Of a DNA stretch of 64,000 nucleotides, positions 1 to 64,000 are shown one piece after another. Within the stretch, counting starts at the first letter, position 1, and every line of letters begins with the position of its first letter. The notes under the pieces were generated by a model that was given only the letters and a program-made list of their open reading frames with translations, was not told the origin of the DNA and did not search any database. The stretch is from contig CALUHR010000003.1 in the NCBI GenBank assembly GCA_944320495.1, positions 128,001-192,000 on the forward strand, given 5' to 3'. A program made the translations under genes and the position numbers. The DNA is from Candidatus Methanomethylophilaceae archaeon (GTDB taxonomy: Archaea; Thermoplasmatota; Thermoplasmata; Methanomassiliicoccales; Methanomethylophilaceae).

Positions 1-2
1 GA

Positions 3-1028
3 CCCGCCATGGAGGGACAGTCCATCCAGTGCGGGATGCTCGCCGGACCCGGAGCCATCTCCGACCTGACCTACGACTTCCAGTGGGTCTGCCAGGTCCT
101 GGACGACGACATCATCCCCAAGGAAGGGGACAAGGTCGACTTCGGCCTCGAGACTGTCATCCCCAACGGACCCATGCACGGCAAGGCCACCGGAATCACC
201 GGAACCGGTGTCATCGCGGCCGTCGCGGCCGCCCTCGACCAGCACCTCTGGAGGAAGGGCAAGCTCACCACCAGCGACGGTAAGCTCCACCTCCAGGACG
301 GCGTCTACATCGACTCCCACGACATCTCCGAGGCCATGAAGGCCATCGGAGCCATGCGCGCCGGGCACTTCACACTGCTCGAGCACGCCGGTATCAAGTT
401 CGACGAGATGAGGGTCATGTACATGGCCGGAGCATCCGGAACCTACGTCGACGCCGTCAAGGCCAGGGACGTCGGTCTCCTCCCGCCCTCCTGCGACACG
501 ATCTACCAGTGGGGCAACACCTCGCTCGCCATGGCCACGGACATCCTCAAGGACCCCGAGCTCCTCGACAAGCTCCAGGACATCGCCAACGGAATCAGGG
601 CCAACCACATCATGTTCGCCGGCGACAAGATTTTCGAGCAGATCTACACCCAGGAGCTGGCCGTCTGCGACGAGGGCATGCCCATGGACATGTACAACCA
701 GAATAACGCCATCTACGGCATCCAGGCGCTGCCCAAGCCCAGGGGGACCCCCGAGGTCCACCGCATGGTCCAGCGTGACATCCCAGATCTCGGAGAGCGC
801 GGACTGTACATCCTCCACGACATCGGCACCGAGCTCCGCGGCCACATGGAGGGCTGCACCGGATGCAAGAAGTGCGAGAGGGAGTGCCCCGAGAACGCGC
901 TCAAGGTCACCGACGACAAGGAGATCATCGTCCAGACCAAGAACTGCCTGGGTACCGCCTGCTACAGGTGCCAGTTCTCCTGCCCGAGCAAGGTCTACAA
1001 GTACGACAACCTCAAGCTGACCTTCTGA
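3..1028 (+). CDS. ramA: Methylamine methyltransferase corrinoid reductive activase (RamA/RamM-type ASKHA ATPase with C-terminal 2x[4Fe-4S]); 5'-partial
   Basis: Frame open from the window edge (PAMEGQ..., GITGTG, MAGASGTY). C-terminal CTGCKKCERECP and CLGTACYRCQFSCP ferredoxin motifs. Confidence 0.85.
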   Translation, partial: PAMEGQSIQCGMLAGPGAISDLTYDFQWVCQVLDDDIIPKEGDKVDFGLETVIPNGPMHGKATGITGTGVIAAVAAALDQHLWRKGKLTTSDGKLHLQDGVYIDSHDISEAMKAIGAMRAGHFTLLEHAGIKFDEMRVMYMAGASGTYVDAVKARDVGLLPPSCDTIYQWGNTSLAMATDILKDPELLDKLQDIANGIRANHIMFAGDKIFEQIYTQELAVCDEGMPMDMYNQNNAIYGIQALPKPRGTPEVHRMVQRDIPDLGERGLYILHDIGTELRGHMEGCTGCKKCERECPENALKVTDDKEIIVQTKNCLGTACYRCQFSCPSKVYKYDNLKLTF

Positions 1029-1138
1029 GGTCGCATTGAGAAACAGGGCCTCCGGGCCCGTCTTCCTTTATTATAATATTCAAGAATCGACAGGGACCCA
1101 TGGCGCGTGTGTCCCCCTGACATCACGGATAGAAGGAG

Positions 1139-1164
1139 CCCCGCCGTCCCAAAGACGGCAGGGG
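1139..1164. terminator. GC hairpin between convergent ramA and ABC operon
   Basis: GCCGTC-CCAAA-GACGGC stem (1143-1159) flanked by CCCC/GGGG. Confidence 0.45.
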
Positions 1165-1209
1165 TAAAATCGTTTGGACCCCTCGCGTTGATCGGGAGGG
1201 GCGGGAGCC

Positions 1210-2055
1210 TCACTCCAGGACGTTCTCCTTCTCCAGCTCTTCGAGGATCCTCTTGCGGAGCGCGGTGAACTCGGGGGAGGCGCGGTCCCTGGGACGGGGC
1301 CAGCCGATCTCCACGACCTCCTTGATGGTAGCCGGGCGCTTGGTCAGGATGACGATCCTGTCCGACAGGTAGACCGCCTCGTCGACCGAGTGGGTGATGA
1401 AGATGATCGTCTGATCGGTCTTGTCCAGGATCTTCAGCAGGCCGGCCTGCATCAGGTTCCTGGTCTGGGCATCGAGAGCGCCGAACGGCTCATCCATCAG
1501 GATGACGTCGGGGTTTGTGACCATCGCCCTTGCGATGGCGACGCGCTGCTTCATCCCTCCTGAGAGCTCGTGTACCCTGTGGTCGGCGAACTTCTCCAGA
1601 CCGACGATCTTCAGGTACTTCTCGGCGCGCTCGCGGCGCTCCTCCTTGGGCATGCCGGCGATCTCGAGGCCGAACTCTACGTTCTTCCTGACGGATCTCC
1701 AGGGGAACAGGGCGAAGTCCTGGAAGACCATGCCCCTGTCCGAACCTGGTCCGGTGCACTCGCGGTCCCCGATCAGGATCTTCCCCGAGGACGGGGGGAT
1801 CAGGCCCGCCAGCATCCTCAGTATGGTCGTCTTCCCGCATCCGGAGGGGCCGACGATCGTTATGAGCTCGCCCTTGCGGATATCGAGGGAGAAGTCCTCC
1901 AGGACCACAGTCTCGGAATCCTCGGTGACGTACGTCTTGCTCAGATTCCGAATGTGAATCTGGTCCTCCCCCTCCTTGATCTCCTCGGAGGGCACGAAGG
2001 TGTCGCTCTCCACTGCTGTGCCGGCGGTTACACCGGGTTCGATCTCCTCAGACAT
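1210..2055 (-). CDS. ABC transporter ATP-binding protein (SsuB/TauB/NrtD family)
   Basis: Walker A GPSGCGKT, LSGGMKQRV signature, MDEPFGALD, ITHSVDEA. Confidence 0.95.
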   Translation of the reverse strand: MSEEIEPGVTAGTAVESDTFVPSEEIKEGEDQIHIRNLSKTYVTEDSETVVLEDFSLDIRKGELITIVGPSGCGKTTILRMLAGLIPPSSGKILIGDRECTGPGSDRGMVFQDFALFPWRSVRKNVEFGLEIAGMPKEERRERAEKYLKIVGLEKFADHRVHELSGGMKQRVAIARAMVTNPDVILMDEPFGALDAQTRNLMQAGLLKILDKTDQTIIFITHSVDEAVYLSDRIVILTKRPATIKEVVEIGWPRPRDRASPEFTALRKRILEELEKENVLE

Positions 2056-2872
2056 TGGACATCCCCATCCTCTTCGTAATGATCTTGTGGACGTACTCCG
2101 CGAGGCCCGTGGTGAGTATACCCAGTATCGCGATGATCACGATCGCCGCGAAGGCGTTGGGCCACAGGCCGTTGGTCGCCATGGTCGAGAGGTAGTATCC
2201 GATTCCTCCCAGCTGAGGCGCGTAGAGCTCCGCGGCCACGATACACATCCATCCTACCCCGAGACCGACCTTGACACCGTTCATCAGGTACGGGATGGCG
2301 CTCGGGACCATAACCTTGTAGAACACCTGGACCGACGACGCCCCCATCGTCCTGGCGGCGTCCATCAGGTTGGGATCGATCTTCTGCACACCGAACACCA
2401 CGTTCGTGAGCACCGGGAAGAATATGCCGATGAACACGACGAGTATGGGTCCGATGGTGTAGTCGATGGCCAGGATGAATATGGGCGCCCATGCGATCGG
2501 GGCGATAGGCCTCAGGACCTCAATTACCGGGTTGGCGAACTCCCTCACGGTCTTCGAATATCCTATGATGAGACCGAGGGGAACGGCCACGACGAGGGCC
2601 AGGAGGAATCCCAGCAGGAACGTCTTGAGACTCGATCCGATGTACTGCCAGACCGTGCGTCCGCTGGTGACCGAATCGCCGTTGACCACGAGGTCGACCA
2701 GGGCGTTCCACGTCTCCAGCGGGGTCGGGATGGCTGTCGAGTTCAGGAGGAGGGACACGTCCCACCAGGCGAACACGAAGCACACCAGCGACGTGATGGC
2801 TATCACTGCGGTCCTGAACCAGCGATGGTAGCGGTTGTTCTCATCGTAGGTCCAGTTCAATATGGTCGCCAT
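2048..2872 (-). CDS. ABC transporter permease (SsuC/TauC family)
   Basis: Multiple TM helices, EVLRPIAPIAW, EAA-like MDAARTMGAS loop. Confidence 0.95.
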   Translation of the reverse strand: MATILNWTYDENNRYHRWFRTAVIAITSLVCFVFAWWDVSLLLNSTAIPTPLETWNALVDLVVNGDSVTSGRTVWQYIGSSLKTFLLGFLLALVVAVPLGLIIGYSKTVREFANPVIEVLRPIAPIAWAPIFILAIDYTIGPILVVFIGIFFPVLTNVVFGVQKIDPNLMDAARTMGASSVQVFYKVMVPSAIPYLMNGVKVGLGVGWMCIVAAELYAPQLGGIGYYLSTMATNGLWPNAFAAIVIIAILGILTTGLAEYVHKIITKRMGMSNV

Positions 2873-2882
2873 TATGCCACCT

Positions 2883-4085
2883 TCAGCTCGGGATCAGGGA
2901 ACCGTTGATGACAGCGGTCGTTATGGGTGGGGCTCCGACGAATCCGAACACGACCTCTCCGTTCTGCAGGGAGGTCGCCACGCCGCCGCCGTTGGAGGCG
3001 CTGCTGACCTCGACGTTGATGCCGTACTCCTCGTAGAATCCCTTCTCTATGCCAAGGTGGATGGCGATCTGGTGGATATCTCCGGCGATGACTCCGACCC
3101 TGACGGTGGACATCGAGTACCCGGACTCACTCTTCTCGTAGTCCAAGGCCTTGGCGAGATATCCGCCATTGACGTACCTCTGCGCGAACTCGTACGTGTC
3201 GCTGAATCCCTGCCTCTCGACGGAACCGGCGAGTCCGAGGTTGTCTACGAGATCCGCCACGGCGTCCTCGAGGCTGGCAAGGGGCTTGTCCGCGGTGTCC
3301 CCGAGGGACGCGTCGTTCCCGTACACGTAGTTCACGGAATCCAGGGACGCCTCGATGACGGCGCGGTTGGAGATCCCGGTCCTGTCCATGGCGAGCTGCA
3401 CCAGCTCGGCGTACTCCTCGGAGGACTTGTCGGCGATGGCGTTGTTGACCCAGTCGACGGACTTGATGTATCCGGCGAGGAACCTGACGGTTATGTCGGA
3501 GTTGGAGGTTATGAACTCATGGGAAGCGCCGATGACGCAGCAGGTGTGTCCGGGGTCGTAGTCGGCGGAGGTCATGAGGGACACGCATGGACGGACGGTG
3601 CTCTCGAGCATCGCCTGGTACTGGGGCTGCCAGATGATCCCTCCGTCGAGCTGGGGGGAGTTCTCGAAGGCCGCGGCGTTGGTGATGCTGTCGTTGTAAT
3701 AGACGATGCCGCATCCCGGGGAGGTGTTGGCCCCGGTGGTGTACAGCATGAAACGGAGGCCCATGCTCTCGACTATGCTCTTCAGTTGAACGTGTTGGAT
3801 GGTCGTCGGTCCGGGGGTGCCGAAGATCTTGCCCTCCCAGAAATCAGGATGGTACGTGATCGTGCCGTCCTCGCCGATCAGCGGGGTCCCGTCGCTGTCG
3901 ACATCGATGAAGTCGCTTGCGCTGTACTTGTCGTCGATATAGATTCCAGACCCTTCCGTGTTGACACGGGCTATGAGGTTGATCTCCTTGTCATCGTTAT
4001 CCTGATTGTAGAACATGACCAGGATGGAAGAGGAGAGCAGGAACGCGACCACGATGGCCGCAGTGAGTACTACCTTCTTGTCCAG
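2883..4085 (-). CDS. ABC substrate-binding protein (SsuA/NMT1-like), membrane-anchored, apparently circularly permuted
   Basis: N-terminal TM anchor, GKIFGTPGPTTIQH, GGIIWQPQY, GHTCCVI. Probable CTG start after AGGAGG; the ORF is open to 4133. Confidence 0.85.
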   Translation of the reverse strand: MDKKVVLTAAIVVAFLLSSSILVMFYNQDNDDKEINLIARVNTEGSGIYIDDKYSASDFIDVDSDGTPLIGEDGTITYHPDFWEGKIFGTPGPTTIQHVQLKSIVESMGLRFMLYTTGANTSPGCGIVYYNDSITNAAAFENSPQLDGGIIWQPQYQAMLESTVRPCVSLMTSADYDPGHTCCVIGASHEFITSNSDITVRFLAGYIKSVDWVNNAIADKSSEEYAELVQLAMDRTGISNRAVIEASLDSVNYVYGNDASLGDTADKPLASLEDAVADLVDNLGLAGSVERQGFSDTYEFAQRYVNGGYLAKALDYEKSESGYSMSTVRVGVIAGDIHQIAIHLGIEKGFYEEYGINVEVSSASNGGGVATSLQNGEVVFGFVGAPPITTAVINGSLIPS

Positions 4086-4366
4086 GGTATCCTCCTTCTG
4101 GAAGTAAACAAACGTTGTTTGATATTTAACCATTAGAGGAATTGATTTTACAATCAGGATAATTCAATATTCGTGATGTCCCCTTCCGATTGAACATCCA
4201 GAGGTGATCGGATGTGGACGGGGACATCGGCATGAGGTCCGGGAGATATGACCGCATTCCGCGTGCGATTCCTGATTGGGTGAAATCCGGATGTGGATAA
4301 CGGTCGGGATGACAGGAACTTGTGGAAGCTGTATGACGGGGCCTTACGGCCCCTGTTTCAGCGGGA

Positions 4367-4801
4367 TCAGATGTCCCTGAAGAGCGTCGCGTACTGCATG
4401 CGCTCGGCGCCGAAGTACTCCTTGCAATACTCCGCCGTGGCCTCCGGAGGAAACTCCCTGCAGGAGAACACGTCTATGAACGCCCGGTCCGTGTCCTCGG
4501 CGAAGTGCCCTGCTATGCAGGACGTCTCGATCAGCTGCACCAGGGAGTAGCCCTCGACCTTCGGCTCCGCACCGAACCTGACGACGACGGGGTCTCCGAA
4601 GCGCTTCATCCTGATGTGATCCGCGAGGTCGATGGCGAACTGCCTGATGTAGTCGCCGTCGCAGATCTTCTGGTGGTCGCACCCGCCAAGATCAACGGCC
4701 ACGTGGAGACCCCAGTGGTTCTCATCGCCGTATTTCCTGATGGACTCCTCATCCGTGAGGAGTGGTCCCGAATAGGGGCTCATGCTGTACATGTCAAACA
4801 C
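4367..4801 (-). CDS. speD: S-adenosylmethionine decarboxylase family proenzyme (pyruvoyl-dependent)
   Basis: WGLHVAVDLGGC, GYSLVQLIETSCIAGHF, FIDVFSCREF; substrate uncertain. Confidence 0.7.
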   Translation of the reverse strand: MFDMYSMSPYSGPLLTDEESIRKYGDENHWGLHVAVDLGGCDHQKICDGDYIRQFAIDLADHIRMKRFGDPVVVRFGAEPKVEGYSLVQLIETSCIAGHFAEDTDRAFIDVFSCREFPPEATAEYCKEYFGAERMQYATLFRDI

Positions 4802-4991
4802 CTGCGGTTTAACCGCGGATGGACGAACGGGGAACCCTACTTGAAACCGACCCTACCCCATGTCTCGTAAGAGATAATCGGAGGCCAGTGTTGTCTCCCA
4901 CGTGTCATCCGTTCGGTCCAGGAGACAGCCCGACGGACATCCCGCCGGGCGGGAGCGAACCGTAATATCGGGATATCCAGTTGACTATGGT

Positions 4992-6104
4992 ATGAATCCC
5001 CCGAAGGTCTACTACACATCCATGCGGTGCGAGGTCGGAGACAGCCTCCTGGACAAGCTGGAGAGACTGGTCCGCGCGGCCGGCATCGAGGACATCGACA
5101 TGGACCGCAAGTTCGTGGCCATCAAGACCCATTTCGGCGAGTACGGCAACCTCTCGTACCTCAGGCCGAACTACGCCAAGACCATAGCGGACATCGTGAA
5201 ACTCCAGGGGGGCATACCTTTCCTCACTGACTGCAACACCCTGTACGTGGGCAAGAGGAAGAACGCCATCGAGCACATGGACACCGCCAACCTCAACGGG
5301 TTCTCCCCGATGTCCACGGGATGCCAGATTGTGATCGCCGACGGCCTGAAGGGCGACGATGACGTCGAGATTCCCATCGACGGGGAGTACGTGAAGAACG
5401 CCAAGATCGGACGCGCCATCGCCGATTCCGACGTCATCATCACTCTCAGCCACTTCAAGTGCCACGAGCAGACCGGGTTCGGCGGCGCCCTCAAGAACCT
5501 GGCCATGGGGTGCGGATCCCGCAGGGGGAAGATGGAGATGCACTCCGCCGGGAAGCCGTGCGTCGATGCCGAGAAGTGCAGGGGCTGCGGGAAGTGCATG
5601 CAGTTCTGCGCCGCCGATGCCATAGAGATGGTCGACCGCAAGGCGGAGATCGTCGAGGACAGGTGCGTCGGGTGCGGGAGATGCGTGAGCGCCTGCCCGT
5701 TCGACGCCGTGGAGGCGTTCATGGACCAGAAGTTCGACATAGTGAACGCCAAGATCGTCGAGTACGCCATGGCCGCGACCAAGGGGAAGGAATGCTTCCA
5801 CATCAGCGTCATCTGCGACGTGTCCCCGTTCTGCGACTGCCACGGCGAGAACGACGTGCCAGTGGTTCCGGACGTGGGCATACTCGCATCCACGGACCCC
5901 GTGGCCCTCGACAGGGCGAGCGTCGATCTGGTGCAAAAGCAGCAGATCATTCCCGGGTCCCGCCTCTGGGACAACTGCAGCGGGAGGAGGCCATCGGACC
6001 TCCTGACGTGCAACCAGCCCGCCACCAACTGGATGTCCACCTTCGAGCACGCCGCAAAGATGGGATTCGGCAGCTCCGAGTACGAGCTCGTGGAAGTGAG
6101 ATGA
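4992..6104 (+). CDS. DUF362 domain Fe-S protein with 2x[4Fe-4S] ferredoxin insert
   Basis: VAIKTHFGE, LSHFKCHEQTGFGGALKNLAMG, CRGCGKC...C and CVGCGRCVSACP, DPVALD. Confidence 0.9.
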   Translation: MNPPKVYYTSMRCEVGDSLLDKLERLVRAAGIEDIDMDRKFVAIKTHFGEYGNLSYLRPNYAKTIADIVKLQGGIPFLTDCNTLYVGKRKNAIEHMDTANLNGFSPMSTGCQIVIADGLKGDDDVEIPIDGEYVKNAKIGRAIADSDVIITLSHFKCHEQTGFGGALKNLAMGCGSRRGKMEMHSAGKPCVDAEKCRGCGKCMQFCAADAIEMVDRKAEIVEDRCVGCGRCVSACPFDAVEAFMDQKFDIVNAKIVEYAMAATKGKECFHISVICDVSPFCDCHGENDVPVVPDVGILASTDPVALDRASVDLVQKQQIIPGSRLWDNCSGRRPSDLLTCNQPATNWMSTFEHAAKMGFGSSEYELVEVR

Positions 6105-6112
6105 TGGAGGCC

Positions 6113-6466
6113 ATGATCTCGGACCTGTTCGAGATCCTGATGCTGCTCGGCTTCGCCGCAGCCTGGCCCTTCAACATCATCCGCGCATGGCGCGCCCGCA
6201 CCGCCGTCGGCACCAGCCCTTACTTCATGATCGTCATCGAGTTCGCATACCTCTGCGGCATGATCAGCAAGGCCGTCGTCGCCGACTGGTGGCCGGTGTT
6301 CCCGTTCTACGTGCTCGACTTCTGTCTCGTCGCGGTGGCCCTGATGATATACGTCAGGAACAGGCGGATGGATGCCGCCAAAGGCAGGCCGCGAGACGAG
6401 AAACGACAGTGCCAGCACATCGACGGGACGGAGGGGCCCCTTCGGGGCCCTATCCCCTCCCTTTAA
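6113..6466 (+). CDS. PQ-loop/SemiSWEET-like small membrane protein (inferred true end CGA 6392-6394)
   Basis: GGAGG RBS, three TM helices, AWPFNIIRAWRARTAVGTS motif. The extension past the CGA crosses a GC hairpin. Confidence 0.75.
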   Translation: MISDLFEILMLLGFAAAWPFNIIRAWRARTAVGTSPYFMIVIEFAYLCGMISKAVVADWWPVFPFYVLDFCLVAVALMIYVRNRRMDAAKGRPRDEKRQCQHIDGTEGPLRGPIPSL

Positions 6467-6492
6467 GTTCAGAAGCACGTTGACTACGCCCG

Positions 6493-8292
6493 ATGGAACC
6501 CATTGAGGATATCATATCCAAGGCCGAGGCAGGGGACGTGCAGTCCTGCTTCGAGCTTGGGCAGAGGTTCGCACTCGGCCAGGGCGTCGATGCGGACGAG
6601 TCTGCCGCCTTCGGTTGGTACGTCCGCGCAGCCAAAGGGGGTCATCCCGGGGCCCAGTTCGTCGTAGGCCACTGCCACGCCTACGGCCTGACGGTCCCAG
6701 CTGACCCTGCGGAGGGCTGCATGTGGATGTTCCGCGCATGCATGGAGGGCAACGCGGAGGCGCACAGATGGCTGTCCGACTATTACCAGTCGCACGAGAC
6801 GCCGAAAGACGGCGTCGTCTTCGAATACTTCAGGCAGAGGGCGGGCGCGGAGGATCCCGACGCGTCCTACGTTCTGGGCAGGCTGAAGGAGCTCGCCGTG
6901 GGCACGGAGTTCGACCCGGCGGGCGCTTTCGCGGATTACACCGCGGCCGCCGAGGCAGGTCACAACGCCGCGCGCTGCATGAGGGCCATCTGCGTCCTCA
7001 ACGGCATGGGCACCAGCCGCGACAGGAACCGCGGGGCCGCCATGCTCCAGGAGCAGGCCGAGGCGGGATACGCACCGGCCGCCGAGGAGCTCGGCAGGTG
7101 CTACGAGTACGGCTACGGAGTGGCCAGGGACCGCAGCAAGGCATTCGCGATCTACAGGGAGCTCGCCGATGCGGGAGACGCATCGGGAATGTACAACCTG
7201 GGAAGGGCGTACATGGACGGCATCGGCGTCGAGAAGGACGGACCGGCCGCATACGCATGGTACTCGGCAGCCGCCGGCAGGGGATCCATCTCCGCCGTGT
7301 ACGGGCTCGCCAGGTGCCACATCGGAGCCGTGGGGACCGAGAAGAACCGCGACCTGGGACTGAAGCTGCTCGAGGAGGCCGCCTCCTTCGGACAGACCGA
7401 CGCCATGGTCATGCTCGGACAGCTCAACGCCCGCGGCAAACAGGTCAAGAAGAACACCCAGCTCTCCGCTGCCTGGTTCAAGAGGGCCGCCGACCTGGGC
7501 GACGGATACGCCCAGCTGGTCACCGGCGACAACTACGCCAACGGCACCGGCCTCAAGAAGGACAACAAGATGGCCATCAGGTACTACCTGATGTCCGCCG
7601 CCCACGGCAACGACGTGGCCTGCTTCAACGTCGGCAACGCCTACGCCCTCGGACGCGGAGTCCCGAGGAACGACGAGCAGGCCTTCATCTGGCTCAACAG
7701 GGCCGCCGAGGACAACTACATGAAGGCCCAGTACTCCGTCGCGGAGGCCTACTCCAAGGGACGCGGAGTGAAGAAGGACCTCGCCAAGTCGTTCGCCATC
7801 CACAAGCAGCTCGCGGAGAACGGGTTCGCCAAGTCCCAGTACCATGTCGCCTACGGCTACATGGAGGGAGAGGGCACCGAGAAGGACCCTGCGACGGCCT
7901 ACGGATGGTTCGTCAAGGGAGCCGAGGGTGACGATCCAGTGTGCCTCTACTACGCCGGATACTGCTGCCAGAACGGCCTCGGTACCGAGAAGGACATGGA
8001 CAAGGCCGTCGAGTGGTACACCCGCGCGGCTCAGCTCGGACACATCATGTCCAGGGACATCGTCGAGCGCCTGACCGGAGAGAGGGTCCAGATCAAGGAG
8101 AAGGAGTCCCCGTTCCAGGCCTACCTCAGGTCCGCCGAGAAGGGAGACCCCGACGCCATGTTCATCGTCGGACGCTGCTACCAGGACGGAGTAGGCACCG
8201 AGAAGGACATGGACAAGGCCATGGAGTGGCTCAAGAAGGCCGCTGACAAGGGCAACGCCGCAGCCAAGAGGATGCTGCAGCCCAAGCAGTGA
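6493..8292 (+). CDS. Sel1-like repeat (SLR) protein
   Basis: More than 12 repeats of the type A..G...A...LG..Y..G.G...D...A..WY..AA..G. Confidence 0.95.
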   Translation: MEPIEDIISKAEAGDVQSCFELGQRFALGQGVDADESAAFGWYVRAAKGGHPGAQFVVGHCHAYGLTVPADPAEGCMWMFRACMEGNAEAHRWLSDYYQSHETPKDGVVFEYFRQRAGAEDPDASYVLGRLKELAVGTEFDPAGAFADYTAAAEAGHNAARCMRAICVLNGMGTSRDRNRGAAMLQEQAEAGYAPAAEELGRCYEYGYGVARDRSKAFAIYRELADAGDASGMYNLGRAYMDGIGVEKDGPAAYAWYSAAAGRGSISAVYGLARCHIGAVGTEKNRDLGLKLLEEAASFGQTDAMVMLGQLNARGKQVKKNTQLSAAWFKRAADLGDGYAQLVTGDNYANGTGLKKDNKMAIRYYLMSAAHGNDVACFNVGNAYALGRGVPRNDEQAFIWLNRAAEDNYMKAQYSVAEAYSKGRGVKKDLAKSFAIHKQLAENGFAKSQYHVAYGYMEGEGTEKDPATAYGWFVKGAEGDDPVCLYYAGYCCQNGLGTEKDMDKAVEWYTRAAQLGHIMSRDIVERLTGERVQIKEKESPFQAYLRSAEKGDPDAMFIVGRCYQDGVGTEKDMDKAMEWLKKAADKGNAAAKRMLQPKQ

Positions 8293-8411
8293 TGAAACTC
8301 CAGACGGGGGTCTGCCCCCGTCATCTTTCCACTTTTACAGATACGGATGGGTTCATCCGGAAGAAGATGTGATCCGGGAGCCCCTCGCGGCGGCCCCCGA
8401 GGATGTTTGGT

Positions 8412-8516
8412 TCAGCTCCAGAGAGCCATGACGACGCCGACGGCCACGAGGATGACCAGGCTGATCGCGGGGAGCGCGTTGACGCACCTGTCCTGTTTGG
8501 AAATCTTGTGCTCCAT
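8412..8516 (-). CDS. 34-aa single-TM small protein (MEHKISKQDRCVNALPAISLVILVAVGVVMALWS)
   Basis: ATG to TGA with a clean hydrophobic helix, downstream of an AT-rich TATA-like segment near 8536-8550. Below the ORF-track cutoff. Confidence 0.5.
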   Translation of the reverse strand: MEHKISKQDRCVNALPAISLVILVAVGVVMALWS

Positions 8517-8588
8517 GGGGGCGAATCCACGTATTCTCTATAAAGTAAATCCCCAACCTAGATATCCGCGACCGCGATAACCCTGGCC

Positions 8589-9068
8589 GTGATCGGGAGA
8601 ATAAGAGTTATGTTCGTATGCTACGGCAACATATGCCGCAGCCCCATGGCCGAGTTCGTCTTCAGGGACCTGCTGTCCCGCGAGGGGCTCGCCGAGAGAT
8701 TCGTCGTCGCATCGTCCGGCACCAGCGGGGAGCACATAGGCGACCCTCCGGACCCGAGGACCGTGAGGGAGCTCTCGCTCCACGGGATCGGCGCCTCCGG
8801 GAAGACGTCCAGGAGGCTCCTGCGCTCGGACTTCCTGGACTACGACTACATCGTCTGCATGGACTCGTCCAACCTCGGATACGCCAACAGGGTCGCGCCC
8901 TACGAGAAGGTGGCCGAGATCTCCAAGCTCATGGACTTCGCCGGAGGTGGGGACGTGGCCGACCCGTACTACACGGGCGACTTCGGCAAGGCTTACCGCG
9001 ACATCCTCCGCGGATGCGAGGGGCTCCTTGAGCACATCAGGGCGCAGCATCCGGAGCTGGGCGCATGA
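8589..9068 (+). CDS. Low-molecular-weight protein-tyrosine phosphatase
   Basis: P-loop CYGNICRSPMAE; DVADPYY general-acid motif. Confidence 0.95.
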   Translation: MIGRIRVMFVCYGNICRSPMAEFVFRDLLSREGLAERFVVASSGTSGEHIGDPPDPRTVRELSLHGIGASGKTSRRLLRSDFLDYDYIVCMDSSNLGYANRVAPYEKVAEISKLMDFAGGGDVADPYYTGDFGKAYRDILRGCEGLLEHIRAQHPELGA

Positions 9069-9604
9069 TCAGGACCTTCGTGTCCATACCGGTCCCGGAC
9101 AACTCGGAGATGGATTCCCTCAGGAGGGAGCTCAGGGTCGCCGGCATCCGCCCCAGCCCTCCGGAGCAGACCCACATCACCCTGAGGTTCATCGGCGACG
9201 TCCAGGAGTCCAAGGTGAAGAGGATAGCGGCATGCGTCGAGCGCGCTTCTCAGGGCATCGCGCCCTTCGAGCTTCGCGTCTCCGGGATCGGTGCGTTCCC
9301 GAACGAGAACAGGCCATCGGTCATATGGCTGGGGGCCGAGCCCGCCGGCACACTCCGCACACTCGCGGACCGCCTAGCCGAGGAACTCAGGAAAGAGGGC
9401 ATCGGATTCGACGCGAAGCCCTTCAGGGCCCATGTCACCGTGGCAAGGTCCCGTGACGGGGACGTTCCCCTCAGGATCTTCGATTCCCATCGCGACACCC
9501 TGTTCTCAGAATCGCAGGTCCGGGAGATCCTCGTCATGAGGAGCGACCTCGGTCCGGGCGGGGCGAAGCACACCGTCCTGGCCCGCGTGCCACTCCTGAA
9601 ATGA
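9065..9604 (+). CDS. thpR: RNA 2',3'-cyclic phosphodiesterase (2H family)
   Basis: Two HxT motifs (HITLRFIG, HVTVAR); ATGA-coupled to the upstream gene. Confidence 0.9.
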   Translation: MIRTFVSIPVPDNSEMDSLRRELRVAGIRPSPPEQTHITLRFIGDVQESKVKRIAACVERASQGIAPFELRVSGIGAFPNENRPSVIWLGAEPAGTLRTLADRLAEELRKEGIGFDAKPFRAHVTVARSRDGDVPLRIFDSHRDTLFSESQVREILVMRSDLGPGGAKHTVLARVPLLK

Positions 9605-9690
9605 TTATACATATCTAAAATCGTGCATGTATACTTGCACTGACGTCTGCCCTTTAAATCACGTGTGAGCGAACCACCGTCCCGAGTGAC

Positions 9691-10152
9691 ATGCAACTCA
9701 GGAACGGAAAGGATGAATCGGGAGGCATAGAGGGCCTCCCGCTCCAGCTCATGATCATCATACTGGTGGCGACCATGGGGGCCGCCATACTCGTGGGCTG
9801 GATGGGGAACATAGAGGCGCCCCATTCGATAGGAGATGTCGATGTGGATCCGGACAGCGTCGAGGCCGGTGCCGACGGTACAATCGTCGAAGCCGTCACC
9901 ATCACCGTCACCGACCAGGACGGGAACCTGCTGGAGGGCGCGACAGTCGTCCTCGAGGGTCTCAACGTGAGAGTCTCCGACGACGACGGCTACGAGACCG
10001 CGTATCTCGTCACCGACTCGGAAGGCAAGGTGACGTTCAAAAACCTGAACGTCAGACAGCCTGGGAACACGTCCGTGGGATTCATAGACGTACTGGTGAC
10101 GAAGTCCGGATACGGCGAGAGCAGCGACTGCAGGATCACGGTGGTATTTTGA
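9691..10152 (+). CDS. Pilin-like protein with class III signal peptide and Ig-like domain
   Basis: Charged leader, GG/IEGLP, hydrophobic helix, then VTITVTDQDGNLLEGATV beta-rich domain. Confidence 0.65.
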   Translation: MQLRNGKDESGGIEGLPLQLMIIILVATMGAAILVGWMGNIEAPHSIGDVDVDPDSVEAGADGTIVEAVTITVTDQDGNLLEGATVVLEGLNVRVSDDDGYETAYLVTDSEGKVTFKNLNVRQPGNTSVGFIDVLVTKSGYGESSDCRITVVF

Positions 10153-10571
10153 GGTCCGACGACCGCGGCGTGCTGGACATGCCGGTGAGGCTCGCGGTCG
10201 CCATCCTCATCATAGCCACTGTGACACCTGTACTGATGGGGATGGTCGGTACGGCCGAGGACGTCATGTCGTCATCGGAGGCGGAGGTCGAGGCCGACAG
10301 GCTCTGCGACGGCATTTCAAGGGCATACTACGGCGGCGAGGGTACGATGGTCTCCGTCGAGCTCTCGATCCCACCGGGACAAGCCCTGGAAATGGGCGGG
10401 GACGAGGAATACGTCATCCGCATCCTGGACGGCGGGAGGGAGATCGACAGGGTCTACATCGAGCGCCCCGCCGTCCCCGTGCTCGAACCGGTGAAGATCG
10501 CCGGTAGGACGGTCGTCACGATCCAGAGCGGCGTCTCCGATGGCGACTACGGGGTCTGGGTGTCCGCATGA
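10149..10571 (+). CDS. Pilin-like protein with class III-like signal peptide
   Basis: TTG start overlapping the upstream TGA; DDRG/VLDMP followed by a hydrophobic helix. Confidence 0.6.
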   Translation: MRSDDRGVLDMPVRLAVAILIIATVTPVLMGMVGTAEDVMSSSEAEVEADRLCDGISRAYYGGEGTMVSVELSIPPGQALEMGGDEEYVIRILDGGREIDRVYIERPAVPVLEPVKIAGRTVVTIQSGVSDGDYGVWVSA

Positions 10572-12112
10572 TCGAGTTCACCCTCTCCCGCGTCGTCATG
10601 TGCGTGTGCGGGATCGCGCTGCTCGCCGCCGTCACCGGGATTCTGGGCGCCGTCAACGACGATTCCGAGAACGGGATGATGGACGGGCTCGCCGAGTCGG
10701 TGGCGGACGTCCTGGATAGGTTCGAGGACTCTGAGACGGACGAGCTGACACTGCGCGGAGTGGAGCTGCTGCCGTCCGATGATCATGTCCTGACGGTGTC
10801 CGGACATGTCGTCACCATAACCTGCGGCGACAGGACGTCCAAGGCTGCCACGTCCTACGGCGGGGAGTTCGAGCTCCGCCGTTCGACCGCGGTCACGCTG
10901 TCGAGATCGGTTCCCGAAGGTCTCGGCGATGTGCCTGACGGCATCGGTGAACACGTCGATCTCCTCGGGCGTGTTGTATATGTACGTGGAGGCGCGGGCG
11001 CTGCCGTCGATCCCGCGGGAGACGTAGAAGGGATGTGCGCAGTGCATGCCGGAGCGGATCATCACGCCGGCCATGCTGTCGAGCATCATGCCGATGTCGT
11101 GGGCGCCGAGGCCGTCGATGTTGAACGAGAACACGCCTCCCCTCAGACGGGGCTCCTCGGGACCGACGACATGCAGGCCGCGGACATCCTCGAGGGACGA
11201 GCATATGCGCTCCATGAGCATGAGGTCCCACCTCTCGACCTCGTCCATGCCTATCTTCGACAGGTATTCCAAGGCCGCCTTGGTGCCGATGATGCCGGCG
11301 TAGTCCTGCAGACCCGCCTCGAACCTGTCCGGTATCGGGGCAAGGTTGACGGAGTCGTAGGTGGCCAGTCCGACGGTGCCGCCTCCGAGCTCCAGCGGGC
11401 GCATCCTCTCCAGGACCTCGCGCCTGCCGTACATCACGCCCATGCCGGACGGCCCGAGCATCTTGTGGACGGACATGCAGTAGACGTCCGCCCCAAGATC
11501 CTCGAGGTCTATCGGCATGTGCGGGGCGGCCTGGGCGCCGTCCACTATGACGATGGCACCGTAGTCGTGGGCGATCTCCGCGACCGCCTTCACCGGGACT
11601 GTGCATCCGGTGACGTTGCCCGCATGCTGAACGGAGACCACCTTCACATCATGGTCCATGCACCTGTGGAAAGATTCCAGGTCGAACGTGCCGTCGGCCC
11701 TCGACTTGGTCATGCGCCTCCTTATCCCCACCGTCTCCTGGAGACGGAGCCAGGGCACATGGTTGGAGTTGTGCTCGGTGTCGGTGGTGACCACCACATC
11801 CCCCCTCTTCAGCGGTACGCCGTATGCCGCCGTGTTGAGTGCGCCGGTGCAGTTGCGCGTGAACGCATAGCAGTCGGGATCCTTCGTGTGGAAGAAGCGG
11901 GCGAGGGTCTCGCGGGTCTCGTCGATGGCGATGGACACGCGTGTCGCCATGGAGTGGACGCTGCGGCCCCCGCAGGCGGGGTAGTCCTCGTAGTACTCGG
12001 TGATCGCACGTATGACGCTGTCCGGCCTGAGGGACTGGCATGCACTGTCCAGATAGATCCCCTTGCCCTTGCGGATGGTCGGGAAGTCCGCACGCACCGA
12101 GTCGACGTCCAT
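10547..12112 (-). CDS. sufS: Cysteine desulfurase, SufS/CsdA family (inferred true end CGA 10907-10909)
   Basis: YLDSACQSLRP, EHNSNHVPW, VDGAQAAPH, SVHKMLGPSG (PLP Lys), RSGMHCAHP, RASTYIYN. Confidence 0.92.
   Translation of the reverse strand: MDVDSVRADFPTIRKGKGIYLDSACQSLRPDSVIRAITEYYEDYPACGGRSVHSMATRVSIAIDETRETLARFFHTKDPDCYAFTRNCTGALNTAAYGVPLKRGDVVVTTDTEHNSNHVPWLRLQETVGIRRRMTKSRADGTFDLESFHRCMDHDVKVVSVQHAGNVTGCTVPVKAVAEIAHDYGAIVIVDGAQAAPHMPIDLEDLGADVYCMSVHKMLGPSGMGVMYGRREVLERMRPLELGGGTVGLATYDSVNLAPIPDRFEAGLQDYAGIIGTKAALEYLSKIGMDEVERWDLMLMERICSSLEDVRGLHVVGPEEPRLRGGVFSFNIDGLGAHDIGMMLDSMAGVMIRSGMHCAHPFYVSRGIDGSARASTYIYNTPEEIDVFTDAVRHIAETFGNRSRQRDRGRTAELELPAVGRGSLGRPVAAGYGDDMSGHRQDMIIGRQQLHSAQCQLVRLRVLEPIQDVRHRLGEPVHHPVLGIVVDGAQNPGDGGEQRDPAHAHDDAGEGELDHADTQTP
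10568..11128 (+). CDS. Membrane-anchored pilin-associated hypothetical protein (end shown is the first in-frame CGA; standard code runs to 12283 antisense through sufS)
   Basis: ATGA coupling and N-terminal TM MIEFTLSRVVMCVCGIALL. The C-terminal end is uncertain. Confidence 0.5.
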
Positions 12113-12206
12113 GACGGTACGATGGGCTTCGCCGTAATAAGACCTGGGTATGCGCCGGAGCGCGGAGTTCGCCATCTTTATAGTCGCGCCATCCATCATC
12201 TCGGAC

Positions 12207-13112
12207 ATGGCATCGCTGAAAACCCGCGTCGGGACGCTGGACCTCGAGAGGCCCGGCATGGTCGCGTCCGGGATCATGGATGAGACCGGACCGTCGCTGG
12301 TGCGCATGATGGAATGCGGCTGCGGTGCGGTTGTCACTAAATCGATAGGGCTGCAGCCCAACCAGGGCCACGCCAATCCCTGCTTCACCGAGGTGGACGG
12401 CGGATACGTGAACGCCATGGGGCTCCCCAACCCGGGAATCGAGGAGTTCGCCTCCGAGATGGAGGTCGCTGTGAGGGCGGGGCCCGTCATCGGATCGATA
12501 TACGGAGCCGGACCAGGGGACTTCTCCGAACTCGCCGGCAGGATGGAGGACTACGGTGCCAGCGCCGTGGAGCTGAACCTCTCCTGCCCCCACGCCAAGG
12601 GATTCGGCATGGAGGTCGGGACCGACCCGGCCATGGTCGGATCCATCGTCTCCGCCGTGAAGTCGGCGGTATCCATACCCGTATGGGCCAAGCTCACGCC
12701 CAACACCCACATCCTGCAGGACATCGGACGTGCGGTGCAGGACGCCGGCGGTGACGCAATCGTCGCGATCAACACCTTGAAGGCCATGGTCATCGAGCCG
12801 GAGTTCGCCAGGCCGCTCCTGAGCAACAGGTTCGGCGGGCTCTCGGGGAAGTGCCTCCTGCCGGTCGGCGTCAGGGCGATCTACGACCTGAGAACGGCCG
12901 TCGACATCCCTCTGGTGGGTGTCGGAGGCATCGAGACCTGGAGGGACGCGGCCCAGTACATCATGGCCGGCGCATCCGCGTTCCAGATCGGCAGCGCCGT
13001 CGGGACGATAGGGCCGGAGGTCTTCTCCTTGATAAACGACGACCTTTCGGCATTCATGGACGAGTACGGCTACGGCCACATCTCCGACATGGTGGGGGTG
13101 GCCCATGACTGA
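12207..13112 (+). CDS. pyrD: Dihydroorotate dehydrogenase B, catalytic subunit
   Basis: VASG, VVTKS, NAMGLPNPG, ELNLSCPH, AKLTPN, GGLSG, GVGGI. Confidence 0.95.
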   Translation: MASLKTRVGTLDLERPGMVASGIMDETGPSLVRMMECGCGAVVTKSIGLQPNQGHANPCFTEVDGGYVNAMGLPNPGIEEFASEMEVAVRAGPVIGSIYGAGPGDFSELAGRMEDYGASAVELNLSCPHAKGFGMEVGTDPAMVGSIVSAVKSAVSIPVWAKLTPNTHILQDIGRAVQDAGGDAIVAINTLKAMVIEPEFARPLLSNRFGGLSGKCLLPVGVRAIYDLRTAVDIPLVGVGGIETWRDAAQYIMAGASAFQIGSAVGTIGPEVFSLINDDLSAFMDEYGYGHISDMVGVAHD

Positions 13113-13869
13113 CGTCGTGAGGATCGTCGATGTCGTGGACGAATGCTACGACACTAAGACGTTCGTCTTCGAGTGGGGCGCCGAGGTCAGGCCTGGACAG
13201 TTCGTCATGGTCTGGGTCCCCGGCGTGGACGAGATCCCCATGTCCGTCTCGGGCATCGACGGGAACAGGAAGAGCATTACCGTCAAGGCGATCGGAGAGG
13301 CCACCAGGGCCATACACCAGCTCAAGGCAGGCGACCACCTGAGGATCCGCGGGCCCTTCGGCAACGGGTTCGACCTCGGTTGCGGGGAGATGCTGATCAT
13401 CGGCGGAGGCGTGGGCACCGCCGCCATCATGCCCGCAGTGAAGGCCACCGGAGCGGACACGATCATCGCCGCGCGCTCGGACAGGGACGTCATCATGGAA
13501 TCCGTAGCATCCGGCAGCGCCGGGAGCCTCTGGATCGCCACCGACGACGGCAGCCGCGGGTTCCACGGCAACGCCGTCCAGCTCATGAGGGAGCGCATCG
13601 CCGAGAAGCACTACGACTGCGTGCTCGCCTGCGGACCCGAGGTCATGCTCTGGTTCACCTACAAGGCTTGCGAGGAGCTCGGCGTGGACTGCCAGCTCTC
13701 ATTGGAGAGGTACATGAAATGCGGCGCCGGCGTCTGCGGCTGCTGTGTGATGGACGACTCCCGCGTCTGCAGGGACGGACCGGTCTTCACCAGGGACCAG
13801 CTCTCGAAACTCACCGAATTCGGGAAGTCCAAGAGGGACGCCTGCGGACGCGTCGTGAGCTTCAGATGA
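13105..13869 (+). CDS. pyrK: Dihydroorotate dehydrogenase electron transfer subunit
   Basis: PGQFVM, RGPFGNGF, GGGVG, ACGPEVM, LERYMKCGAGVCGCC [2Fe-2S] motif. Confidence 0.95.
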   Translation: MTDVVRIVDVVDECYDTKTFVFEWGAEVRPGQFVMVWVPGVDEIPMSVSGIDGNRKSITVKAIGEATRAIHQLKAGDHLRIRGPFGNGFDLGCGEMLIIGGGVGTAAIMPAVKATGADTIIAARSDRDVIMESVASGSAGSLWIATDDGSRGFHGNAVQLMRERIAEKHYDCVLACGPEVMLWFTYKACEELGVDCQLSLERYMKCGAGVCGCCVMDDSRVCRDGPVFTRDQLSKLTEFGKSKRDACGRVVSFR

Positions 13870-14300
13870 CTCAGGCGGGCCACATCACGGTGGTCCACGG
13901 GAACCTCACCGTGGACGTCCCCCGCAGGCTGTTCAGGGGACCGGACTGCGAGATAGACGAGGAGGCCGCCAGACCATTCAGGGACATGGTCAGGGCCAGG
14001 TACCCGTGGGTCTCCGAGAGCTCCATGGACGTCCTGATGAGCAAGGCCCGCAAGGAGATGATCCGCGTCATCGACGAGGAGACCGGAGGCAGGAGCCACA
14101 GCTCCAACCTCGCCCAGCAGGGCAAGCTCGACGAGGCGATTGCCCACATGAGGCTCCACATAGAGCAGGACCCAGAGGATGCGGACTCGTGGTACGCCCT
14201 CGGGAACCTGCTCTGCCAGGCCGGAAGGACCGACGAGGGATACAGGGCGTTCAACAGGGGACGCGAGCTCGCTCAGAAGGCCCAGAGAAGAGGTCGTTGA
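13866..14300 (+). CDS. TPR-containing hypothetical protein
   Basis: ATGA-coupled to pyrK; C-terminal TPR (DPEDADSWYALGNLL). Confidence 0.75.
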   Translation: MTQAGHITVVHGNLTVDVPRRLFRGPDCEIDEEAARPFRDMVRARYPWVSESSMDVLMSKARKEMIRVIDEETGGRSHSSNLAQQGKLDEAIAHMRLHIEQDPEDADSWYALGNLLCQAGRTDEGYRAFNRGRELAQKAQRRGR

Positions 14301-15111
14301 TCGCTTCGACGACCTCCGGGACCGTGGCGCCCCACGGAACGCGCACGACGTCTCCGTCGCGCTCGTGACCCTGCTTCACCTTGCAGCATTTCACTATCGT
14401 CCTCTCCCCCGGAACGACGTAGTCCGCAGGGCAGACGTTTATGAACACGGGAACGTCGGAGCCGTACAGCTCACGGTAGATCCTGCGGGACAGATGGCAT
14501 CCTATCAGCGTGACCTCGCCGTCGACCTCGGGCGCATCGTCCAGGAAGAGGAACGGACGGTCCGCGGTGAGATGGGAGACCCTGCACGGGAACATGACGA
14601 TGGGCGTGAACACATCCGACACACGGTCGGCCATGTCTATGATGCGGTCCTCGGGGATTATTGGATGCTCCACGAAACCGGATGCGAGCGCCCTGCGGAC
14701 GAGAACCCCGAGCTTCGAGGGCGACGGGGGCACGTTGTCCACCACGACGAGGCTCTGCGGCTCCAGGTCCTTCACGTAGCTTATGTGCGAGAACATCCCG
14801 CGGACCACCACGGCCTTGCCCGGATGCCTCGCCTGCACCTCGGCCATGGCCGGGAGGTTGAGGACATCCAGGTCCGGGATCTCCTCGAAAACCGTGTCTT
14901 CGGGCATTGACACGATCTCATAGCCGTCCAGATCCCTGAAGAGACCTGTGCCGGGATGCTTGCGGAGCTCCACCACGGCGTATTCGTCCCCGTTCCTGAG
15001 GACAAGAGCCTCCGTGCGGACGTATGACCTCCAGCCGTCCATCAGGGACGCAACGGATTCGCGGGTCAGCGGCACATCCACATCCTTCATGGAGACATCC
15101 TTGCAGTGCAT
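14251..15111 (-). CDS. Conserved hypothetical Cys-containing protein (possible true end CGA 14269-14271)
   Basis: Coding-like codon bias and GAGGG upstream of MHCKDVS; IGCHLS, NVCP, KCCK motifs. Confidence 0.75.
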   Translation of the reverse strand: MHCKDVSMKDVDVPLTRESVASLMDGWRSYVRTEALVLRNGDEYAVVELRKHPGTGLFRDLDGYEIVSMPEDTVFEEIPDLDVLNLPAMAEVQARHPGKAVVVRGMFSHISYVKDLEPQSLVVVDNVPPSPSKLGVLVRRALASGFVEHPIIPEDRIIDMADRVSDVFTPIVMFPCRVSHLTADRPFLFLDDAPEVDGEVTLIGCHLSRRIYRELYGSDVPVFINVCPADYVVPGERTIVKCCKVKQGHERDGDVVRVPWGATVPEVVEAINDLFSGPSERARVPC

Positions 15112-15186
15112 CAGCCCTCGATGCGGGAGCCAGTATAAAGGGGTGGCCTCAACGATTATATAGAACTGATGAATCGGGTGATTCAA

Positions 15187-15260
15187 GTCGGGGTACCACA
15201 GCGGCCATGGGGCGGACTGCAGATCCGTTTATGGGGGTTCAACTCCCTCCCCCGACTCCA
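15187..15260 (+). tRNA. tRNA-Cys(GCA)
   Basis: Acceptor GTCGGGG/CCCCGAC, anticodon arm GCGGA-CTGCAGA-TCCGT, T-loop TTCAACT, U73 discriminator, encoded CCA. Confidence 0.95.
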
Positions 15261-15316
15261 TACAATTTATGAGAATTGGTGTTTCGTTCCCGGTCCTATT
15301 GGACCGGGAGTTGGGT

Positions 15317-15802
15317 TCAGTCCTCGCCCTCCTCGTCGTCCTCGCCGAGCATCAGACGGACCATGAACTCGTCCGATGTCTCACCGAAGGCCTCTATGAG
15401 GGCGTCGTCCTCCACATACATGCCGTAGGCGGTGCCGTCGTAGGACACGAACACGGAGGCGGCGAAGGGCTCGCCGTCGTACTCCTTGTCGAGATACTCG
15501 TCTATCTCGTCGTTACGGTCGTCGATGGCCTCGTAGACCTCGTCCATGCACTCCTCCTCGAACATCTCCTCCAGGGGGTAGGCCCCCGGATCGACGTAGA
15601 AGTCGTCGAACTCTGGATAGTCGTACTGGACCATGAGCGCCCTGGACCCTACTGCATCCGCGAACTTCAGCACCGAGTAGATGTCGTTGGAACCGACCTG
15701 CACCGGTCCGGTCATCGGTTCGAGGGCACCAGCCACCTCGAACACCGGGATGTCCGCTCTCGCCCTGATATCCTCCATCGTCGGTATGACGCTCTGCTTC
15801 AT
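15317..15802 (-). CDS. Acidic hypothetical protein
   Basis: 161-aa Asp/Glu-rich ORF with coding-like codon usage. Confidence 0.7.
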   Translation of the reverse strand: MKQSVIPTMEDIRARADIPVFEVAGALEPMTGPVQVGSNDIYSVLKFADAVGSRALMVQYDYPEFDDFYVDPGAYPLEEMFEEECMDEVYEAIDDRNDEIDEYLDKEYDGEPFAASVFVSYDGTAYGMYVEDDALIEAFGETSDEFMVRLMLGEDDEEGED

Positions 15803-15921
15803 GGATTTGGAATCTCATCCCAGACGTATAATTGTACCCTCTATGGGCCAGCCACAAGACACCTGGCATGTGCCAGACGTACGATTCCCGATGCTTGCGC
15901 CCTGTGACCGGACATACGCGG

Positions 15922-15953
15922 CGAAGCAAAGCTATATAAAAGGCATTTAAATA
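15922..15953 (+). promoter_or_regulatory. BRE/TATA promoter of tbp (two TATA-like boxes)
   Basis: Purine-rich CGAAGCAAAG, then TATATAAAA (15933-15941) and TTTAAATA (15946-15953), upstream of ATG 15972. Confidence 0.55.
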
Positions 15954-15971
15954 GCCCGATTCGGTGCTTAG

Positions 15972-16520
15972 ATGGCAAAGATGAACATCGAGAATGTGGT
16001 CGCCTCTACCTATCTCGGCCAGGAGCTCGACCTCAACAGGATTGAGGAGGCTCTGGAGGGCGCCGAATACAACCCTCAGCAGTTCCCCGGACTCGTCTAC
16101 AGGCTCAAGGAGCCCAAGACCGCTACCCTGATCTTCAGGAGCGGAAAGGTCGTCTGCACGGGAGCCAAGTGCAGGGACGACGTCAAGGTCGCAATCTCGA
16201 AGGTGGCCAAGGATCTCGAGAAGGCCGATGTCCACATCACCATCGAACCCAAGATCGAGGTGCAGAACATCGTCGCATCCTCCGACCTCGAGCAGGAGAT
16301 CAACCTCAACACGGTCGCCATCACACTCGGTCTGGAGAAGGTCGAGTACGAGCCCGAGCAGTTCCCCGGACTCGTCTACAGGCTGGACGACCCCAAGGTC
16401 GTCGTCCTGCTCTTCGGATCCGGCAAGATGGTCTGCACCGGCGCGAAGGTCCCCGAGGACGTCACCCGCGCCGTAGACAAGATCGCCGCGGAGCTCAGGG
16501 CCGCCAGCCTGATGAGCTGA
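15972..16520 (+). CDS. tbp: TATA-box binding protein
   Basis: Two repeats NVVAS...YNPQQFPGLVYRL / NIVAS...YEPEQFPGLVYRL; LIFRSGKVVCTGAK. Confidence 0.98.
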   Translation: MAKMNIENVVASTYLGQELDLNRIEEALEGAEYNPQQFPGLVYRLKEPKTATLIFRSGKVVCTGAKCRDDVKVAISKVAKDLEKADVHITIEPKIEVQNIVASSDLEQEINLNTVAITLGLEKVEYEPEQFPGLVYRLDDPKVVVLLFGSGKMVCTGAKVPEDVTRAVDKIAAELRAASLMS

Positions 16521-16558
16521 ACCGAGGGCGCCGGAAGGCGTCCTCCGGGAAAACACCC

Positions 16559-16963
16559 TTACTCCTTCTTCCCAACTATCGCTTCAGGATCCGTCCACGC
16601 ATATCCCGAATCATGCAGGATGTGCAGGGATTCACCGAACCTCCCCTCCTTGACGAGGACGTAGTCAGTGTCGTAAGTCGAGACGACGAAGATCGCTATG
16701 CCGGCATCCGCGAGGACGCGCGATATCCCCGCCAGGACTCCGACCATCGAGAATTCGAGCTGTCCCGCAATCCTGAACGCCCTCCATCCGTCGTCGCGCT
16801 CCACTGTATTTCCAGGAACCATGTCGGTTGGACAGACCACTGAGGTCTCGTCGTCCGTCCTGCCGATGAACAGCGGCTCCGAATCCGGATCCACCTGCGA
16901 CAGGTCCGCGACCTTGCACACCGAGAGGGCCTGAGGCAGAGGCTGGATGGTCAGACCAGTCAT
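16559..16963 (-). CDS. ACT domain protein (CASTOR/ACT_7-like)
   Basis: GWRAFRIAGQLEFSMVGVLAGIS...IFVVSTYDTDYVLV. Confidence 0.9.
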   Translation of the reverse strand: MTGLTIQPLPQALSVCKVADLSQVDPDSEPLFIGRTDDETSVVCPTDMVPGNTVERDDGWRAFRIAGQLEFSMVGVLAGISRVLADAGIAIFVVSTYDTDYVLVKEGRFGESLHILHDSGYAWTDPEAIVGKKE

Positions 16964-17343
16964 TGGATCACGACGACGGTGTCTGCGATCGCCCTCTTGA
17001 GCTCCTTGAGGGCCTGATGGGTGACCTTCTCCTCCTTGACGGAGGGGCCGATCTCCCGGAGGTACTTCGCGTAGAGCTTCGGCGATATGTCCTTGGCGGA
17101 GGCCAGCACGAGCAGATCCTCCTCGTCCCCCGTGTCCAGGGAGTCGATGTCCCCACCGTAATAGGCAGCGGCCATCCTGTAGAAGCGTATGTCGGTGTTG
17201 AGGAACTCCGCGATGTCCAGGAAATCCGCCGAGTTATCCGGCTCCTCGAAGGCACGCATTATGAACTTCTCGCGCTCGGAGAGCTTCCGGTCCGCCCCTG
17301 TGGAAAATCTATCGGCCAAATCCCTCCTCTCTACTCTTATCAT
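16960..17343 (-). CDS. Hypothetical protein
   Basis: Coding-like ORF coupled to the ACT gene. Start placed at MIRVERR; the track extension to 17409 contains an in-frame CGA. Confidence 0.6.
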   Translation of the reverse strand: MIRVERRDLADRFSTGADRKLSEREKFIMRAFEEPDNSADFLDIAEFLNTDIRFYRMAAAYYGGDIDSLDTGDEEDLLVLASAKDISPKLYAKYLREIGPSVKEEKVTHQALKELKRAIADTVVVIQ

Positions 17344-17405
17344 GGTATCACACTGAATCTTCGATCCATTCCATCGGTGAATGTCTATCCGCATCCTCCG
17401 ACCGA

Positions 17406-18173
17406 TCACGTCTTGAGAGCATCCGCAAAATCAGCCCTCTTCGACCAACTCACAGGATTCATGCCATACTCCTCAGAGGCTTTGGTGAACTCCTTCACCC
17501 TATTCTTCGATTCCGTATCATCTATCAAAAGATACAGTTCTACATCCTGCCTCTTCTGGAGATCCTGGAAGACCAACAATTGATCCGCGAACTTCGATTT
17601 CGTCGGTTGGACCACCAGCTGTATGATCCGACGGGGTTCCTTTGATGACCTCTCCGACAGGATGAAATCCACATGATGAGTGAAACTGCCACCCTGTAGC
17701 AAGACATTGCTGCTATGAGGTATTCCAGCACCACAGAGCCAATCAGAGACATCGTAGAAGAACAGATTCGCCACATGATCCCTGGAGGTATAATACAGAT
17801 CATCGATGGCCTGCATGGATTGAACAAGATTGTGTTTCTTCGATGGGAAATCATCTGCATTGCTGTAAACACAGATGCAGTCTCCATTCAACATCGTTCC
17901 ATAACCATTGAGGATCGAACTAACGAATTTTTCCCTCTTGCCAGAAAGAACGTCACATCCTGATGACCTGAGATCACGTATCGTGTGACCATCGTCGGTT
18001 AGTAGATATCCTCCATCCTCCTCCTTGACATAAATCTCGAAATTATCATTGTGCCTATCAAGGAAAGGGGTTGTTATCGAGAACCAACCGTCAGACTCCG
18101 CCTGAATCAAAATATTGTCACGAAGCCACCTGACATAGCTGTCCGTCAGACTGTCAATATCTGCCCTGGTCAT
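17406..18173 (-). CDS. DUF1828/DUF1829 domain protein (C-terminal restriction-endonuclease-like domain)
   Basis: ITTPFLDRHNDNFEIYV...LTDDGHTI and GGSFTHHVDFIL motifs; AT-rich. Confidence 0.8.
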   Translation of the reverse strand: MTRADIDSLTDSYVRWLRDNILIQAESDGWFSITTPFLDRHNDNFEIYVKEEDGGYLLTDDGHTIRDLRSSGCDVLSGKREKFVSSILNGYGTMLNGDCICVYSNADDFPSKKHNLVQSMQAIDDLYYTSRDHVANLFFYDVSDWLCGAGIPHSSNVLLQGGSFTHHVDFILSERSSKEPRRIIQLVVQPTKSKFADQLLVFQDLQKRQDVELYLLIDDTESKNRVKEFTKASEEYGMNPVSWSKRADFADALKT

Positions 18174-18678
18174 CGAATGTCCCCTGAATCGGAATGCTAT
18201 CTATATTACAGAACCCCAGGAACTTGAAAAACACTTGTCCCATATCCTCGTAGGAATCAATATCCAATAGATCCTTGGGACGATATGCCCACTTGTCTTC
18301 GAATCCCTCACGGTATATGTGGATGTGAGGTTCTTTGATAAAACGGCGACCCGCGTATCCTGGCTGAATATCCTTCAGCCAATCTCCGTCGCCAAGCTCC
18401 AATTCCACAGGAGGATTCGTATGTGAACCGCCAACATCCAGCCTTACAAGACTGTATGTCTTTGAATATCTGGTCTGGAAAGTGTACTTTAGAATCACCC
18501 TCCCACGTTCCACATCCAAAGTAAAGATATCATGGAGATTGCTCGTGTAGAGATCTATGTGTCTATCTGTTCCTGGGCTGATAACGACACTGCGACAATC
18601 AGAGAACTTCTTTCTGGATATCAGCTCGAATACCTGCTCTTGAGAAAGATTTGGGTGGGCCGTAGCATCAGAATCCAT
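18154..18678 (-). CDS. DUF6978-like protein
   Basis: LVRLDVGGSHTNP and PHIHIYREGFEDKWAY motifs; overlaps the DUF1828 start; AT-rich. Confidence 0.7.
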   Translation of the reverse strand: MDSDATAHPNLSQEQVFELISRKKFSDCRSVVISPGTDRHIDLYTSNLHDIFTLDVERGRVILKYTFQTRYSKTYSLVRLDVGGSHTNPPVELELGDGDWLKDIQPGYAGRRFIKEPHIHIYREGFEDKWAYRPKDLLDIDSYEDMGQVFFKFLGFCNIDSIPIQGTFDDQGRY

Positions 18679-18726
18679 ACGAATCCTGATAGATATGCGA
18701 ATATATATGAGTATTCGATTGCTTAT

Positions 18727-19386
18727 TCACATCCTCTTGCAGCCGCGGAGCAGCCACTCGCCAATGGACTTGACACCGTACTTCAGCGTGGCCTTCATGT
18801 GGCGGCTGTGACTGCAGACGATGGGCGCGTCGTTGTGCATGATGTACTCGACGACCTCCTGCCATGTGGTGAGGTCGTCGGGGACCTCCACGTAGCCCTC
18901 GCCTATGTGGCGGGGCGTATGGGCGTCGCTGCCGGCAGTCATCGGCTTGCCGATCCTCCTGGCCAGCTTCTCCGAGCGCCTGTTGCCCCTCGGGGTGGAG
19001 CGCCCGTTGCGGGCCTCGATCCCGTCGAAGGGATACGCCAGGGTGTTCTTCTCCCCGAGGCCGGACCACCATCTGTAGGGATGGGCGGCGAACGCGTAAC
19101 CGCCGGCCTCGTGGATCCTGTCTATGGTCTCCTGGATGGAGAGGTCCCGCGGGATCAGCCTGTCGATGCCGAGGGCGACTATGTGGCCCTCGGCCGACGA
19201 GACCTCTTCCGCGGGTATGATTATGACGCGGCCGTTGTCCTTGAGGCGCTCGTACGCCTCGAACTGGTTGTGGTCGGTCACGGCGATGCAGCCGATCCCC
19301 ATGCGCTCCGCGTATTCCAGCAGCTCCTCCAGCGTGGTCTTGCCGTCGTTGGAGTACAGCGTGTGCACATGGAGATCCGCCTTCAT
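18727..19386 (-). CDS. PHP domain metal-dependent phosphoesterase
   Basis: ADLHVHTLYSNDG, TDHN, AAHPYR, AGSDAH. Confidence 0.9.
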   Translation of the reverse strand: MKADLHVHTLYSNDGKTTLEELLEYAERMGIGCIAVTDHNQFEAYERLKDNGRVIIIPAEEVSSAEGHIVALGIDRLIPRDLSIQETIDRIHEAGGYAFAAHPYRWWSGLGEKNTLAYPFDGIEARNGRSTPRGNRRSEKLARRIGKPMTAGSDAHTPRHIGEGYVEVPDDLTTWQEVVEYIMHNDAPIVCSHSRHMKATLKYGVKSIGEWLLRGCKRM

Positions 19387-21632
19387 CTGACCCTCGCCCC
19401 GTCGATGAAGTCGTTGTCGTCGACGGTGATGAAGCATCCCTTGCCGTCTCCCATGGGGACGCGGATGTCTCCGTCGTAGACGAACGCGGCGGTGTCCGGA
19501 CACTCCTCCGGGACGTTCTCCCCGAGGACCTTGCCGTCGGTCATCTTGCCGACGCGGATGTCGACCTTCTCGCAGTGCTTGACCTCTATCCTCGAGGACG
19601 AGCACTCCAGACCGCAGTCGATCCTGGTGCCGTCGGGGACGTCGGCCGAGGGCTTCAGCAGCTTGATCGCATGTCCACCGAGGTCCTCGTCGTCCAGCGC
19701 CATGAGCATTCCGTCTGACTTCACGCCGCGGAACTTGGCCGGCTTGAGGTTGGAGATGACGAGCAGCCTCCTGCCCTCCATCTGCTCCCTCGGGTAGACG
19801 GTCTTGAGGTTGGTGACTATCTGCCTGGGCTCGGCCTCGCCGAGGCTGATCTTCAGAACGTAGAGCTTCTCCGCGTCCGGGTGGTCGGCGACCTCCACGA
19901 CGGTGCCGACGCGGATGTCCATCCTCCTGAAGTCGGCGAACGGTCCCGCCGGCGCCTGCTGCTGCGTCTCCTTGGGCTTCTCCTGCTTCTCCTCCATCTT
20001 CGGTTCCTCCTTCTGGACCTCGACCTTCTTGTATACCGGTACGGGCTCCCCGAGCTCCTGTCCGGCGACGACGGGCCTCAGGGCCTCGTCGAGTCCCGCG
20101 TCCTCGGGCGTGCCCTGGTATCCCAGGTACTGCCACACCCTCTCGGACGAGCGGGGCATGAACGGCCACATCATTATGCTGAGGGCCTTGGCTATGCGGA
20201 GGGCGGTGTTCATCGCGGCTCCGCAGGCCTCCCTGTCCTCCTTGATGAGGGCCCAGGGCTTCATCGAATCGAAGAACCTGTTCCCGTAGCGGGCCAGGTC
20301 CATGACAAGTTTGATGCCGCGCTTGAGCTCGCACGCGCCCATGAGATCGCGGTACTCGGCGACGGTCCTCTCGATCTCGGCGACCGTCTCCGGGTCGGTC
20401 TCGCCTGCGGGGATGGCGCCGAAGTTCTTCTTGGTGAAGCTCAGGCACCTGTGGTAGTAGTTGCCGAGGGTGGCGACCAGGTCGTTGTTGATCTTGGTGT
20501 CCAGATCCTCCCAGGTGAACTCGGTGTCGTGGGAATCGGGCATGTTGATCGATAGGTAGAACCTGATCGCGTCCGCATCGTACCTGGACAGGACGCTGGG
20601 GATGTCGATCGCCCCTCCGCGGCTGCGGCTCTTGGAGAGCTTCCCACCGCCGATCATGAGGTACTCGTTGGCGGGGATGTCGTACGGCAGGTCGAGTCCG
20701 CCCTCGCCCATGAGGATCGCCGGCCATATGATCGAATGGAACGGGATGTTGTCCTTCCCGATGAAGTAGTAGTGCCTCGCCTCGGGGTCCTTCCAGAACG
20801 CCTCCCAGTAATCGGGCTTCCCAATCATCCTGGAGTACTCCACCGATGCGCTCAGGTATCCGATGACGGCCTCGAACCACACGTAGATGACCTTGTCGTC
20901 CCATCCCTCGACGGGGATCGGGACGCCCCAGGACATGTCCCTGGTGATGGCCCTGTCGTGAAGGCCGTCCTCCAGCCAGTTCCTGGTGAAGGCCTTGACG
21001 TTGGCCCTCCATCCCTCCTTGCCCTCGAGGTATTTGAGCAGGGGCTCCCTGAACGCGCTCAGCTTCAGGAAGAAGTGCTCGGTCTTGCGGATCTCCGGGG
21101 TGCCGTTGCACAGGGTACAGTACGGCCTGAGGAGGTCCCCGGGCTCGAACGTCATGCCGCACGCGTCGCACTGGTCGCTGCGGGTCTTCTCGGCACCGCA
21201 GTTGGGGCAGACTCCCTCGACGTACCTGTCGGGGAGGAACCTGGCGCAGTGGGGGCAGTAGTACTGGTCCGTCTCCTTGGTGTAGACGTACCCCTTGTCC
21301 CTGAGGTCGTTGAACAGTCTCTGGACGACCTCGAAGTGGGTCGGGCAGTGGGTCTTGTTGTACAGGGTGTACTCGATGCCCATGTCCTCGATGGCCTTCT
21401 TGTTGATCTCGTGGAACTTGTCAGCGTACTGCTCCGGCGTCATGCCCGCCTTCTCGGCGGAGACGGTGATGGGGGTGCCGTGCTGGTCGGAGCCGCCGAC
21501 CATGAGGACCTCGTTGCCGATGACGCGGTTGTACCTGCTGAATATGTCCGCCGGCAGTAGGGACCCGGCGAGATGTCCCAGATGGATGGCGCCGTTGGCG
21601 TACGGCCAGGCGACGTTGACAACTACCTTCAT
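19383..21632 (-). CDS. metG: Methionyl-tRNA synthetase with C-terminal tRNA-binding domain
   Basis: WPYANGAIHLGH (HIGH), GSDQHGTP, Zn knuckles, GKDNIPFH, KLSKS, DIRVGTV OB-fold. Confidence 0.97.
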   Translation of the reverse strand: MKVVVNVAWPYANGAIHLGHLAGSLLPADIFSRYNRVIGNEVLMVGGSDQHGTPITVSAEKAGMTPEQYADKFHEINKKAIEDMGIEYTLYNKTHCPTHFEVVQRLFNDLRDKGYVYTKETDQYYCPHCARFLPDRYVEGVCPNCGAEKTRSDQCDACGMTFEPGDLLRPYCTLCNGTPEIRKTEHFFLKLSAFREPLLKYLEGKEGWRANVKAFTRNWLEDGLHDRAITRDMSWGVPIPVEGWDDKVIYVWFEAVIGYLSASVEYSRMIGKPDYWEAFWKDPEARHYYFIGKDNIPFHSIIWPAILMGEGGLDLPYDIPANEYLMIGGGKLSKSRSRGGAIDIPSVLSRYDADAIRFYLSINMPDSHDTEFTWEDLDTKINNDLVATLGNYYHRCLSFTKKNFGAIPAGETDPETVAEIERTVAEYRDLMGACELKRGIKLVMDLARYGNRFFDSMKPWALIKEDREACGAAMNTALRIAKALSIMMWPFMPRSSERVWQYLGYQGTPEDAGLDEALRPVVAGQELGEPVPVYKKVEVQKEEPKMEEKQEKPKETQQQAPAGPFADFRRMDIRVGTVVEVADHPDAEKLYVLKISLGEAEPRQIVTNLKTVYPREQMEGRRLLVISNLKPAKFRGVKSDGMLMALDDEDLGGHAIKLLKPSADVPDGTRIDCGLECSSSRIEVKHCEKVDIRVGKMTDGKVLGENVPEECPDTAAFVYDGDIRVPMGDGKGCFITVDDNDFIDGARVR

Positions 21633-21699
21633 GATAACATCCCCCGGAGGGAGGGTTGCAGACTTATATTCATCGTCCGGAAGGGAATGTGGCGGGAGT

Positions 21700-23085
21700 T
21701 CACTCGGCCCCAGCACGCGGATCGGCGACGGATTCCTCGTGCTCGACCCTGCGGAGGACAATGCGTGCATGGGCGTACATCATCAGACCTCCGAGGATCT
21801 CCGCGATGGCCGTTGCCCACCAGAGCGATGTGAGCGTACCGATGGCGACCATGGCGGCGTACATGCCCGCACTGAGGATTATGTTCCTGGCCAGCGAGTT
21901 GATCATCCCGCCCGTCGCCCTGTTTATGGACTGCATGAGCGAGGATCCCGTGTACACCAGTGACATCACGGGAAGGAACAGGGCGAAGATCATCAGCATC
22001 TCGGTCATGTCGCCGTGCAGGTAGGCCAGGTCGTCGGACATGGTGAACACCGACGACAGGGGACCTGCCGCCAGCGCAAGGACGACGGAGAGCGCGGCGG
22101 TCATCAGCACCGATGTGACGACGGAGTATCTGAATGCGGTACGTATGAGATCGAACCTCCGCATACCGTATTCGGCGGCACACACGGCCACCATAGCGCC
22201 TCCCATGGCCTGGCCGACGATCATGATGAAGTTGGCGATCCTCCAGCCGGTGGAGTACAGGCCGACCATGTCCGTGCCCCCGACCTCGATGACGACGTAG
22301 TTCAGGAAGATGTTGAACAGGTACATGATCGAGAGCTCGAGGGCCTCGGGACCCCCGACGGACATTATGCCCCTCCATACGCGGGCATCGGGCCTGTAGT
22401 CCGACCTGGTGATGGAGATGTACATGCTCTTGTCGCGGAGGTACCAGTACGCCGCGATGGCGCAGGAGACGACGAACGCTATCACCGTCGCCCATGCGGC
22501 TCCGGCCACGCCCATGTCCAGGGTGTAGATCATGATCGGGTCTAGGACGATGTTGACCAGGGCGCCGATGACCTGTATGGCCATGGAGCGCTTGGCGGCG
22601 CCCTCCCCGCGCAGCATGCCGGACATCACGCCGCTGAGGATGATGAAGAACGTCGACAGATAGAGGGGATTGGCATATGCCAGGCAGTCCCCGACGGTGT
22701 CGCCTGCCCCCATGATCACCATCAGCGGCTCCGCCGTCAGCAGCAGGAACGGTGTGAGTATGAGGCTCACTACCAGCGTTATCACTATGCCCTGTGCGGC
22801 GGACCTGTTGGCATCAGCGTGATTGCGATGCCCGATGTCCCTGGCTATCGCGGCCCCGACACCGATGCCCAGGCCGTTCCCGATCCCGATGAGGATTGTG
22901 TAGATCGGGTAGACGATTCCGAGCGCTCCCATGGCGGAGCCCCCGAGCCCGGCGACCCAGAGGCTGTCGACGATGTTGTTCAGCTGCTGGAAGAAGAGCG
23001 CCACTCCTATCGGTATCGCTAACGCGATGACCCCCTTGCGCGGGTCGCCCAGCAGGGTCCTCGTCCCGACGGTGCTCTCCTCCAT
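21700..23085 (-). CDS. MATE family efflux transporter
   Basis: LAIPIGV...NIVDSLWVAGLG, MLRGEG, NIVLDPIMI, GVAGAAWAT; about 12 TM helices. Confidence 0.93.
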   Translation of the reverse strand: MEESTVGTRTLLGDPRKGVIALAIPIGVALFFQQLNNIVDSLWVAGLGGSAMGALGIVYPIYTILIGIGNGLGIGVGAAIARDIGHRNHADANRSAAQGIVITLVVSLILTPFLLLTAEPLMVIMGAGDTVGDCLAYANPLYLSTFFIILSGVMSGMLRGEGAAKRSMAIQVIGALVNIVLDPIMIYTLDMGVAGAAWATVIAFVVSCAIAAYWYLRDKSMYISITRSDYRPDARVWRGIMSVGGPEALELSIMYLFNIFLNYVVIEVGGTDMVGLYSTGWRIANFIMIVGQAMGGAMVAVCAAEYGMRRFDLIRTAFRYSVVTSVLMTAALSVVLALAAGPLSSVFTMSDDLAYLHGDMTEMLMIFALFLPVMSLVYTGSSLMQSINRATGGMINSLARNIILSAGMYAAMVAIGTLTSLWWATAIAEILGGLMMYAHARIVLRRVEHEESVADPRAGAE

Positions 23086-23147
23086 GACCGCGTCACCTGA
23101 TGTCCTCGTTATAATGACTGCGAAAGGGACGCCCCGACCATGGTCCG

Positions 23148-24032
23148 TCAGGGACCCATGGACGTTATCGGAACGACGCAGACGCCGTCCGGACGCCTGT
23201 ACGCGTACCTGGTCATGCCGCATACCACACACAGGACCGACGGCGGGGTTCTCTCCTTCCTGAAGAACTCCTCCATCCTTTTCAGGTTCTCCGCCGCAGC
23301 ATCGATCTGCCCCGCCCCGAGTTTGATCTCGAATGCGCCCCATCTGCCGTCCTCGGCCTCCACCACCGCATCGATCTCCCTCCCACGGCCGTCGCGGTAA
23401 TGGAAGAGCCTGCCGCCCTCATGTTCCGCGTATATCTGGAGGTCATGTTCGCAGAGTGCCTCGAACAGGAATCTCGTGGTTCTGAGGTCGTTCCTGAGCA
23501 TCTGGGCGTTGAGCCTCATGGCCGCCACAGCAAGTGACACGTCTGTCAGATGACGCTTCGACTCTTCCCGATGCGGGCATCGGACCTCACATTCGGACTG
23601 AAACTGGGCATATCATCGATGAGATGCATCCTGTACAGGCAGTTCATGTAGTCCGCGAACGTGTCGTTCGAGATGCTCTCGTTCTCGTACTCCCTCATAT
23701 CCGATTTGATCTTCGAGTTCGAAGCCAAGGTGCTCTCGTTGCGGGCCAGCGAGCGGATCAGCATCGACATCTTCCGTTCGTCACGGCTCCTGCCGTCCAT
23801 ACGGGCCGCGTCCTCCGTAGCATTGTCCACGTACGCTCTGGCCAACATGGAGGGATACCCTCGGGATCCAAGTGCACCGGGCCAGCCCCCGCGAATCGGC
23901 ATGGTTCTCTGCGGTCCATGTCTTACCGCACCAGCGTGGATTCTCGATCGATATTGCCCCGAACGCCTCGAGCATCTCCTCCATCTCCTCGTCGAGAAGT
24001 CTGGGTCTGTTTCCTTTAGGAGTCGGGGTCAT
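23148..24032 (-). pseudogene. Degraded AAA+ ATPase / DUF4143 protein
   Basis: Three frames: PRWCGKTWTA (Walker A), RGGWP...LARNESTL, then FEALCEHDL...EIDAVVE...EIKLG. Frameshifts and a large internal deletion. Confidence 0.8.
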
Positions 24033-24247
24033 GGTACCCGGATGACCTCTAATCATGATACATCTATGGATTTCCTTCCACCGACTAGAAGGATTTCCAA
24101 GTTCGGTCGATAGTATGTCTTGGACCCCCGATGACGATAAGGGGACGTGTCCTCCACACGGATCATGCCAGATGCCGTCCCTGGAGTCGCACCAGCGGAT
24201 CGGACCCTCGTGCGAGTCTATTTAACAGATAAGGAAATGGAACTCGC

Positions 24248-26020
24248 ATGCGGATAGCGGCGGTACTGAACGACAGATGCCAGAACAAGAAATGCAACCA
24301 GGAGTGCGCCAAGTTCTGTCCCCTGAACAGGACGGGAGTGGAGTGCGTCACCTTCGGCGAGAGGGGGAAGCCCATCATCTCCGAGACCCTGTGCCAGGGA
24401 TGCGGCATCTGCGTGAACAAGTGCCAGTTCGAGGCCGTCAAGATCATCGGCCTCGCCGACGAGCTGAAGGAGGATCTCATGCACCAGTACGGTCTGAACT
24501 CCTTCCGCCTGTACCGCCTTCCCGTGCCCAAGAAGGGCATCGTCACCGGAATCCTGGGTCCGAACGGTATCGGTAAGACCACCGCCATCAAGATGCTCTG
24601 CGGCATCGAGGTCCCCAACCTGGGCAACTACGAGAACCCCCCGACCAAGGAGGAGGTCCTCGCCAGCTTCGCCGGCACCGAGCTCCACGACTACCTCGAG
24701 AACCTGTACGCCGGCAAGATCAAGACCGCCATGAAGCCGCAGTACGTCGACAAGCTCCCCAAGGCCACCCAGGGAGTGGTCAGGGACCTGCTGTCCAAGG
24801 TCCAGGAGCGCATGACCCTGGAGGAGGCCGCCGAGACCTTCGAGCTCACCGAGGTCCTCGACAGGGAGCTCTCCAAGCTCTCCGGAGGGGAGCTGCAGAG
24901 GGTCGCCATGGCCGCGACCATGATGAAGGACGCGGACGTCTACTTCTTCGACGAGCCCACCTCCTACCTCGACATCTACCAGAGGGTCAAGATGGCCCGC
25001 CTGATCAAGGAGCTCGCAGCCGAGAAGCAGGTCATGGTCATCGAGCACGACCTGGCCATCCTGGACTTCCTGGCGGACAACGTCAACGTCGTCTACGGTT
25101 CCGAGGGGGCGTACGGAGTCTTCACCCTTGCCCGCCAGGTCAGGACCGCCATCAACGTCTACCTGGACGGATACCTCCCCGAGGAGAACATCAGGTTCAG
25201 GGACAGACCCATCGAGTTCGAGGCCTCGCCTCCCCGCGGAGACTGGCAGACCGGGGACCTGATATCGTTCAAGGCCCTGCACAAGGATTTCGGCGAGTTT
25301 AAGCTGGACGTCACCGGCGGGGCCGTCAAGATCGGTGAGTCCGTCGGAATCGTCGGACCCAACGCCACCGGTAAGACCACCCTGGTCAAGATGCTGGCCG
25401 GGATCATCGACCCCGACTCGGGAGAGATGGACAACAAGGTCAAGGTGTCCTACAAGCCCCAGTACATCACCGGGGACTTCGACGGCACCGTGCAGGAGCT
25501 CCTCTACGCCAAGGCCTACGAGACCGTCACATCCAGCTTCTTCACCGGCGAGGTCATCGAGCCCCTCGGCATCAAGTACCTGATGGACAAGGATGTTGCC
25601 AAGCTCTCCGGAGGTGAGCTGCAGAGGGTCGCCATAACGCTGTGCCTCGCCACCGACGCGGACATCTACCTCTTCGACGAGCCGTCGGCCTACCTCGATT
25701 CCAATCAGAGGATGAATGCCGCCAAGACCATCCGCCGCATGATGGAGAAGTCCGGGCGCAGCGCCATGGTCGTCGACCACGACATCTACTTCCTTGACAT
25801 GGTCTCCGACTCCATGATGGTGTTCGGAGGCGAGCCCGGCCACCATGGAATCGGCGACGGTCCGTTCGACATGCGCGAGGGCATGAACAGGTTCCTCTCC
25901 GCCGTGGACATCACGTTCCGCAGGGACGCGGACACCCACAGGCCCAGGATCAACAAGCCCGACTCCAGGCTGGACAGGGAGCAGAAGTCCAAGGGCGAGT
26001 ACTACTACGCCAGCTCCTGA
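24248..26020 (+). CDS. rli: ABCE1/RLI ribosome recycling ATPase
   Basis: N-terminal Fe-S domain (CQNKKCNQEC..CP, CQGCGICVNKC), two NBDs GPNGIGKT/GPNATGKT, LSGGELQR twice. Confidence 0.97.
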   Translation: MRIAAVLNDRCQNKKCNQECAKFCPLNRTGVECVTFGERGKPIISETLCQGCGICVNKCQFEAVKIIGLADELKEDLMHQYGLNSFRLYRLPVPKKGIVTGILGPNGIGKTTAIKMLCGIEVPNLGNYENPPTKEEVLASFAGTELHDYLENLYAGKIKTAMKPQYVDKLPKATQGVVRDLLSKVQERMTLEEAAETFELTEVLDRELSKLSGGELQRVAMAATMMKDADVYFFDEPTSYLDIYQRVKMARLIKELAAEKQVMVIEHDLAILDFLADNVNVVYGSEGAYGVFTLARQVRTAINVYLDGYLPEENIRFRDRPIEFEASPPRGDWQTGDLISFKALHKDFGEFKLDVTGGAVKIGESVGIVGPNATGKTTLVKMLAGIIDPDSGEMDNKVKVSYKPQYITGDFDGTVQELLYAKAYETVTSSFFTGEVIEPLGIKYLMDKDVAKLSGGELQRVAITLCLATDADIYLFDEPSAYLDSNQRMNAAKTIRRMMEKSGRSAMVVDHDIYFLDMVSDSMMVFGGEPGHHGIGDGPFDMREGMNRFLSAVDITFRRDADTHRPRINKPDSRLDREQKSKGEYYYASS

Positions 26021-26088
26021 GCTGCCCTCCGCATCGGTCGAAGTGTTCGGGAGAACTCTAAAAATACACGAAAGGATGCGTTATCCCG

Positions 26089-27144
26089 ATGGGAAAAGCC
26101 GATACCCATGTCCATACCGAATTCTCGGGGTTCCAGAAGCTCGGGGTGATCAAGTTCCCCGAGTCGGTCGCGCAACCCGAGACGCAGGTGGACAGGGCCC
26201 GCGACAACGGCATGGACGTCTTGTGCATCACGGACCACGACGAGGTCCACGGCGCGATGATCGCCCAGAAGTACGCGCATCAGAAGTACGACGACATCGA
26301 GGTAGTGGTCGGCGAGGAGGTCACCACCAGGGACGGCGAGATCATCGGCCTGTTCCTGACCGAGAGGGTGCCTGACATGCTGTCCGTCGAGGAGACCGTC
26401 GATATCATAAGGGAGCAGGGCGGCCTCGTCATCGCCCCGCATCCGTTCAGCTTCCACGTGCCGGGCCTGAAGGAAAGGATCCTCGACCTGGACATAGACG
26501 GCTTCGAGGTCATCAACGGCGGTCATCCGGACGCCTACACCAACATGTTCGCCAGGCTGGTCATGGACCGCTATCCCGGCAGATGGTGCGAGACCTCCGG
26601 GAGCGACGCTCACTCCGTCTACACCACGGGATACAACTGGACCGAGTTCCCCGGCAGGACCGCGGACGACCTGCGCCGGGCCATACTCGATAAGACCACC
26701 AAGGCCTGCGGAACGGCGGCCCCGGTCTTCGGACAGGTCCAGTGGAGCGTGGACGTCGTCATCGGCGGACAGAAGCTCATGTACAGGTCACTCAAGGGGA
26801 GACTCAAGAACGTCCCGAAGGACCACCTCGTCGAGAAGATCAACAGTATAAGCGACCTGAAGAAGGCCACCGGGATCTTCGCCGGGATGCTCTACGTCAT
26901 CCCGCCGCTGTCCTTCATCGCCACCGTCGCCAGCACTTCGTTCCTGAGGAAGGGGGCCGAGAGGATGACCATGGGGATTCCCGACAGGCTTGAGTTCATC
27001 GACTCCGTCATAAGGGAGGTCGACGCCAACGGCGGCCCCGGCCACCACCGCCCGGCATACCTGGACGAGAGGGACGAGAGCCCGCTCGCCGCATACAAGG
27101 GCCTTCCGTTCAAACTGCCCTTCGACGTCGCCCGCAACAAATGA
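26089..27144 (+). CDS. PHP domain protein with C-terminal extension
   Basis: KADTHVHT, ITDHD, APHPF, GSDAH. Confidence 0.88.
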   Translation: MGKADTHVHTEFSGFQKLGVIKFPESVAQPETQVDRARDNGMDVLCITDHDEVHGAMIAQKYAHQKYDDIEVVVGEEVTTRDGEIIGLFLTERVPDMLSVEETVDIIREQGGLVIAPHPFSFHVPGLKERILDLDIDGFEVINGGHPDAYTNMFARLVMDRYPGRWCETSGSDAHSVYTTGYNWTEFPGRTADDLRRAILDKTTKACGTAAPVFGQVQWSVDVVIGGQKLMYRSLKGRLKNVPKDHLVEKINSISDLKKATGIFAGMLYVIPPLSFIATVASTSFLRKGAERMTMGIPDRLEFIDSVIREVDANGGPGHHRPAYLDERDESPLAAYKGLPFKLPFDVARNK

Positions 27145-27169
27145 TATCCGCCGACGCGTTCCACCCCCG

Positions 27170-27514
27170 ATGGAAGCATACAAGATCGGCGTCACGGTGC
27201 CTCTCGGCACCGAGCATGAGATGATGGACACCCTCGACGGATACTTCTCCCCGCTCTATCCCGGATACGACCACGTTTACTCGTGGTGGGAGACCGAGGG
27301 GAGCTGGAGACCCCTGGAGGGGTCGCACCCGCACCAGGGGGAGATCGGCAGGATCGAACGCGCCCGCGAGGTGCGCATAGAGTTCGCGGTACATGCCCGG
27401 GACGCGCCCGCGGTGGTCCGCCGCATCGCGGAGGTCCATCCCTTCGAGGAACCCGCGATAGACGTGATCCCGCTGATCCCGTGGAAGGACGTCGCTGTGC
27501 TGGACGGTAGTTGA
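27170..27514 (+). CDS. YqfO/Nif3-insert-like (PII/CutA-fold) protein
   Basis: GSWRPLEGSHPHQGEIG...EVHPFEEPAIDVIPL. Confidence 0.8.
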   Translation: MEAYKIGVTVPLGTEHEMMDTLDGYFSPLYPGYDHVYSWWETEGSWRPLEGSHPHQGEIGRIERAREVRIEFAVHARDAPAVVRRIAEVHPFEEPAIDVIPLIPWKDVAVLDGS

Positions 27515-28052
27515 ACAGGTTGTCGAAGGACTTCTGCATCCTGTGGATCTTGAGGCTCTGCTTCCTGTACGCGAGCTCCCCGTCGTCGATCAGTCCCATG
27601 GCGTTGTACCTGTCCAGGACCGCGAAGGCACCGTCGTAGTCGCCGTCGACGCCGACCATGATGTCGATTAGCCTGTTCCTGCATGAGAGCCTGCCCTCGG
27701 GCGGGAACGATGCGGAGACGGCTGGATACAGATCCAGATTCCTCAGGCACATGGCCTTGGCGTCGGCGAACCTGTCGGAGCCGAAGAGGCCCTCGATGAG
27801 ACCCTCCGTCGCCCTGAACCTGGAGACGTCGTCGAGCTCGGCTGCCTCGAGGAACTCCCCAGCTGTCACGGCGAGTTTGTAGTTGTGGTCGTCGACCGCG
27901 CGGGACATCAGGTCCGTGAGGAATCCGAGCTGGGAGGACGTGTCTATGCCGTCAACGTACCTGCGAACCCTGACCCTGTCCTGGGAGGACAGGCCGGAGT
28001 ACCATCCGTCAAGCCCCGCCTGGGTGACCTGAGAGGGGATCTCATCTGCCAT
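27192..28052 (-). CDS. Helical hypothetical protein (inferred true end CGA 27492-27494)
   Basis: Coding-like through ...SFDNLFNYRPAQ. The remainder is the antisense shadow of the YqfO-like gene. Confidence 0.7.
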   Translation of the reverse strand: MADEIPSQVTQAGLDGWYSGLSSQDRVRVRRYVDGIDTSSQLGFLTDLMSRAVDDHNYKLAVTAGEFLEAAELDDVSRFRATEGLIEGLFGSDRFADAKAMCLRNLDLYPAVSASFPPEGRLSCRNRLIDIMVGVDGDYDGAFAVLDRYNAMGLIDDGELAYRKQSLKIHRMQKSFDNLFNYRPAQRRPSTGSAGSRLSRVPRRDGPPRCGGPPRARPGHVPRTLCAPRGRVRSCRSPPGAGATPPGVSSSPRSPTTSKRGRIRDRAGRSIRRGCPSSHARCREAP

Positions 28053-28076
28053 GGGACCGGAATCGTCGCATCTGGT

Positions 28077-29093
28077 TTAAACCTCGGCTTCGTCCGTCTC
28101 CCTCTCCACGGGTGATGTCATGGACTCGGTGGTCCACTCGATCCTCCCCTCGAACTCGACGGTGCGGGTGAAGCAGTTCCTCTCGCACACCCTGCAGTAT
28201 CCCTCGGTGCAGGGGACGGGTGTGATGGAGACCTCGATGGAATCGCCGTACTTGTCGCAGACCGCCTCGTTGATCTCGTCCTCCTCCCTTCCGACCTCCT
28301 CGACCGTCATGCAGCGGGGGAAGACCACCTTCATGTCGGCGTAGATCCTGGGGCCGTACTTTATCAGACGGAGGTTGCGGACGTCGATCCAGTCGTCATG
28401 GCGGTATCCGCGGATGGTTCCGGCCACCTCCTCCAGGAGGCCCGCGTCGGCGGTGTCCATGATGTCGTCCATGGCCCTCTTGATGACCTTGATTCCCGTG
28501 ACGACGATGATCACGCCGAACACCGCCGCGATCGATGAGTCCAGCCACCTGGCGTCGTACCCCATGCTCTCTGCGATGTAGACGACGACCAGACCGATCA
28601 GGATACCGATCGAGGAATATGTGTCGGAGCAGAGGTGCCTGCCGCTGGCCTCCAGGGCGGGGGACCTGTTCCTCCTTCCCTTGACGATGGCCGCGCGTCC
28701 GACAGCGAAATTCGCCACGGCGGCTATCGCGACGAGTATCAGACCGATGTCCAACTCGTCGGTGATCTCCCCCGGGTTGATGAAGGACTGGACGGTCTCG
28801 TAGAGGATCAGGAGACCGGCTGCCATGATCATCGTTCCCTCGATCGCCGAGGAGATGATCTCGATCTTCCCGTGGCCGAACGGATGGTTCCTGTCGGCCG
28901 GCTTCGCCGACAGGTAGAGCGCGTAGATGCCGATGCACGCGGCGACCACATTGACGATGGACTCGGTAGCATCGGTAAAGATGGCGACGGATCCCGTGAG
29001 GAAGTATGCCACATACTTGATGATCAGGAGTGTGAAACCGAGGACCACGATGATCTTCTGGAACTCGAAGTTCTCATCCGCCGCTTTCGACAT
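28077..29093 (-). CDS. Cation diffusion facilitator transporter
   Basis: SVAIFTDATES, PADRNHPFGHGKIE, HLCSD; Cys-rich C-terminus. Confidence 0.93.
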   Translation of the reverse strand: MSKAADENFEFQKIIVVLGFTLLIIKYVAYFLTGSVAIFTDATESIVNVVAACIGIYALYLSAKPADRNHPFGHGKIEIISSAIEGTMIMAAGLLILYETVQSFINPGEITDELDIGLILVAIAAVANFAVGRAAIVKGRRNRSPALEASGRHLCSDTYSSIGILIGLVVVYIAESMGYDARWLDSSIAAVFGVIIVVTGIKVIKRAMDDIMDTADAGLLEEVAGTIRGYRHDDWIDVRNLRLIKYGPRIYADMKVVFPRCMTVEEVGREEDEINEAVCDKYGDSIEVSITPVPCTEGYCRVCERNCFTRTVEFEGRIEWTTESMTSPVERETDEAEV

Positions 29094-29217
29094 ACATCTA
29101 GGAAAACCGCACCAGATATATGCTTATTCGATTAGAAACGCCTAATCCTATCACAAATGTGATAATCAAACTGGTTCCGAGACTCTTTAGATTAGACGGC
29201 ATCCCTTTAAGTGAACC

Positions 29218-30612
29218 TCATTCGGAGTACGCGGAGGTCTCCCTCCCCCTGAGGAAGGATGCGAACGTCCCCACGATGCACATGCCGAGGCACACGGCGA
29301 AGGAGATGTGTATCACGTCGAGGAACGAATCATAGTTCTCCGGCACGAGATTGTCCGACCCTCCCATTATCACCGAGATGAACAGCATCGCGATGCCCAT
29401 GCTGACCATCATGCCGGATTGGCGCATGACCGCCACCATGGCGGAGGCCTCCCCGGTCTCCTCAGGCCTGACAGAGCCCATGACGACCGACGTGTTGGGT
29501 GCGGAGAACATCCCCATGCCGAACCCGACCACGAGCATGGTGGCGATGACGAGCGTGTAGTCGACCTCTAGCCCGTAGAACAGGAAGAACGAGACACCTA
29601 CGCCTGTGATGATCATCCCGGTGGTCGGCAGGATGCGTTTGTCCTCGACGCGATCGGACAGACGGCCGAAAAGCGGTGTCACGACGGCCTGCAAGGCGGC
29701 CTGCACGAGCATGAGGATTCCAGCCTCCGTGGCGGAGATGGCGCCGATGCTCTGGAGATAGAGCGCCAGGAAGTAGGATATGGAGTAGGACGCGGCATAG
29801 TTGAGGAACGTGGCGAGACAGGACCCGGCGAAGACCTTGGTCCTGAACAGCCCCACGTTCAGCAGATGGTCGGGCGTCCTGGATTCCCATCTGGCGAACA
29901 GAGCGATGACGACCACCCCGATGACGAGCATCGCGACCGCCCAGAGCTCGGGCATGTTGATCACACCGCCCATGGCGAGCATGATGCCCACCCCGTACAG
30001 CACGCTCCCCCTACCGTCGAAACGGTGTCCGGCGGACGGGGATATCTCATGCCTGAACGAGAGCATGCATATCGCCGATACGATGGCGAGCGGGACCACG
30101 AACAGAAACAGGGCGTGCCATCCAATCAGATCGTTGAGGGTCCCTCCCAGCGGGGGTCCCAGGGACAGGCCGATGTAGACGCACATGGTCTGCATGCCGA
30201 TCGCGCCTCCCCTGGACTCGCGGGGATAGACGTCGGTGATGAGCGACACGCTGGTGGTCACGAGCGCGGCGGAGCCGAACCCCATGATGACCCTGCATCC
30301 TATGAGCCACCAGAACGTGGGCGACACAGCGCCCAGCAGGCAGGCGACAGCGATCGCGGTCAGCCCTATGAGATACATCCTCTTCTTGCCGATGATGTCC
30401 CCGGCGCGGGCCAGCGGGACCATGAACACGACCGACGATAGCAGGAACGCGGTGTTCACGTAGGCGAGCTGATGCGAACCCACGCCGAAGCTGTCCCCGA
30501 TGTTGACCAGGGAGAGGTTCATCATCGTGCTCAGCAGCGGCGTGACAAGGCCGGAGATGCAGCAGGCGAGCAGGACGATGCCCCTCTCCCTCTTGCTGAA
30601 TCCCTCCCCCAT
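29218..30612 (-). CDS. MFS transporter (DHA2/EmrB-like)
   Basis: 14 TM pattern, GDIIGKKR motif A, RGGAIG, FSAPNTS. Confidence 0.93.
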   Translation of the reverse strand: MGEGFSKRERGIVLLACCISGLVTPLLSTMMNLSLVNIGDSFGVGSHQLAYVNTAFLLSSVVFMVPLARAGDIIGKKRMYLIGLTAIAVACLLGAVSPTFWWLIGCRVIMGFGSAALVTTSVSLITDVYPRESRGGAIGMQTMCVYIGLSLGPPLGGTLNDLIGWHALFLFVVPLAIVSAICMLSFRHEISPSAGHRFDGRGSVLYGVGIMLAMGGVINMPELWAVAMLVIGVVVIALFARWESRTPDHLLNVGLFRTKVFAGSCLATFLNYAASYSISYFLALYLQSIGAISATEAGILMLVQAALQAVVTPLFGRLSDRVEDKRILPTTGMIITGVGVSFFLFYGLEVDYTLVIATMLVVGFGMGMFSAPNTSVVMGSVRPEETGEASAMVAVMRQSGMMVSMGIAMLFISVIMGGSDNLVPENYDSFLDVIHISFAVCLGMCIVGTFASFLRGRETSAYSE

Positions 30613-30684
30613 GTCCGTCACATCTCCAATCGAATGACCCGGCGGTCCCTCCAATGAAAGGGACCGCCGATAAAACCATTTTTC

Positions 30685-31905
30685 TCAGGCGGCGGGACCG
30701 GCTGACGAGAACCTGCGGTCCTTCGCGCAGTAGAGGATGAACAGGACCGCGACAACGACCGCCAGCGAACCCATGACACCGAACAGGTCGGGTATGCTGT
30801 CGTTGACGGCGGCGAGCAGAGGGACGCTGACGAGGGAGATCGAGAACTGGCCGAAGTTGAGGAAGGTGGAGTACCCTCCCATGATCTTCCCCGATGTGGA
30901 TCCGGTGGCCTCACCGGCGAGGACGTTCGTCACCGCCGGGCAGATCATCCCGATGCCGAGGCCGGCAAGCACCATCGTGAAGAACGCGGTTACGACGGCC
31001 GGATGGGTCATGATGATGACCATCCCCACGCCCATGATGAGGAACCCGACCCCCATGATCATGAACGGCCTTATGCGGTCGGCCAGACGCCTATAGAACA
31101 GCGCCATGACGGCGTTGCTGATCCCGTTCACACCCAGGAACAGACCCACCACGGATGCGCTGAGATGACCCGGGAGCTCCGGATCCTCGAGGAATGTGGG
31201 CATCTTTGTGGGGAGGAGGAACGACATGGTCTGGCACACGAAGATGGCGACATAGCAGATCACGATGAGGCGGGTGTTGGCCTTCTTCGCCGGACGCTCC
31301 GCGGGCGTCGCCTCCCTGGCGGGCTCGCGGGACGGCTCCCTCATCGATGCGATGCAGAGAAGCAGGATCGGTATGCCGATCAGATAGACGAGGAACGGCT
31401 CATGCCAGCTGAACGCCGCGAGCGAACCGCCGGTGTACTCCAGGATGAGTACACCGAGACCCATGGCGGCGGACTGGTAGCTCAGGACCTTTACCCTCGA
31501 CACGCCGGTGTAGTACTCGGCCATCAGGGCGGTCACGGCGGCCGATATGCCGGCGATGCCGACACCGACCAGGAACCTCATGGCGAGGATGACCATCAGA
31601 TCCTCGAGGAAGAAGCTGGCCACACCTGCGGCGGTGAACAGCACCAGCGCGACGCAAAGTGTGCGGACCTTCCCGAATTTGTCGGCAAGCGATCCGATGA
31701 CCAGACCCAGGAGACCGACGGCGAGCGATGGGAGGGTGATGACCAGCGAGACCGCGAAGTCCTGGCCGGGGAACGCCTCGTTTATGAGCGGCAGAGCGGG
31801 TGCGACCGCGGCGCCTCCCATCAACATGAGCATGGATGCGAGAAGCATTGCGACGAGCGTGAGCCTCGTCGGAACGAACGGCTTCCCGTCGTTCTTCGTT
31901 TGCAT
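30685..31905 (-). CDS. MFS transporter
   Basis: About 12 TM helices, GSLADKFGK motif A, MRFLVGVG. Confidence 0.92.
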   Translation of the reverse strand: MQTKNDGKPFVPTRLTLVAMLLASMLMLMGGAAVAPALPLINEAFPGQDFAVSLVITLPSLAVGLLGLVIGSLADKFGKVRTLCVALVLFTAAGVASFFLEDLMVILAMRFLVGVGIAGISAAVTALMAEYYTGVSRVKVLSYQSAAMGLGVLILEYTGGSLAAFSWHEPFLVYLIGIPILLLCIASMREPSREPAREATPAERPAKKANTRLIVICYVAIFVCQTMSFLLPTKMPTFLEDPELPGHLSASVVGLFLGVNGISNAVMALFYRRLADRIRPFMIMGVGFLIMGVGMVIIMTHPAVVTAFFTMVLAGLGIGMICPAVTNVLAGEATGSTSGKIMGGYSTFLNFGQFSISLVSVPLLAAVNDSIPDLFGVMGSLAVVVAVLFILYCAKDRRFSSAGPAA

Positions 31906-31991
31906 GGCCTGCCTAGAATCGGCATCCGATTTAACGGTTTACAGAATCCCCCTCGCGCGACTATATATCATATCTCTGCATCGCAACGGCC

Positions 31992-32573
31992 ATGGATGCC
32001 ACCCCCAAGATTCCCGAGATTGCAGAGAGGATACGCGCACTCCGCGAGATGTGCGGATTCACCGTCGAAGAGATGGCCGAGGCCACCGGCGTAACCGCGG
32101 AGGAGTTCTCCAGGCTCGAGACCGGCACCGAGGACTTCGGATTCACGTTCCTCTACAAATGCGCGGAGAAGCTTGGCGTGGACATCATCGAGATCATCAC
32201 CGGCAGGGACCCGAAGCTCAGCGGGTTCTCCCTCGTCAGGTCGGGGGAGGGGCTGCCGATCAAGAGGCGCGAAGGATTCACCTACTATCACCTGGCACCC
32301 ACCTTCAAGGACAAGATCTCGGAACCGTTCCTCGTGTTCGCACCGTACATCCCCGAGGAGCAGGACAAGGAGATCCACCTCTCGTGCCACGAGGGGCAGG
32401 AGTTCGACTACATCCTGTCCGGCTCCCTGCGCTTCTGCCACGAGGGCCGCACCGTGGACGTCGGACCCGGCGACACCCTCTACTACGACTCGGGAAAGGG
32501 GCACGGCATGATCGCCACGTCCAGGGAGGGGTGCACCTTCCTCGCCGTGGTCATGAGGAGGGATACCGAGTGA
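31992..32573 (+). CDS. XRE-family HTH regulator with cupin domain
   Basis: IRALREMCGFTVEEMA HTH; HEGQEFDYILSG...GDTLYYDS cupin. Confidence 0.92.
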   Translation: MDATPKIPEIAERIRALREMCGFTVEEMAEATGVTAEEFSRLETGTEDFGFTFLYKCAEKLGVDIIEIITGRDPKLSGFSLVRSGEGLPIKRREGFTYYHLAPTFKDKISEPFLVFAPYIPEEQDKEIHLSCHEGQEFDYILSGSLRFCHEGRTVDVGPGDTLYYDSGKGHGMIATSREGCTFLAVVMRRDTE

Positions 32574-34210
32574 TCGGCATCTGGAAGGAGTACCTGAGGG
32601 AGGAGTTCGACGACCAGGGACGCACCTCCAAGGCCCACATCGAGATCCCCCCGAACTTCAACTTCGCATACGACGTCGTGGACCGCATAGCGGCCGCTGA
32701 ACCGGACAGGCGCGCGCTCCAGTGGTGCAGCGTGACCGGGGCCGAGAGGACGTTCACCTTCGGCGACATCAGCAGGCTCTCGAACAAGGCCGCCAACTAT
32801 CTCACCTCCATGGGCATCACCAAGGGGGACTACGTGCTCGTCGTCGTCAAGCACAGCTGGCAGTTCTGGTACCTCTCGATCGCACTCCACAAGATCGGAG
32901 CGGTCATGGTGCCCGCCACCTTCATGCTCAGGAAGCACGACATCGAGTACCGCGTGAACGCAGCCAGGATCAAGGCGTGCATCTGTACCGCCACCTGCGA
33001 CATACCCGATCAGGTGGACATCTCCGAGGACATACCGTCGCTGAAGATGAAGTTCCTGCTCAACGGTCACCGCGACGGCTGGATCGACATCGACGCCGGC
33101 GTGGAGACAGCACCCGAGGAATGGACCAGGGTCCCGAACCGCTCCACCGACACCATGCTCATGTACTTCACCTCGGGGACCGCCGGGGACCCCAAGATGG
33201 TCCTCCACGACTTCTCCTACCCGCTGGGCCACATCCTCACCGCCAAGAACTGGTACTGCGTCGACCCCGAGGGCCTCCACTTCACCATCGCCGACACCGG
33301 CTGGATCAAGTGCGCCTGGGGGAAGCTGTACGCCCCGTGGATGATGGAGGCCGGGATCTTCGTCTACGAGTTCGAGAGGTTCGACCCCTCGGACATCATG
33401 GACAAAGTCGAGAGGTACAGGATCACCACCCTCTGCAGCCCGCCCACCATGTTCAGGATGTTCCTCAACGCCGGGACCGAAGGGCACGACCTGTCCTCGC
33501 TGAAGCACACCGGCATCGCCGGCGAGGCCCTGAGCCCCAACACCTACAAGATGTGGCTGGAGAACACAGGGCTGAAGCTCATGGAGGCCTTCGGGCAGAC
33601 CGAGACCCCGCCGATCATCGGGACCTGGGACGGATACGAACCGAAGCCGGGATCGATGGGCGTCCCCTCCCCGCTGTTCGATGTTGACCTTGTGGATCCG
33701 GACGGCAACCCCGTGCCCCCTGGTGTCGACGGCGAGATCATCGTCCGCGTGGCTAACCGCGAGCCTGGAATCACCGTCGGCTACCTGAAGAACGACAAGG
33801 GCAACCGCGAGCTCCAGGTGGAGCACGTCCACCACACCGGCGACGTCGCCTGGAGGGATGAGGACGGCTACTTCTGGTACGTCGGCAGGAACGACGACAT
33901 CATCAAGTCCTCCGGATACAGGATCAGCCCGTTCGAGATCGAGAGCGTCCTGATGCACCACCCCGCTGTTCTGGAGTGCGCCATCACCGGCATACCGGAC
34001 CCCGTCAGGGGCCAGCTAGTGAAGGCCACCATCGTCCTCCGCGCAGGATACGAGGGCACGGACGAGCTGGCGAAGGAGCTCCAGAACTACGTCAAGAAGG
34101 GCACAGCCCCGTACAAGTACCCCAGGGCCATCGAGTTCGTCAAGGAACTGCCCAAGTCCACCTCCGGGAAGATCATGCGGCGCACGATCAGGAAGAAGGA
34201 CGCGGAGTGA
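32570..34210 (+). CDS. AMP-binding acyl-CoA synthetase
   Basis: GTGA-coupled; YFTSGTAGDPK, EAFGQTET, HTGD, GRNDDIIKSSGYRI, PKSTSGK. Confidence 0.95.
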   Translation: MIGIWKEYLREEFDDQGRTSKAHIEIPPNFNFAYDVVDRIAAAEPDRRALQWCSVTGAERTFTFGDISRLSNKAANYLTSMGITKGDYVLVVVKHSWQFWYLSIALHKIGAVMVPATFMLRKHDIEYRVNAARIKACICTATCDIPDQVDISEDIPSLKMKFLLNGHRDGWIDIDAGVETAPEEWTRVPNRSTDTMLMYFTSGTAGDPKMVLHDFSYPLGHILTAKNWYCVDPEGLHFTIADTGWIKCAWGKLYAPWMMEAGIFVYEFERFDPSDIMDKVERYRITTLCSPPTMFRMFLNAGTEGHDLSSLKHTGIAGEALSPNTYKMWLENTGLKLMEAFGQTETPPIIGTWDGYEPKPGSMGVPSPLFDVDLVDPDGNPVPPGVDGEIIVRVANREPGITVGYLKNDKGNRELQVEHVHHTGDVAWRDEDGYFWYVGRNDDIIKSSGYRISPFEIESVLMHHPAVLECAITGIPDPVRGQLVKATIVLRAGYEGTDELAKELQNYVKKGTAPYKYPRAIEFVKELPKSTSGKIMRRTIRKKDAE

Positions 34211-34258
34211 AGGACCTGTAAGAAGGATGCCCCGACCGAATCCGGACGGTGTCCGTCC

Positions 34259-34628
34259 ATGACTGGACACATATCGATCGACGAGTCAGGCGACCTCGGT
34301 TCCAAAGAGTCGACATGCTTGCCATAGCTGCGCTGGTGATGCTGAGGTAAGTCCTCGCGGATGCTGTGGGTGTCCTCTTTGCAGGGATTTCAACGTGATC
34401 GTGGACCGTAGCAGCTTCATCGAGATCGAAAGACTCAGGTAGATGACGAGAGAGGAAGCTGTGAAGACCCGGAGTCAATCTGATGAAGTGCGACAAAGTG
34501 ACATCTGAGCAGAACAGGTGTGTCCATCTGGTCGACTATTGCCGGTGCTTCCAGGACAAGATTCGAGGATGAGGACACATCGATACACGTTAATCGAGAA
34601 GAGAATATCCGTTGCCCGCAGGTACTAA
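34259..34628 (+). pseudogene. Degraded DUF3800 family gene
   Basis: ISIDESGDLGSK start, frameshift to FAIAALV, later SEQNRCVHLVDY (QxxD-like). Multiple frameshifts and stops. Confidence 0.65.
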
Positions 34629-34706
34629 GGGCCACCCAACGGCGACCGACACTGCGGGTCTTATCTGGATACCTGTAACCTGTTTCTTTACTATTTGAAT
34701 GGTTTA

Positions 34707-36248
34707 TCAGTAGAAGTACAGTCTTGTTCTTCTCAGGTGAAGGTACAGGACGGCTGTCAGGATCAGCACGATCATCGCCGTCACACCCATCGTGAGATCG
34801 GGCACCGGGCTCATGCCGGATACCATCAATGGGACGATCACAGATGCCAGGCCTATCCCCATGGACCCCAGCATGGACACGGAGCCACCCTTCACCGCAT
34901 AGTACTCGCTGCTCCAGTCGTACCTCGGATAACGTATGTTCATGACCATTCCCAGAGCGGGGGTGAACAGGGCGTATGAGGTTGAAACCACGACGAGCAG
35001 AACGAGATCCACGCCCGAGATCCCCAGGCCGATGGCAAGCATCGCTATGCTCACGAGTTCCAGAGGGACGACGATCGTGAGGTTGACTAGAATCTTCGAT
35101 AGGAAGATGTCCCATGGCCTCAGAGGCGACGAACCCAAGATCCAGCGGGTATCGCCCTCCATCGAAAGAGACACGGACGTCGTGCAGGAGAGCGCGACGA
35201 AGAACGAGACGAACAACGGCATAGCCGTCGTCAACAGCGGCATGAGCTGTCCGAGCTCGGAGGAGTCAAGACCGTCGGTGAAGGCAATCATGTACGACAG
35301 CACGACCAGGAGAAGCATCCCGACGGCCGTGTTCGTGATGTAGATCCTGCTGGATACGTATCTCCTGATGTCTCTTCTGTACAGGGAGAACAGGCGTCCG
35401 CTGGCACGGGCTTCGGCAGCGGAAGCCTTGCGGGCGGCAGAGGCATTCCTCGAGTTGAGGCTCATCAGACATCTCGATGCGACCAGCACCACGACTGTTG
35501 CTGATGCGAGCGATGCGACGATCAGCAGGATGATGCACGGGACATCCCAAGCGGCCCATCCGGCGATCCATGCGGCAGGAGGACAGAATGCTAGAACCAC
35601 ATCCCCGAGGGATGTGATCATGTCGGATCCTCCGACCTCTCCGGACATCCAGTCCATCAGCACGGCCAGGACGGCTACGATGACCACCAGTGCGACGATC
35701 GAGGTCGCACCCTTGTGAGACGATGTCGAACCGACCCTGCTGACGATGGTGCCAAGGGCGGCTCCGACGGATGCGGGTATGAGCGAACCGATGAGTGTGG
35801 CGACTGTGAATGCGAATATGGAGCCCATGGAATAGTGACCGGACATCGCCAGAGCTCCGATAAGTGACAGATACAGTCCGATCGCCGCCGACACCAAATA
35901 CACCGACAGGAAGCGGGATAGGGCGACATGGGTCGAACTGACCGGCATGGACATCACGAGGTCGTAGTCATCGAACACGAACGCATGGGTTCCCCTGAAG
36001 AAGGAGAATCCCAGGGAAGCCGTGACGGAGATGAAGGCGGCAATCAGAGGAATCTGATCGGCAAGCCCCATCTGGACCAGAGCGTCCATGAACATATATT
36101 GGATGAAACCGAACAACACAGCGACAAGGGCCACCGATGCGAAGTAGGTCAGGGCATCGCGATTACCGCTCCGCCTGTGGAACACCGCTCCGAGGCGCAG
36201 CTCCTCGCACAGCTGTATCTTCATGAGGGCTGCGATGTCACTGCCCAT
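34707..36248 (-). CDS. ABC-2-type exporter permease
   Basis: About 12 TM helices; SLSMEGDTRWILGSSP, FLSKILVNL, PRYDWSSE. Confidence 0.85.
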   Translation of the reverse strand: MGSDIAALMKIQLCEELRLGAVFHRRSGNRDALTYFASVALVAVLFGFIQYMFMDALVQMGLADQIPLIAAFISVTASLGFSFFRGTHAFVFDDYDLVMSMPVSSTHVALSRFLSVYLVSAAIGLYLSLIGALAMSGHYSMGSIFAFTVATLIGSLIPASVGAALGTIVSRVGSTSSHKGATSIVALVVIVAVLAVLMDWMSGEVGGSDMITSLGDVVLAFCPPAAWIAGWAAWDVPCIILLIVASLASATVVVLVASRCLMSLNSRNASAARKASAAEARASGRLFSLYRRDIRRYVSSRIYITNTAVGMLLLVVLSYMIAFTDGLDSSELGQLMPLLTTAMPLFVSFFVALSCTTSVSLSMEGDTRWILGSSPLRPWDIFLSKILVNLTIVVPLELVSIAMLAIGLGISGVDLVLLVVVSTSYALFTPALGMVMNIRYPRYDWSSEYYAVKGGSVSMLGSMGIGLASVIVPLMVSGMSPVPDLTMGVTAMIVLILTAVLYLHLRRTRLYFY

Positions 36249-36987
36249 CAGCCATCAGCTCCAGGAACGCATCCTCAAGCGTGCCGTCGCCACGGACCCC
36301 ATCCATGCCGCCAGATGCCACCAGCCTGCCCGACTTGATCACAGACACGGTGTCGCAGAGCCTCTCGGCCACGTCCAGGACGTGGGTCGAGAAGAACACG
36401 GCGCATCCCGAATCGCACATCTCGCGCATCATCATCTTCAGGGAATGGGTCGACTCCGGATCGAGACCGACGAACGGCTCATCGAGTATCAGGAGCTTCG
36501 GGTCGTGCGACAGGGCACCGATGATGGCCAATTTCTGCTTCATGCCGTGGCTGTACGAACCGATGAGACTGCCAAGGTCGTCCCGGAGCCCGAACACGGA
36601 AGACAGCCTGTCGATCCTCTCGCGGCGATCCCCTTCGGAGACACCGTACATGTCGCACACGAAGTCGAGGTACTGTATTCCGGAGATGTAGTCGTAGAGG
36701 TCGGGGTTGTCCGGGATGTACGCCAGTACCCTCTTGCATTGAACCGGCTCCTCTTTGATGGAGTGCCCGTCGATCGTGATCTCGCCCTCATCGAAATCCA
36801 TCAGCCCAACCACTGCGCGAAGTGTGGTGGTCTTCCCGGCCCCGTTGCGTCCTATGAACGCGTGGATCTCCCCGGGACGGACATTCAGAGAAAGGTCGGA
36901 GACAGCCTTCTTGCCTCCCTTGTAGGTCTTGGACAGATTCTCTATGCGGAGTATGCCCCCGTTGTTCCGATTCCCACCCATGGTCAT
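36238..36987 (-). CDS. ABC exporter ATP-binding protein
   Basis: GRNGAGKTT, YSHGMKQK, LDEPFVGLD, STHVLD. Confidence 0.95.
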   Translation of the reverse strand: MTMGGNRNNGGILRIENLSKTYKGGKKAVSDLSLNVRPGEIHAFIGRNGAGKTTTLRAVVGLMDFDEGEITIDGHSIKEEPVQCKRVLAYIPDNPDLYDYISGIQYLDFVCDMYGVSEGDRRERIDRLSSVFGLRDDLGSLIGSYSHGMKQKLAIIGALSHDPKLLILDEPFVGLDPESTHSLKMMMREMCDSGCAVFFSTHVLDVAERLCDTVSVIKSGRLVASGGMDGVRGDGTLEDAFLELMADGQ

Positions 36988-37064
36988 CGGTTACCATGGT
37001 ATCTCGATTCTGTATTTATTAAGCGTTAATCCAAGATTGATACTAATCATCTAATAGTGAAGCA

Positions 37065-37622
37065 TCAGGAGTGGGGCGGTGAGAGGATGAGACCGATGGT
37101 GTGGAACCTGCGGCCATCGGCAGGCTCGTTCTCCCTGAGCCTCCCGATGATGTCGGCGATCTCCCTCATGGCGCCGTTGATCTCCTCGTTGGTTGCAAGG
37201 ACAGGGCTCATGGAGAATCCGGCATCGTGGGTGAGGTTAGCGTCGGAGTCGTCGCAGAACTCGCGGAACTGTTGCACGAAGCTCAGAACGTACTGCATGA
37301 ACATGGAGAAGTACATCTCTGATGGGTTCGACCGGAGGACTGATTCCATATCTTCGAACACCCTCTTTACCGGAGCATAGGTGCGTTCCACGGTGCCACG
37401 TTTCTTCACTTCGTCGACGATCTCGATCAACCCATCGTCGGTGAGGCGTTTGAGTTGACGATACATGGTGGCACGAGGTATGTTCGGGCATCTGCTGTGA
37501 AGCTCGCTGGCTTTGGAACATGTACCGCGGAGTATCTCCACGAAAAGCTGACATCTGTAGGGATCGGACAGACAATCCACGATATGGCGGTTGAACTCCT
37601 CAGCAGACTCAGCTTTCTCCAT
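37065..37622 (-). CDS. ArsR-like winged-HTH transcriptional regulator
   Basis: LSDPYRCQL, IPRATMYRQLKRL, KRGTVERTY; co-oriented upstream of the ABC exporter. Confidence 0.85.
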   Translation of the reverse strand: MEKAESAEEFNRHIVDCLSDPYRCQLFVEILRGTCSKASELHSRCPNIPRATMYRQLKRLTDDGLIEIVDEVKKRGTVERTYAPVKRVFEDMESVLRSNPSEMYFSMFMQYVLSFVQQFREFCDDSDANLTHDAGFSMSPVLATNEEINGAMREIADIIGRLRENEPADGRRFHTIGLILSPPHS

Positions 37623-37848
37623 CGATCGGGAGATGGAGACGATATTAATGTGGATTGTTCAGTAATCCCGGGGGATGTGTGACGTGGTTCGTTGATTCAT
37701 CGAGTTCCCACTCAGATGTTCCCCTGTCAAAACCTGACCTTCGACGCTCGATTGATCCGATTCACGTATCTCGAACACCGCACGACAGCTCTGATGCGAA
37801 CGATTAACCCCGGTGGGTCCTCCGGCGGATCTCCCGCCGGAGTATGTT

Positions 37849-39372
37849 TCATGCTATGTAGTCCGCCAGGACCTGTCTGATGTCGTTGGAGCTCAGCCAC
37901 TCGTCGAAGCACTTGCCGCTGTCCCTGACGGCCTTCCCCAGTGTGACGACCATCTCCGGGATCCTGTCCTGGGCGATGGTCCCGACCTCCTCGCCCATGC
38001 GCTCCCTGCCCTCGGCTCCGCATCCGTTGATGGACATCTTGAACGCCGGCACGGCCTGACCGTCGACGGTCTTCGAGGCTCCCTGGAGGCCGACGATCCC
38101 GACCTGGTGACATCCGCACGAGGACGGGCATCCGGAGATCCTGAACCTCGGGAGGTACTCCCCGACGCCGGCCTCGCGGACCGCCGCGATCATGGCGTTG
38201 AGCAGGCCGCTGGAGTCGCGGACACCCTGCTGGCAGATCGTCCCGCCGATGCACGACACGGAGGTCTCGAACAGGTTCCGGGCGCCGCCCTCGGTAGCGT
38301 CCCTCACCCTGACCGCCTCCGCGCCGTCCAGGTTGATGATGTACAGGGCGCTGTCGGGGGACACGCGAACCTCCGCGCCGTCTGCGTCGGCGATGGCGTC
38401 CCTTATCCTCTCTAGCATCTCCAGGGGCACGTCCCCTCCCACGGGATGGTACTCCACATAGTACAGCCCTTCCTGGCTCTGCCTGTGGATCCTCTCCCCG
38501 GAGACGTCCTTGACCTCCTTGATCGGGAACACCGACGGGGCGGGATGGATGTCCATGCCGCCCTGCTCCAGCAGTCTGGATAGGTGCTTGCCGTACTCCT
38601 TGGCGAACAGCTCGTCCCCGAGCCTGTCCCTCATGTACCTGGTGCGGGCCCTGCCGCGGTTCTCGTAGTCGCCGTGCTCCATGAAGGTGTCCACCATGGC
38701 GCGCACGTAGTACAGCACCTTGGACGGGTCCACGCCCTCGGCGAGCATCATGCCGAACTTCGGGTTGTTACCCAGACCGCCTGCCCCCCAGACGTCGAAC
38801 CTCCCGTCCGGCCTGGAGACGAATCCCAGGTCCCTGAAGGTGGCGTGCGTCTCGTTCCTCGGCGAGCTGGAGAACGTGACCTTCAGCTTGCGGGGCATCT
38901 TGACATCGGGCATGATGTCCAGCAGGTACGTCTCGGCGGCCTTCGCGTAGGGGTACACGTCGAAGTTCTCCCCCGGCTCGACGCCGGACAGCGACGTCGC
39001 GGACACGTTCCTCGGGTTGTCCCCTCCCCCTCCCTGGGTGTTGATGCCATGGTCCAGTGCGCGGTCCATGATCTCCGCGATCTCGTCCCCCTTGAGGTTG
39101 TGCAGCTGTACGGTCTCGCAGGTGGTGGTATGGATCCTGGACACCCCGTACCTCCTGCACTCGTCTATGATGAACGACAGCTTGTCCCTGTCCATGTGGC
39201 CGCCGCACATGCGGAGCCTGATCATACCAAGCTCTCCGCCCCTCTGGGCATAGCTGCCGAACCTGCCGGATATGCCCTTGTACGTCTTGGCGTCCATCTC
39301 GCCGGAGAAGAACTTCCTCTCGGCGTCGACGAACTCCGGTATCCTCGACCTGAAGAACTCGCTGTCCCTCAT
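37849..39372 (-). CDS. Siroheme/[4Fe-4S] ferredoxin-type nitrite/sulfite reductase
   Basis: MIRLRMCGG, TTCETVQLH, GDNPRNV, PRKLKV, DLGF; CIGGTIC and GCPSSCG cluster/siroheme ligands. Confidence 0.9.
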   Translation of the reverse strand: MRDSEFFRSRIPEFVDAERKFFSGEMDAKTYKGISGRFGSYAQRGGELGMIRLRMCGGHMDRDKLSFIIDECRRYGVSRIHTTTCETVQLHNLKGDEIAEIMDRALDHGINTQGGGGDNPRNVSATSLSGVEPGENFDVYPYAKAAETYLLDIMPDVKMPRKLKVTFSSSPRNETHATFRDLGFVSRPDGRFDVWGAGGLGNNPKFGMMLAEGVDPSKVLYYVRAMVDTFMEHGDYENRGRARTRYMRDRLGDELFAKEYGKHLSRLLEQGGMDIHPAPSVFPIKEVKDVSGERIHRQSQEGLYYVEYHPVGGDVPLEMLERIRDAIADADGAEVRVSPDSALYIINLDGAEAVRVRDATEGGARNLFETSVSCIGGTICQQGVRDSSGLLNAMIAAVREAGVGEYLPRFRISGCPSSCGCHQVGIVGLQGASKTVDGQAVPAFKMSINGCGAEGRERMGEEVGTIAQDRIPEMVVTLGKAVRDSGKCFDEWLSSNDIRQVLADYIA

Positions 39373-39462
39373 CTCTTACACCTGCGGGCGAATCAGGTCA
39401 GGCGTTTATACGGATGGCGGGCGACGGCAGGCATTAAACCCCCCTTTAGAGATTCACATGAC

Positions 39463-40017
39463 ATGTCAGGAACCACCGGGTGTCCGAAGGATGTCAAGGA
39501 GGGCCTGGGACTCGTCCAGGTCTACACGGGGAACGGAAAGGGCAAGACGACATGCGCCCTGGGACTCGCCTTCAGGGCGGTAGGGTGCGGACTGAACGTC
39601 ATCATGATACAGTTCCTAAAGCCCGACGGAGGGTACGGGGAGCACATCTCCGCCTCCAGGATGGATGGGTTCGAGATCGTACCGATGGGCGTCGACCACA
39701 TGGATGAGAAGGTGCCGCTGGAGAAGGACCTGGAGCTCACCAGGGCAGCCATGGCGAAGGCCCGCGAGGTCCTCACCTCCGGCGAGTACGACCTTGTGAT
39801 ACTCGACGAGATCAACAACTCGCTGAAGTTCAAACACGTCACACCGCAGGAGGTCATCGATCTGCTGGATTCGAGGGCTCCCCACACCGAGGTCGTGCTG
39901 ACCGGGCGCGGGGCCCCGCAGGAGATCATCGACTACGCCGACCTCGTGACCGAGATGAGGATGATCAAGCACCCCATGGACAGGGGCGTGCCCGCCAGGA
40001 GAGGCATCGAGTTCTGA
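39463..40017 (+). CDS. cobO: Cob(I)yrinic acid a,c-diamide adenosyltransferase (CobO/BtuR)
   Basis: QVYTGNGKGKTT, IQFLK, LDEIN, VVLTGRGA, ADLVTEM, ARRGIEF. Confidence 0.95.
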   Translation: MSGTTGCPKDVKEGLGLVQVYTGNGKGKTTCALGLAFRAVGCGLNVIMIQFLKPDGGYGEHISASRMDGFEIVPMGVDHMDEKVPLEKDLELTRAAMAKAREVLTSGEYDLVILDEINNSLKFKHVTPQEVIDLLDSRAPHTEVVLTGRGAPQEIIDYADLVTEMRMIKHPMDRGVPARRGIEF

Positions 40018-40077
40018 CCGCTCCGCCGAAGGGCGGGGCGGAACCCCTAAATCGTACCCATGGGGTAGGCCACGCAT

Positions 40078-40986
40078 ATGACAGTCTACAACAGCATAAC
40101 CGAGACGATCGGGGACACGCCGATGATCCGCCTCAACAGCATGGCGCCGCCGGGATCCCACGTCTACGTCAAGAGGGAGAGCGTCAACCCCAGCGGCTCC
40201 ATCAAGGACCGCGCCGCGCTGTCCATCATCGACGACGCGGTCGCCCGCGGTCTGCTGAAGGAGGGCGGGACGATCATCGAGCCCACCTCCGGGAACATGG
40301 GCATCGGCCTCGCGATGATAGCCGCGGCCCGCGGCTACAAGGCGGTCATCGTCATGCCGGAAACCATGAGCAAGGAACGCATCTCCCTGATGCGCGCCTA
40401 CGGGGCTGAGGTCGTCCTCTCCCCTGGCGCGCAGGGCATGCAGGGCTCCGTGGACATGGCGAACGAGATCGCGAGGGAGCGCGGCGGATTCATCGCGGGA
40501 CAGTTCGACAACCCCGCCAACTCCGCGGCCCACCGCACCGGGACTGGGAAGGAGATCCTCAGGGACCTCCCCGACGTGGACCTCGTCTACGCCGGCTTCG
40601 GCACCGGCGGCACGGCCACCGGGATCGCCATGGCCTTCAGGGACGCGGGGTCCAAGGCCCAGGTCATCGGGATAGAGCCGGCCGAGAGCCCCCTGGTCTC
40701 CGAGGGGAGGGCGGGCCCGCACGCCATCCAGGGCATCGGAGCCAACTTCGTCCCCGGTAACCTGAACAGGGACCTCCTCGGAGGGGTCGAGACCGTCACC
40801 GGCGATGACGCCGTACGCACGGCGGTCGAGCTCTGCAGGAAAGAAGGCATCTTCTGCGGCATATCCTCCGGCGCCAACGTATTCGCCGCCATCCGCGCCG
40901 CCAGGGAGCATCCCGAGAAGCGCATCGTCGCCATCCTGCCGGACGGAGGGGACAGATACCTCAGCACCGGCATGTTCGACGAGTGA
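40078..40986 (+). CDS. cysK: Cysteine synthase A (O-acetylserine sulfhydrylase)
   Basis: NPSGSIKDR (PLP Lys), [27 protein letters not shown]. Confidence 0.95.
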
Positions 40987-40990
40987 TAGG

Positions 40991-41917
40991 ATGCCGGTCA
41001 AGATCCCGGACGACCTGCCGGCAGCGGCCGTGCTGGAATCCGAGAACATATTCGTGATGTCCGCCAGGAGGGCGGACACCCAGGACATCCGCCCGCTGGA
41101 GATCCTCATCCTGAACCTCATGCCCACCAAGGTCGAGACCGAGATCCAGATCCTCAGGTGCCTGAGCAACAGCCCGCTCCAGACGAACGTCACGCTGCTC
41201 CAGATGTCCTCTCACGAATCGAAGAACACCTCCGCGGAGTACCTGGAACGCTTCTACAAGACCTTCGACGACGTCAGAGAGATGAAGTTCGACGGGATGA
41301 TCATCACCGGGGCCCCCCTCGAATCGATAGAATACGAGGACGTGGACTACTGGCCGGAGTTCTGCGAGATCATGGACTGGACGCTCACCAACGTCTGCTC
41401 CACCCTCTACATCTGCTGGGGCGCCCTCGCCGGGCTGTACTACCACTACGGGATACCGAAGCACTCCATGGACTCGAAGGTCTCAGGGATCTTCGAGCAC
41501 CGCGTGCTCATACCGAACGAGCCCATAGTCAGAGGCTTCGACGACCGCTTCTTCATGCCTCAGTCGAGGCACTCGGAGGTCAGGGCGGAGGACATCGCGG
41601 CGAACCCGCATCTGCACATCATCTGCGCCTCCGAGGACTCCGGCGTCGCCGTGGTCCAGTCGGAGATGAACCAGACGTTCATCACGGGACATCTGGAGTA
41701 TGATGCCGCGACGCTGTCGTACGAGTACGAGAGGGACCTGAACGCCGGCAAGAACCCGCACGTGCCGGACAACTACTTCGAGGACGACGACCCGCACAAA
41801 GACCCGGTGGTCAGGTGGAGGGCCCATGCCACGCTCTTCTACACCAACTGGCTCAACTACTGCGTGTACCAGGAGACCCCGTACGACATCGACGAGATCG
41901 GCAGGCGCCGATCGTGA
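40991..41917 (+). CDS. metA: Homoserine O-acyltransferase, MetA family, acetyl-type residue (inferred end CGA 41909-41911)
   Basis: LNLMPTK, ITGAPLE, ICWGA (catalytic Cys), PQSRH, GHLEYD, WLNY. Confidence 0.95.
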
Positions 41918-43173
41918 AAACCAGGCGGTCCGAGGGATCGGACCGCCGCCTCCTTTCGATGTGTGACCTCATGCCAGCGCATCGGCAGAATTCCTCGGAG
42001 ATCCCCATGGGACCATGAGAAGGGCGCTGCAATCCGGGATCGCTGGCTGACCACCCTCGGGTTCACGAGCTTCCCGACGAGGGCGTCCCTGACGAACATG
42101 TTTATGCCCGAGTAGTCGCCGTCCGAATCCAGGAGCTTCTGGACCTCGTCGGCTATGTGTGTGAACACCTCGCGGAAGATCCTGCATGAGTCCCCGTCGG
42201 TGTTCTCGAGGCCTACCTCGTGGTAGGCGTCCATGCTGCACCCTCCGTTGCAGAACCTGTAGATGGGACACGAGGCGCACTTCTCCCTGCGGGCGACGGA
42301 ACCCGCCAGGATCCTACGGAAGCCCTCAGAATGGAAGGCCTCGTCGAGGCTGGAGATGGAATTCACATTGCCCATGCAGAACTCTGGCGGGCAGGCCTTG
42401 GCACACGGGTATATCGAACCGTCGGGGTTGACGCAGACCCACTTGGTGAGACAGGATGTGTGGGCGCAGTCCGAGGGCGTGGGATCGCCCAGATAGTTGA
42501 GGACGTAGAGGTAGTGCGGGATCAGGGGGACCTTGCTGCCGGCGTCATGGAGCCATGTGTCGAAGGCCTCTATGCTGCCCCTGATGTACTCGTCCGGATC
42601 CGGGACGGTGCCGTTGCATCTGGCGCATCCCGCCGGAATCACCGGGGACATGGAGATGTTCGTCCCCCTGTCGCGATAGTACTCGTAGATCTCCCTCTGC
42701 TTCAGCGCCGTCTCGCGGGAGATTGTGGCGCTGACGGAGTACTTGTTATCCTTGTCGGATAGCATCGAGATGGCCTTCTCGGGATCCAGCTCCCTCAGAA
42801 CATTGTTGTAGGGACCTTCGCACGACACGCCGACGTTGATCATCTTCTCGCGGCAGTATGCCATGAGACGGCGGTTGAGGAGCGTCCCGTTGGTCTGTAT
42901 GGTGTTCCCCACACGGAAGGAGGACTTTCCGAAGTGCTTCTCCTCCAGCTCGATGGCCTTCTTGTAGAAAGACATCGGGACGGTGAGCGGCTCCCCGCCG
43001 TGCCATATGAACCAGGCCGCCTGGTACTCGGTGGCGACCATGCCCATGAGACGGTCCAGCGTCTCAAGGCTCATCTCTCCCCGGACGCGCTCGTCCGGGG
43101 CATGATAGCAATGGCTGCAGGATTCGTTGCAGAAAAGGGTCGGTTTTATGACGACCGATATGTACGGCTTCAT
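41857..43173 (-). CDS. Radical SAM/SPASM protein (inferred true end CGA 42040-42042)
   Basis: [20 protein letters not shown]; SPASM CAHTSC..., [17 protein letters not shown]. Confidence 0.92.
41924..41947. terminator. Perfect 10-bp hairpin between convergent metA and radical SAM genes
   Basis: GGCGGTCCGA-GGGA-TCGGACCGCC. Confidence 0.6.
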
Positions 43174-43190
43174 GGCCGGCTTCCGCCGGC

Positions 43191-43499
43191 TCAGAAGGGC
43201 CAGTAGGTCCAGACGCCGTTGAATCCATTGGTGGCGTAGCAGCAGCAGATGCAGCAGACCACGACGCAACCGACGACGCAGGCGTGCCATCCCATACTGT
43301 TGCAGTATCCCTTCTCGCTGCAGCAGCAGTAGTCGCACTTGGAGTCTCCGCCGTGGTCCTCGTCGGCCGCCTTGTCGAAGCGCTCGTCATGGGTGTGCTC
43401 CTGGGGGAGTCCCTCCATCGCGAACGCGATGAAAGCCGAGGGGGACTGGCTCTCGTAAATCGCTGTCAGGTTGTCTACGGATTCCACGTCGTAAGCCAT
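43191..43499 (-). CDS. Cys-rich small protein (possible radical SAM substrate/precursor)
   Basis: Acidic N-terminal half, then CDYCCC...C...CVVGCVVVCCICCC; directly upstream of the radical SAM gene. Confidence 0.7.
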   Translation of the reverse strand: MAYDVESVDNLTAIYESQSPSAFIAFAMEGLPQEHTHDERFDKAADEDHGGDSKCDYCCCSEKGYCNSMGWHACVVGCVVVCCICCCYATNGFNGVWTYWPF

Positions 43500-43627
43500 T
43501 GCTCAATCACCTACCACTGCTGGCTGGTTGAGCTTCCGAACCTATATTGCGTATTTATGACTTTTCGGAACGACCGTACATCAGACAGCCCAGCGGAACC
43601 CTTATCCGCACGATACGTTCACGGTGC

Positions 43628-43729
43628 ATGGACGACAGGACGCTCGGATACATCCTGATCGCGGCGGTCTTCGCCGTGGCACTGTATGCCTCGTTCCTCA
43701 TGGCCCGGCGGATCCCGCCCAAGGAGCGA
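43628..43729 (+). CDS. 33-aa single-TM protein ending at CGA (MDDRTLGYILIAAVFAVALYASFLMARRIPPKE)
   Basis: Clean TM helix with a positive-inside tail. The standard code would run 1.3 kb out of frame over the DUF5685 gene. Confidence 0.55.
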
Positions 43730-43784
43730 GTGGGATCGCAGGGAAGTACGGCATCCGTCGACCACACGCATACGGGCGAACGAC

Positions 43785-44693
43785 ATGTTCGGATACACCA
43801 CCCCAGCTTACGGAAGGCTCTCCCCGACCGACAACCGCACCTACCGCAGGTACTACTGCGAGGGATGCCATCAGCTCAGGGACGGCTACGGCCTCACCGG
43901 GACCGGGACGGTGAACTACGACATGACGTTCAACACCATCCTCCTCGAGGGGCTGGTCTGCGACTGCCCCGACTTCGGGCCCACGACCCGCAGGATCTGC
44001 GTACTAGACTCCCCCAAGGCCGACTCCAGGCTTATGCACGAGATGGCCGCCTACACCCTCATACTCACGAAATGGGAGCTCTACGACGACGAGACCGACA
44101 TGCCGTCGATAAAGACGAAGCTCATCTCCCTGACTCTGAACCGCGCCATACAGAAGGCCGTCTCCGAGTTCCCGGAGTACGACAGGATGGTCGGGGAGGG
44201 ATTCATGCGCCTCCGCGACATGGAGCTGGCGGGATGCAGGGACGCTCTCTCCATGGGAAGGGAGTTCGGCAGGGGCCTGACGGGACCGCTCGAGGGCATC
44301 GCCGGCGACTTCTACACGGAGGACCTGGGCGACGTCTTCACCCAGCTGACCGCCGCGGTGTACGTCATGGATACGATAGACGACCTGGACGACGACTTCA
44401 TGGACGGTACCTACAACCCGCTGCTCCCCGAGACGGGATACGTCAACGCGCGCACCCTCGTCGACAGGGACGTCATGAGGTTCACGTCCCTCGTGTCCGA
44501 GGCGGTGGGATCCCTCCAGTCCGCCTACTCCAAGGTGCGCCCCTCCATGCGCGGGAACGTCTCCCTCTGCGACAACATCGTCTACTACGGCATACCGGAA
44601 TCGGCCAAGCGCGTCATAATGGGCGATGCGAAGGCCAAGGCCAGCGTCAAGAACATCCTGTCGAACAGGAAGGACAGGCTGGCATCGGAATGA
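43785..44693 (+). CDS. DUF5685 family protein (isoprenoid-synthase-like Asp-rich motifs)
   Basis: MFGY...YRRYYCEGCHQL..GYG...NYDMTF; DDETD and DTIDDLDDDFMDG. Confidence 0.8.
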   Translation: MFGYTTPAYGRLSPTDNRTYRRYYCEGCHQLRDGYGLTGTGTVNYDMTFNTILLEGLVCDCPDFGPTTRRICVLDSPKADSRLMHEMAAYTLILTKWELYDDETDMPSIKTKLISLTLNRAIQKAVSEFPEYDRMVGEGFMRLRDMELAGCRDALSMGREFGRGLTGPLEGIAGDFYTEDLGDVFTQLTAAVYVMDTIDDLDDDFMDGTYNPLLPETGYVNARTLVDRDVMRFTSLVSEAVGSLQSAYSKVRPSMRGNVSLCDNIVYYGIPESAKRVIMGDAKAKASVKNILSNRKDRLASE

Positions 44694-44918
44694 TCCGGCG
44701 GGGTCGAAGTCCGAGCACACGTCCAGGGAGTCCCTGGGCTCCGAATGCCTGGAGCACATGCCCCCACTCCACGACCTGCAGCTGCCACAGCATCCCGGAC
44801 GGTACCTCCCGCATCCGTCCTCCGGTCCCGTCGGCCTGGATTCCGGCATGCACACCCACACATCGTCCGAATGAGCGCAGAGGCGACACGTGCGGCACTT
44901 CCCGTAGCTCTCGTCCAT
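44685..44918 (-). CDS. 77-aa Cys-rich two-repeat metal-binding protein ending at CGA
   Basis: CRTCRLC..C...GCGRY / CGSCRSW..C...VCSDF repeats. The standard code runs antisense to 44004. Confidence 0.6.
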
Positions 44919-44941
44919 GGACGGACATGTGCGGGAGGACC

Positions 44942-45643
44942 TTATCGGTTTCCGTCGGCCGTGAGACGGTCCAGCATCCATGACATCCCGCGCGCCATCC
45001 TGCCGGCCGGATCGGTGAAGTGGTTGCCGGGATTCATCTCCAGTACCACATCGGACACGTTCGGATCGCTCCCGTACGCCGTCCTGACGGATCTTATAGC
45101 ATCGCCGACCGATGCCATCACCGGGTTCCTCGCCTTCTCCTCCTTGGTCCCGAGGCTCAGATACACGTATGAACCCTCAGGGGCGCCGCGTCCGGCCGCG
45201 TACTCGGTCCATCCCGGATACCATACGGACGGGGAGCATGCCACCGCCCCTCTGAACAGGCCGGTCTCGTGGAACGCCCAGAGGGAGAACAGGCCAGCCA
45301 GCGAGTATCCGCATACGGCGAGAGGGACATCGTCCCCCGCCTCCAGAGCGTCCCTCGCCCGAGGGACCCATTCGTCCCTCAGACGCTCGAGGGTCTCCCC
45401 TCCGCCTCCCGTGAAAGCCCTCGCTCCCATGACGGGTTCGGATGACCAGGGCGTGAGCCCCGAATCCCAGTCCCCCACCCTGCATTCGACGATCGCGAAG
45501 CGCGGATCCGTCGCAGACAGCCTCACCTTCCGGATCACATCGTCCGCGATGCCCGCCTCATGATCCCCGGTCATCCAGAACAGCACCGCGTCGGGACCCG
45601 GGTCCCCCGTGATGCGGATGTCGTCCGCCCAGACTCCGTCCAT
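44942..45643 (-). CDS. Alpha/beta-hydrolase (putative esterase)
   Basis: LTPW, GYSLAG nucleophile elbow, SPSVWYPGW, SLGTKE, GNHF; ends AAC CGA TAA. Confidence 0.88.
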   Translation of the reverse strand: MDGVWADDIRITGDPGPDAVLFWMTGDHEAGIADDVIRKVRLSATDPRFAIVECRVGDWDSGLTPWSSEPVMGARAFTGGGGETLERLRDEWVPRARDALEAGDDVPLAVCGYSLAGLFSLWAFHETGLFRGAVACSPSVWYPGWTEYAAGRGAPEGSYVYLSLGTKEEKARNPVMASVGDAIRSVRTAYGSDPNVSDVVLEMNPGNHFTDPAGRMARGMSWMLDRLTADGNR

Positions 45644-45700
45644 TGAGATCGCCTACGCACCGCAGTTCATTGATTAAATATGGAATGGGGTTGGGGGTGC

Positions 45701-46267
45701 ATGGTCGTCAGGGTAGCGTACATGGGAATCCCGGGCTCCAACTCCGAGCAGGCGGCGACTGAGCTCGCCGGCGCCATGGGCTGGGACGTCTTCGTACTCA
45801 TTCCTAAGGAGGACTCCAGGAACACTGTTGCAGCCCTCGATTCCGGGGAGGCGGACTACGGTGTCGTCGCATCCCGCAACGTCACCGCCGGACCCGTAGA
45901 GGAGACTGAGAGGTCCCTCGAGGGGAGGGGTGACATCGAGATCCTCAGGGCCCTCTGGCTGCCCATCCACCACTGCGTCTTCGTTAAGCATCCCGGGGTG
46001 AGCGTCAGACGCGTCGCCTCCCACATCCAGGCCCTCCTGCAGACGAAGGAGCACCTCAATATGCTCTATCCGGACTCCGACAGGGTCGAGGTATCCGACA
46101 CGGCCGTCGCGGCCGAGATGCTCTCGGACGGCAGGCTCCCCGAGGACACCGCGGTGGTCTGCCGCCGCAACGCAGGGGAGATGTTCAGGCTCCACCTCGT
46201 CCACGAGAACATCGAGGACATGGAGGGGAACATGACGGAGTTCGAACTCCTGAGGCTCAGACGATGA
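45701..46267 (+). CDS. pheA: Prephenate dehydratase domain protein (no ACT domain)
   Basis: VAYMGIPGSNSEQAA, LPIHHC, SHIQALLQT, DTAVAA, NMTEF; ends AGA CGA TGA. Confidence 0.8.
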   Translation: MVVRVAYMGIPGSNSEQAATELAGAMGWDVFVLIPKEDSRNTVAALDSGEADYGVVASRNVTAGPVEETERSLEGRGDIEILRALWLPIHHCVFVKHPGVSVRRVASHIQALLQTKEHLNMLYPDSDRVEVSDTAVAAEMLSDGRLPEDTAVVCRRNAGEMFRLHLVHENIEDMEGNMTEFELLRLRR

Positions 46268-46950
46268 TCGCCGAACAGATAGAGAAGGACGCCCGCCGTC
46301 TGGACGAGATCATCGCCGGATACAACAAAGAGGCGAACCGCGCCAAGCAGTCCAGGGATGAGTTCCACAGACGCGCCTCCGAGCTCGCGGACCGCAGGGA
46401 CAAGCTCCAGAAGAAGGCCAAGTCCCTCTCCGCGGAGGCTGCCGTCTACAAAGCTCGCAGGGACGACGCCAACCTCACCGCCAAGGAATGCCGCGCCCGC
46501 AGGGACGAGTGGAACGACCGCGGGGCCAGAATGCGCGCGTCCGGAGGCCTCGGCGACATCGGCGAGTGCAAATCGCAGGCGAACAGCTGGCACCAGAAGG
46601 CGGTCAAGGCCTCCGAGGACGCCAACACCGCCCACGAGAAGATGCATCAGCTCTACGACGAGGCGGACAGGCTTAGGGCGGAGGCGCAGAAGTGCCACGA
46701 ACAGTACCTCGACTGCAAAAGGGGCGCCGACGCGGAGCACACGAGATACATCCAGGCCGTCAGGAGCATAGAGCGCGTGAGGGAGAACCTCCCCGATCGA
46801 GGGCGCAGCATCACGTCCCCGCGCCTTATCGCCATGAAACGGTACTCGCGCATCCTCCCGGTCTTCGGGTCCGGGAGCTCGAGGATGCCTGTCTCCCTGA
46901 AGTTCGATTTCTCGAGACATCTGCCGGAAGCCTCGTTCTCGGTATCGTGA
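46264..46950 (+). CDS. Archaeal coiled-coil protein (inferred true end CGA 46798-46800)
   Basis: Heptad-rich RDE..RRASELADRRD, ANTAHEKM, ADAEHTRY. Confidence 0.75.
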   Translation: MIAEQIEKDARRLDEIIAGYNKEANRAKQSRDEFHRRASELADRRDKLQKKAKSLSAEAAVYKARRDDANLTAKECRARRDEWNDRGARMRASGGLGDIGECKSQANSWHQKAVKASEDANTAHEKMHQLYDEADRLRAEAQKCHEQYLDCKRGADAEHTRYIQAVRSIERVRENLPDRGRSITSPRLIAMKRYSRILPVFGSGSSRMPVSLKFDFSRHLPEASFSVS

Positions 46951-47348
46951 CGGGCCTGGATCCACTCGTAGCTGGTGGTGTCGAACACATAGTTCACCAC
47001 CGCCCTCAGGGCCTCGGTCATGTAACCGCGGTCCCAGTACCGCTGAGAGAGGCAGTATCCTATCTCACAGTAGCCCTTCTCCGGATGCTCCCTCACCACG
47101 GTTATGCTGCCTATCGGCTCGTCGCTCCCGCGCAGCGTTATGCACCAGTCCATGGTGCCGCTCGCGTATTCTGACACCCACTCGGCTATCGTCCGGCGGC
47201 TCACCTCCGGATCTGGATGGGTCTCCCACGACAGGAATCTGGTGACGTCCGGGTCGGACATCCAGTTCCTGAACGCGGCCTCGGCATCGTCCTCCCTGAA
47301 CCTCCTCAGTTGGAGGCGCTCGGTCAGGAGGCGCGCCGTACCCCTCAT
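46653..47348 (-). CDS. GNAT N-acetyltransferase, RimJ/RimL family (inferred true end CGA 46797-46799)
   Basis: LLTERLQLRRF, EIGYCLSQRYWDRGYMTEAL, NEASGRCLEK. Confidence 0.9.
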   Translation of the reverse strand: MRGTARLLTERLQLRRFREDDAEAAFRNWMSDPDVTRFLSWETHPDPEVSRRTIAEWVSEYASGTMDWCITLRGSDEPIGSITVVREHPEKGYCEIGYCLSQRYWDRGYMTEALRAVVNYVFDTTSYEWIQARHDTENEASGRCLEKSNFRETGILELPDPKTGRMREYRFMAIRRGDVMLRPRSGRFSLTRSMLLTAWMYLVCSASAPLLQSRYCSWHFCASALSLSASS

Positions 47349-47387
47349 CTCGAAGCCTCCGCGGCCACTGGACGGCCCGACTGAACA

Positions 47388-47990
47388 TCAGACATCGGAC
47401 ATCCGTATGCCGGGCATTAGAAAAATGGATGCGTCCCATCGGATCGACGGAACACATCCTGGAATTTGATCCGGCCTCCGGGATCGCACCCGGGGCTCGG
47501 TACCGGGGCTCCTGCGATGGATTATCCCCCGGACGACGCTGTACGGGATGTCCATGGACAAGGATATGTCCAGGCATCCGCGGCCTCTGCGGTACTCCCT
47601 CATGACGTCGTCCTCCATCAGCATGGACATCTCCCTCGGAGGTATCACGACCTCCGGCTCGATGTCCCACAGACGGGTTCCGCAGAACGGGCAGCGCTTC
47701 GGCAAATGGGAGCTCTTGGAGTCCCAGGAGACGCCGCACCTCAGGCACCTGTACGACTTCAGGGGGACGTTCCACTGATGGGATCCGCAGGACGGGCAGC
47801 GCTTGGGCTTGCCGTCATGGGAGTTCCATGTGTGGCCGCATCTTACGCAGGTGACCTTCAGGTCCGGATTGTTCCATTTGACCGAACGGCAGCGTGGGCA
47901 ACGCTTGGGTGGCTGTCCCCTGCGGGGCATCCACTCATAGGAGCACCTGTGACACACCAATCTGGATTCTGGGGCGAACTGTGGATGCAT
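47388..47990 (-). CDS. Triple zinc-ribbon protein with C-terminal HTH (inferred true end CGA 47484-47486)
   Basis: Three CxRC..W...PKRCPxC units, then GCLDISLSMDIPYSVVRGII. Confidence 0.75.
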   Translation of the reverse strand: MHPQFAPESRLVCHRCSYEWMPRRGQPPKRCPRCRSVKWNNPDLKVTCVRCGHTWNSHDGKPKRCPSCGSHQWNVPLKSYRCLRCGVSWDSKSSHLPKRCPFCGTRLWDIEPEVVIPPREMSMLMEDDVMREYRRGRGCLDISLSMDIPYSVVRGIIHRRSPGTEPRVRSRRPDQIPGCVPSIRWDASIFLMPGIRMSDV

Positions 47991-48087
47991 AATAAATATT
48001 CTACCTTATGGATATATGAACATTTGTACTTAGAAAATGAAACAAACGTTATTGGTCCGACGACCTTAGTCGATTTAGAATGCTACA

Positions 48088-49128
48088 TCACCATCCAAGA
48101 TTGAATGCGATGTAGACAGACATGTACACTTCTGCCCACTTGGGTCTGCGCATCATCGCGTAGGCTCCGCGGGCGAGCGAGTACCCCTTGCGGAAAGGCC
48201 CCATGGCGTCGGCGATCTCCTCCGGCCCCCATGACGCGAACGTGTCGTGCGCGCCCATGAAGTGGGGACTGAACATCGGGTTGCGGGACACCCAGTGCTG
48301 GTACCTCTCGAGCCTGCCGTCTGCCATCGCCCTGGCCGCCTCCCTTCCGGATAGGAGCGCAGCGCCTATGCCTCCGAAGCACAGGGGGTTGGCGAGGCAT
48401 GCGGCGTCACCCGCGATTGCGCAGCACCCGTCCACGACCCTCTCCTGGACGCCGAACGGCAGGTCCCTGGCGCCCCAGTCCACGATCCCCTCCACCTCGG
48501 ACGGGTCTGTGTGCCCCCTCGGGAACCCGATGGACACTTTTCCGGGGCCGGAGGGGAAGCGCCAGCCGTAGAACCCGTCCCCGTATCCTCCGACGGTGAA
48601 CGAGAGCACGTCCTCCTCGCCCTCGGCTATGCAGTTGAATACCTGCAGCCTCCTCGTCGGACCGGTGCCGAAGACGTCTCTCCGAACCGCCGAATGCGCA
48701 CCGTCGGCACCTATCAGACCGCGACAGCGGATCCTGCGTCCGTCGGTGAGCTCCAGGGTGTATCCGACGTCGTCCGTCCCAACGGAGCGGACGGACCCGC
48801 GGATGATGTCGGCATCACAGCCGTCCATGAGCTCCGACAGCATCAACGGGCGGTCTACGACCATGCCGCCGACCGGGATGTCGACGGAGATCTCGTCGGA
48901 GAACGCTATGCGGATCGTGTCCACCCTGCGGACGCAGCCGCTGGGCCTCCAGCCCAGCTTCCCGAACGTCCTGTCGCTGACCGCCTCCCCGCAAATCCTG
49001 TGGTAGCGGCCGAAGCCCTCGTCGTGGAGGCGCTCGATGCACGCGACGGAGATGCCCCTCCCGGACAGCTCCCTGACCGCGGACGCACCGGCGGGACCGG
49101 ATCCCACCACCGCGACGTCGTACGTCAT
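48088..49128 (-). CDS. NAD(P)/FAD-dependent oxidoreductase (geranylgeranyl reductase-like)
   Basis: YDVAVVGSGPAG, RICGEAVS, IGADGAHS, YGWRFP, AGDAA...GGIG; ATGA-coupled to cls. Confidence 0.88.
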   Translation of the reverse strand: MTYDVAVVGSGPAGASAVRELSGRGISVACIERLHDEGFGRYHRICGEAVSDRTFGKLGWRPSGCVRRVDTIRIAFSDEISVDIPVGGMVVDRPLMLSELMDGCDADIIRGSVRSVGTDDVGYTLELTDGRRIRCRGLIGADGAHSAVRRDVFGTGPTRRLQVFNCIAEGEEDVLSFTVGGYGDGFYGWRFPSGPGKVSIGFPRGHTDPSEVEGIVDWGARDLPFGVQERVVDGCCAIAGDAACLANPLCFGGIGAALLSGREAARAMADGRLERYQHWVSRNPMFSPHFMGAHDTFASWGPEEIADAMGPFRKGYSLARGAYAMMRRPKWAEVYMSVYIAFNLGW

Positions 49129-50609
49129 GCCAGGAGCTTCATCTGCCATGATACCGCCATCCTGATCCTCATCATGAGCGTGCTCCTGCCGTACTCCTCG
49201 CAGGAGTACTCGGTGCTCCTCTCCAGGTCCGCCAGGAACTGGTCCGCCGCCTGGGCGTTGAGCCTGCGGGAGTACATCATGACGTTCGTCTCGAAGTTCA
49301 GGGTCAGGGACCTGTGGTCCAGGTTGGCCGACCCCACGGAGACGCACATGTCGTCCATCAGGATCATCTTCTCGTGGACGAAGCCGTCGTTGTATCTGAA
49401 GACCCTCACGCCCGACTTCATCAGCTCGTTCGCGCAGGTCAGATTGTTCCAGAAGAGGAAGATGTGGTCCTTCTTGTCGGGTATGAGTATCCTGACGTCC
49501 ACCCCCGACCTGGCCGCGTTGGCCAGGGCGACCATCATCGAGTCGTCCGGGGACAGGTACGGGGTGGTAACGTAGAGGCGCCTGCGGGCGTTGACGATCA
49601 TCGAGAGGTACTGCATCTGGACCGGGTTGTTCGGCATGGTGTCCGGACCGCCGGAGACGAGCTGCATCCTGTCCCTGCCCCCGGTTCCGGCGAAGTCTAT
49701 GTCCATGTAGTGCTCCACCGGGCGGAGCGGATCCCTCTTGGCGCAGTACTGCCAGTCGGCGCAGAAGCGGATCATCATCGGCAGGATGCCCTCGCCGACC
49801 ACCTTCACGGTCGCGTCCCTCCAGTGGCCCAGCGGCCCCTCGCCGCGGTACTCGTCCCCGATGTTGAAACCTCCGCAATAGGCCATGGAGCCGTCGATGA
49901 TGGCGATCTTCCTGTGGTTGCGGTTGTTCTTCTTCGGGCTGAGGAGCAGGTTGAGGGAGGAGTGGAAGGTGGCGTAATGGCCTCCAGCGTTCCTGAACCT
50001 GAAGATGCCCTCCTTCGGACCCTTCCCGATGCCGAAGGCGTCCGTCAGCAGACGGACCTCGACGCCCTCGCGGACCTTGGATATCAAGAGGTCCATGAGC
50101 GCGTTGCCGTCGTGGTCGTTGCGTATGATGTAATACTCGATGAGGATCGACTTCCTCGCGTTCGCGATGTCCCTCATCATGTCGTTGAACAGCGGCTCCC
50201 CCTCGGTGTACAGGGTGATGTCGTTGTTTGCGGAGTACGGCCATGCGCCTGCGTTCTCCAGGGACTTGGCCATGTGGAAGATGTCCGCCCTGTCCGGATG
50301 CGCCGCGTAGTCCTCCTCGATGCGACCCCTCTGCCACTGGTAGGCCCTCATCATCTGGGTGTCGGTGATGTTCTTGGGGGTGAACCTGTAGCGGTTGTAG
50401 AACGTCGCGCCCATGTAGAGATACAGGATGAAGCCCACGGGCGGGAGGAAGATCAGCAGGATCAGCCAGGTCACGAACACGCGGGGATCGTACTTCTCGA
50501 GGAAGAGCATGATGAAGATGGCCACTATGTCCAGTACGACGAAAAGCATGACGAGGTCCGAGAACACGTTGGTCACGGACAGTACATCATCGACGGTGAC
50601 CTCTTCCAC
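49125..50609 (-). CDS. cls: Cardiolipin synthase (phospholipase D family)
   Basis: N-terminal TMs, two HKD motifs (RNHRKIAIID; HEKMILMD...GSANLD). Confidence 0.93.
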   Translation of the reverse strand: MEEVTVDDVLSVTNVFSDLVMLFVVLDIVAIFIMLFLEKYDPRVFVTWLILLIFLPPVGFILYLYMGATFYNRYRFTPKNITDTQMMRAYQWQRGRIEEDYAAHPDRADIFHMAKSLENAGAWPYSANNDITLYTEGEPLFNDMMRDIANARKSILIEYYIIRNDHDGNALMDLLISKVREGVEVRLLTDAFGIGKGPKEGIFRFRNAGGHYATFHSSLNLLLSPKKNNRNHRKIAIIDGSMAYCGGFNIGDEYRGEGPLGHWRDATVKVVGEGILPMMIRFCADWQYCAKRDPLRPVEHYMDIDFAGTGGRDRMQLVSGGPDTMPNNPVQMQYLSMIVNARRRLYVTTPYLSPDDSMMVALANAARSGVDVRILIPDKKDHIFLFWNNLTCANELMKSGVRVFRYNDGFVHEKMILMDDMCVSVGSANLDHRSLTLNFETNVMMYSRRLNAQAADQFLADLERSTEYSCEEYGRSTLMMRIRMAVSWQMKLLA

Positions 50610-50742
50610 GCCCGACCATCCTGGAATGAATATAAAGACGATTCCAATTTAAATCCATATTGGATTATACATCCAATCATGTCACACGTTTTCCGAAGAA
50701 CCCATCAAGAAGGTTTTTAACGAGGAGGGGAGACGACCGGCC

Positions 50743-52023
50743 ATGCGTTGCGGCGAGTGCGGCAGGGAGATCGAGGACGGGTCCAGATACTGCCCGTGGT
50801 GCGGTGCAACATCCTCCTTCATCCCCTCGGACAGGAGAAGTGGCAGGAAGCGGACAGCCATGCTGGCGGCATTCGCCGTGGTAGCGCTGGTCATCGTGGC
50901 GGCGTTCATCGCCTCCATGGACTACGACAGGACCGATGACAGGACCCTGAACCCTCAGACCCAGCCCGACGGCGGATCCACGGTGGTATTCACCGATGGA
51001 GTCTACTACGTCAGCGGCGAGGATGCGGGCCTCTTCGACTTCGAATTGACCGAAAGCGACGGGGTCAGACAGCTCGTCGTCACCCTCGACGAATCGGTCG
51101 CATCGCAGTACGGCAGCTTCACGTGGTACGTCAATGACGAGAGCAAGTGGCCGTGGGGGTACCAGCAGATCGAGAAGACGGAGCCCGTGCTCTACTGGAC
51201 CCTGAACGATGACACCGTCGGCGATTTCAGCGTCGGCGTGGTGTGCAGGGAATCCTCCGACTTCCCGTCGTTCTTCCCCGTCGGCGGCACGGAGTACTCG
51301 GTCGACGTCTCCATAGACGGGACCTACATCCAGCAGTACTCCTGGACCCACCAGGGGAAGTCCTACGAGCTCTCGGTCGACTACACCTACTCCGACTTCA
51401 TCGAGGTGTCCGGATCCAGCGGTGCGAGCCTCGCCAAGAGGATGGGGTACGGCAACGGGACCTATTCGGTCGTGACCGACTTCATCACCGTGGACGAGAC
51501 CGTCACCGAGATGGAGAAGGGCCTCTCTGAGCTGTATCTGGGCACCTACGGCGCGATGGACGCTGCCGGATACACGGAGTTCGTCCTCGCCTTCGTCCAG
51601 ACATGCTTCGGATACACATACGACAGCGTCCTCTACGGACAGCAGGAGTACTACGCGTTCCCCCTGGAGACCATACACAACGGGGGAGGGGACTGCGAGG
51701 ACACATCCATCCTGTGCGCAGCGCTCTACGAGGCCGCCGGATACGATGCCGGCGTGTTCATCATCCCCGGCCACGCGATCGCCGCGGTGGCCCTGGACGG
51801 ATTCACCCCAGCCGAGACCTCCGTCACGACGGTGTCCGTGTTCAGCTTCGATATGGACGGCAAGACCTACTACGGGTGCGAGACGACCCTCGACTACAAC
51901 ACCTACGGCATCGGCTGGATCGGCAGCGAATACGCCATCGCCGCGGACGGCACCGTGTACTGCGAGGGGGAGGCCTACAGGGACCAGGGCTACGGGCTGT
52001 ACGTCGTCAGCGAGAAGGATTGA
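50743..52023 (+). CDS. Zinc-ribbon, single-TM, transglutaminase-like surface protein
   Basis: CGECG...CPWCG ribbon, TM helix, GDCEDTSIL and PGHAI catalytic-like motifs. Confidence 0.8.
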   Translation: MRCGECGREIEDGSRYCPWCGATSSFIPSDRRSGRKRTAMLAAFAVVALVIVAAFIASMDYDRTDDRTLNPQTQPDGGSTVVFTDGVYYVSGEDAGLFDFELTESDGVRQLVVTLDESVASQYGSFTWYVNDESKWPWGYQQIEKTEPVLYWTLNDDTVGDFSVGVVCRESSDFPSFFPVGGTEYSVDVSIDGTYIQQYSWTHQGKSYELSVDYTYSDFIEVSGSSGASLAKRMGYGNGTYSVVTDFITVDETVTEMEKGLSELYLGTYGAMDAAGYTEFVLAFVQTCFGYTYDSVLYGQQEYYAFPLETIHNGGGDCEDTSILCAALYEAAGYDAGVFIIPGHAIAAVALDGFTPAETSVTTVSVFSFDMDGKTYYGCETTLDYNTYGIGWIGSEYAIAADGTVYCEGEAYRDQGYGLYVVSEKD

Positions 52024-52282
52024 TCCAAACCCCTTACCGGCCGTCCGATGGCCGGGCCCATCATCTTATCTTCACGTCTTACCTGTATAGACTCCTCACA
52101 TCTATTTGAATCTATGATTTTTCCTCATGATTCAATCGTCTAATCATCTTGTTTTCTGCCAGATATCCGTCTAAATCATCGTCTCCGAATCATTTTCTAC
52201 AATATTATACAATAACTCACAATAAAATACATTAAATAACAAAAGAGGCATCTCTAAATCACAACGAAAGAGAGAGGCGGAG

Positions 52283-53230
52283 ATGTACAGCCCAACGTTC
52301 GAAGAATCCAGGAAGTACGCATCCGAAGGATACGGCGCGATTCCGGTGTCGCGCACGATCCCGGCGGATGTCAGGACCCCGATCGAGACCCTCAGGGCGC
52401 TCATGCGCGAGGATTTCATCATAAGGGTCCATAAACTGCTTGGCATGGTTCTCGAAGAAGCCAAGCGTAAAGGGATCATCGAAATCAACGTTGTTCGTGA
52501 GAGAATGCGCACCCCCAGACATCCACGGAAATCGAAGTTGGAAGAAGACAAGAAGGCGCTCAAACCCGAGGATGTCATTGAAATCGTCCGTTGTCTGGAT
52601 GAGGAGCCGATTACATGGCGTTGCATCCTCTATACAATGGTCATCACCGGTGCTCGCAGAGGTGAAGTCTGTGCCCTGACTTGGGACAGTCTGGATTTCA
52701 AAAACAACAACATCTGGATAGACAAGGCAGTCAGACGGATGCCTCACGAAGAGTTAATCATCAAGGATCCCAAGACATTCAGTTCGGAAAGAATCGTCTA
52801 CATGACTCCGGACCTCAAGAATCTGTACGATCTCCTGAAAAAGACGCAGGGAGGACCAGCATCGGGCTTCATCTTCAAAAATCAGAGGAATCCCGAAATG
52901 CCAATGCACCCAGATTCCATCACGTCCCATCTGAAGACGTTCAGCAAGAAACATGGGATGGAGTTCTCTCCGAAGATGCTGAGAGCGTCCTTCGTATCAT
53001 TCCTGATAGCAACGCTTCATGTTGATCCTAGAACCGCACAGGACATCGTAGGACACTCGTCCATTGAAGTCACTATGGGCATCTACGCACGTTCTAACAA
53101 CGGATCCAGAGAGCTTGCACAAATTGAGATGGAAGAGTATATCCGCAACATGGTGGCGAGGAGTTCCGACGATGAATTGAATGCTCAAAATCATCCCTCT
53201 CAGGCAATATCTTGTGAAGAGTCAGAGTAA
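52283..53230 (+). mobile_element. Tyrosine integrase catalytic domain fused to a TrpE N-terminal stub (integrated-element remnant)
   Basis: TGARRGE, KDPKT, KMLRAS, VGHSS, MGIYA. The first ~43 aa resemble anthranilate synthase I. Ends 90 bp from the tRNA-Thr 3' end. Confidence 0.8.
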
Positions 53231-53320
53231 CGTTTTTCCCTGATTTTTCCCAATTTTGCCTTTAGAGTTGGAAAAAAGCAAGTAGAAACCTCTCCATATT
53301 TAAAGAGCTTAAATAAGGTA

Positions 53321-53395
53321 TGGAGCCGCCTGAGGGATTTGAACCCCCGGCCTGCTGATTACAAGTCAGCCGCTATACCCCTAAGCCAAGGCGGC
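53321..53395 (-). tRNA. tRNA-Thr(TGT)
   Basis: Reverse complement GCCGCCT...GCTGA-CTTGTAA-TCAGC...GGTTCAAATCC...AGGCGGC-T-CCA. Confidence 0.95.
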
Positions 53396-53525
53396 ACTGA
53401 GACCGCCGATGTCGGCATCGTTTAAATCCGTTTGCGCTGGATTCTCCGATTGTCTAATCGTTACCGACACCATTATATCAGAAAAAGCGTTGGGCGCGTT
53501 TAATTTAAATTAAAGGTGAATCCAA

Positions 53526-54218
53526 ATGGCAGACACCAAGAAGCTCTTCCACATCAACTACACCGCCTCCTTCGCCGACACCGAGAAGATGTTCGACACC
53601 AACATCGAGTCCGTTGCCAAAGAGAACGACCTCTACAACGAGAAGGTCACCTACGCCCCCATGCCGTACATCACCGGCTCCAAGATGTTCTTCCCCGAGG
53701 TCGACGAGGCCATCGCCAACGGAGAGGTCGGAAAGGAGATCGAGATCACCGTCCCCTGCGAGAAGGCCGCCGGAGCCAGGAACCCCAAGAACATCGAGCT
53801 CCACGCCCTGAAGGACTTCTACAAGAACGAGATCAACCCCTACCCCGGCATGCCCGTCTCCCTCGGCAACCGCACCGGAGTCGTCATGTCCGTCGGAGCC
53901 GGCCGTGTCAAGGTCGACTTCAACAGCCCCCTCGCCGGCCACGACATCACCTACAAGGTGACCATCGTCGACGAGATCACCGATGCCGTCGAGAAGGCCA
54001 AGGCCATCATGGGCATCCACTTCACCGCCGCCGACGACTTCGGCTACGCCGTCATGGAGGACAAGGTCGTCATCACCGAGGCCGACGTCTGCAAGTTCCA
54101 CGAGTCCTGGCCCATCGCCAAGTACTCCCTGGTCAGCGACTACCGCAACGTCTTCGGTGTCGACCGCGTCGAGTTCGTCCAGGTCTGGGAGACCGCCAAG
54201 AAGCCCGAGACCGAGTGA
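53526..54218 (+). CDS. slyD: FKBP-type peptidyl-prolyl isomerase (long archaeal SlyD-like)
   Basis: INYTA...FDTN, VKVDFNSPLAGHDITY, IF insert domain. Confidence 0.88.
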   Translation: MADTKKLFHINYTASFADTEKMFDTNIESVAKENDLYNEKVTYAPMPYITGSKMFFPEVDEAIANGEVGKEIEITVPCEKAAGARNPKNIELHALKDFYKNEINPYPGMPVSLGNRTGVVMSVGAGRVKVDFNSPLAGHDITYKVTIVDEITDAVEKAKAIMGIHFTAADDFGYAVMEDKVVITEADVCKFHESWPIAKYSLVSDYRNVFGVDRVEFVQVWETAKKPETE

Positions 54219-54225
54219 TTCTCAA

Positions 54226-54247
54226 CCAGGGGCCTCCGGGCCCCTGG
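54226..54247. terminator. 9-bp GC hairpin between convergent genes
   Basis: CCAGGGGCC-TCCG-GGCCCCTGG. Confidence 0.55.
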
Positions 54248-54289
54248 CCCCAAACACCTTGACCTTGATTTCTGAAAAATTAAAACGGC

Positions 54290-54769
54290 TCACTCCTGCG
54301 TGAACCTGACATCCGAGACGGGACCCTTGCGCAGGGCCCCGTTGATCTCGGATTCCATCCTGTCCGCGAATCTGCCCTCGTACACGACCTCGATACTCCG
54401 CAACCTTACGGAGTCCATCGGCAGAGGTACGTTGCCCCCACAGCCCGTGTACGCATCCAACATGTTTGACAGCCGCTCAACGGCCTTCCTGACCCTATCG
54501 GGGACGGTCCCATGCTCCGGCGACATCCTGATCTCGAGACACTCCGAGCGGAGAATCTCATCCATGACGTCCGTGAACTGATCCTCTATCTCGCATCTGC
54601 CCTTGTGATCAGTCAGGCACTTGACGCAGCCCCTGCATCTGCGTATGCGAAGGGTACTCAGATCCGCATCGCAGGGCTTCCCCGGGGAATCCGCGAGCAC
54701 GAAGCGTTCACCGTCCATGACCGGTGGATGGTTTCCCGCGATATCTTCATTTCCATGGCAGCACCGCAT
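54290..54769 (-). CDS. Flavodoxin/NADPH-FMN reductase-like protein (degenerate)
   Basis: IRRCRGCVKC...GRCEIEDQF motif of iron-sulfur flavoproteins; start uncertain. Confidence 0.6.
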   Translation of the reverse strand: MRCCHGNEDIAGNHPPVMDGERFVLADSPGKPCDADLSTLRIRRCRGCVKCLTDHKGRCEIEDQFTDVMDEILRSECLEIRMSPEHGTVPDRVRKAVERLSNMLDAYTGCGGNVPLPMDSVRLRSIEVVYEGRFADRMESEINGALRKGPVSDVRFTQE

Positions 54770-54779
54770 CCGGACCGCT

Positions 54780-54926
54780 TCAGTCGAAGTACGCGAGGAT
54801 TGAGTTGATCCCGCTGTTGGTGTTCACGTTCCTGGATCCGCGTCCGGCGGGACGCCTGCGGAAGTCCCTCTCACTGAAGCGCTGGGTGGGCTTGGGTATG
54901 ATCAGTGTCTGCTGGTAGTATGCCAT
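54780..54926 (-). CDS. 48-aa basic small protein (MAYYQQTLIIPKPTQRFSERDFRRRPAGRGSRNVNTNSGINSILAYFD)
   Basis: CAGGAG RBS, host-like codons, AT-rich promoter-like region near 54975-55035. Confidence 0.55.
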   Translation of the reverse strand: MAYYQQTLIIPKPTQRFSERDFRRRPAGRGSRNVNTNSGINSILAYFD

Positions 54927-55106
54927 TTCCGTTCTCCTGCGGCCGTCAGGGCCGCGATATGACATTCCCCGGACACTATAATAACTGCTGGCTGTAATCT
55001 TGGTAATACTTGTAATATTAGTTAATTCTGTAATTCGCATGGATTGACAGGATATGGCTCACGCTGGGGGAATCTGAACGAAAGAAGAATGTCCGGGAAC
55101 CGGATG

Positions 55107-55937
55107 TCACTCGTCGGTGTAGAAGGTCCCGATGATGTTGCGGCCCTCGTCGGTGAGCACGTAGCGGGAGCGGCGATCGTCCTTCTCCGCCCAGCCGAAC
55201 TTCACCCATTTGGATATGAAGTCCCTCTGATAGTACACGGCCTCGGTCTGCCTCTGGTTGGACTTGATATCCTTTCCGCGGGATTCGGTATCCCTGTACC
55301 AGAGACCTGCCTCCTTCAGGGCAGCGACCATCTTGCCGCTGGTGACCGAGTCTCCGGCATCGTTCCTCTGGCTGAGGATCCTGAGACCGCGGACCAGATG
55401 CTCCTCCGGCATCTCTATGACATAGCTGGGGAGCGTGCGAGGATCGTATGTGGACTTGGTGAGCCCGACGGGCTTCCCGTCCAGATAGTACACTTCGGGT
55501 ATCCTCTCGGTGGGGACGGTGTACTCTTTCGATCCCACTGAGAACGGAATCGTGCCCGGTACCATCATGGACGCGATGGCCGAGGCAGCGGCATATTCCG
55601 GCGAACCGGCGGAGATATTGACATAAATCTCGCAGCCGTCCTCAGAGGAGTTCTCTTCCTGGATGATGGAGAGGACCGTGCGGAGCATCGTGGAGAAGTC
55701 GCTGACGCGCTCGTTGTGGTCGACGATCTCTATCGGAAGAGGGGACTCATTCTCGAGCAGCTCCTTGACGCGATTGCAGAAACTGTCGTAGACCTTTCCG
55801 CTCTCAGAGGCCGGATCCTTCACATAATGGATTATGTGGACCTTGTTGACCTCGTAGTAGAGAGATGGCTCCACGACCTTCGAGGTCTCGAAGGTCACGC
55901 ATGCTACCATGATCCTCTTCTTGCGGCCAGACGGCAA
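55107..55937 (-). CDS. DUF6293/CARF-like Rossmann domain plus winged-HTH regulator
   Basis: VACVTFET...VHIIHY...IYVNISAGS...ASM; C-terminal wHTH (..VLTDEGR). TTG start inferred. Confidence 0.78.
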   Translation of the reverse strand: MPSGRKKRIMVACVTFETSKVVEPSLYYEVNKVHIIHYVKDPASESGKVYDSFCNRVKELLENESPLPIEIVDHNERVSDFSTMLRTVLSIIQEENSSEDGCEIYVNISAGSPEYAAASAIASMMVPGTIPFSVGSKEYTVPTERIPEVYYLDGKPVGLTKSTYDPRTLPSYVIEMPEEHLVRGLRILSQRNDAGDSVTSGKMVAALKEAGLWYRDTESRGKDIKSNQRQTEAVYYQRDFISKWVKFGWAEKDDRRSRYVLTDEGRNIIGTFYTDE

Positions 55938-56232
55938 AGTACATCCCGATTTGAGCATGAAACTAATGATATAAATAACTCTCATTACAGGAAGAACTTG
56001 GATAACGAGCATTATCCATCAATCACATATTACGAAGATAACTTGCGATAGTTTAATAATATGGAGAGAAATCACTGTGCCAGTACCTCTCCCCGAGGTG
56101 CCAAGGGTAGCCCCATCCCAAGGAGCGGCTCATGAAAAGCAGGCCGGGGATCGAATCTTTTCGCATCTCCATCCATCAGATTCCCGGCCGACCCAAATCC
56201 TTATATCCAACATCGTTATCGCTCGTCTCAAC

Positions 56233-56310
56233 GGACGGGTGGCCTAGTCTGGATATGGCGGCAGCCTCCTAAGCTGCAAGCCGGGGGTTCGAATCCCCTC
56301 CCGTTCGCCA
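56233..56310 (+). tRNA. tRNA-Arg(CCT)
   Basis: GGACGGG/CCCGTTC acceptor, GCAGC-CTCCTAA-GCTGC anticodon arm, GGTTCGAATCC, encoded CCA. Confidence 0.95.
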
Positions 56311-56739
56311 TTTATCCCATCATATTGCGACCAGCGTGAGTTCTGCACCCTCAATCGCTACGAACAAGGATTCATCGTCACGCATGTACGCACAATGCTG
56401 GCAACACGCACCTTAGTACAACCGAGGACGGCATTGTGCATTGAGATTCCTGGATCAAGCTCATTGGGATCGACCAGACGGTAGTCGCCGAAAGTAACCT
56501 CTCTGACAAACACCGCGACATTCCCGGCCCCATCATTTAGCCGTGACAGAAGAGAGGAATCGAAGTGCCAGACTGCGCAAGTAGGACACGCCCTGCCGCA
56601 TCCCCATAGAATATGTGTCTCAATATAGACAACATATGTCACATCCTAACACATCTGGTCGTAGACAAACGCATTGTCGGATTCCTATTATATGCCATAT
56701 CGAGGGATAGCCAGATAACCAGAACATCCGGTTGGTATA

Positions 56740-58989
56740 ATGGAAAAAAGGCAACTGATAGCGATCGTCGCCGTCATGTCGGTGATATGCCTCCTGGGGA
56801 CATCCCTGTGCATATCATCCGATGTGGAGGCTGATGACGGAAGGACCCTGATAGTCGAGACGAGTCCAGACTTCGCTCCCTTCGACTACCAGGTCGGCAA
56901 GGAATATGCCGGCATAGACATGGACATAGTCCGTGCCGTGTGCAACGACATGGGATGCAAGGTCGAATTCAGGACCAACACCTTCGACTCCATCCTCATG
57001 TCCGTGCCGTCCGGCAAGTGCGACATCGGCGCATCCGGTTTCAGCATCAACCCCGACAGGGAGAAGCAGGTCGATTTCTCGCTCCCCTATGCGGAGATCA
57101 ACCAGGTGGTCGTCGCACCCAAGGACACGACCATCCAGACCAAGGAGGATCTCGAGGGGAAGATCATCTCTGTCCAGAACGGCACCACCGGCGCTGACTA
57201 CGCGGCGGAGCGCTACTCCACTAGCAACATAAAATTCCAGAAGACGTACTCGGACGTCCTCCTGGATCTGAACACCGGCAAGGCCGATGCGGAGATCGTC
57301 GACAGCACAGTCGCCCTCGCCCAGTGCGCGGCGAACCCCAACCTCACAGTCCTCGACATCCTCGACGACTCCCCCGTCGAGCAGTATGGATTCATCTTCT
57401 CCAAGGAGAACACCGCTCTGCGCGACGAGTTCAACGAGTCTCTCCAGCACATCATGGACAACGGTCTGTACGACATGATCATGGAGTACTACGAGGACAA
57501 CGGATACTCCGCTGACACCCCCTCGTTCTTCACCACCAAGGGCACCCTCGTCGTCGAGACCAGCCCCGACTTCCCGCCGTTCGACAACATGCACGGCCAG
57601 GAGTACGTAGGCATCGACATGGACATCATGAGGGCCATCGGGTACCAGATCGGCTACAACATCGAGTTCAGGCAGAACACCTTCGACTCCATCGTCCTCT
57701 CCGTCCAGCAGGGCAAGTGCGACGTCGGGGCCTCCGGATTCACCATCGACGACGACAGGAAGGAGCAGGTCGACTTCTCCACCCCGTACGCCGAGATCCA
57801 CCAGGTCCTCGTCGTGAAGGAGAGCACGAATATCGAATCCAAGGAGGATCTGAAAGGCAAGACGGTCACATCCCAGCTCGGATCCAGTGGAGCCCAATAC
57901 GCGACTGATCATCTTCCGGGCACCAACCTGGTGGCGCAGAAGGACTACACCACCGCGCTGCTGGACGTCATCAGCGGCAAAGCCATCGCCGAGGTCGTCG
58001 ACAGCACCGTGGCCGAGGCCCAGGTCGCCGCGAACGACGGACTGAAGATCCTCGACATCCTCGACGACGCCGAGACCGAGTACTACGGACTCATCTTCCA
58101 AAAGGGGGACACCGCGACCTACAACCTGGTCAACGACGCCCTTGAGAAGCTCATCGAGAACGGCACCGTCGACAAGATCATCAACTACTACTCGTCGCAC
58201 ATCGGCGAGGACGTCGCCTCATTCTACAGCGGAGATGCCGCCAGGGATGACACGGACGGAGACGATACTGACAAGGACGACGAGGAGGAAGAGGACGTCG
58301 GATGGTGGCAGGAGCTCAAGGACCGCTTCCACAACGACTTCCTGAAGAACGACCGTTACCTGTACATCTTCGAGGGTCTGAAGAACACCCTCATCATCAC
58401 CGTCATTGCCCTCATCATCGGTCTGATCATCGGGTCCGTGGTCGCCATGGTCCGTAGCACCCACGACATGACGGGGAAGCTGAAGATCCTCAACGCGATA
58501 TGCCATGTGTACATCACGGTCATACGCGGGACCCCTGTGATGGTCCAGCTGCTGCTGATCTACTATGTGGTGTTCGCCACGTCGGACCAGGGCATATTGA
58601 TAGCATCGGTGGCGTTCGGAGTGAACTCGGGAGCGTACGTGGCCGAGGTGGTCCGTTCAGGCATAACCGCCGTCCCGAAGGGACAGATGGAGGCCTGCAG
58701 AAGCCTCGGTATGAACAACAGGATGTCGATGACCAACGTCATCCTCCCGCAGGCGATCAGGAACATCACACCCGCCATCGGTAACGAGGGTATCTCCCTG
58801 CTCAAGGAGACCTCCGTCGCCGGTTATATAGGACTCATGGACCTGACCAGGGGAGCGGACATCATCAGAGGACAGACCTACGACGCGCTGCTGCCGATCC
58901 TGGTCGCTGCCGCCATCTATCTGGCCATAGTCCTCGTGCTGACATATGTGATCAGAAGAGTCGAGAAGAGGTTGAACGATGCCTACTGA
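56740..58989 (+). CDS. Polar amino acid ABC transporter: two substrate-binding domains fused to permease
   Basis: Duplicated [10 protein letters not shown]...GIDMDI domains, acidic linker, [29 protein letters not shown]. Confidence 0.93.
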
Positions 58990-59722
58990 CGGAGAAGTCC
59001 TGATAGAGGTGAGGAACCTCGAGAAGTCCTTCGGTGACCACCAGGTCCTGAAGGACATCAGCCTGGACGTGCACAAAGGAGAGGTCATCTCCATCATCGG
59101 GCCGTCCGGATGCGGGAAGTCCACCTTCCTGAGATCCATCAACCTGCTGGAGAGGCCAACGGGCGGAAGCATAGTGTTCGAGGGTGTGGACATCCTCGAC
59201 CCGAAGACCGACGTGGACCTGCTCCGCCGCAAGATCGGCATGGTGTTCCAGAGCTTCAACCTCTTCCCGCACAAGAAGGTGAAGGAGAACATCATGCTCG
59301 CCCCTGTCAAGCTGAAGCTCATGACCGAGGAGGAGGCCTCCGCGAAGGCGGACGAGCTCCTCAGGAGGATCGGCCTCCTGGACAAGGCGGACCAGTACCC
59401 CTCGAGGCTGTCCGGCGGACAGCAGCAGCGTGTGGCCATCGCCAGGGCGCTCGCCATGAACCCGGACGTCATGCTCTTCGACGAACCGACGTCGGCGCTG
59501 GACCCCGAGATGGTCGGGGAGGTCCTGAAGATCATCAAGGACCTGGCGGACTCGGGCATGACCATGATCGTGGTCACCCATGAGATGGGATTCGCCAGGG
59601 AGATCTCCGACAGGGTGCTGTTCTTCAACGACGGCATCATCGCCGAGGAGAACACCCCGGAGGAGTTCTTCGGGAACCCGCAGAACGAGCGTCTCAAGGA
59701 CTTCCTGTCCAAGATACTCTGA
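58979..59722 (+). CDS. glnQ: Polar amino acid ABC transporter ATP-binding protein
   Basis: [45 protein letters not shown]. Confidence 0.93.
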
Positions 59723-59849
59723 ACAAACCGAGGGGGCGACCCCTCATTCCAAATTATCCCACATTTTACAATAGATCGTAGACAGCACATCCGGAAAACC
59801 GCTAGGAATCGATGGCCGGGTCTTGTGACCCGGCACGATTTGGATGGTT

Positions 59850-60536
59850 TCACTGAGACCCTACGGTATCCTCGGCCGACTGGATGCACTTGGTGAGGAC
59901 CGAGTAGGCGTTGATCATATCGGACTCGCCGACGATGAAGATCGTATCAGTGTGACAGCTGACGGTCTCCTCGATGTTTATGCCAGCATCCGAGAGGTTC
60001 GTGATCAGATAGGCGATGACACCGCTGGTGTCCACAATCTTCTCTGGGGACTTGACGGCGATCTCCACCAGGTTCTCGCGGACCTTGATCAGATTGAAAC
60101 GGCCGACCGTATCTATGATGCGTTCCTTCAGACGGGAATCGGCGATGATCGTGACCGCCGAGGCGGACTGGACGCACTGCATGATGCTGTCCTCGTTCCA
60201 CAGGTCCTTGAAGAGGTTGTCCATCTTGTGCAAAACGGACCAATCGTTCTTCGCGGTAACGATGCAGGTCTTGGTGCGCATCTCGAGCCTGCTGTCCTTG
60301 AGGATGCTCAGGATGCTCATCTCGTGGTCGGTGGTCACCGAGAGCTTGGACGAGTACCTGCGACAGGCTATCATGACCGCCTCCTCGTTGTCCACACCGA
60401 GGTCCTTCATTATGGTACGGGCCAGTGACGAGTAGTTGATCAGACCTTTCGAAACACAGTCCTTGATGCTCGGATGTGCGTCGATGTACATGCGAGTCTT
60501 CTCGGCGAGACTCTCCTTGCTGACGCTCTTGGACAT
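59850..60536 (-). CDS. Archaeal HTH plus ACT domain protein
   Basis: HPSIKDCVSKGLINYSSLAR; C-terminal SGVIAYL...GINIEETVSCHTD ACT. Confidence 0.85.
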   Translation of the reverse strand: MSKSVSKESLAEKTRMYIDAHPSIKDCVSKGLINYSSLARTIMKDLGVDNEEAVMIACRRYSSKLSVTTDHEMSILSILKDSRLEMRTKTCIVTAKNDWSVLHKMDNLFKDLWNEDSIMQCVQSASAVTIIADSRLKERIIDTVGRFNLIKVRENLVEIAVKSPEKIVDTSGVIAYLITNLSDAGINIEETVSCHTDTIFIVGESDMINAYSVLTKCIQSAEDTVGSQ

Positions 60537-60634
60537 GCGGAAACAATCGCCTTCGGGGTATATTATCCTGTCTCAAACTGGACAGAACAAAGTAAACCGT
60601 TCAGAAAAATGAACAGAATGTCCCGAACGGAGAA

Positions 60635-61291
60635 TCAGTGGGAACCAGACGACTCCTCGTTCCCGATCTTCTTCATCATCTCGAAGGCGGTCTCGCTGTA
60701 GATGTCGGCACCGATCTTGTCGGCGAACGCCTGCGTGACCGGGGTTCCGCCGACCATGACAACGACACCGTTCCTGATGTCATTTTCCTGCAGATTGTCG
60801 ATGACGTCCTTGAGGACCATCATGGTCGTCGTCATCAGAGACGACATCCCGCAGTATTCGGCCCCGTTCTTGATCTCCTTGATGAAACTCGTGGCCGGTA
60901 CATCCCTCCCCATATCATGGACCTCATATCCCGCAATCCTCAGGAGCACCGTGCAGATGTTCTTGCCGATGTCGTGTGTATCGCCCTCGACGGTTCCGAT
61001 CACGACGATCTTGTTCTTGGGAGCGGAGACCTCATCTGATTCGAGCTGAGGCATGATGAGCTCCATAGCGCTCTCGATACCCGCCGAGGTCATCAGGATC
61101 TGCGGAAGGAAGATCTTTCCCCTGTCGAAGAGGATACCGACCTCGCGCATGCAGATCTGGATGGAGTTGATGAGTGTCACGGCGTCCACACCGTTGTCGA
61201 GGTAGTCGGCGACCACCCTCTTGACGTCGGCATCGGAGCCACCCATCAGCACCTTCTTCAGTTCCTTGAGATCAGGTCCATTCTCCGCCAT
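60635..61291 (-). CDS. Methyltransferase cognate corrinoid protein (MtaC/MtbC family)
   Basis: B12 cap (GILFDRGKIFLPQ), EGDTHDIGKN (DxHxxG), SSLMTTT, MVGG, GAD. Confidence 0.92.
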   Translation of the reverse strand: MAENGPDLKELKKVLMGGSDADVKRVVADYLDNGVDAVTLINSIQICMREVGILFDRGKIFLPQILMTSAGIESAMELIMPQLESDEVSAPKNKIVVIGTVEGDTHDIGKNICTVLLRIAGYEVHDMGRDVPATSFIKEIKNGAEYCGMSSLMTTTMMVLKDVIDNLQENDIRNGVVVMVGGTPVTQAFADKIGADIYSETAFEMMKKIGNEESSGSH

Positions 61292-61415
61292 TTCATCACC
61301 AGGGAAACTTTATCCGCTCTTCAAATCTGATATAATACCACTAAGCGAAGGGCATATACAATACTTGCTCGAAGTGTCGCATATCTCTGGCCGACGCCCG
61401 AGGTGATACGTACCG

Positions 61416-62249
61416 TCACTTCTTTTTCTTCTTCCTCTCCTTGAAGGGCTCCTCGAAGTATATGTCCAGGAACTTATCCAGCTTCTTTTCGGCGTCCCCC
61501 TCCTTCCTCTCGGAGGGCCTCTTGGCGGTCCACACCCGGGAGTAGTTCATGGACGCATCCATCAGCTGCTCGATGTAGGACAGCACGGGCTGTTCCATCC
61601 AGAATTTCACCGCTTTGGAGACGCGGTCGCGACCCTCCTTGTTCAGCCTCATTTTGATCTTGTTGGCCAGGAAGGGCATGTACTCTACGAAGAAGCCCAT
61701 CTCCTCTTCGGCCCTCTTCGCCTCGCCGGGAAGCGTGGGTAGCCTGTCCTGGAACCGCACGAACACATCGTGCGCCTCGTTGAGCAGCTTGACCATATCG
61801 CTCAGATCCGGATAGACCTTGAACGATTCGAAGGTGACGTATACATACTCGGAGAACAGCCTGTGCAGCTGTCTCTTGGTCACGGCCTCCGGGATGGCGT
61901 TGACGTACATCCCCATCACATCCTCCATCAGGTCCCTCTCGGTGAGGACCGATGCAAGATCGGCGAGACCGTTGCGGTTGTAGAACTCCGAGTCGGGAAG
62001 GTGGCTGATGACACAGTCGCGCATGGCCTGGAGCATCTCCCTGTACTCCCCGTCCGTCGGCTGGCCGTTGCTCTTGACGAATGCCCTCCAAACGTTGGTA
62101 GCTTCGGAGAAATTGTTCCTCTTCATGACCTGGATGCCGCCTTCGAGACTGCGACTGGCGGCGCTTCCGGGCATCGGAGCACCGCACTTGGTGCAGAATT
62201 CGGGCTTCTCCCCCAGGATCAGCTTCCCACAGCAGACACATTTTGCCAT
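61416..62249 (-). CDS. Zinc-ribbon hypothetical protein
   Basis: CVCCG...FCTKCGAP N-terminus, helical body, basic tail. Confidence 0.75.
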   Translation of the reverse strand: MAKCVCCGKLILGEKPEFCTKCGAPMPGSAASRSLEGGIQVMKRNNFSEATNVWRAFVKSNGQPTDGEYREMLQAMRDCVISHLPDSEFYNRNGLADLASVLTERDLMEDVMGMYVNAIPEAVTKRQLHRLFSEYVYVTFESFKVYPDLSDMVKLLNEAHDVFVRFQDRLPTLPGEAKRAEEEMGFFVEYMPFLANKIKMRLNKEGRDRVSKAVKFWMEQPVLSYIEQLMDASMNYSRVWTAKRPSERKEGDAEKKLDKFLDIYFEEPFKERKKKKK

Positions 62250-62358
62250 TGGTTCACACCTGTCCTCCCGCGGGTCCGACGGACTCGGCGATGGTCGTAC
62301 GAACCGACGCCGGGGATGACGCTCCTGCACGCATGTACCCCCTCACGGAAACTGACGG

Positions 62359-63633
62359 TCAATGGTACCACCCGCTTAAAAGGTTGCTACTGGCACTTCT
62401 TCGTTTTAGGAGGTTTTCGGGCGGGGAGGACCCCGCCCGCGGGCATCGCCCTCGGAGCTGCTCCAACACCTCCCTCAGGAGGCCGGTGAACACATCCTTC
62501 TGCGCATCCGTGAGGATTAGCGGGGGTATGAGACGGATTGTCCCTCCATGGGCGACGTTTATCAGGACGCCGTTCTCGCGACAGTACCTCTGGACGTGGG
62601 CGGCCGTCTCCTTGGAGTCCATCTCCACCCCGATGATGAGCCCGCATCCGCGGACCTCCCTAATCCTTGGGGAGTCGATGGCCTTCAGATCGGCCATCCA
62701 GCGGGCGCCCATCTCCTTGACATGGGGCACGATCCCATCGCGCTTCATGATGTCGATGGTCGCGCATCCTGCGGCGCACACCAGCGGGTTCCCTCCGAAC
62801 GTGGTGCCATGAGACCCGGGCGTCATCACCTTGGAGATCTCATCGGTGGAGTTCACCGCACCGATCGGCACACCTCCGCCGAGGGCCTTCGCCATGGTCA
62901 TGATGTCTGGAACGACACCGTAGTTCTGTATGCCGTACCATTCGCCGGTGCGGCCTATCCCGGTCTGCACCTCGTCGGTGATCATTAGCGTACCGTTGTC
63001 GGTGCACAGGTCGCGGACGCCCTTGAAGAACTCGACGGTGGCCGTGTGGACGCCGCTCTCCCCCTGTATCGGTTCTACGATGAGCGCTGCGACGTCCCGT
63101 GTCATGAGCTCCTTCACCGATTCCAGGTCACCGAAGCGGAAATACCCGTACGAATGGGCGATAAGCGGCTCAAAGGACCTCTGGATGGACTCCTGGCCCG
63201 TGGCGCCCATGGCGGCGGACGTTCTCCCGTGGAAACCGTCGAAGGCCGCGATGACCTTGGAGCGTCCTGTGTAGCGGACCGCCAGCTTCAGTGCCCCTTC
63301 GTTGGCCTCCGCCCCACTGTTGACGAACAGCGTGCGGTCCATGCCGTCGGGCGTGATCGATGCGACCCTCTCGGCCAGATCCGCCTGCTCCCCCACGTAG
63401 TAGAGGTTGGAGACGTGAGCCATCTTGGCTGCCTGCGCCTGGACCGCCGCGACCCAGTCTGGATGCGCGTATCCGAGAGCGTTGACGGCTATGCCGGCCA
63501 CCAGGTCGAGGTACTCGCGCCCATCGCTCCCGTGGAGGTAGCAGCCGCTGCCGTGTGTAAAGGACAGCGGTATGCGGCCGTAGTTCTGGAACAGATAACG
63601 GTCGCTCTTCTCCTTGACTGATTCGAAACCCAT
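62359..63633 (-). CDS. argD: Acetylornithine aminotransferase (inferred true end CGA 62452-62454)
   Basis: YLDLVAGIAVNALG, NSGAEANE, FHGRT, EPIQGESG, DEVQTGIGRTG, AKALGGG, TFGGNP. Confidence 0.95.
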   Translation of the reverse strand: MGFESVKEKSDRYLFQNYGRIPLSFTHGSGCYLHGSDGREYLDLVAGIAVNALGYAHPDWVAAVQAQAAKMAHVSNLYYVGEQADLAERVASITPDGMDRTLFVNSGAEANEGALKLAVRYTGRSKVIAAFDGFHGRTSAAMGATGQESIQRSFEPLIAHSYGYFRFGDLESVKELMTRDVAALIVEPIQGESGVHTATVEFFKGVRDLCTDNGTLMITDEVQTGIGRTGEWYGIQNYGVVPDIMTMAKALGGGVPIGAVNSTDEISKVMTPGSHGTTFGGNPLVCAAGCATIDIMKRDGIVPHVKEMGARWMADLKAIDSPRIREVRGCGLIIGVEMDSKETAAHVQRYCRENGVLINVAHGGTIRLIPPLILTDAQKDVFTGLLREVLEQLRGRCPRAGSSPPENLLKRRSASSNLLSGWYH

Positions 63634-63639
63634 CTTGCA

Positions 63640-64000
63640 TCACTTCGTGATAACGGTCCCGTGCGGGACCCCCTTCGTTATGTCTGTGACTATGTTGCGC
63701 GGATCCTTCCCGTTGACCATCCTCACGGTGGAAACGCCGGCCAACAGCGCGTTCCTGCAGGCCTCGACCTTGGGGATCATCCCTCCGGAGATGGTTCCGT
63801 CGGCGATGAGCGCGTCAACCTCCCCCAGCGTGAGCGAGTTGACCTTGGACGACGGGTCGTTCACGTCCAGCAGTATCCCGGGTACGTCGGTTATCGTGAT
63901 CATCTCCTCGCATCCGACACCGGCGGCAATTCCTGCCACCATTGTGTCTGCGTTGACGTTCAGCTTCGTCCCCTCTGCATCCTTCCCTATCGGATAGATG
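63640..64000 (-). CDS. argB: Acetylglutamate kinase, 5'-partial
   Basis: LNVNADTMVA, TDVPGIL, GGMIPKVEAC, GTVI; adjacent to argD. Confidence 0.92.
   Translation of the reverse strand, partial: IYPIGKDAEGTKLNVNADTMVAGIAAGVGCEEMITITDVPGILLDVNDPSSKVNSLTLGEVDALIADGTISGGMIPKVEACRNALLAGVSTVRMVNGKDPRNIVTDITKGVPHGTVITK

Follow-up and report, generated by a model that had tools for sequence, protein, structure and literature searches.

To our knowledge, changes of the genetic code from sense codon to stop have been described only in mitochondria. These include AGA/AGG in vertebrates, UCA in Scenedesmus and UUA in Thraustochytrium (NCBI tables 2, 22, 23). In bacteria, the gene for release factor RF2 (prfB) is autoregulated via an in-frame UGA, with a +1 frameshift and a Shine-Dalgarno-like stimulator. 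Termination at CGA has been reported for yeast eRF1/eRF3, which competes with tRNA-Arg at this codon, and does so more strongly in the UGA-biased mutants L123F/R/Y (Wada and Ito 2018, PMC7379694). Among archaea, Genetic Code 34 has been proposed for Methanomethylophilus alvi and its relatives, with all TAG codons encoding pyrrolysine and two stop codons (Kivenson et al., bioRxiv 10.1101/2024.09.30.615893). Two Njordarchaeales assemblies read CGG as Trp and have no CGA in known domains; the possibility that this codon is a stop was raised, but could not be tested in that preprint (Melnykov, bioRxiv 10.64898/2026.04.02.715157). Searches of the literature for a stop function of CGA in Methanomassiliicoccales gave nothing relevant.

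The DNA analysed here (the window) is a stretch of 64,000 nucleotides from a gut methanogen of the Methanomethylophilaceae, belonging to a Methanoprimaticola-type genus. A sequence-only reading had proposed that CGA functions as a stop codon, a candidate for an archaeal code or termination mechanism not described before, and had named 14 positions at or within two codons of plausible gene ends. An in-frame CGA is present at all 14. With CGA set neutral, the codon log-odds score is positive upstream of each site and drops to zero or below downstream of it. As gene ends the sites differ: 44685 is not supported, 41909, 44945 and 46262 are ambiguous, and 43727 is plausible only. Among the approximately 62 genes in the window, the coding signal stops at an in-frame CGA in 13. 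The sites and one neighbouring gene are:

6101..6394, plus strand: small membrane protein, 97 aa; CGA at 6392-6394, next standard stop 23 codons on
10907..12112, minus strand: SufS-like cysteine desulfurase, 401 aa; CGA at 10907-10909 (codon 402)
12150-13112, plus strand: DHO_dh gene (Pfam), the true neighbour of SufS
14269..15111, minus strand: DUF7714 gene, 280 aa; CGA at 14269-14271, coding score drops afterwards
23558..23848, minus strand: DUF4143 fragment, 96 aa; CGA at 23558-23560, profile 3-73/160 only
27492..28052, minus strand: 186-aa gene with no Pfam family; CGA at 27492-27494
40805..41911, plus strand: homoserine O-acyltransferase (HTS; metA); CGA at 41909-41911, then TCG TGA
42040..43290, minus strand: radical SAM/SPASM gene; CGA at 42040-42042, 60-codon tail if read as Arg
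43547..43729, plus strand: short transmembrane ORF, 60 codons; CGA at 43727-43729
44685..44687, minus strand: CGA without support as a gene end, antisense to the gene at 43785-44693 (plus strand)
44945..45643, minus strand: esterase-like gene, 232 aa; CGA at 44945-44947, TAA directly after (tandem terminator)
45680..46264, plus strand: prephenate dehydratase (pheA), PDT profile 1-177/181; CGA at 46262-46264, TGA directly after
46264..46800, plus strand: DUF7121 coiled-coil gene, 178 aa; CGA at 46798-46800
46797..47348, minus strand: GNAT acetyltransferase, 183 aa; CGA at 46797-46799
47484..47990, minus strand: zinc-ribbon protein gene; CGA at 47484-47486
62452..63633, minus strand: ArgD-like class-III aminotransferase, 393 aa; CGA at 62452-62454 (codon 394)

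In five of these genes a Pfam domain finishes shortly before the CGA. The Aminotran_3 profile (5-402/403) has its last residue at 389 of ArgD, Aminotran_5 (1-371/371) at 388 of SufS, Acetyltransf_3 (1-138/138) at 151 of the GNAT protein and HTS (1-298/298) at 360/370, while the DUF7714 profile (6-277/280) extends to residue 275/280. Read as Arg, CGA would add tails of 119 codons to SufS and 99 codons to the 186-aa gene, and in public databases ArgD appears in a 424-aa read-through form. The gene caller joined SufS to a shadow frame, where Pfam instead shows the plus-strand DHO_dh neighbour. The convergent GNAT and DUF7121 genes have a TCGA palindrome (46797-46800) common to their CGA ends, and the end of the prephenate dehydratase gene overlaps the ATG of the next gene (CGATGA).

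The three ambiguous sites cannot alone separate Arg from stop, because a standard stop follows 0-2 codons later. At 43727 the coding score is 0.38 upstream and -0.53 downstream, and a search for a protein family of this short ORF found none. The CGA at 44685 is unsupported as a gene end because its frame looks non-coding and is antisense to a called gene; the upstream score is just 0.13, and five more in-frame CGA lie upstream. The DUF4143 fragment, a weak extra case that was added by the gene caller and absent from the earlier list, is probably a broken gene.

Orthologues, compared solely by the position of their stop, end where these genes have CGA. This holds for all seven window genes compared. 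In the congener G015, TGA lies at exactly this position in SufS and the DUF7121 gene, at the same position in the 186-aa gene, at most one residue away in the radical SAM/SPASM gene and within approximately one residue in the small membrane protein; for the zinc-ribbon gene an exact match is found in G013. ArgD orthologues have TGA or TAA at most two residues from the CGA position in 19 of 19 cases. Genome-wide, a standard stop of the orthologue falls within three residues for 47% of CGA-ended genes versus 45% of TGA-ended controls. Extension of tblastn matches was dropped as a test of where homology ends, since matches overrun real TGA codons equally often (39% versus 35%) because the neighbouring DNA is conserved.

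Gene calls from a self-trained codon model give about 390-410 CGA-ended genes among 1,645, approximately a quarter of the genome. An earlier hand check of about 24 genes had found no internal CGA; this now extends to 60 complete window genes (17,483 codons), a count that is circular for a gene caller that treats CGA as stop. Their 1,068 Arg codons comprise 553 AGG, 349 CGC, 72 AGA, 60 CGT and 34 CGG. Across the genome, an in-frame CGA is preceded by 40 coding codons in 391 cases, and the coding signal persists downstream in only 4% of these; for CGT, CGG, AGA and GGA it persists at 57-87%, and CGT, CGG and AGA act as sense codons in the same scan. The GC3 profile falls alike at the two codons: it is 0.86 before and 0.55 after CGA (n=392), and 0.89 before and 0.60 after TGA (n=953). 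Downstream log-odds, with CGA neutral, are -0.48 for CGA, -0.51 for TGA and +0.2 to +0.5 for sense codons. The CGA pattern is far beyond chance.

Only 10 in-frame CGA in 1.77 Mb have a coding signal on both sides, of which at least four are gene junctions by Pfam and one more is a SIS/HAD junction. Within a Pfam domain CGA occurs only in the release factor gene aRF1 (R78) and in one Flavodoxin_4 gene. CGA-ended genes make up 38% of the lowest quartile of codon adaptation and 9% of the top quartile (p=4e-29), and backup stops are commoner after CGA ends (tandem OR 3.0, p=0.0014).

Under the standard code, CGA would be a very rare Arg codon, with the tails translated or the gene ends mis-called. 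Although a tRNA-Arg(UCG) gene exists, Arg78 of aRF1 is encoded by CGA and at three window sites a genuine stop follows within 0-2 codons, such rarity should be general rather than confined to approximately 400 gene ends and two domain-internal sites. Furthermore, the next TGA or TAA follows CGA after a median of 53 codons (51 after TGA), and these tails carry no coding signal and run through neighbouring genes; orthologues stop at the CGA position. The distribution of CGA positions already contradicts this explanation, which we regard as highly improbable. CGG is not read as Trp here: 254 CGG codons align with R at 48% and K at 16% of orthologue positions, like other Arg codons.

CGA in the two other frames of genes is close to expectation (9,315 observed versus 10,085 expected, and 35,584 versus 36,910), and the CGA effect is therefore translational. 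This bears on the suggestion that CGA might be turned into UGA at gene ends by site-specific C-to-U editing of mRNA. One transition would be enough, the listed sites are often CGAT and T follows CGA in 54% of cases. A frame-blind editor, however, would hit the 44,899 out-of-frame CGA in genes, which are not depleted, and would change an amino acid at approximately 9,300 of them (xCG followed by A), which disfavours editing of that frame-blind kind. Editing targeted to approximately 400 sites would need a guide system, and none was seen; it would also leave unexplained both the purge of in-frame CGA and the CGA retained in aRF1. We know of no mRNA C-to-U editing system in archaea, and editing seems very unlikely.

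Frame specificity also speaks against errors in which TGA was written as CGA during sequencing or assembly. The sequence does come from a metagenome bin of 14 contigs, and a GATC context is seen at some sites, but 149 TGATC stops are intact, the same 424-aa read-through ArgD ORF occurs in four other assemblies, and the CGA at codon 78 of aRF1 is common to more than 35 genomes from different studies. The basecalling artefact against which the sequence-only reading had warned is excluded by independent public assemblies and dozens of related genomes, and we consider an artefact of this kind extremely improbable.

The genome encodes PylS, with a score of 260.8 bits that exceeds the cut-off. Use of TAG is close to nil: 23 called genes hold 29 in-frame TAG, in part artefacts of shadow frames. 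The GC3 profile had suggested 335-854 in-frame TAG with a two-sided coding signal, but a sense reading of TAG was rejected, 828 of the 854 being antisense to real genes (NNC followed by TAC, read backwards). An exchange of CGA and TAG in the sequence itself was likewise rejected: the window agrees with a deposited public protein and with four other assemblies, and the TAG-sense reading failed.

The purge of CGA extends to the whole genus and to four further genera of the family (g14, g15, g16, g20). Counts in 7 to 8 Mb-scale samples of relatives gave 0-2 internal CGA per 80-200 kb for 14 members of the genus and for these four genera; internal CGA is common in g10, g11, g12, g17, g18 and family f7, CGA being an ordinary Arg codon in five other genera. 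The related genomes are non-independent samples. Some congeners have purged CGA yet scarcely use it as a stop (0-5% of ends), and for these an unassigned codon fits as well as a stop.

The sequence-only reading had expected tRNA-Arg(UCG) to be absent, but the source genome carries the gene (G000:C13:413317-413390). It always has a mismatched 31-39 pair. Purifying selection acts on it, the stems showing compensatory changes in at least 12 congeners; in g14, g16 and g20, which are also purged, the anticodon stem of this tRNA has a normal appearance. A cognate decoder is unexpected for a stop codon and counts against the stop reading. The gene was sought and not found in the congeners G005-G008, G015, G077, G089, G094, G097 and G099, of which G008, G015 and G077 are complete. 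Within the genus, the share of genes ending at CGA is 0.32, 0.10, 0.19, 0.02, 0.12, 0.00 and 0.22 in members with the tRNA and 0.00, 0.05, 0.04, 0.02, 0.02, 0.04, 0.14 and 0.00 in those without it, excluding G092:C4 for its nonsensical counts (a wrongly trained model or a foreign contig). As a correlate of CGA use the tRNA was rejected, this being a weak, overlapping trend among related genomes.

The single aRF1 gene contains exactly one in-frame CGA, at the conserved Arg78. At this codon CGA is found in 35 of 35 distinct sequences of at least 82% identity, i.e. at genus level, in a conserved context of rare codons (GCT/TCT CGA CTN AAA/AAG) with no frameshift. Exactly one CGA is present in aRF1 of every purged genome examined, lying at codon 11 or 25 in g14, g15, g16 and g20, whereas CGA-sense genera have 0-5 at scattered sites. 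CGA at a conserved Arg of an essential gene, which had been named as evidence against termination, thus does occur, but the exception is unique. It strengthens the stop idea because it is unique, conserved and located in the release factor gene itself. Together with the flavodoxin gene it indicates that CGA can sit in a needed reading frame, and CGA is not a pure stop, because tRNA-Arg(UCG) is present and aRF1 has CGA at a conserved Arg.

The proposed inspection of aRF1 motifs gave no sign of altered specificity: CGA-purged and CGA-using genera do not differ in the GT-loop, NIKS and YxCxxxF regions, and no residue was found that separates the two groups. A changed release factor specificity is therefore without sequence support. 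The genus-specific residues A17D, S142C, F250V and T270I were rejected as markers of the trait, since they vanish when all purged genera are compared with CGA-using ones. All aRF1 here read Y-R-C-D-S, and all those of the order have Arg at the position of yeast eRF1 L123.

The lack of a diagnostic aRF1 substitution would fit a CGA that is unassigned, or "hungry", rather than specifically recognised by aRF1, and where ribosomes stall and are rescued (by aPelota/aEF1-alpha/ABCE1, peptidyl-tRNA drop-off or unspecific aRF1 action) in a way that mimics termination. Consistent with this, G008, G015, G077 and others without detectable tRNA-Arg(UCG) barely use CGA at all, and CGA ends are concentrated in poorly adapted genes, often with backup stops. 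In the source genome, however, the cognate tRNA is present and a quarter of the genes depend on CGA, SufS, ArgD and MetA among them. Such a load is hard to square with stall-and-rescue, which usually triggers decay of mRNA or peptide, and the one CGA conserved in aRF1 suggests that the release factor itself reads the codon. We consider this explanation unlikely.

At the level of sequence, in-frame CGA is purged, sits where orthologues have TGA or TAA, is affected in a frame-specific manner and shows this pattern across five genera. Coding signal, tail lengths, orthologue stops and frame specificity support the core claim that CGA is a terminator. We therefore favour, with good confidence, the reading that CGA is no longer an ordinary Arg codon and that ribosomes end translation there, if somewhat leakily, giving a stop set of TGA, CGA and rare TAA. 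The single aRF1 would release the peptide at CGA, which differs from UGA in the first base only, probably less efficiently than at TGA. Residual decoding by the atypical tRNA-Arg(UCG) or by near-cognate tRNA-Arg(CCG/GCG), all of which would insert Arg, might be exploited at the one conserved CGA in the aRF1 gene. Abundant aRF1 would then cut off its own production, much as in RF2 autoregulation, which the in-frame CGA resembles, but by way of read-through. More tentatively, and slightly short of an even balance in our judgement, we suggest that this clade of gut Methanomethylophilaceae puts CGA to dual use, as a stop via aRF1 by default and as Arg at one context-marked site in aRF1, where the factor would gauge how active it is relative to Arg-tRNA and reduce its production accordingly, and that this arose together with the new stop codon.

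If true, this would extend sense-to-stop changes beyond organelles, to a cellular genome, for the first time, and the aRF1 codon would give archaeal release factors their first proposed autoregulatory recoding site. With approximately 400 genes ending at an Arg codon, such a cellular lineage would demonstrate that large genomes can undergo changes of this kind. The family offers a graded natural series, from genera in which CGA is Arg, through purged genera, to species using it for up to a third of stops. For these methanogens, common in human and animal guts, publicly available gene calls would contain false C-terminal tails or fused genes, such as the 424-aa ArgD. Methanomethylophilus, the source of widely used PylRS/tRNA pairs, falls in the CGA-purged group.

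Compared with the described systems, the likeness to the mitochondrial changes is that a sense codon of the standard code has gone from gene interiors and marks gene ends. Those changes, however, affect tiny organellar genomes with a handful of genes, whereas here the cell is free-living, with approximately 1,650 genes of which approximately 400 use CGA; the codon is also a different one, and its cognate tRNA gene is still present. The finding ties in with the experimental result that eRF1 reads CGA: the yeast factor is homologous, and aRF1 of the order carries Arg at the L123 position, but what is minor misreading in reporters (PMC7379694) would here be how a quarter of the genes normally end. 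The two Njordarchaeales assemblies are likewise archaeal and without CGA in conserved domains, yet they belong to another phylum, read CGG as Trp and lack tRNA(UCG); in the present genome CGG falls at Arg positions and tRNA(UCG) is retained. Genetic Code 34 concerns the same family, and PylS and a near absence of TAG are found here also, but CGA is mentioned 0 times by Kivenson et al. and a third terminator would have been gained. Loss of UAG as a stop in pyrrolysine-using archaea may have been the setting in which a UGA-biased aRF1 acquired CGA, suggesting a route to a new stop. As with RF2, the aRF1 gene holds an in-frame copy of the codon that its product is proposed to read, at a site and in a nucleotide context conserved across species; unlike RF2, the site involves no change of frame and would need read-through inserting Arg.

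In-frame CGA has been removed from the genes of this Candidatus Methanomethylophilaceae archaeon (1.77 Mb in 14 contigs, 61% G+C) and marks the ends of about one quarter of them, in a pattern that is frame-specific and clade-wide. Based on aRF1 (archaeal release factor) matches, the relatives of the organism are Methanomassiliicoccales of the family Methanomethylophilaceae, and its genus includes Candidatus Methanoprimaticola sp. MG2 (91% aRF1 identity). AGG and CGC account for most Arg codons in the genome. Every codon with coding signal over the 40 codons upstream was examined for continuation of that signal, a test that does not assume CGA to be a stop; a cruder variant used GC3. The downstream score was -0.48 after CGA (n=391) and -0.51 after TGA (n=1,102), versus +0.20 to +0.51 after CGT, CGG, AGA, TCA, GGA and CTA. 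The next TGA or TAA lies a median of 53 codons beyond CGA, compared with 51 beyond TGA, so CGA is not simply an Arg codon adjoining the true stop. With CGA treated as a stop, 1,645 genes are called, covering 86.6% of the genome and ending at TGA (1,180), CGA (412) or TAA (53).

In the whole genome, only 10 in-frame CGAs are flanked both upstream and downstream by coding signal, and at least 4 of these are, by Pfam, junctions of two genes sharing one frame:

FAA_hydrolase and PurS
two FMN_red genes
Ank and TPR
SIS (GmhA-like) and HAD phosphatase (GmhB-like), G000:C13:194143 (contig 13 of this genome), minus strand

The last pair is divided only by CGA, with no start codon between it and the AVFIDRDD motif, and may represent a read-through fusion or an unusual start. 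Among the 10, CGA lies within a Pfam domain only in aRF1 and in one Flavodoxin_4 gene (G000:C8:55685, plus strand; residue 137, inside a profile match of 10-152 of 155 in one stretch). The latter gene could have been acquired recently or be a pseudogene; alternatively, its CGA could be read through.

In the two other frames of genes CGA occurs at expectation (9,315 observed versus 10,085 expected, and 35,584 versus 36,910). Whatever removes it therefore acts on the reading frame, i.e. on translation, which excludes restriction, methylation and frame-blind editing as the cause. Editing of the mRNA, which the sequence-only reading had entertained, is contradicted by the same result, out-of-frame CGA not being depleted.

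That reading had listed 14 sites in the window, out of at least 14, with CGA at the plausible end of a gene or within two codons of it. An in-frame CGA is indeed present at every site, and codon log-odds (CGA, TAG, TGA and TAA set to zero) are positive before each and zero or negative after it. The one at 44685 (minus) is not credible as a gene end, that at 43727 (plus) closes a short ORF, and those at 41909, 44945 and 46262 are uninformative singly because a real stop follows 0-2 codons later. Pfam domains are complete ahead of CGA in GNAT, HTS and DUF7714, and likewise in ArgD and SufS:

ArgD, CGA at 62452, minus strand: CGA is codon 394; Aminotran_3 profile 5-402 of 403, match finishing at residue 389
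SufS, CGA at 10907, minus strand: CGA is codon 402; Aminotran_5 profile 1-371 of 371, match finishing at residue 388

Our gene caller places 62 genes in or across the window, ending at TGA (47), CGA (13) or TAA (2). The supposed lack of internal CGA holds (0 among 1,068 Arg codons in 60 complete genes), a count that is circular, as the caller treats CGA as a stop; weight is therefore placed on the genome-wide and orthologue tests. At 46797-46800 a palindromic TCGA ends two convergent genes, DUF7121 (plus) and GNAT (minus), whose CGA terminators thus overlap by 2 bases. A DUF4143 gene at 23148-23902 (minus) appears broken: a 96-aa piece matching profile positions 3-73 of 160 ends at CGA, and a separate ORF of 126 aa comes after it. 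Between 52000 and 60000, G+C is 0.54-0.57, versus 0.61-0.63 elsewhere; this stretch surrounds two tRNA genes (53324-53395, minus; 56233-56307, plus) and may be a foreign island.

Orthologues bear out the short gene ends. For ArgD, TGA or TAA lies no more than 2 residues from the CGA in 15 members of the genus and in 4 genomes from other families. The same distance applies to all seven CGA-ended window genes with orthologues, which were drawn from a largely syntenic stretch of the relative G015 and pieces of three others (G004, G008, G013). The converse was also seen, one G015 gene ending at CGA two residues ahead of its orthologue's TGA. When all genes of the genome were compared with about 1.2 Mb from twelve relatives, 45 of 96 CGA-ended pairs (47%) finished within 3 residues of the orthologue's standard stop, as did 126 of 277 TGA-ended controls (45%). 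CGG aligns with Arg, like the remaining Arg codons. A standard code with translated tails is contradicted by these shared stops and by the loss of coding signal after CGA.

The public protein collection holds ArgD, encoded on the 203,312-base contig, as a 424-aa read-through form (window 62362-63633, minus) whose last 31 residues are a false tail; it has no entry for the 393-aa form. Annotation of the lineage is systematically affected by such C-terminal tails. Four other assemblies have 424-aa variants with Arg at the CGA position and tails 91-100% identical. A sequencing or assembly artefact is contradicted by these independent assemblies, by the 149 genes that still end in TGATC, and by the single CGA in aRF1, present in over 35 genomes produced by many different studies.

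Self-trained models were run on samples of 27-200 kb from related genomes. In fourteen members of the genus, internal-type CGA numbers 0-2, versus 30-110 for CGT, and CGA ends 0-32% of genes. Four further genera of the family are likewise purged (CGA with continuing signal over all CGA: g20, Methanogranum-like by aRF1 similarity, 0/2; g14, 0/5; g15, 1/6; g16, Methanomethylophilus-like, 0/0). CGA is an ordinary sense codon in genera g10 (7/9), g11 (12/17), g12 (16/19), g17 (10/13) and g18 (42/60), and in another family, f7 (3/5). One congener sample, G092:C4:1-60000, was left out for nonsensical counts (161 internal CGA, only 7 TGA ends); it also has a match of the tRNA(UCG) type. Either its model had settled on shadow frames or the contig does not belong in the bin.

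The expectation that tRNA-Arg(UCG) would be absent proved wrong: ARAGORN finds all five Arg tRNAs, this one at G000:C13:413317-413390 (plus). It is kept in most congeners, with compensatory anticodon-stem changes. Its 31-39 pair is always mismatched in the genus (A.A here; C.A or U.C in congeners), leaving only four anticodon-stem pairs; the stem is regular in purged genera g14, g16 and g20. The body is unlike those of other families, and its nearest match is the genome's own tRNA-Arg(GCG), 11 kb away. A pattern of UCG anticodon loop plus T arm did not find it in G005, G006, G007, G008, G015, G077, G089, G094, G097 and G099, three of which are single-contig genomes. tRNA-Arg(CCG), whose presence had been anticipated, is in every genome checked.

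The sequence-only reading had counted a CGA inside an essential gene against a stop function, and one exists in aRF1 itself. The single aRF1 gene, the genome's only release-factor gene (410 aa; G000:C2:85936-87165, minus, outside the window), has one in-frame CGA, codon 78, at the conserved Arg in the ..IAA-R-LKTY.. stretch that follows NIKS. In 35 of 35 distinct sequences of aRF1 with an identity of 82% or higher this codon is CGA, and its neighbours are codons otherwise rare in these genomes, GCT or TCT on the 5' side and CTN followed mostly by AAA on the 3' side. In two sequences at about 82%, the CGA is instead codon 11 or 25. Other conserved Arg columns vary among AGG, AGA, CGC and CGT. 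Each aRF1 examined from other purged genera has exactly one CGA, at codon 11 (g20, g15) or 25 (g14, g16); those of CGA-using genera have 0-5, at scattered positions. We infer that CGA is read by aRF1. Residual Arg decoding might survive through tRNA(UCG), or through third-position misreading by tRNA-Arg(CCG) or tRNA-Arg(GCG), and full-length aRF1 would need it at its own CGA; together these would form a negative feedback loop.

CGA ends are commoner where codon adaptation is poor, closing 38% of genes in the bottom quartile and 9% in the top one (Mann-Whitney p=4e-29). TGA or TAA is the very next codon after 20 of 361 CGA ends versus 19 of 984 TGA ends (odds ratio 3.0, p=0.0014), and lies within five codons after 53 and 90, respectively (p=0.005). 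Of terminal CGAs, 54% are followed by T; at CGA78 of aRF1 the next base is always C and the preceding one always T. Codon adaptation, backup stops and flanking bases fit a context-sensitive terminator weaker than TGA. The main rival to reading by aRF1 is that CGA is an unassigned codon resolved by rescue rather than specific recognition, and sequence alone does not tell the two apart.

A plausible history for reading by aRF1 would begin in a pyrrolysine-using lineage that no longer needed UAG as a stop. Its aRF1 might then have leaned to UGA, with some reading of CGA; genes would have been purged of CGA, and TGA-to-CGA transitions at gene ends, being nearly neutral, could have built up unequally among species. 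PylS is encoded at C9:67854-68522 (260.8 bits, above cut-off), and TAG is almost unused (29 in-frame occurrences, spread over 23 of the 1,645 genes and including some shadow-frame artefacts), in line with the pyrrolysine lineages covered by the “Code 34” proposal. CTAG is strongly avoided throughout the genome.

Among the papers searched, none links CGA, stop codons and Methanomassiliicoccales, and neither the Codetta survey (PMC8629427) nor the Code 34 preprint (10.1101/2024.09.30.615893) mentions CGA in this lineage. In a 2026 preprint (10.64898/2026.04.02.715157), the domains of two Njordarchaeales assemblies are reported to lack CGA, and a stop function is suggested there without being tested. 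No aRF1 residue separates purged from CGA-using genera in the sequence comparison. All carry Y-R-C-D-S, the Arg of which occupies the position of L123 in yeast eRF1, where substitution by F, R or Y yields a UGA-biased factor with more termination at CGA (PMC7379694).
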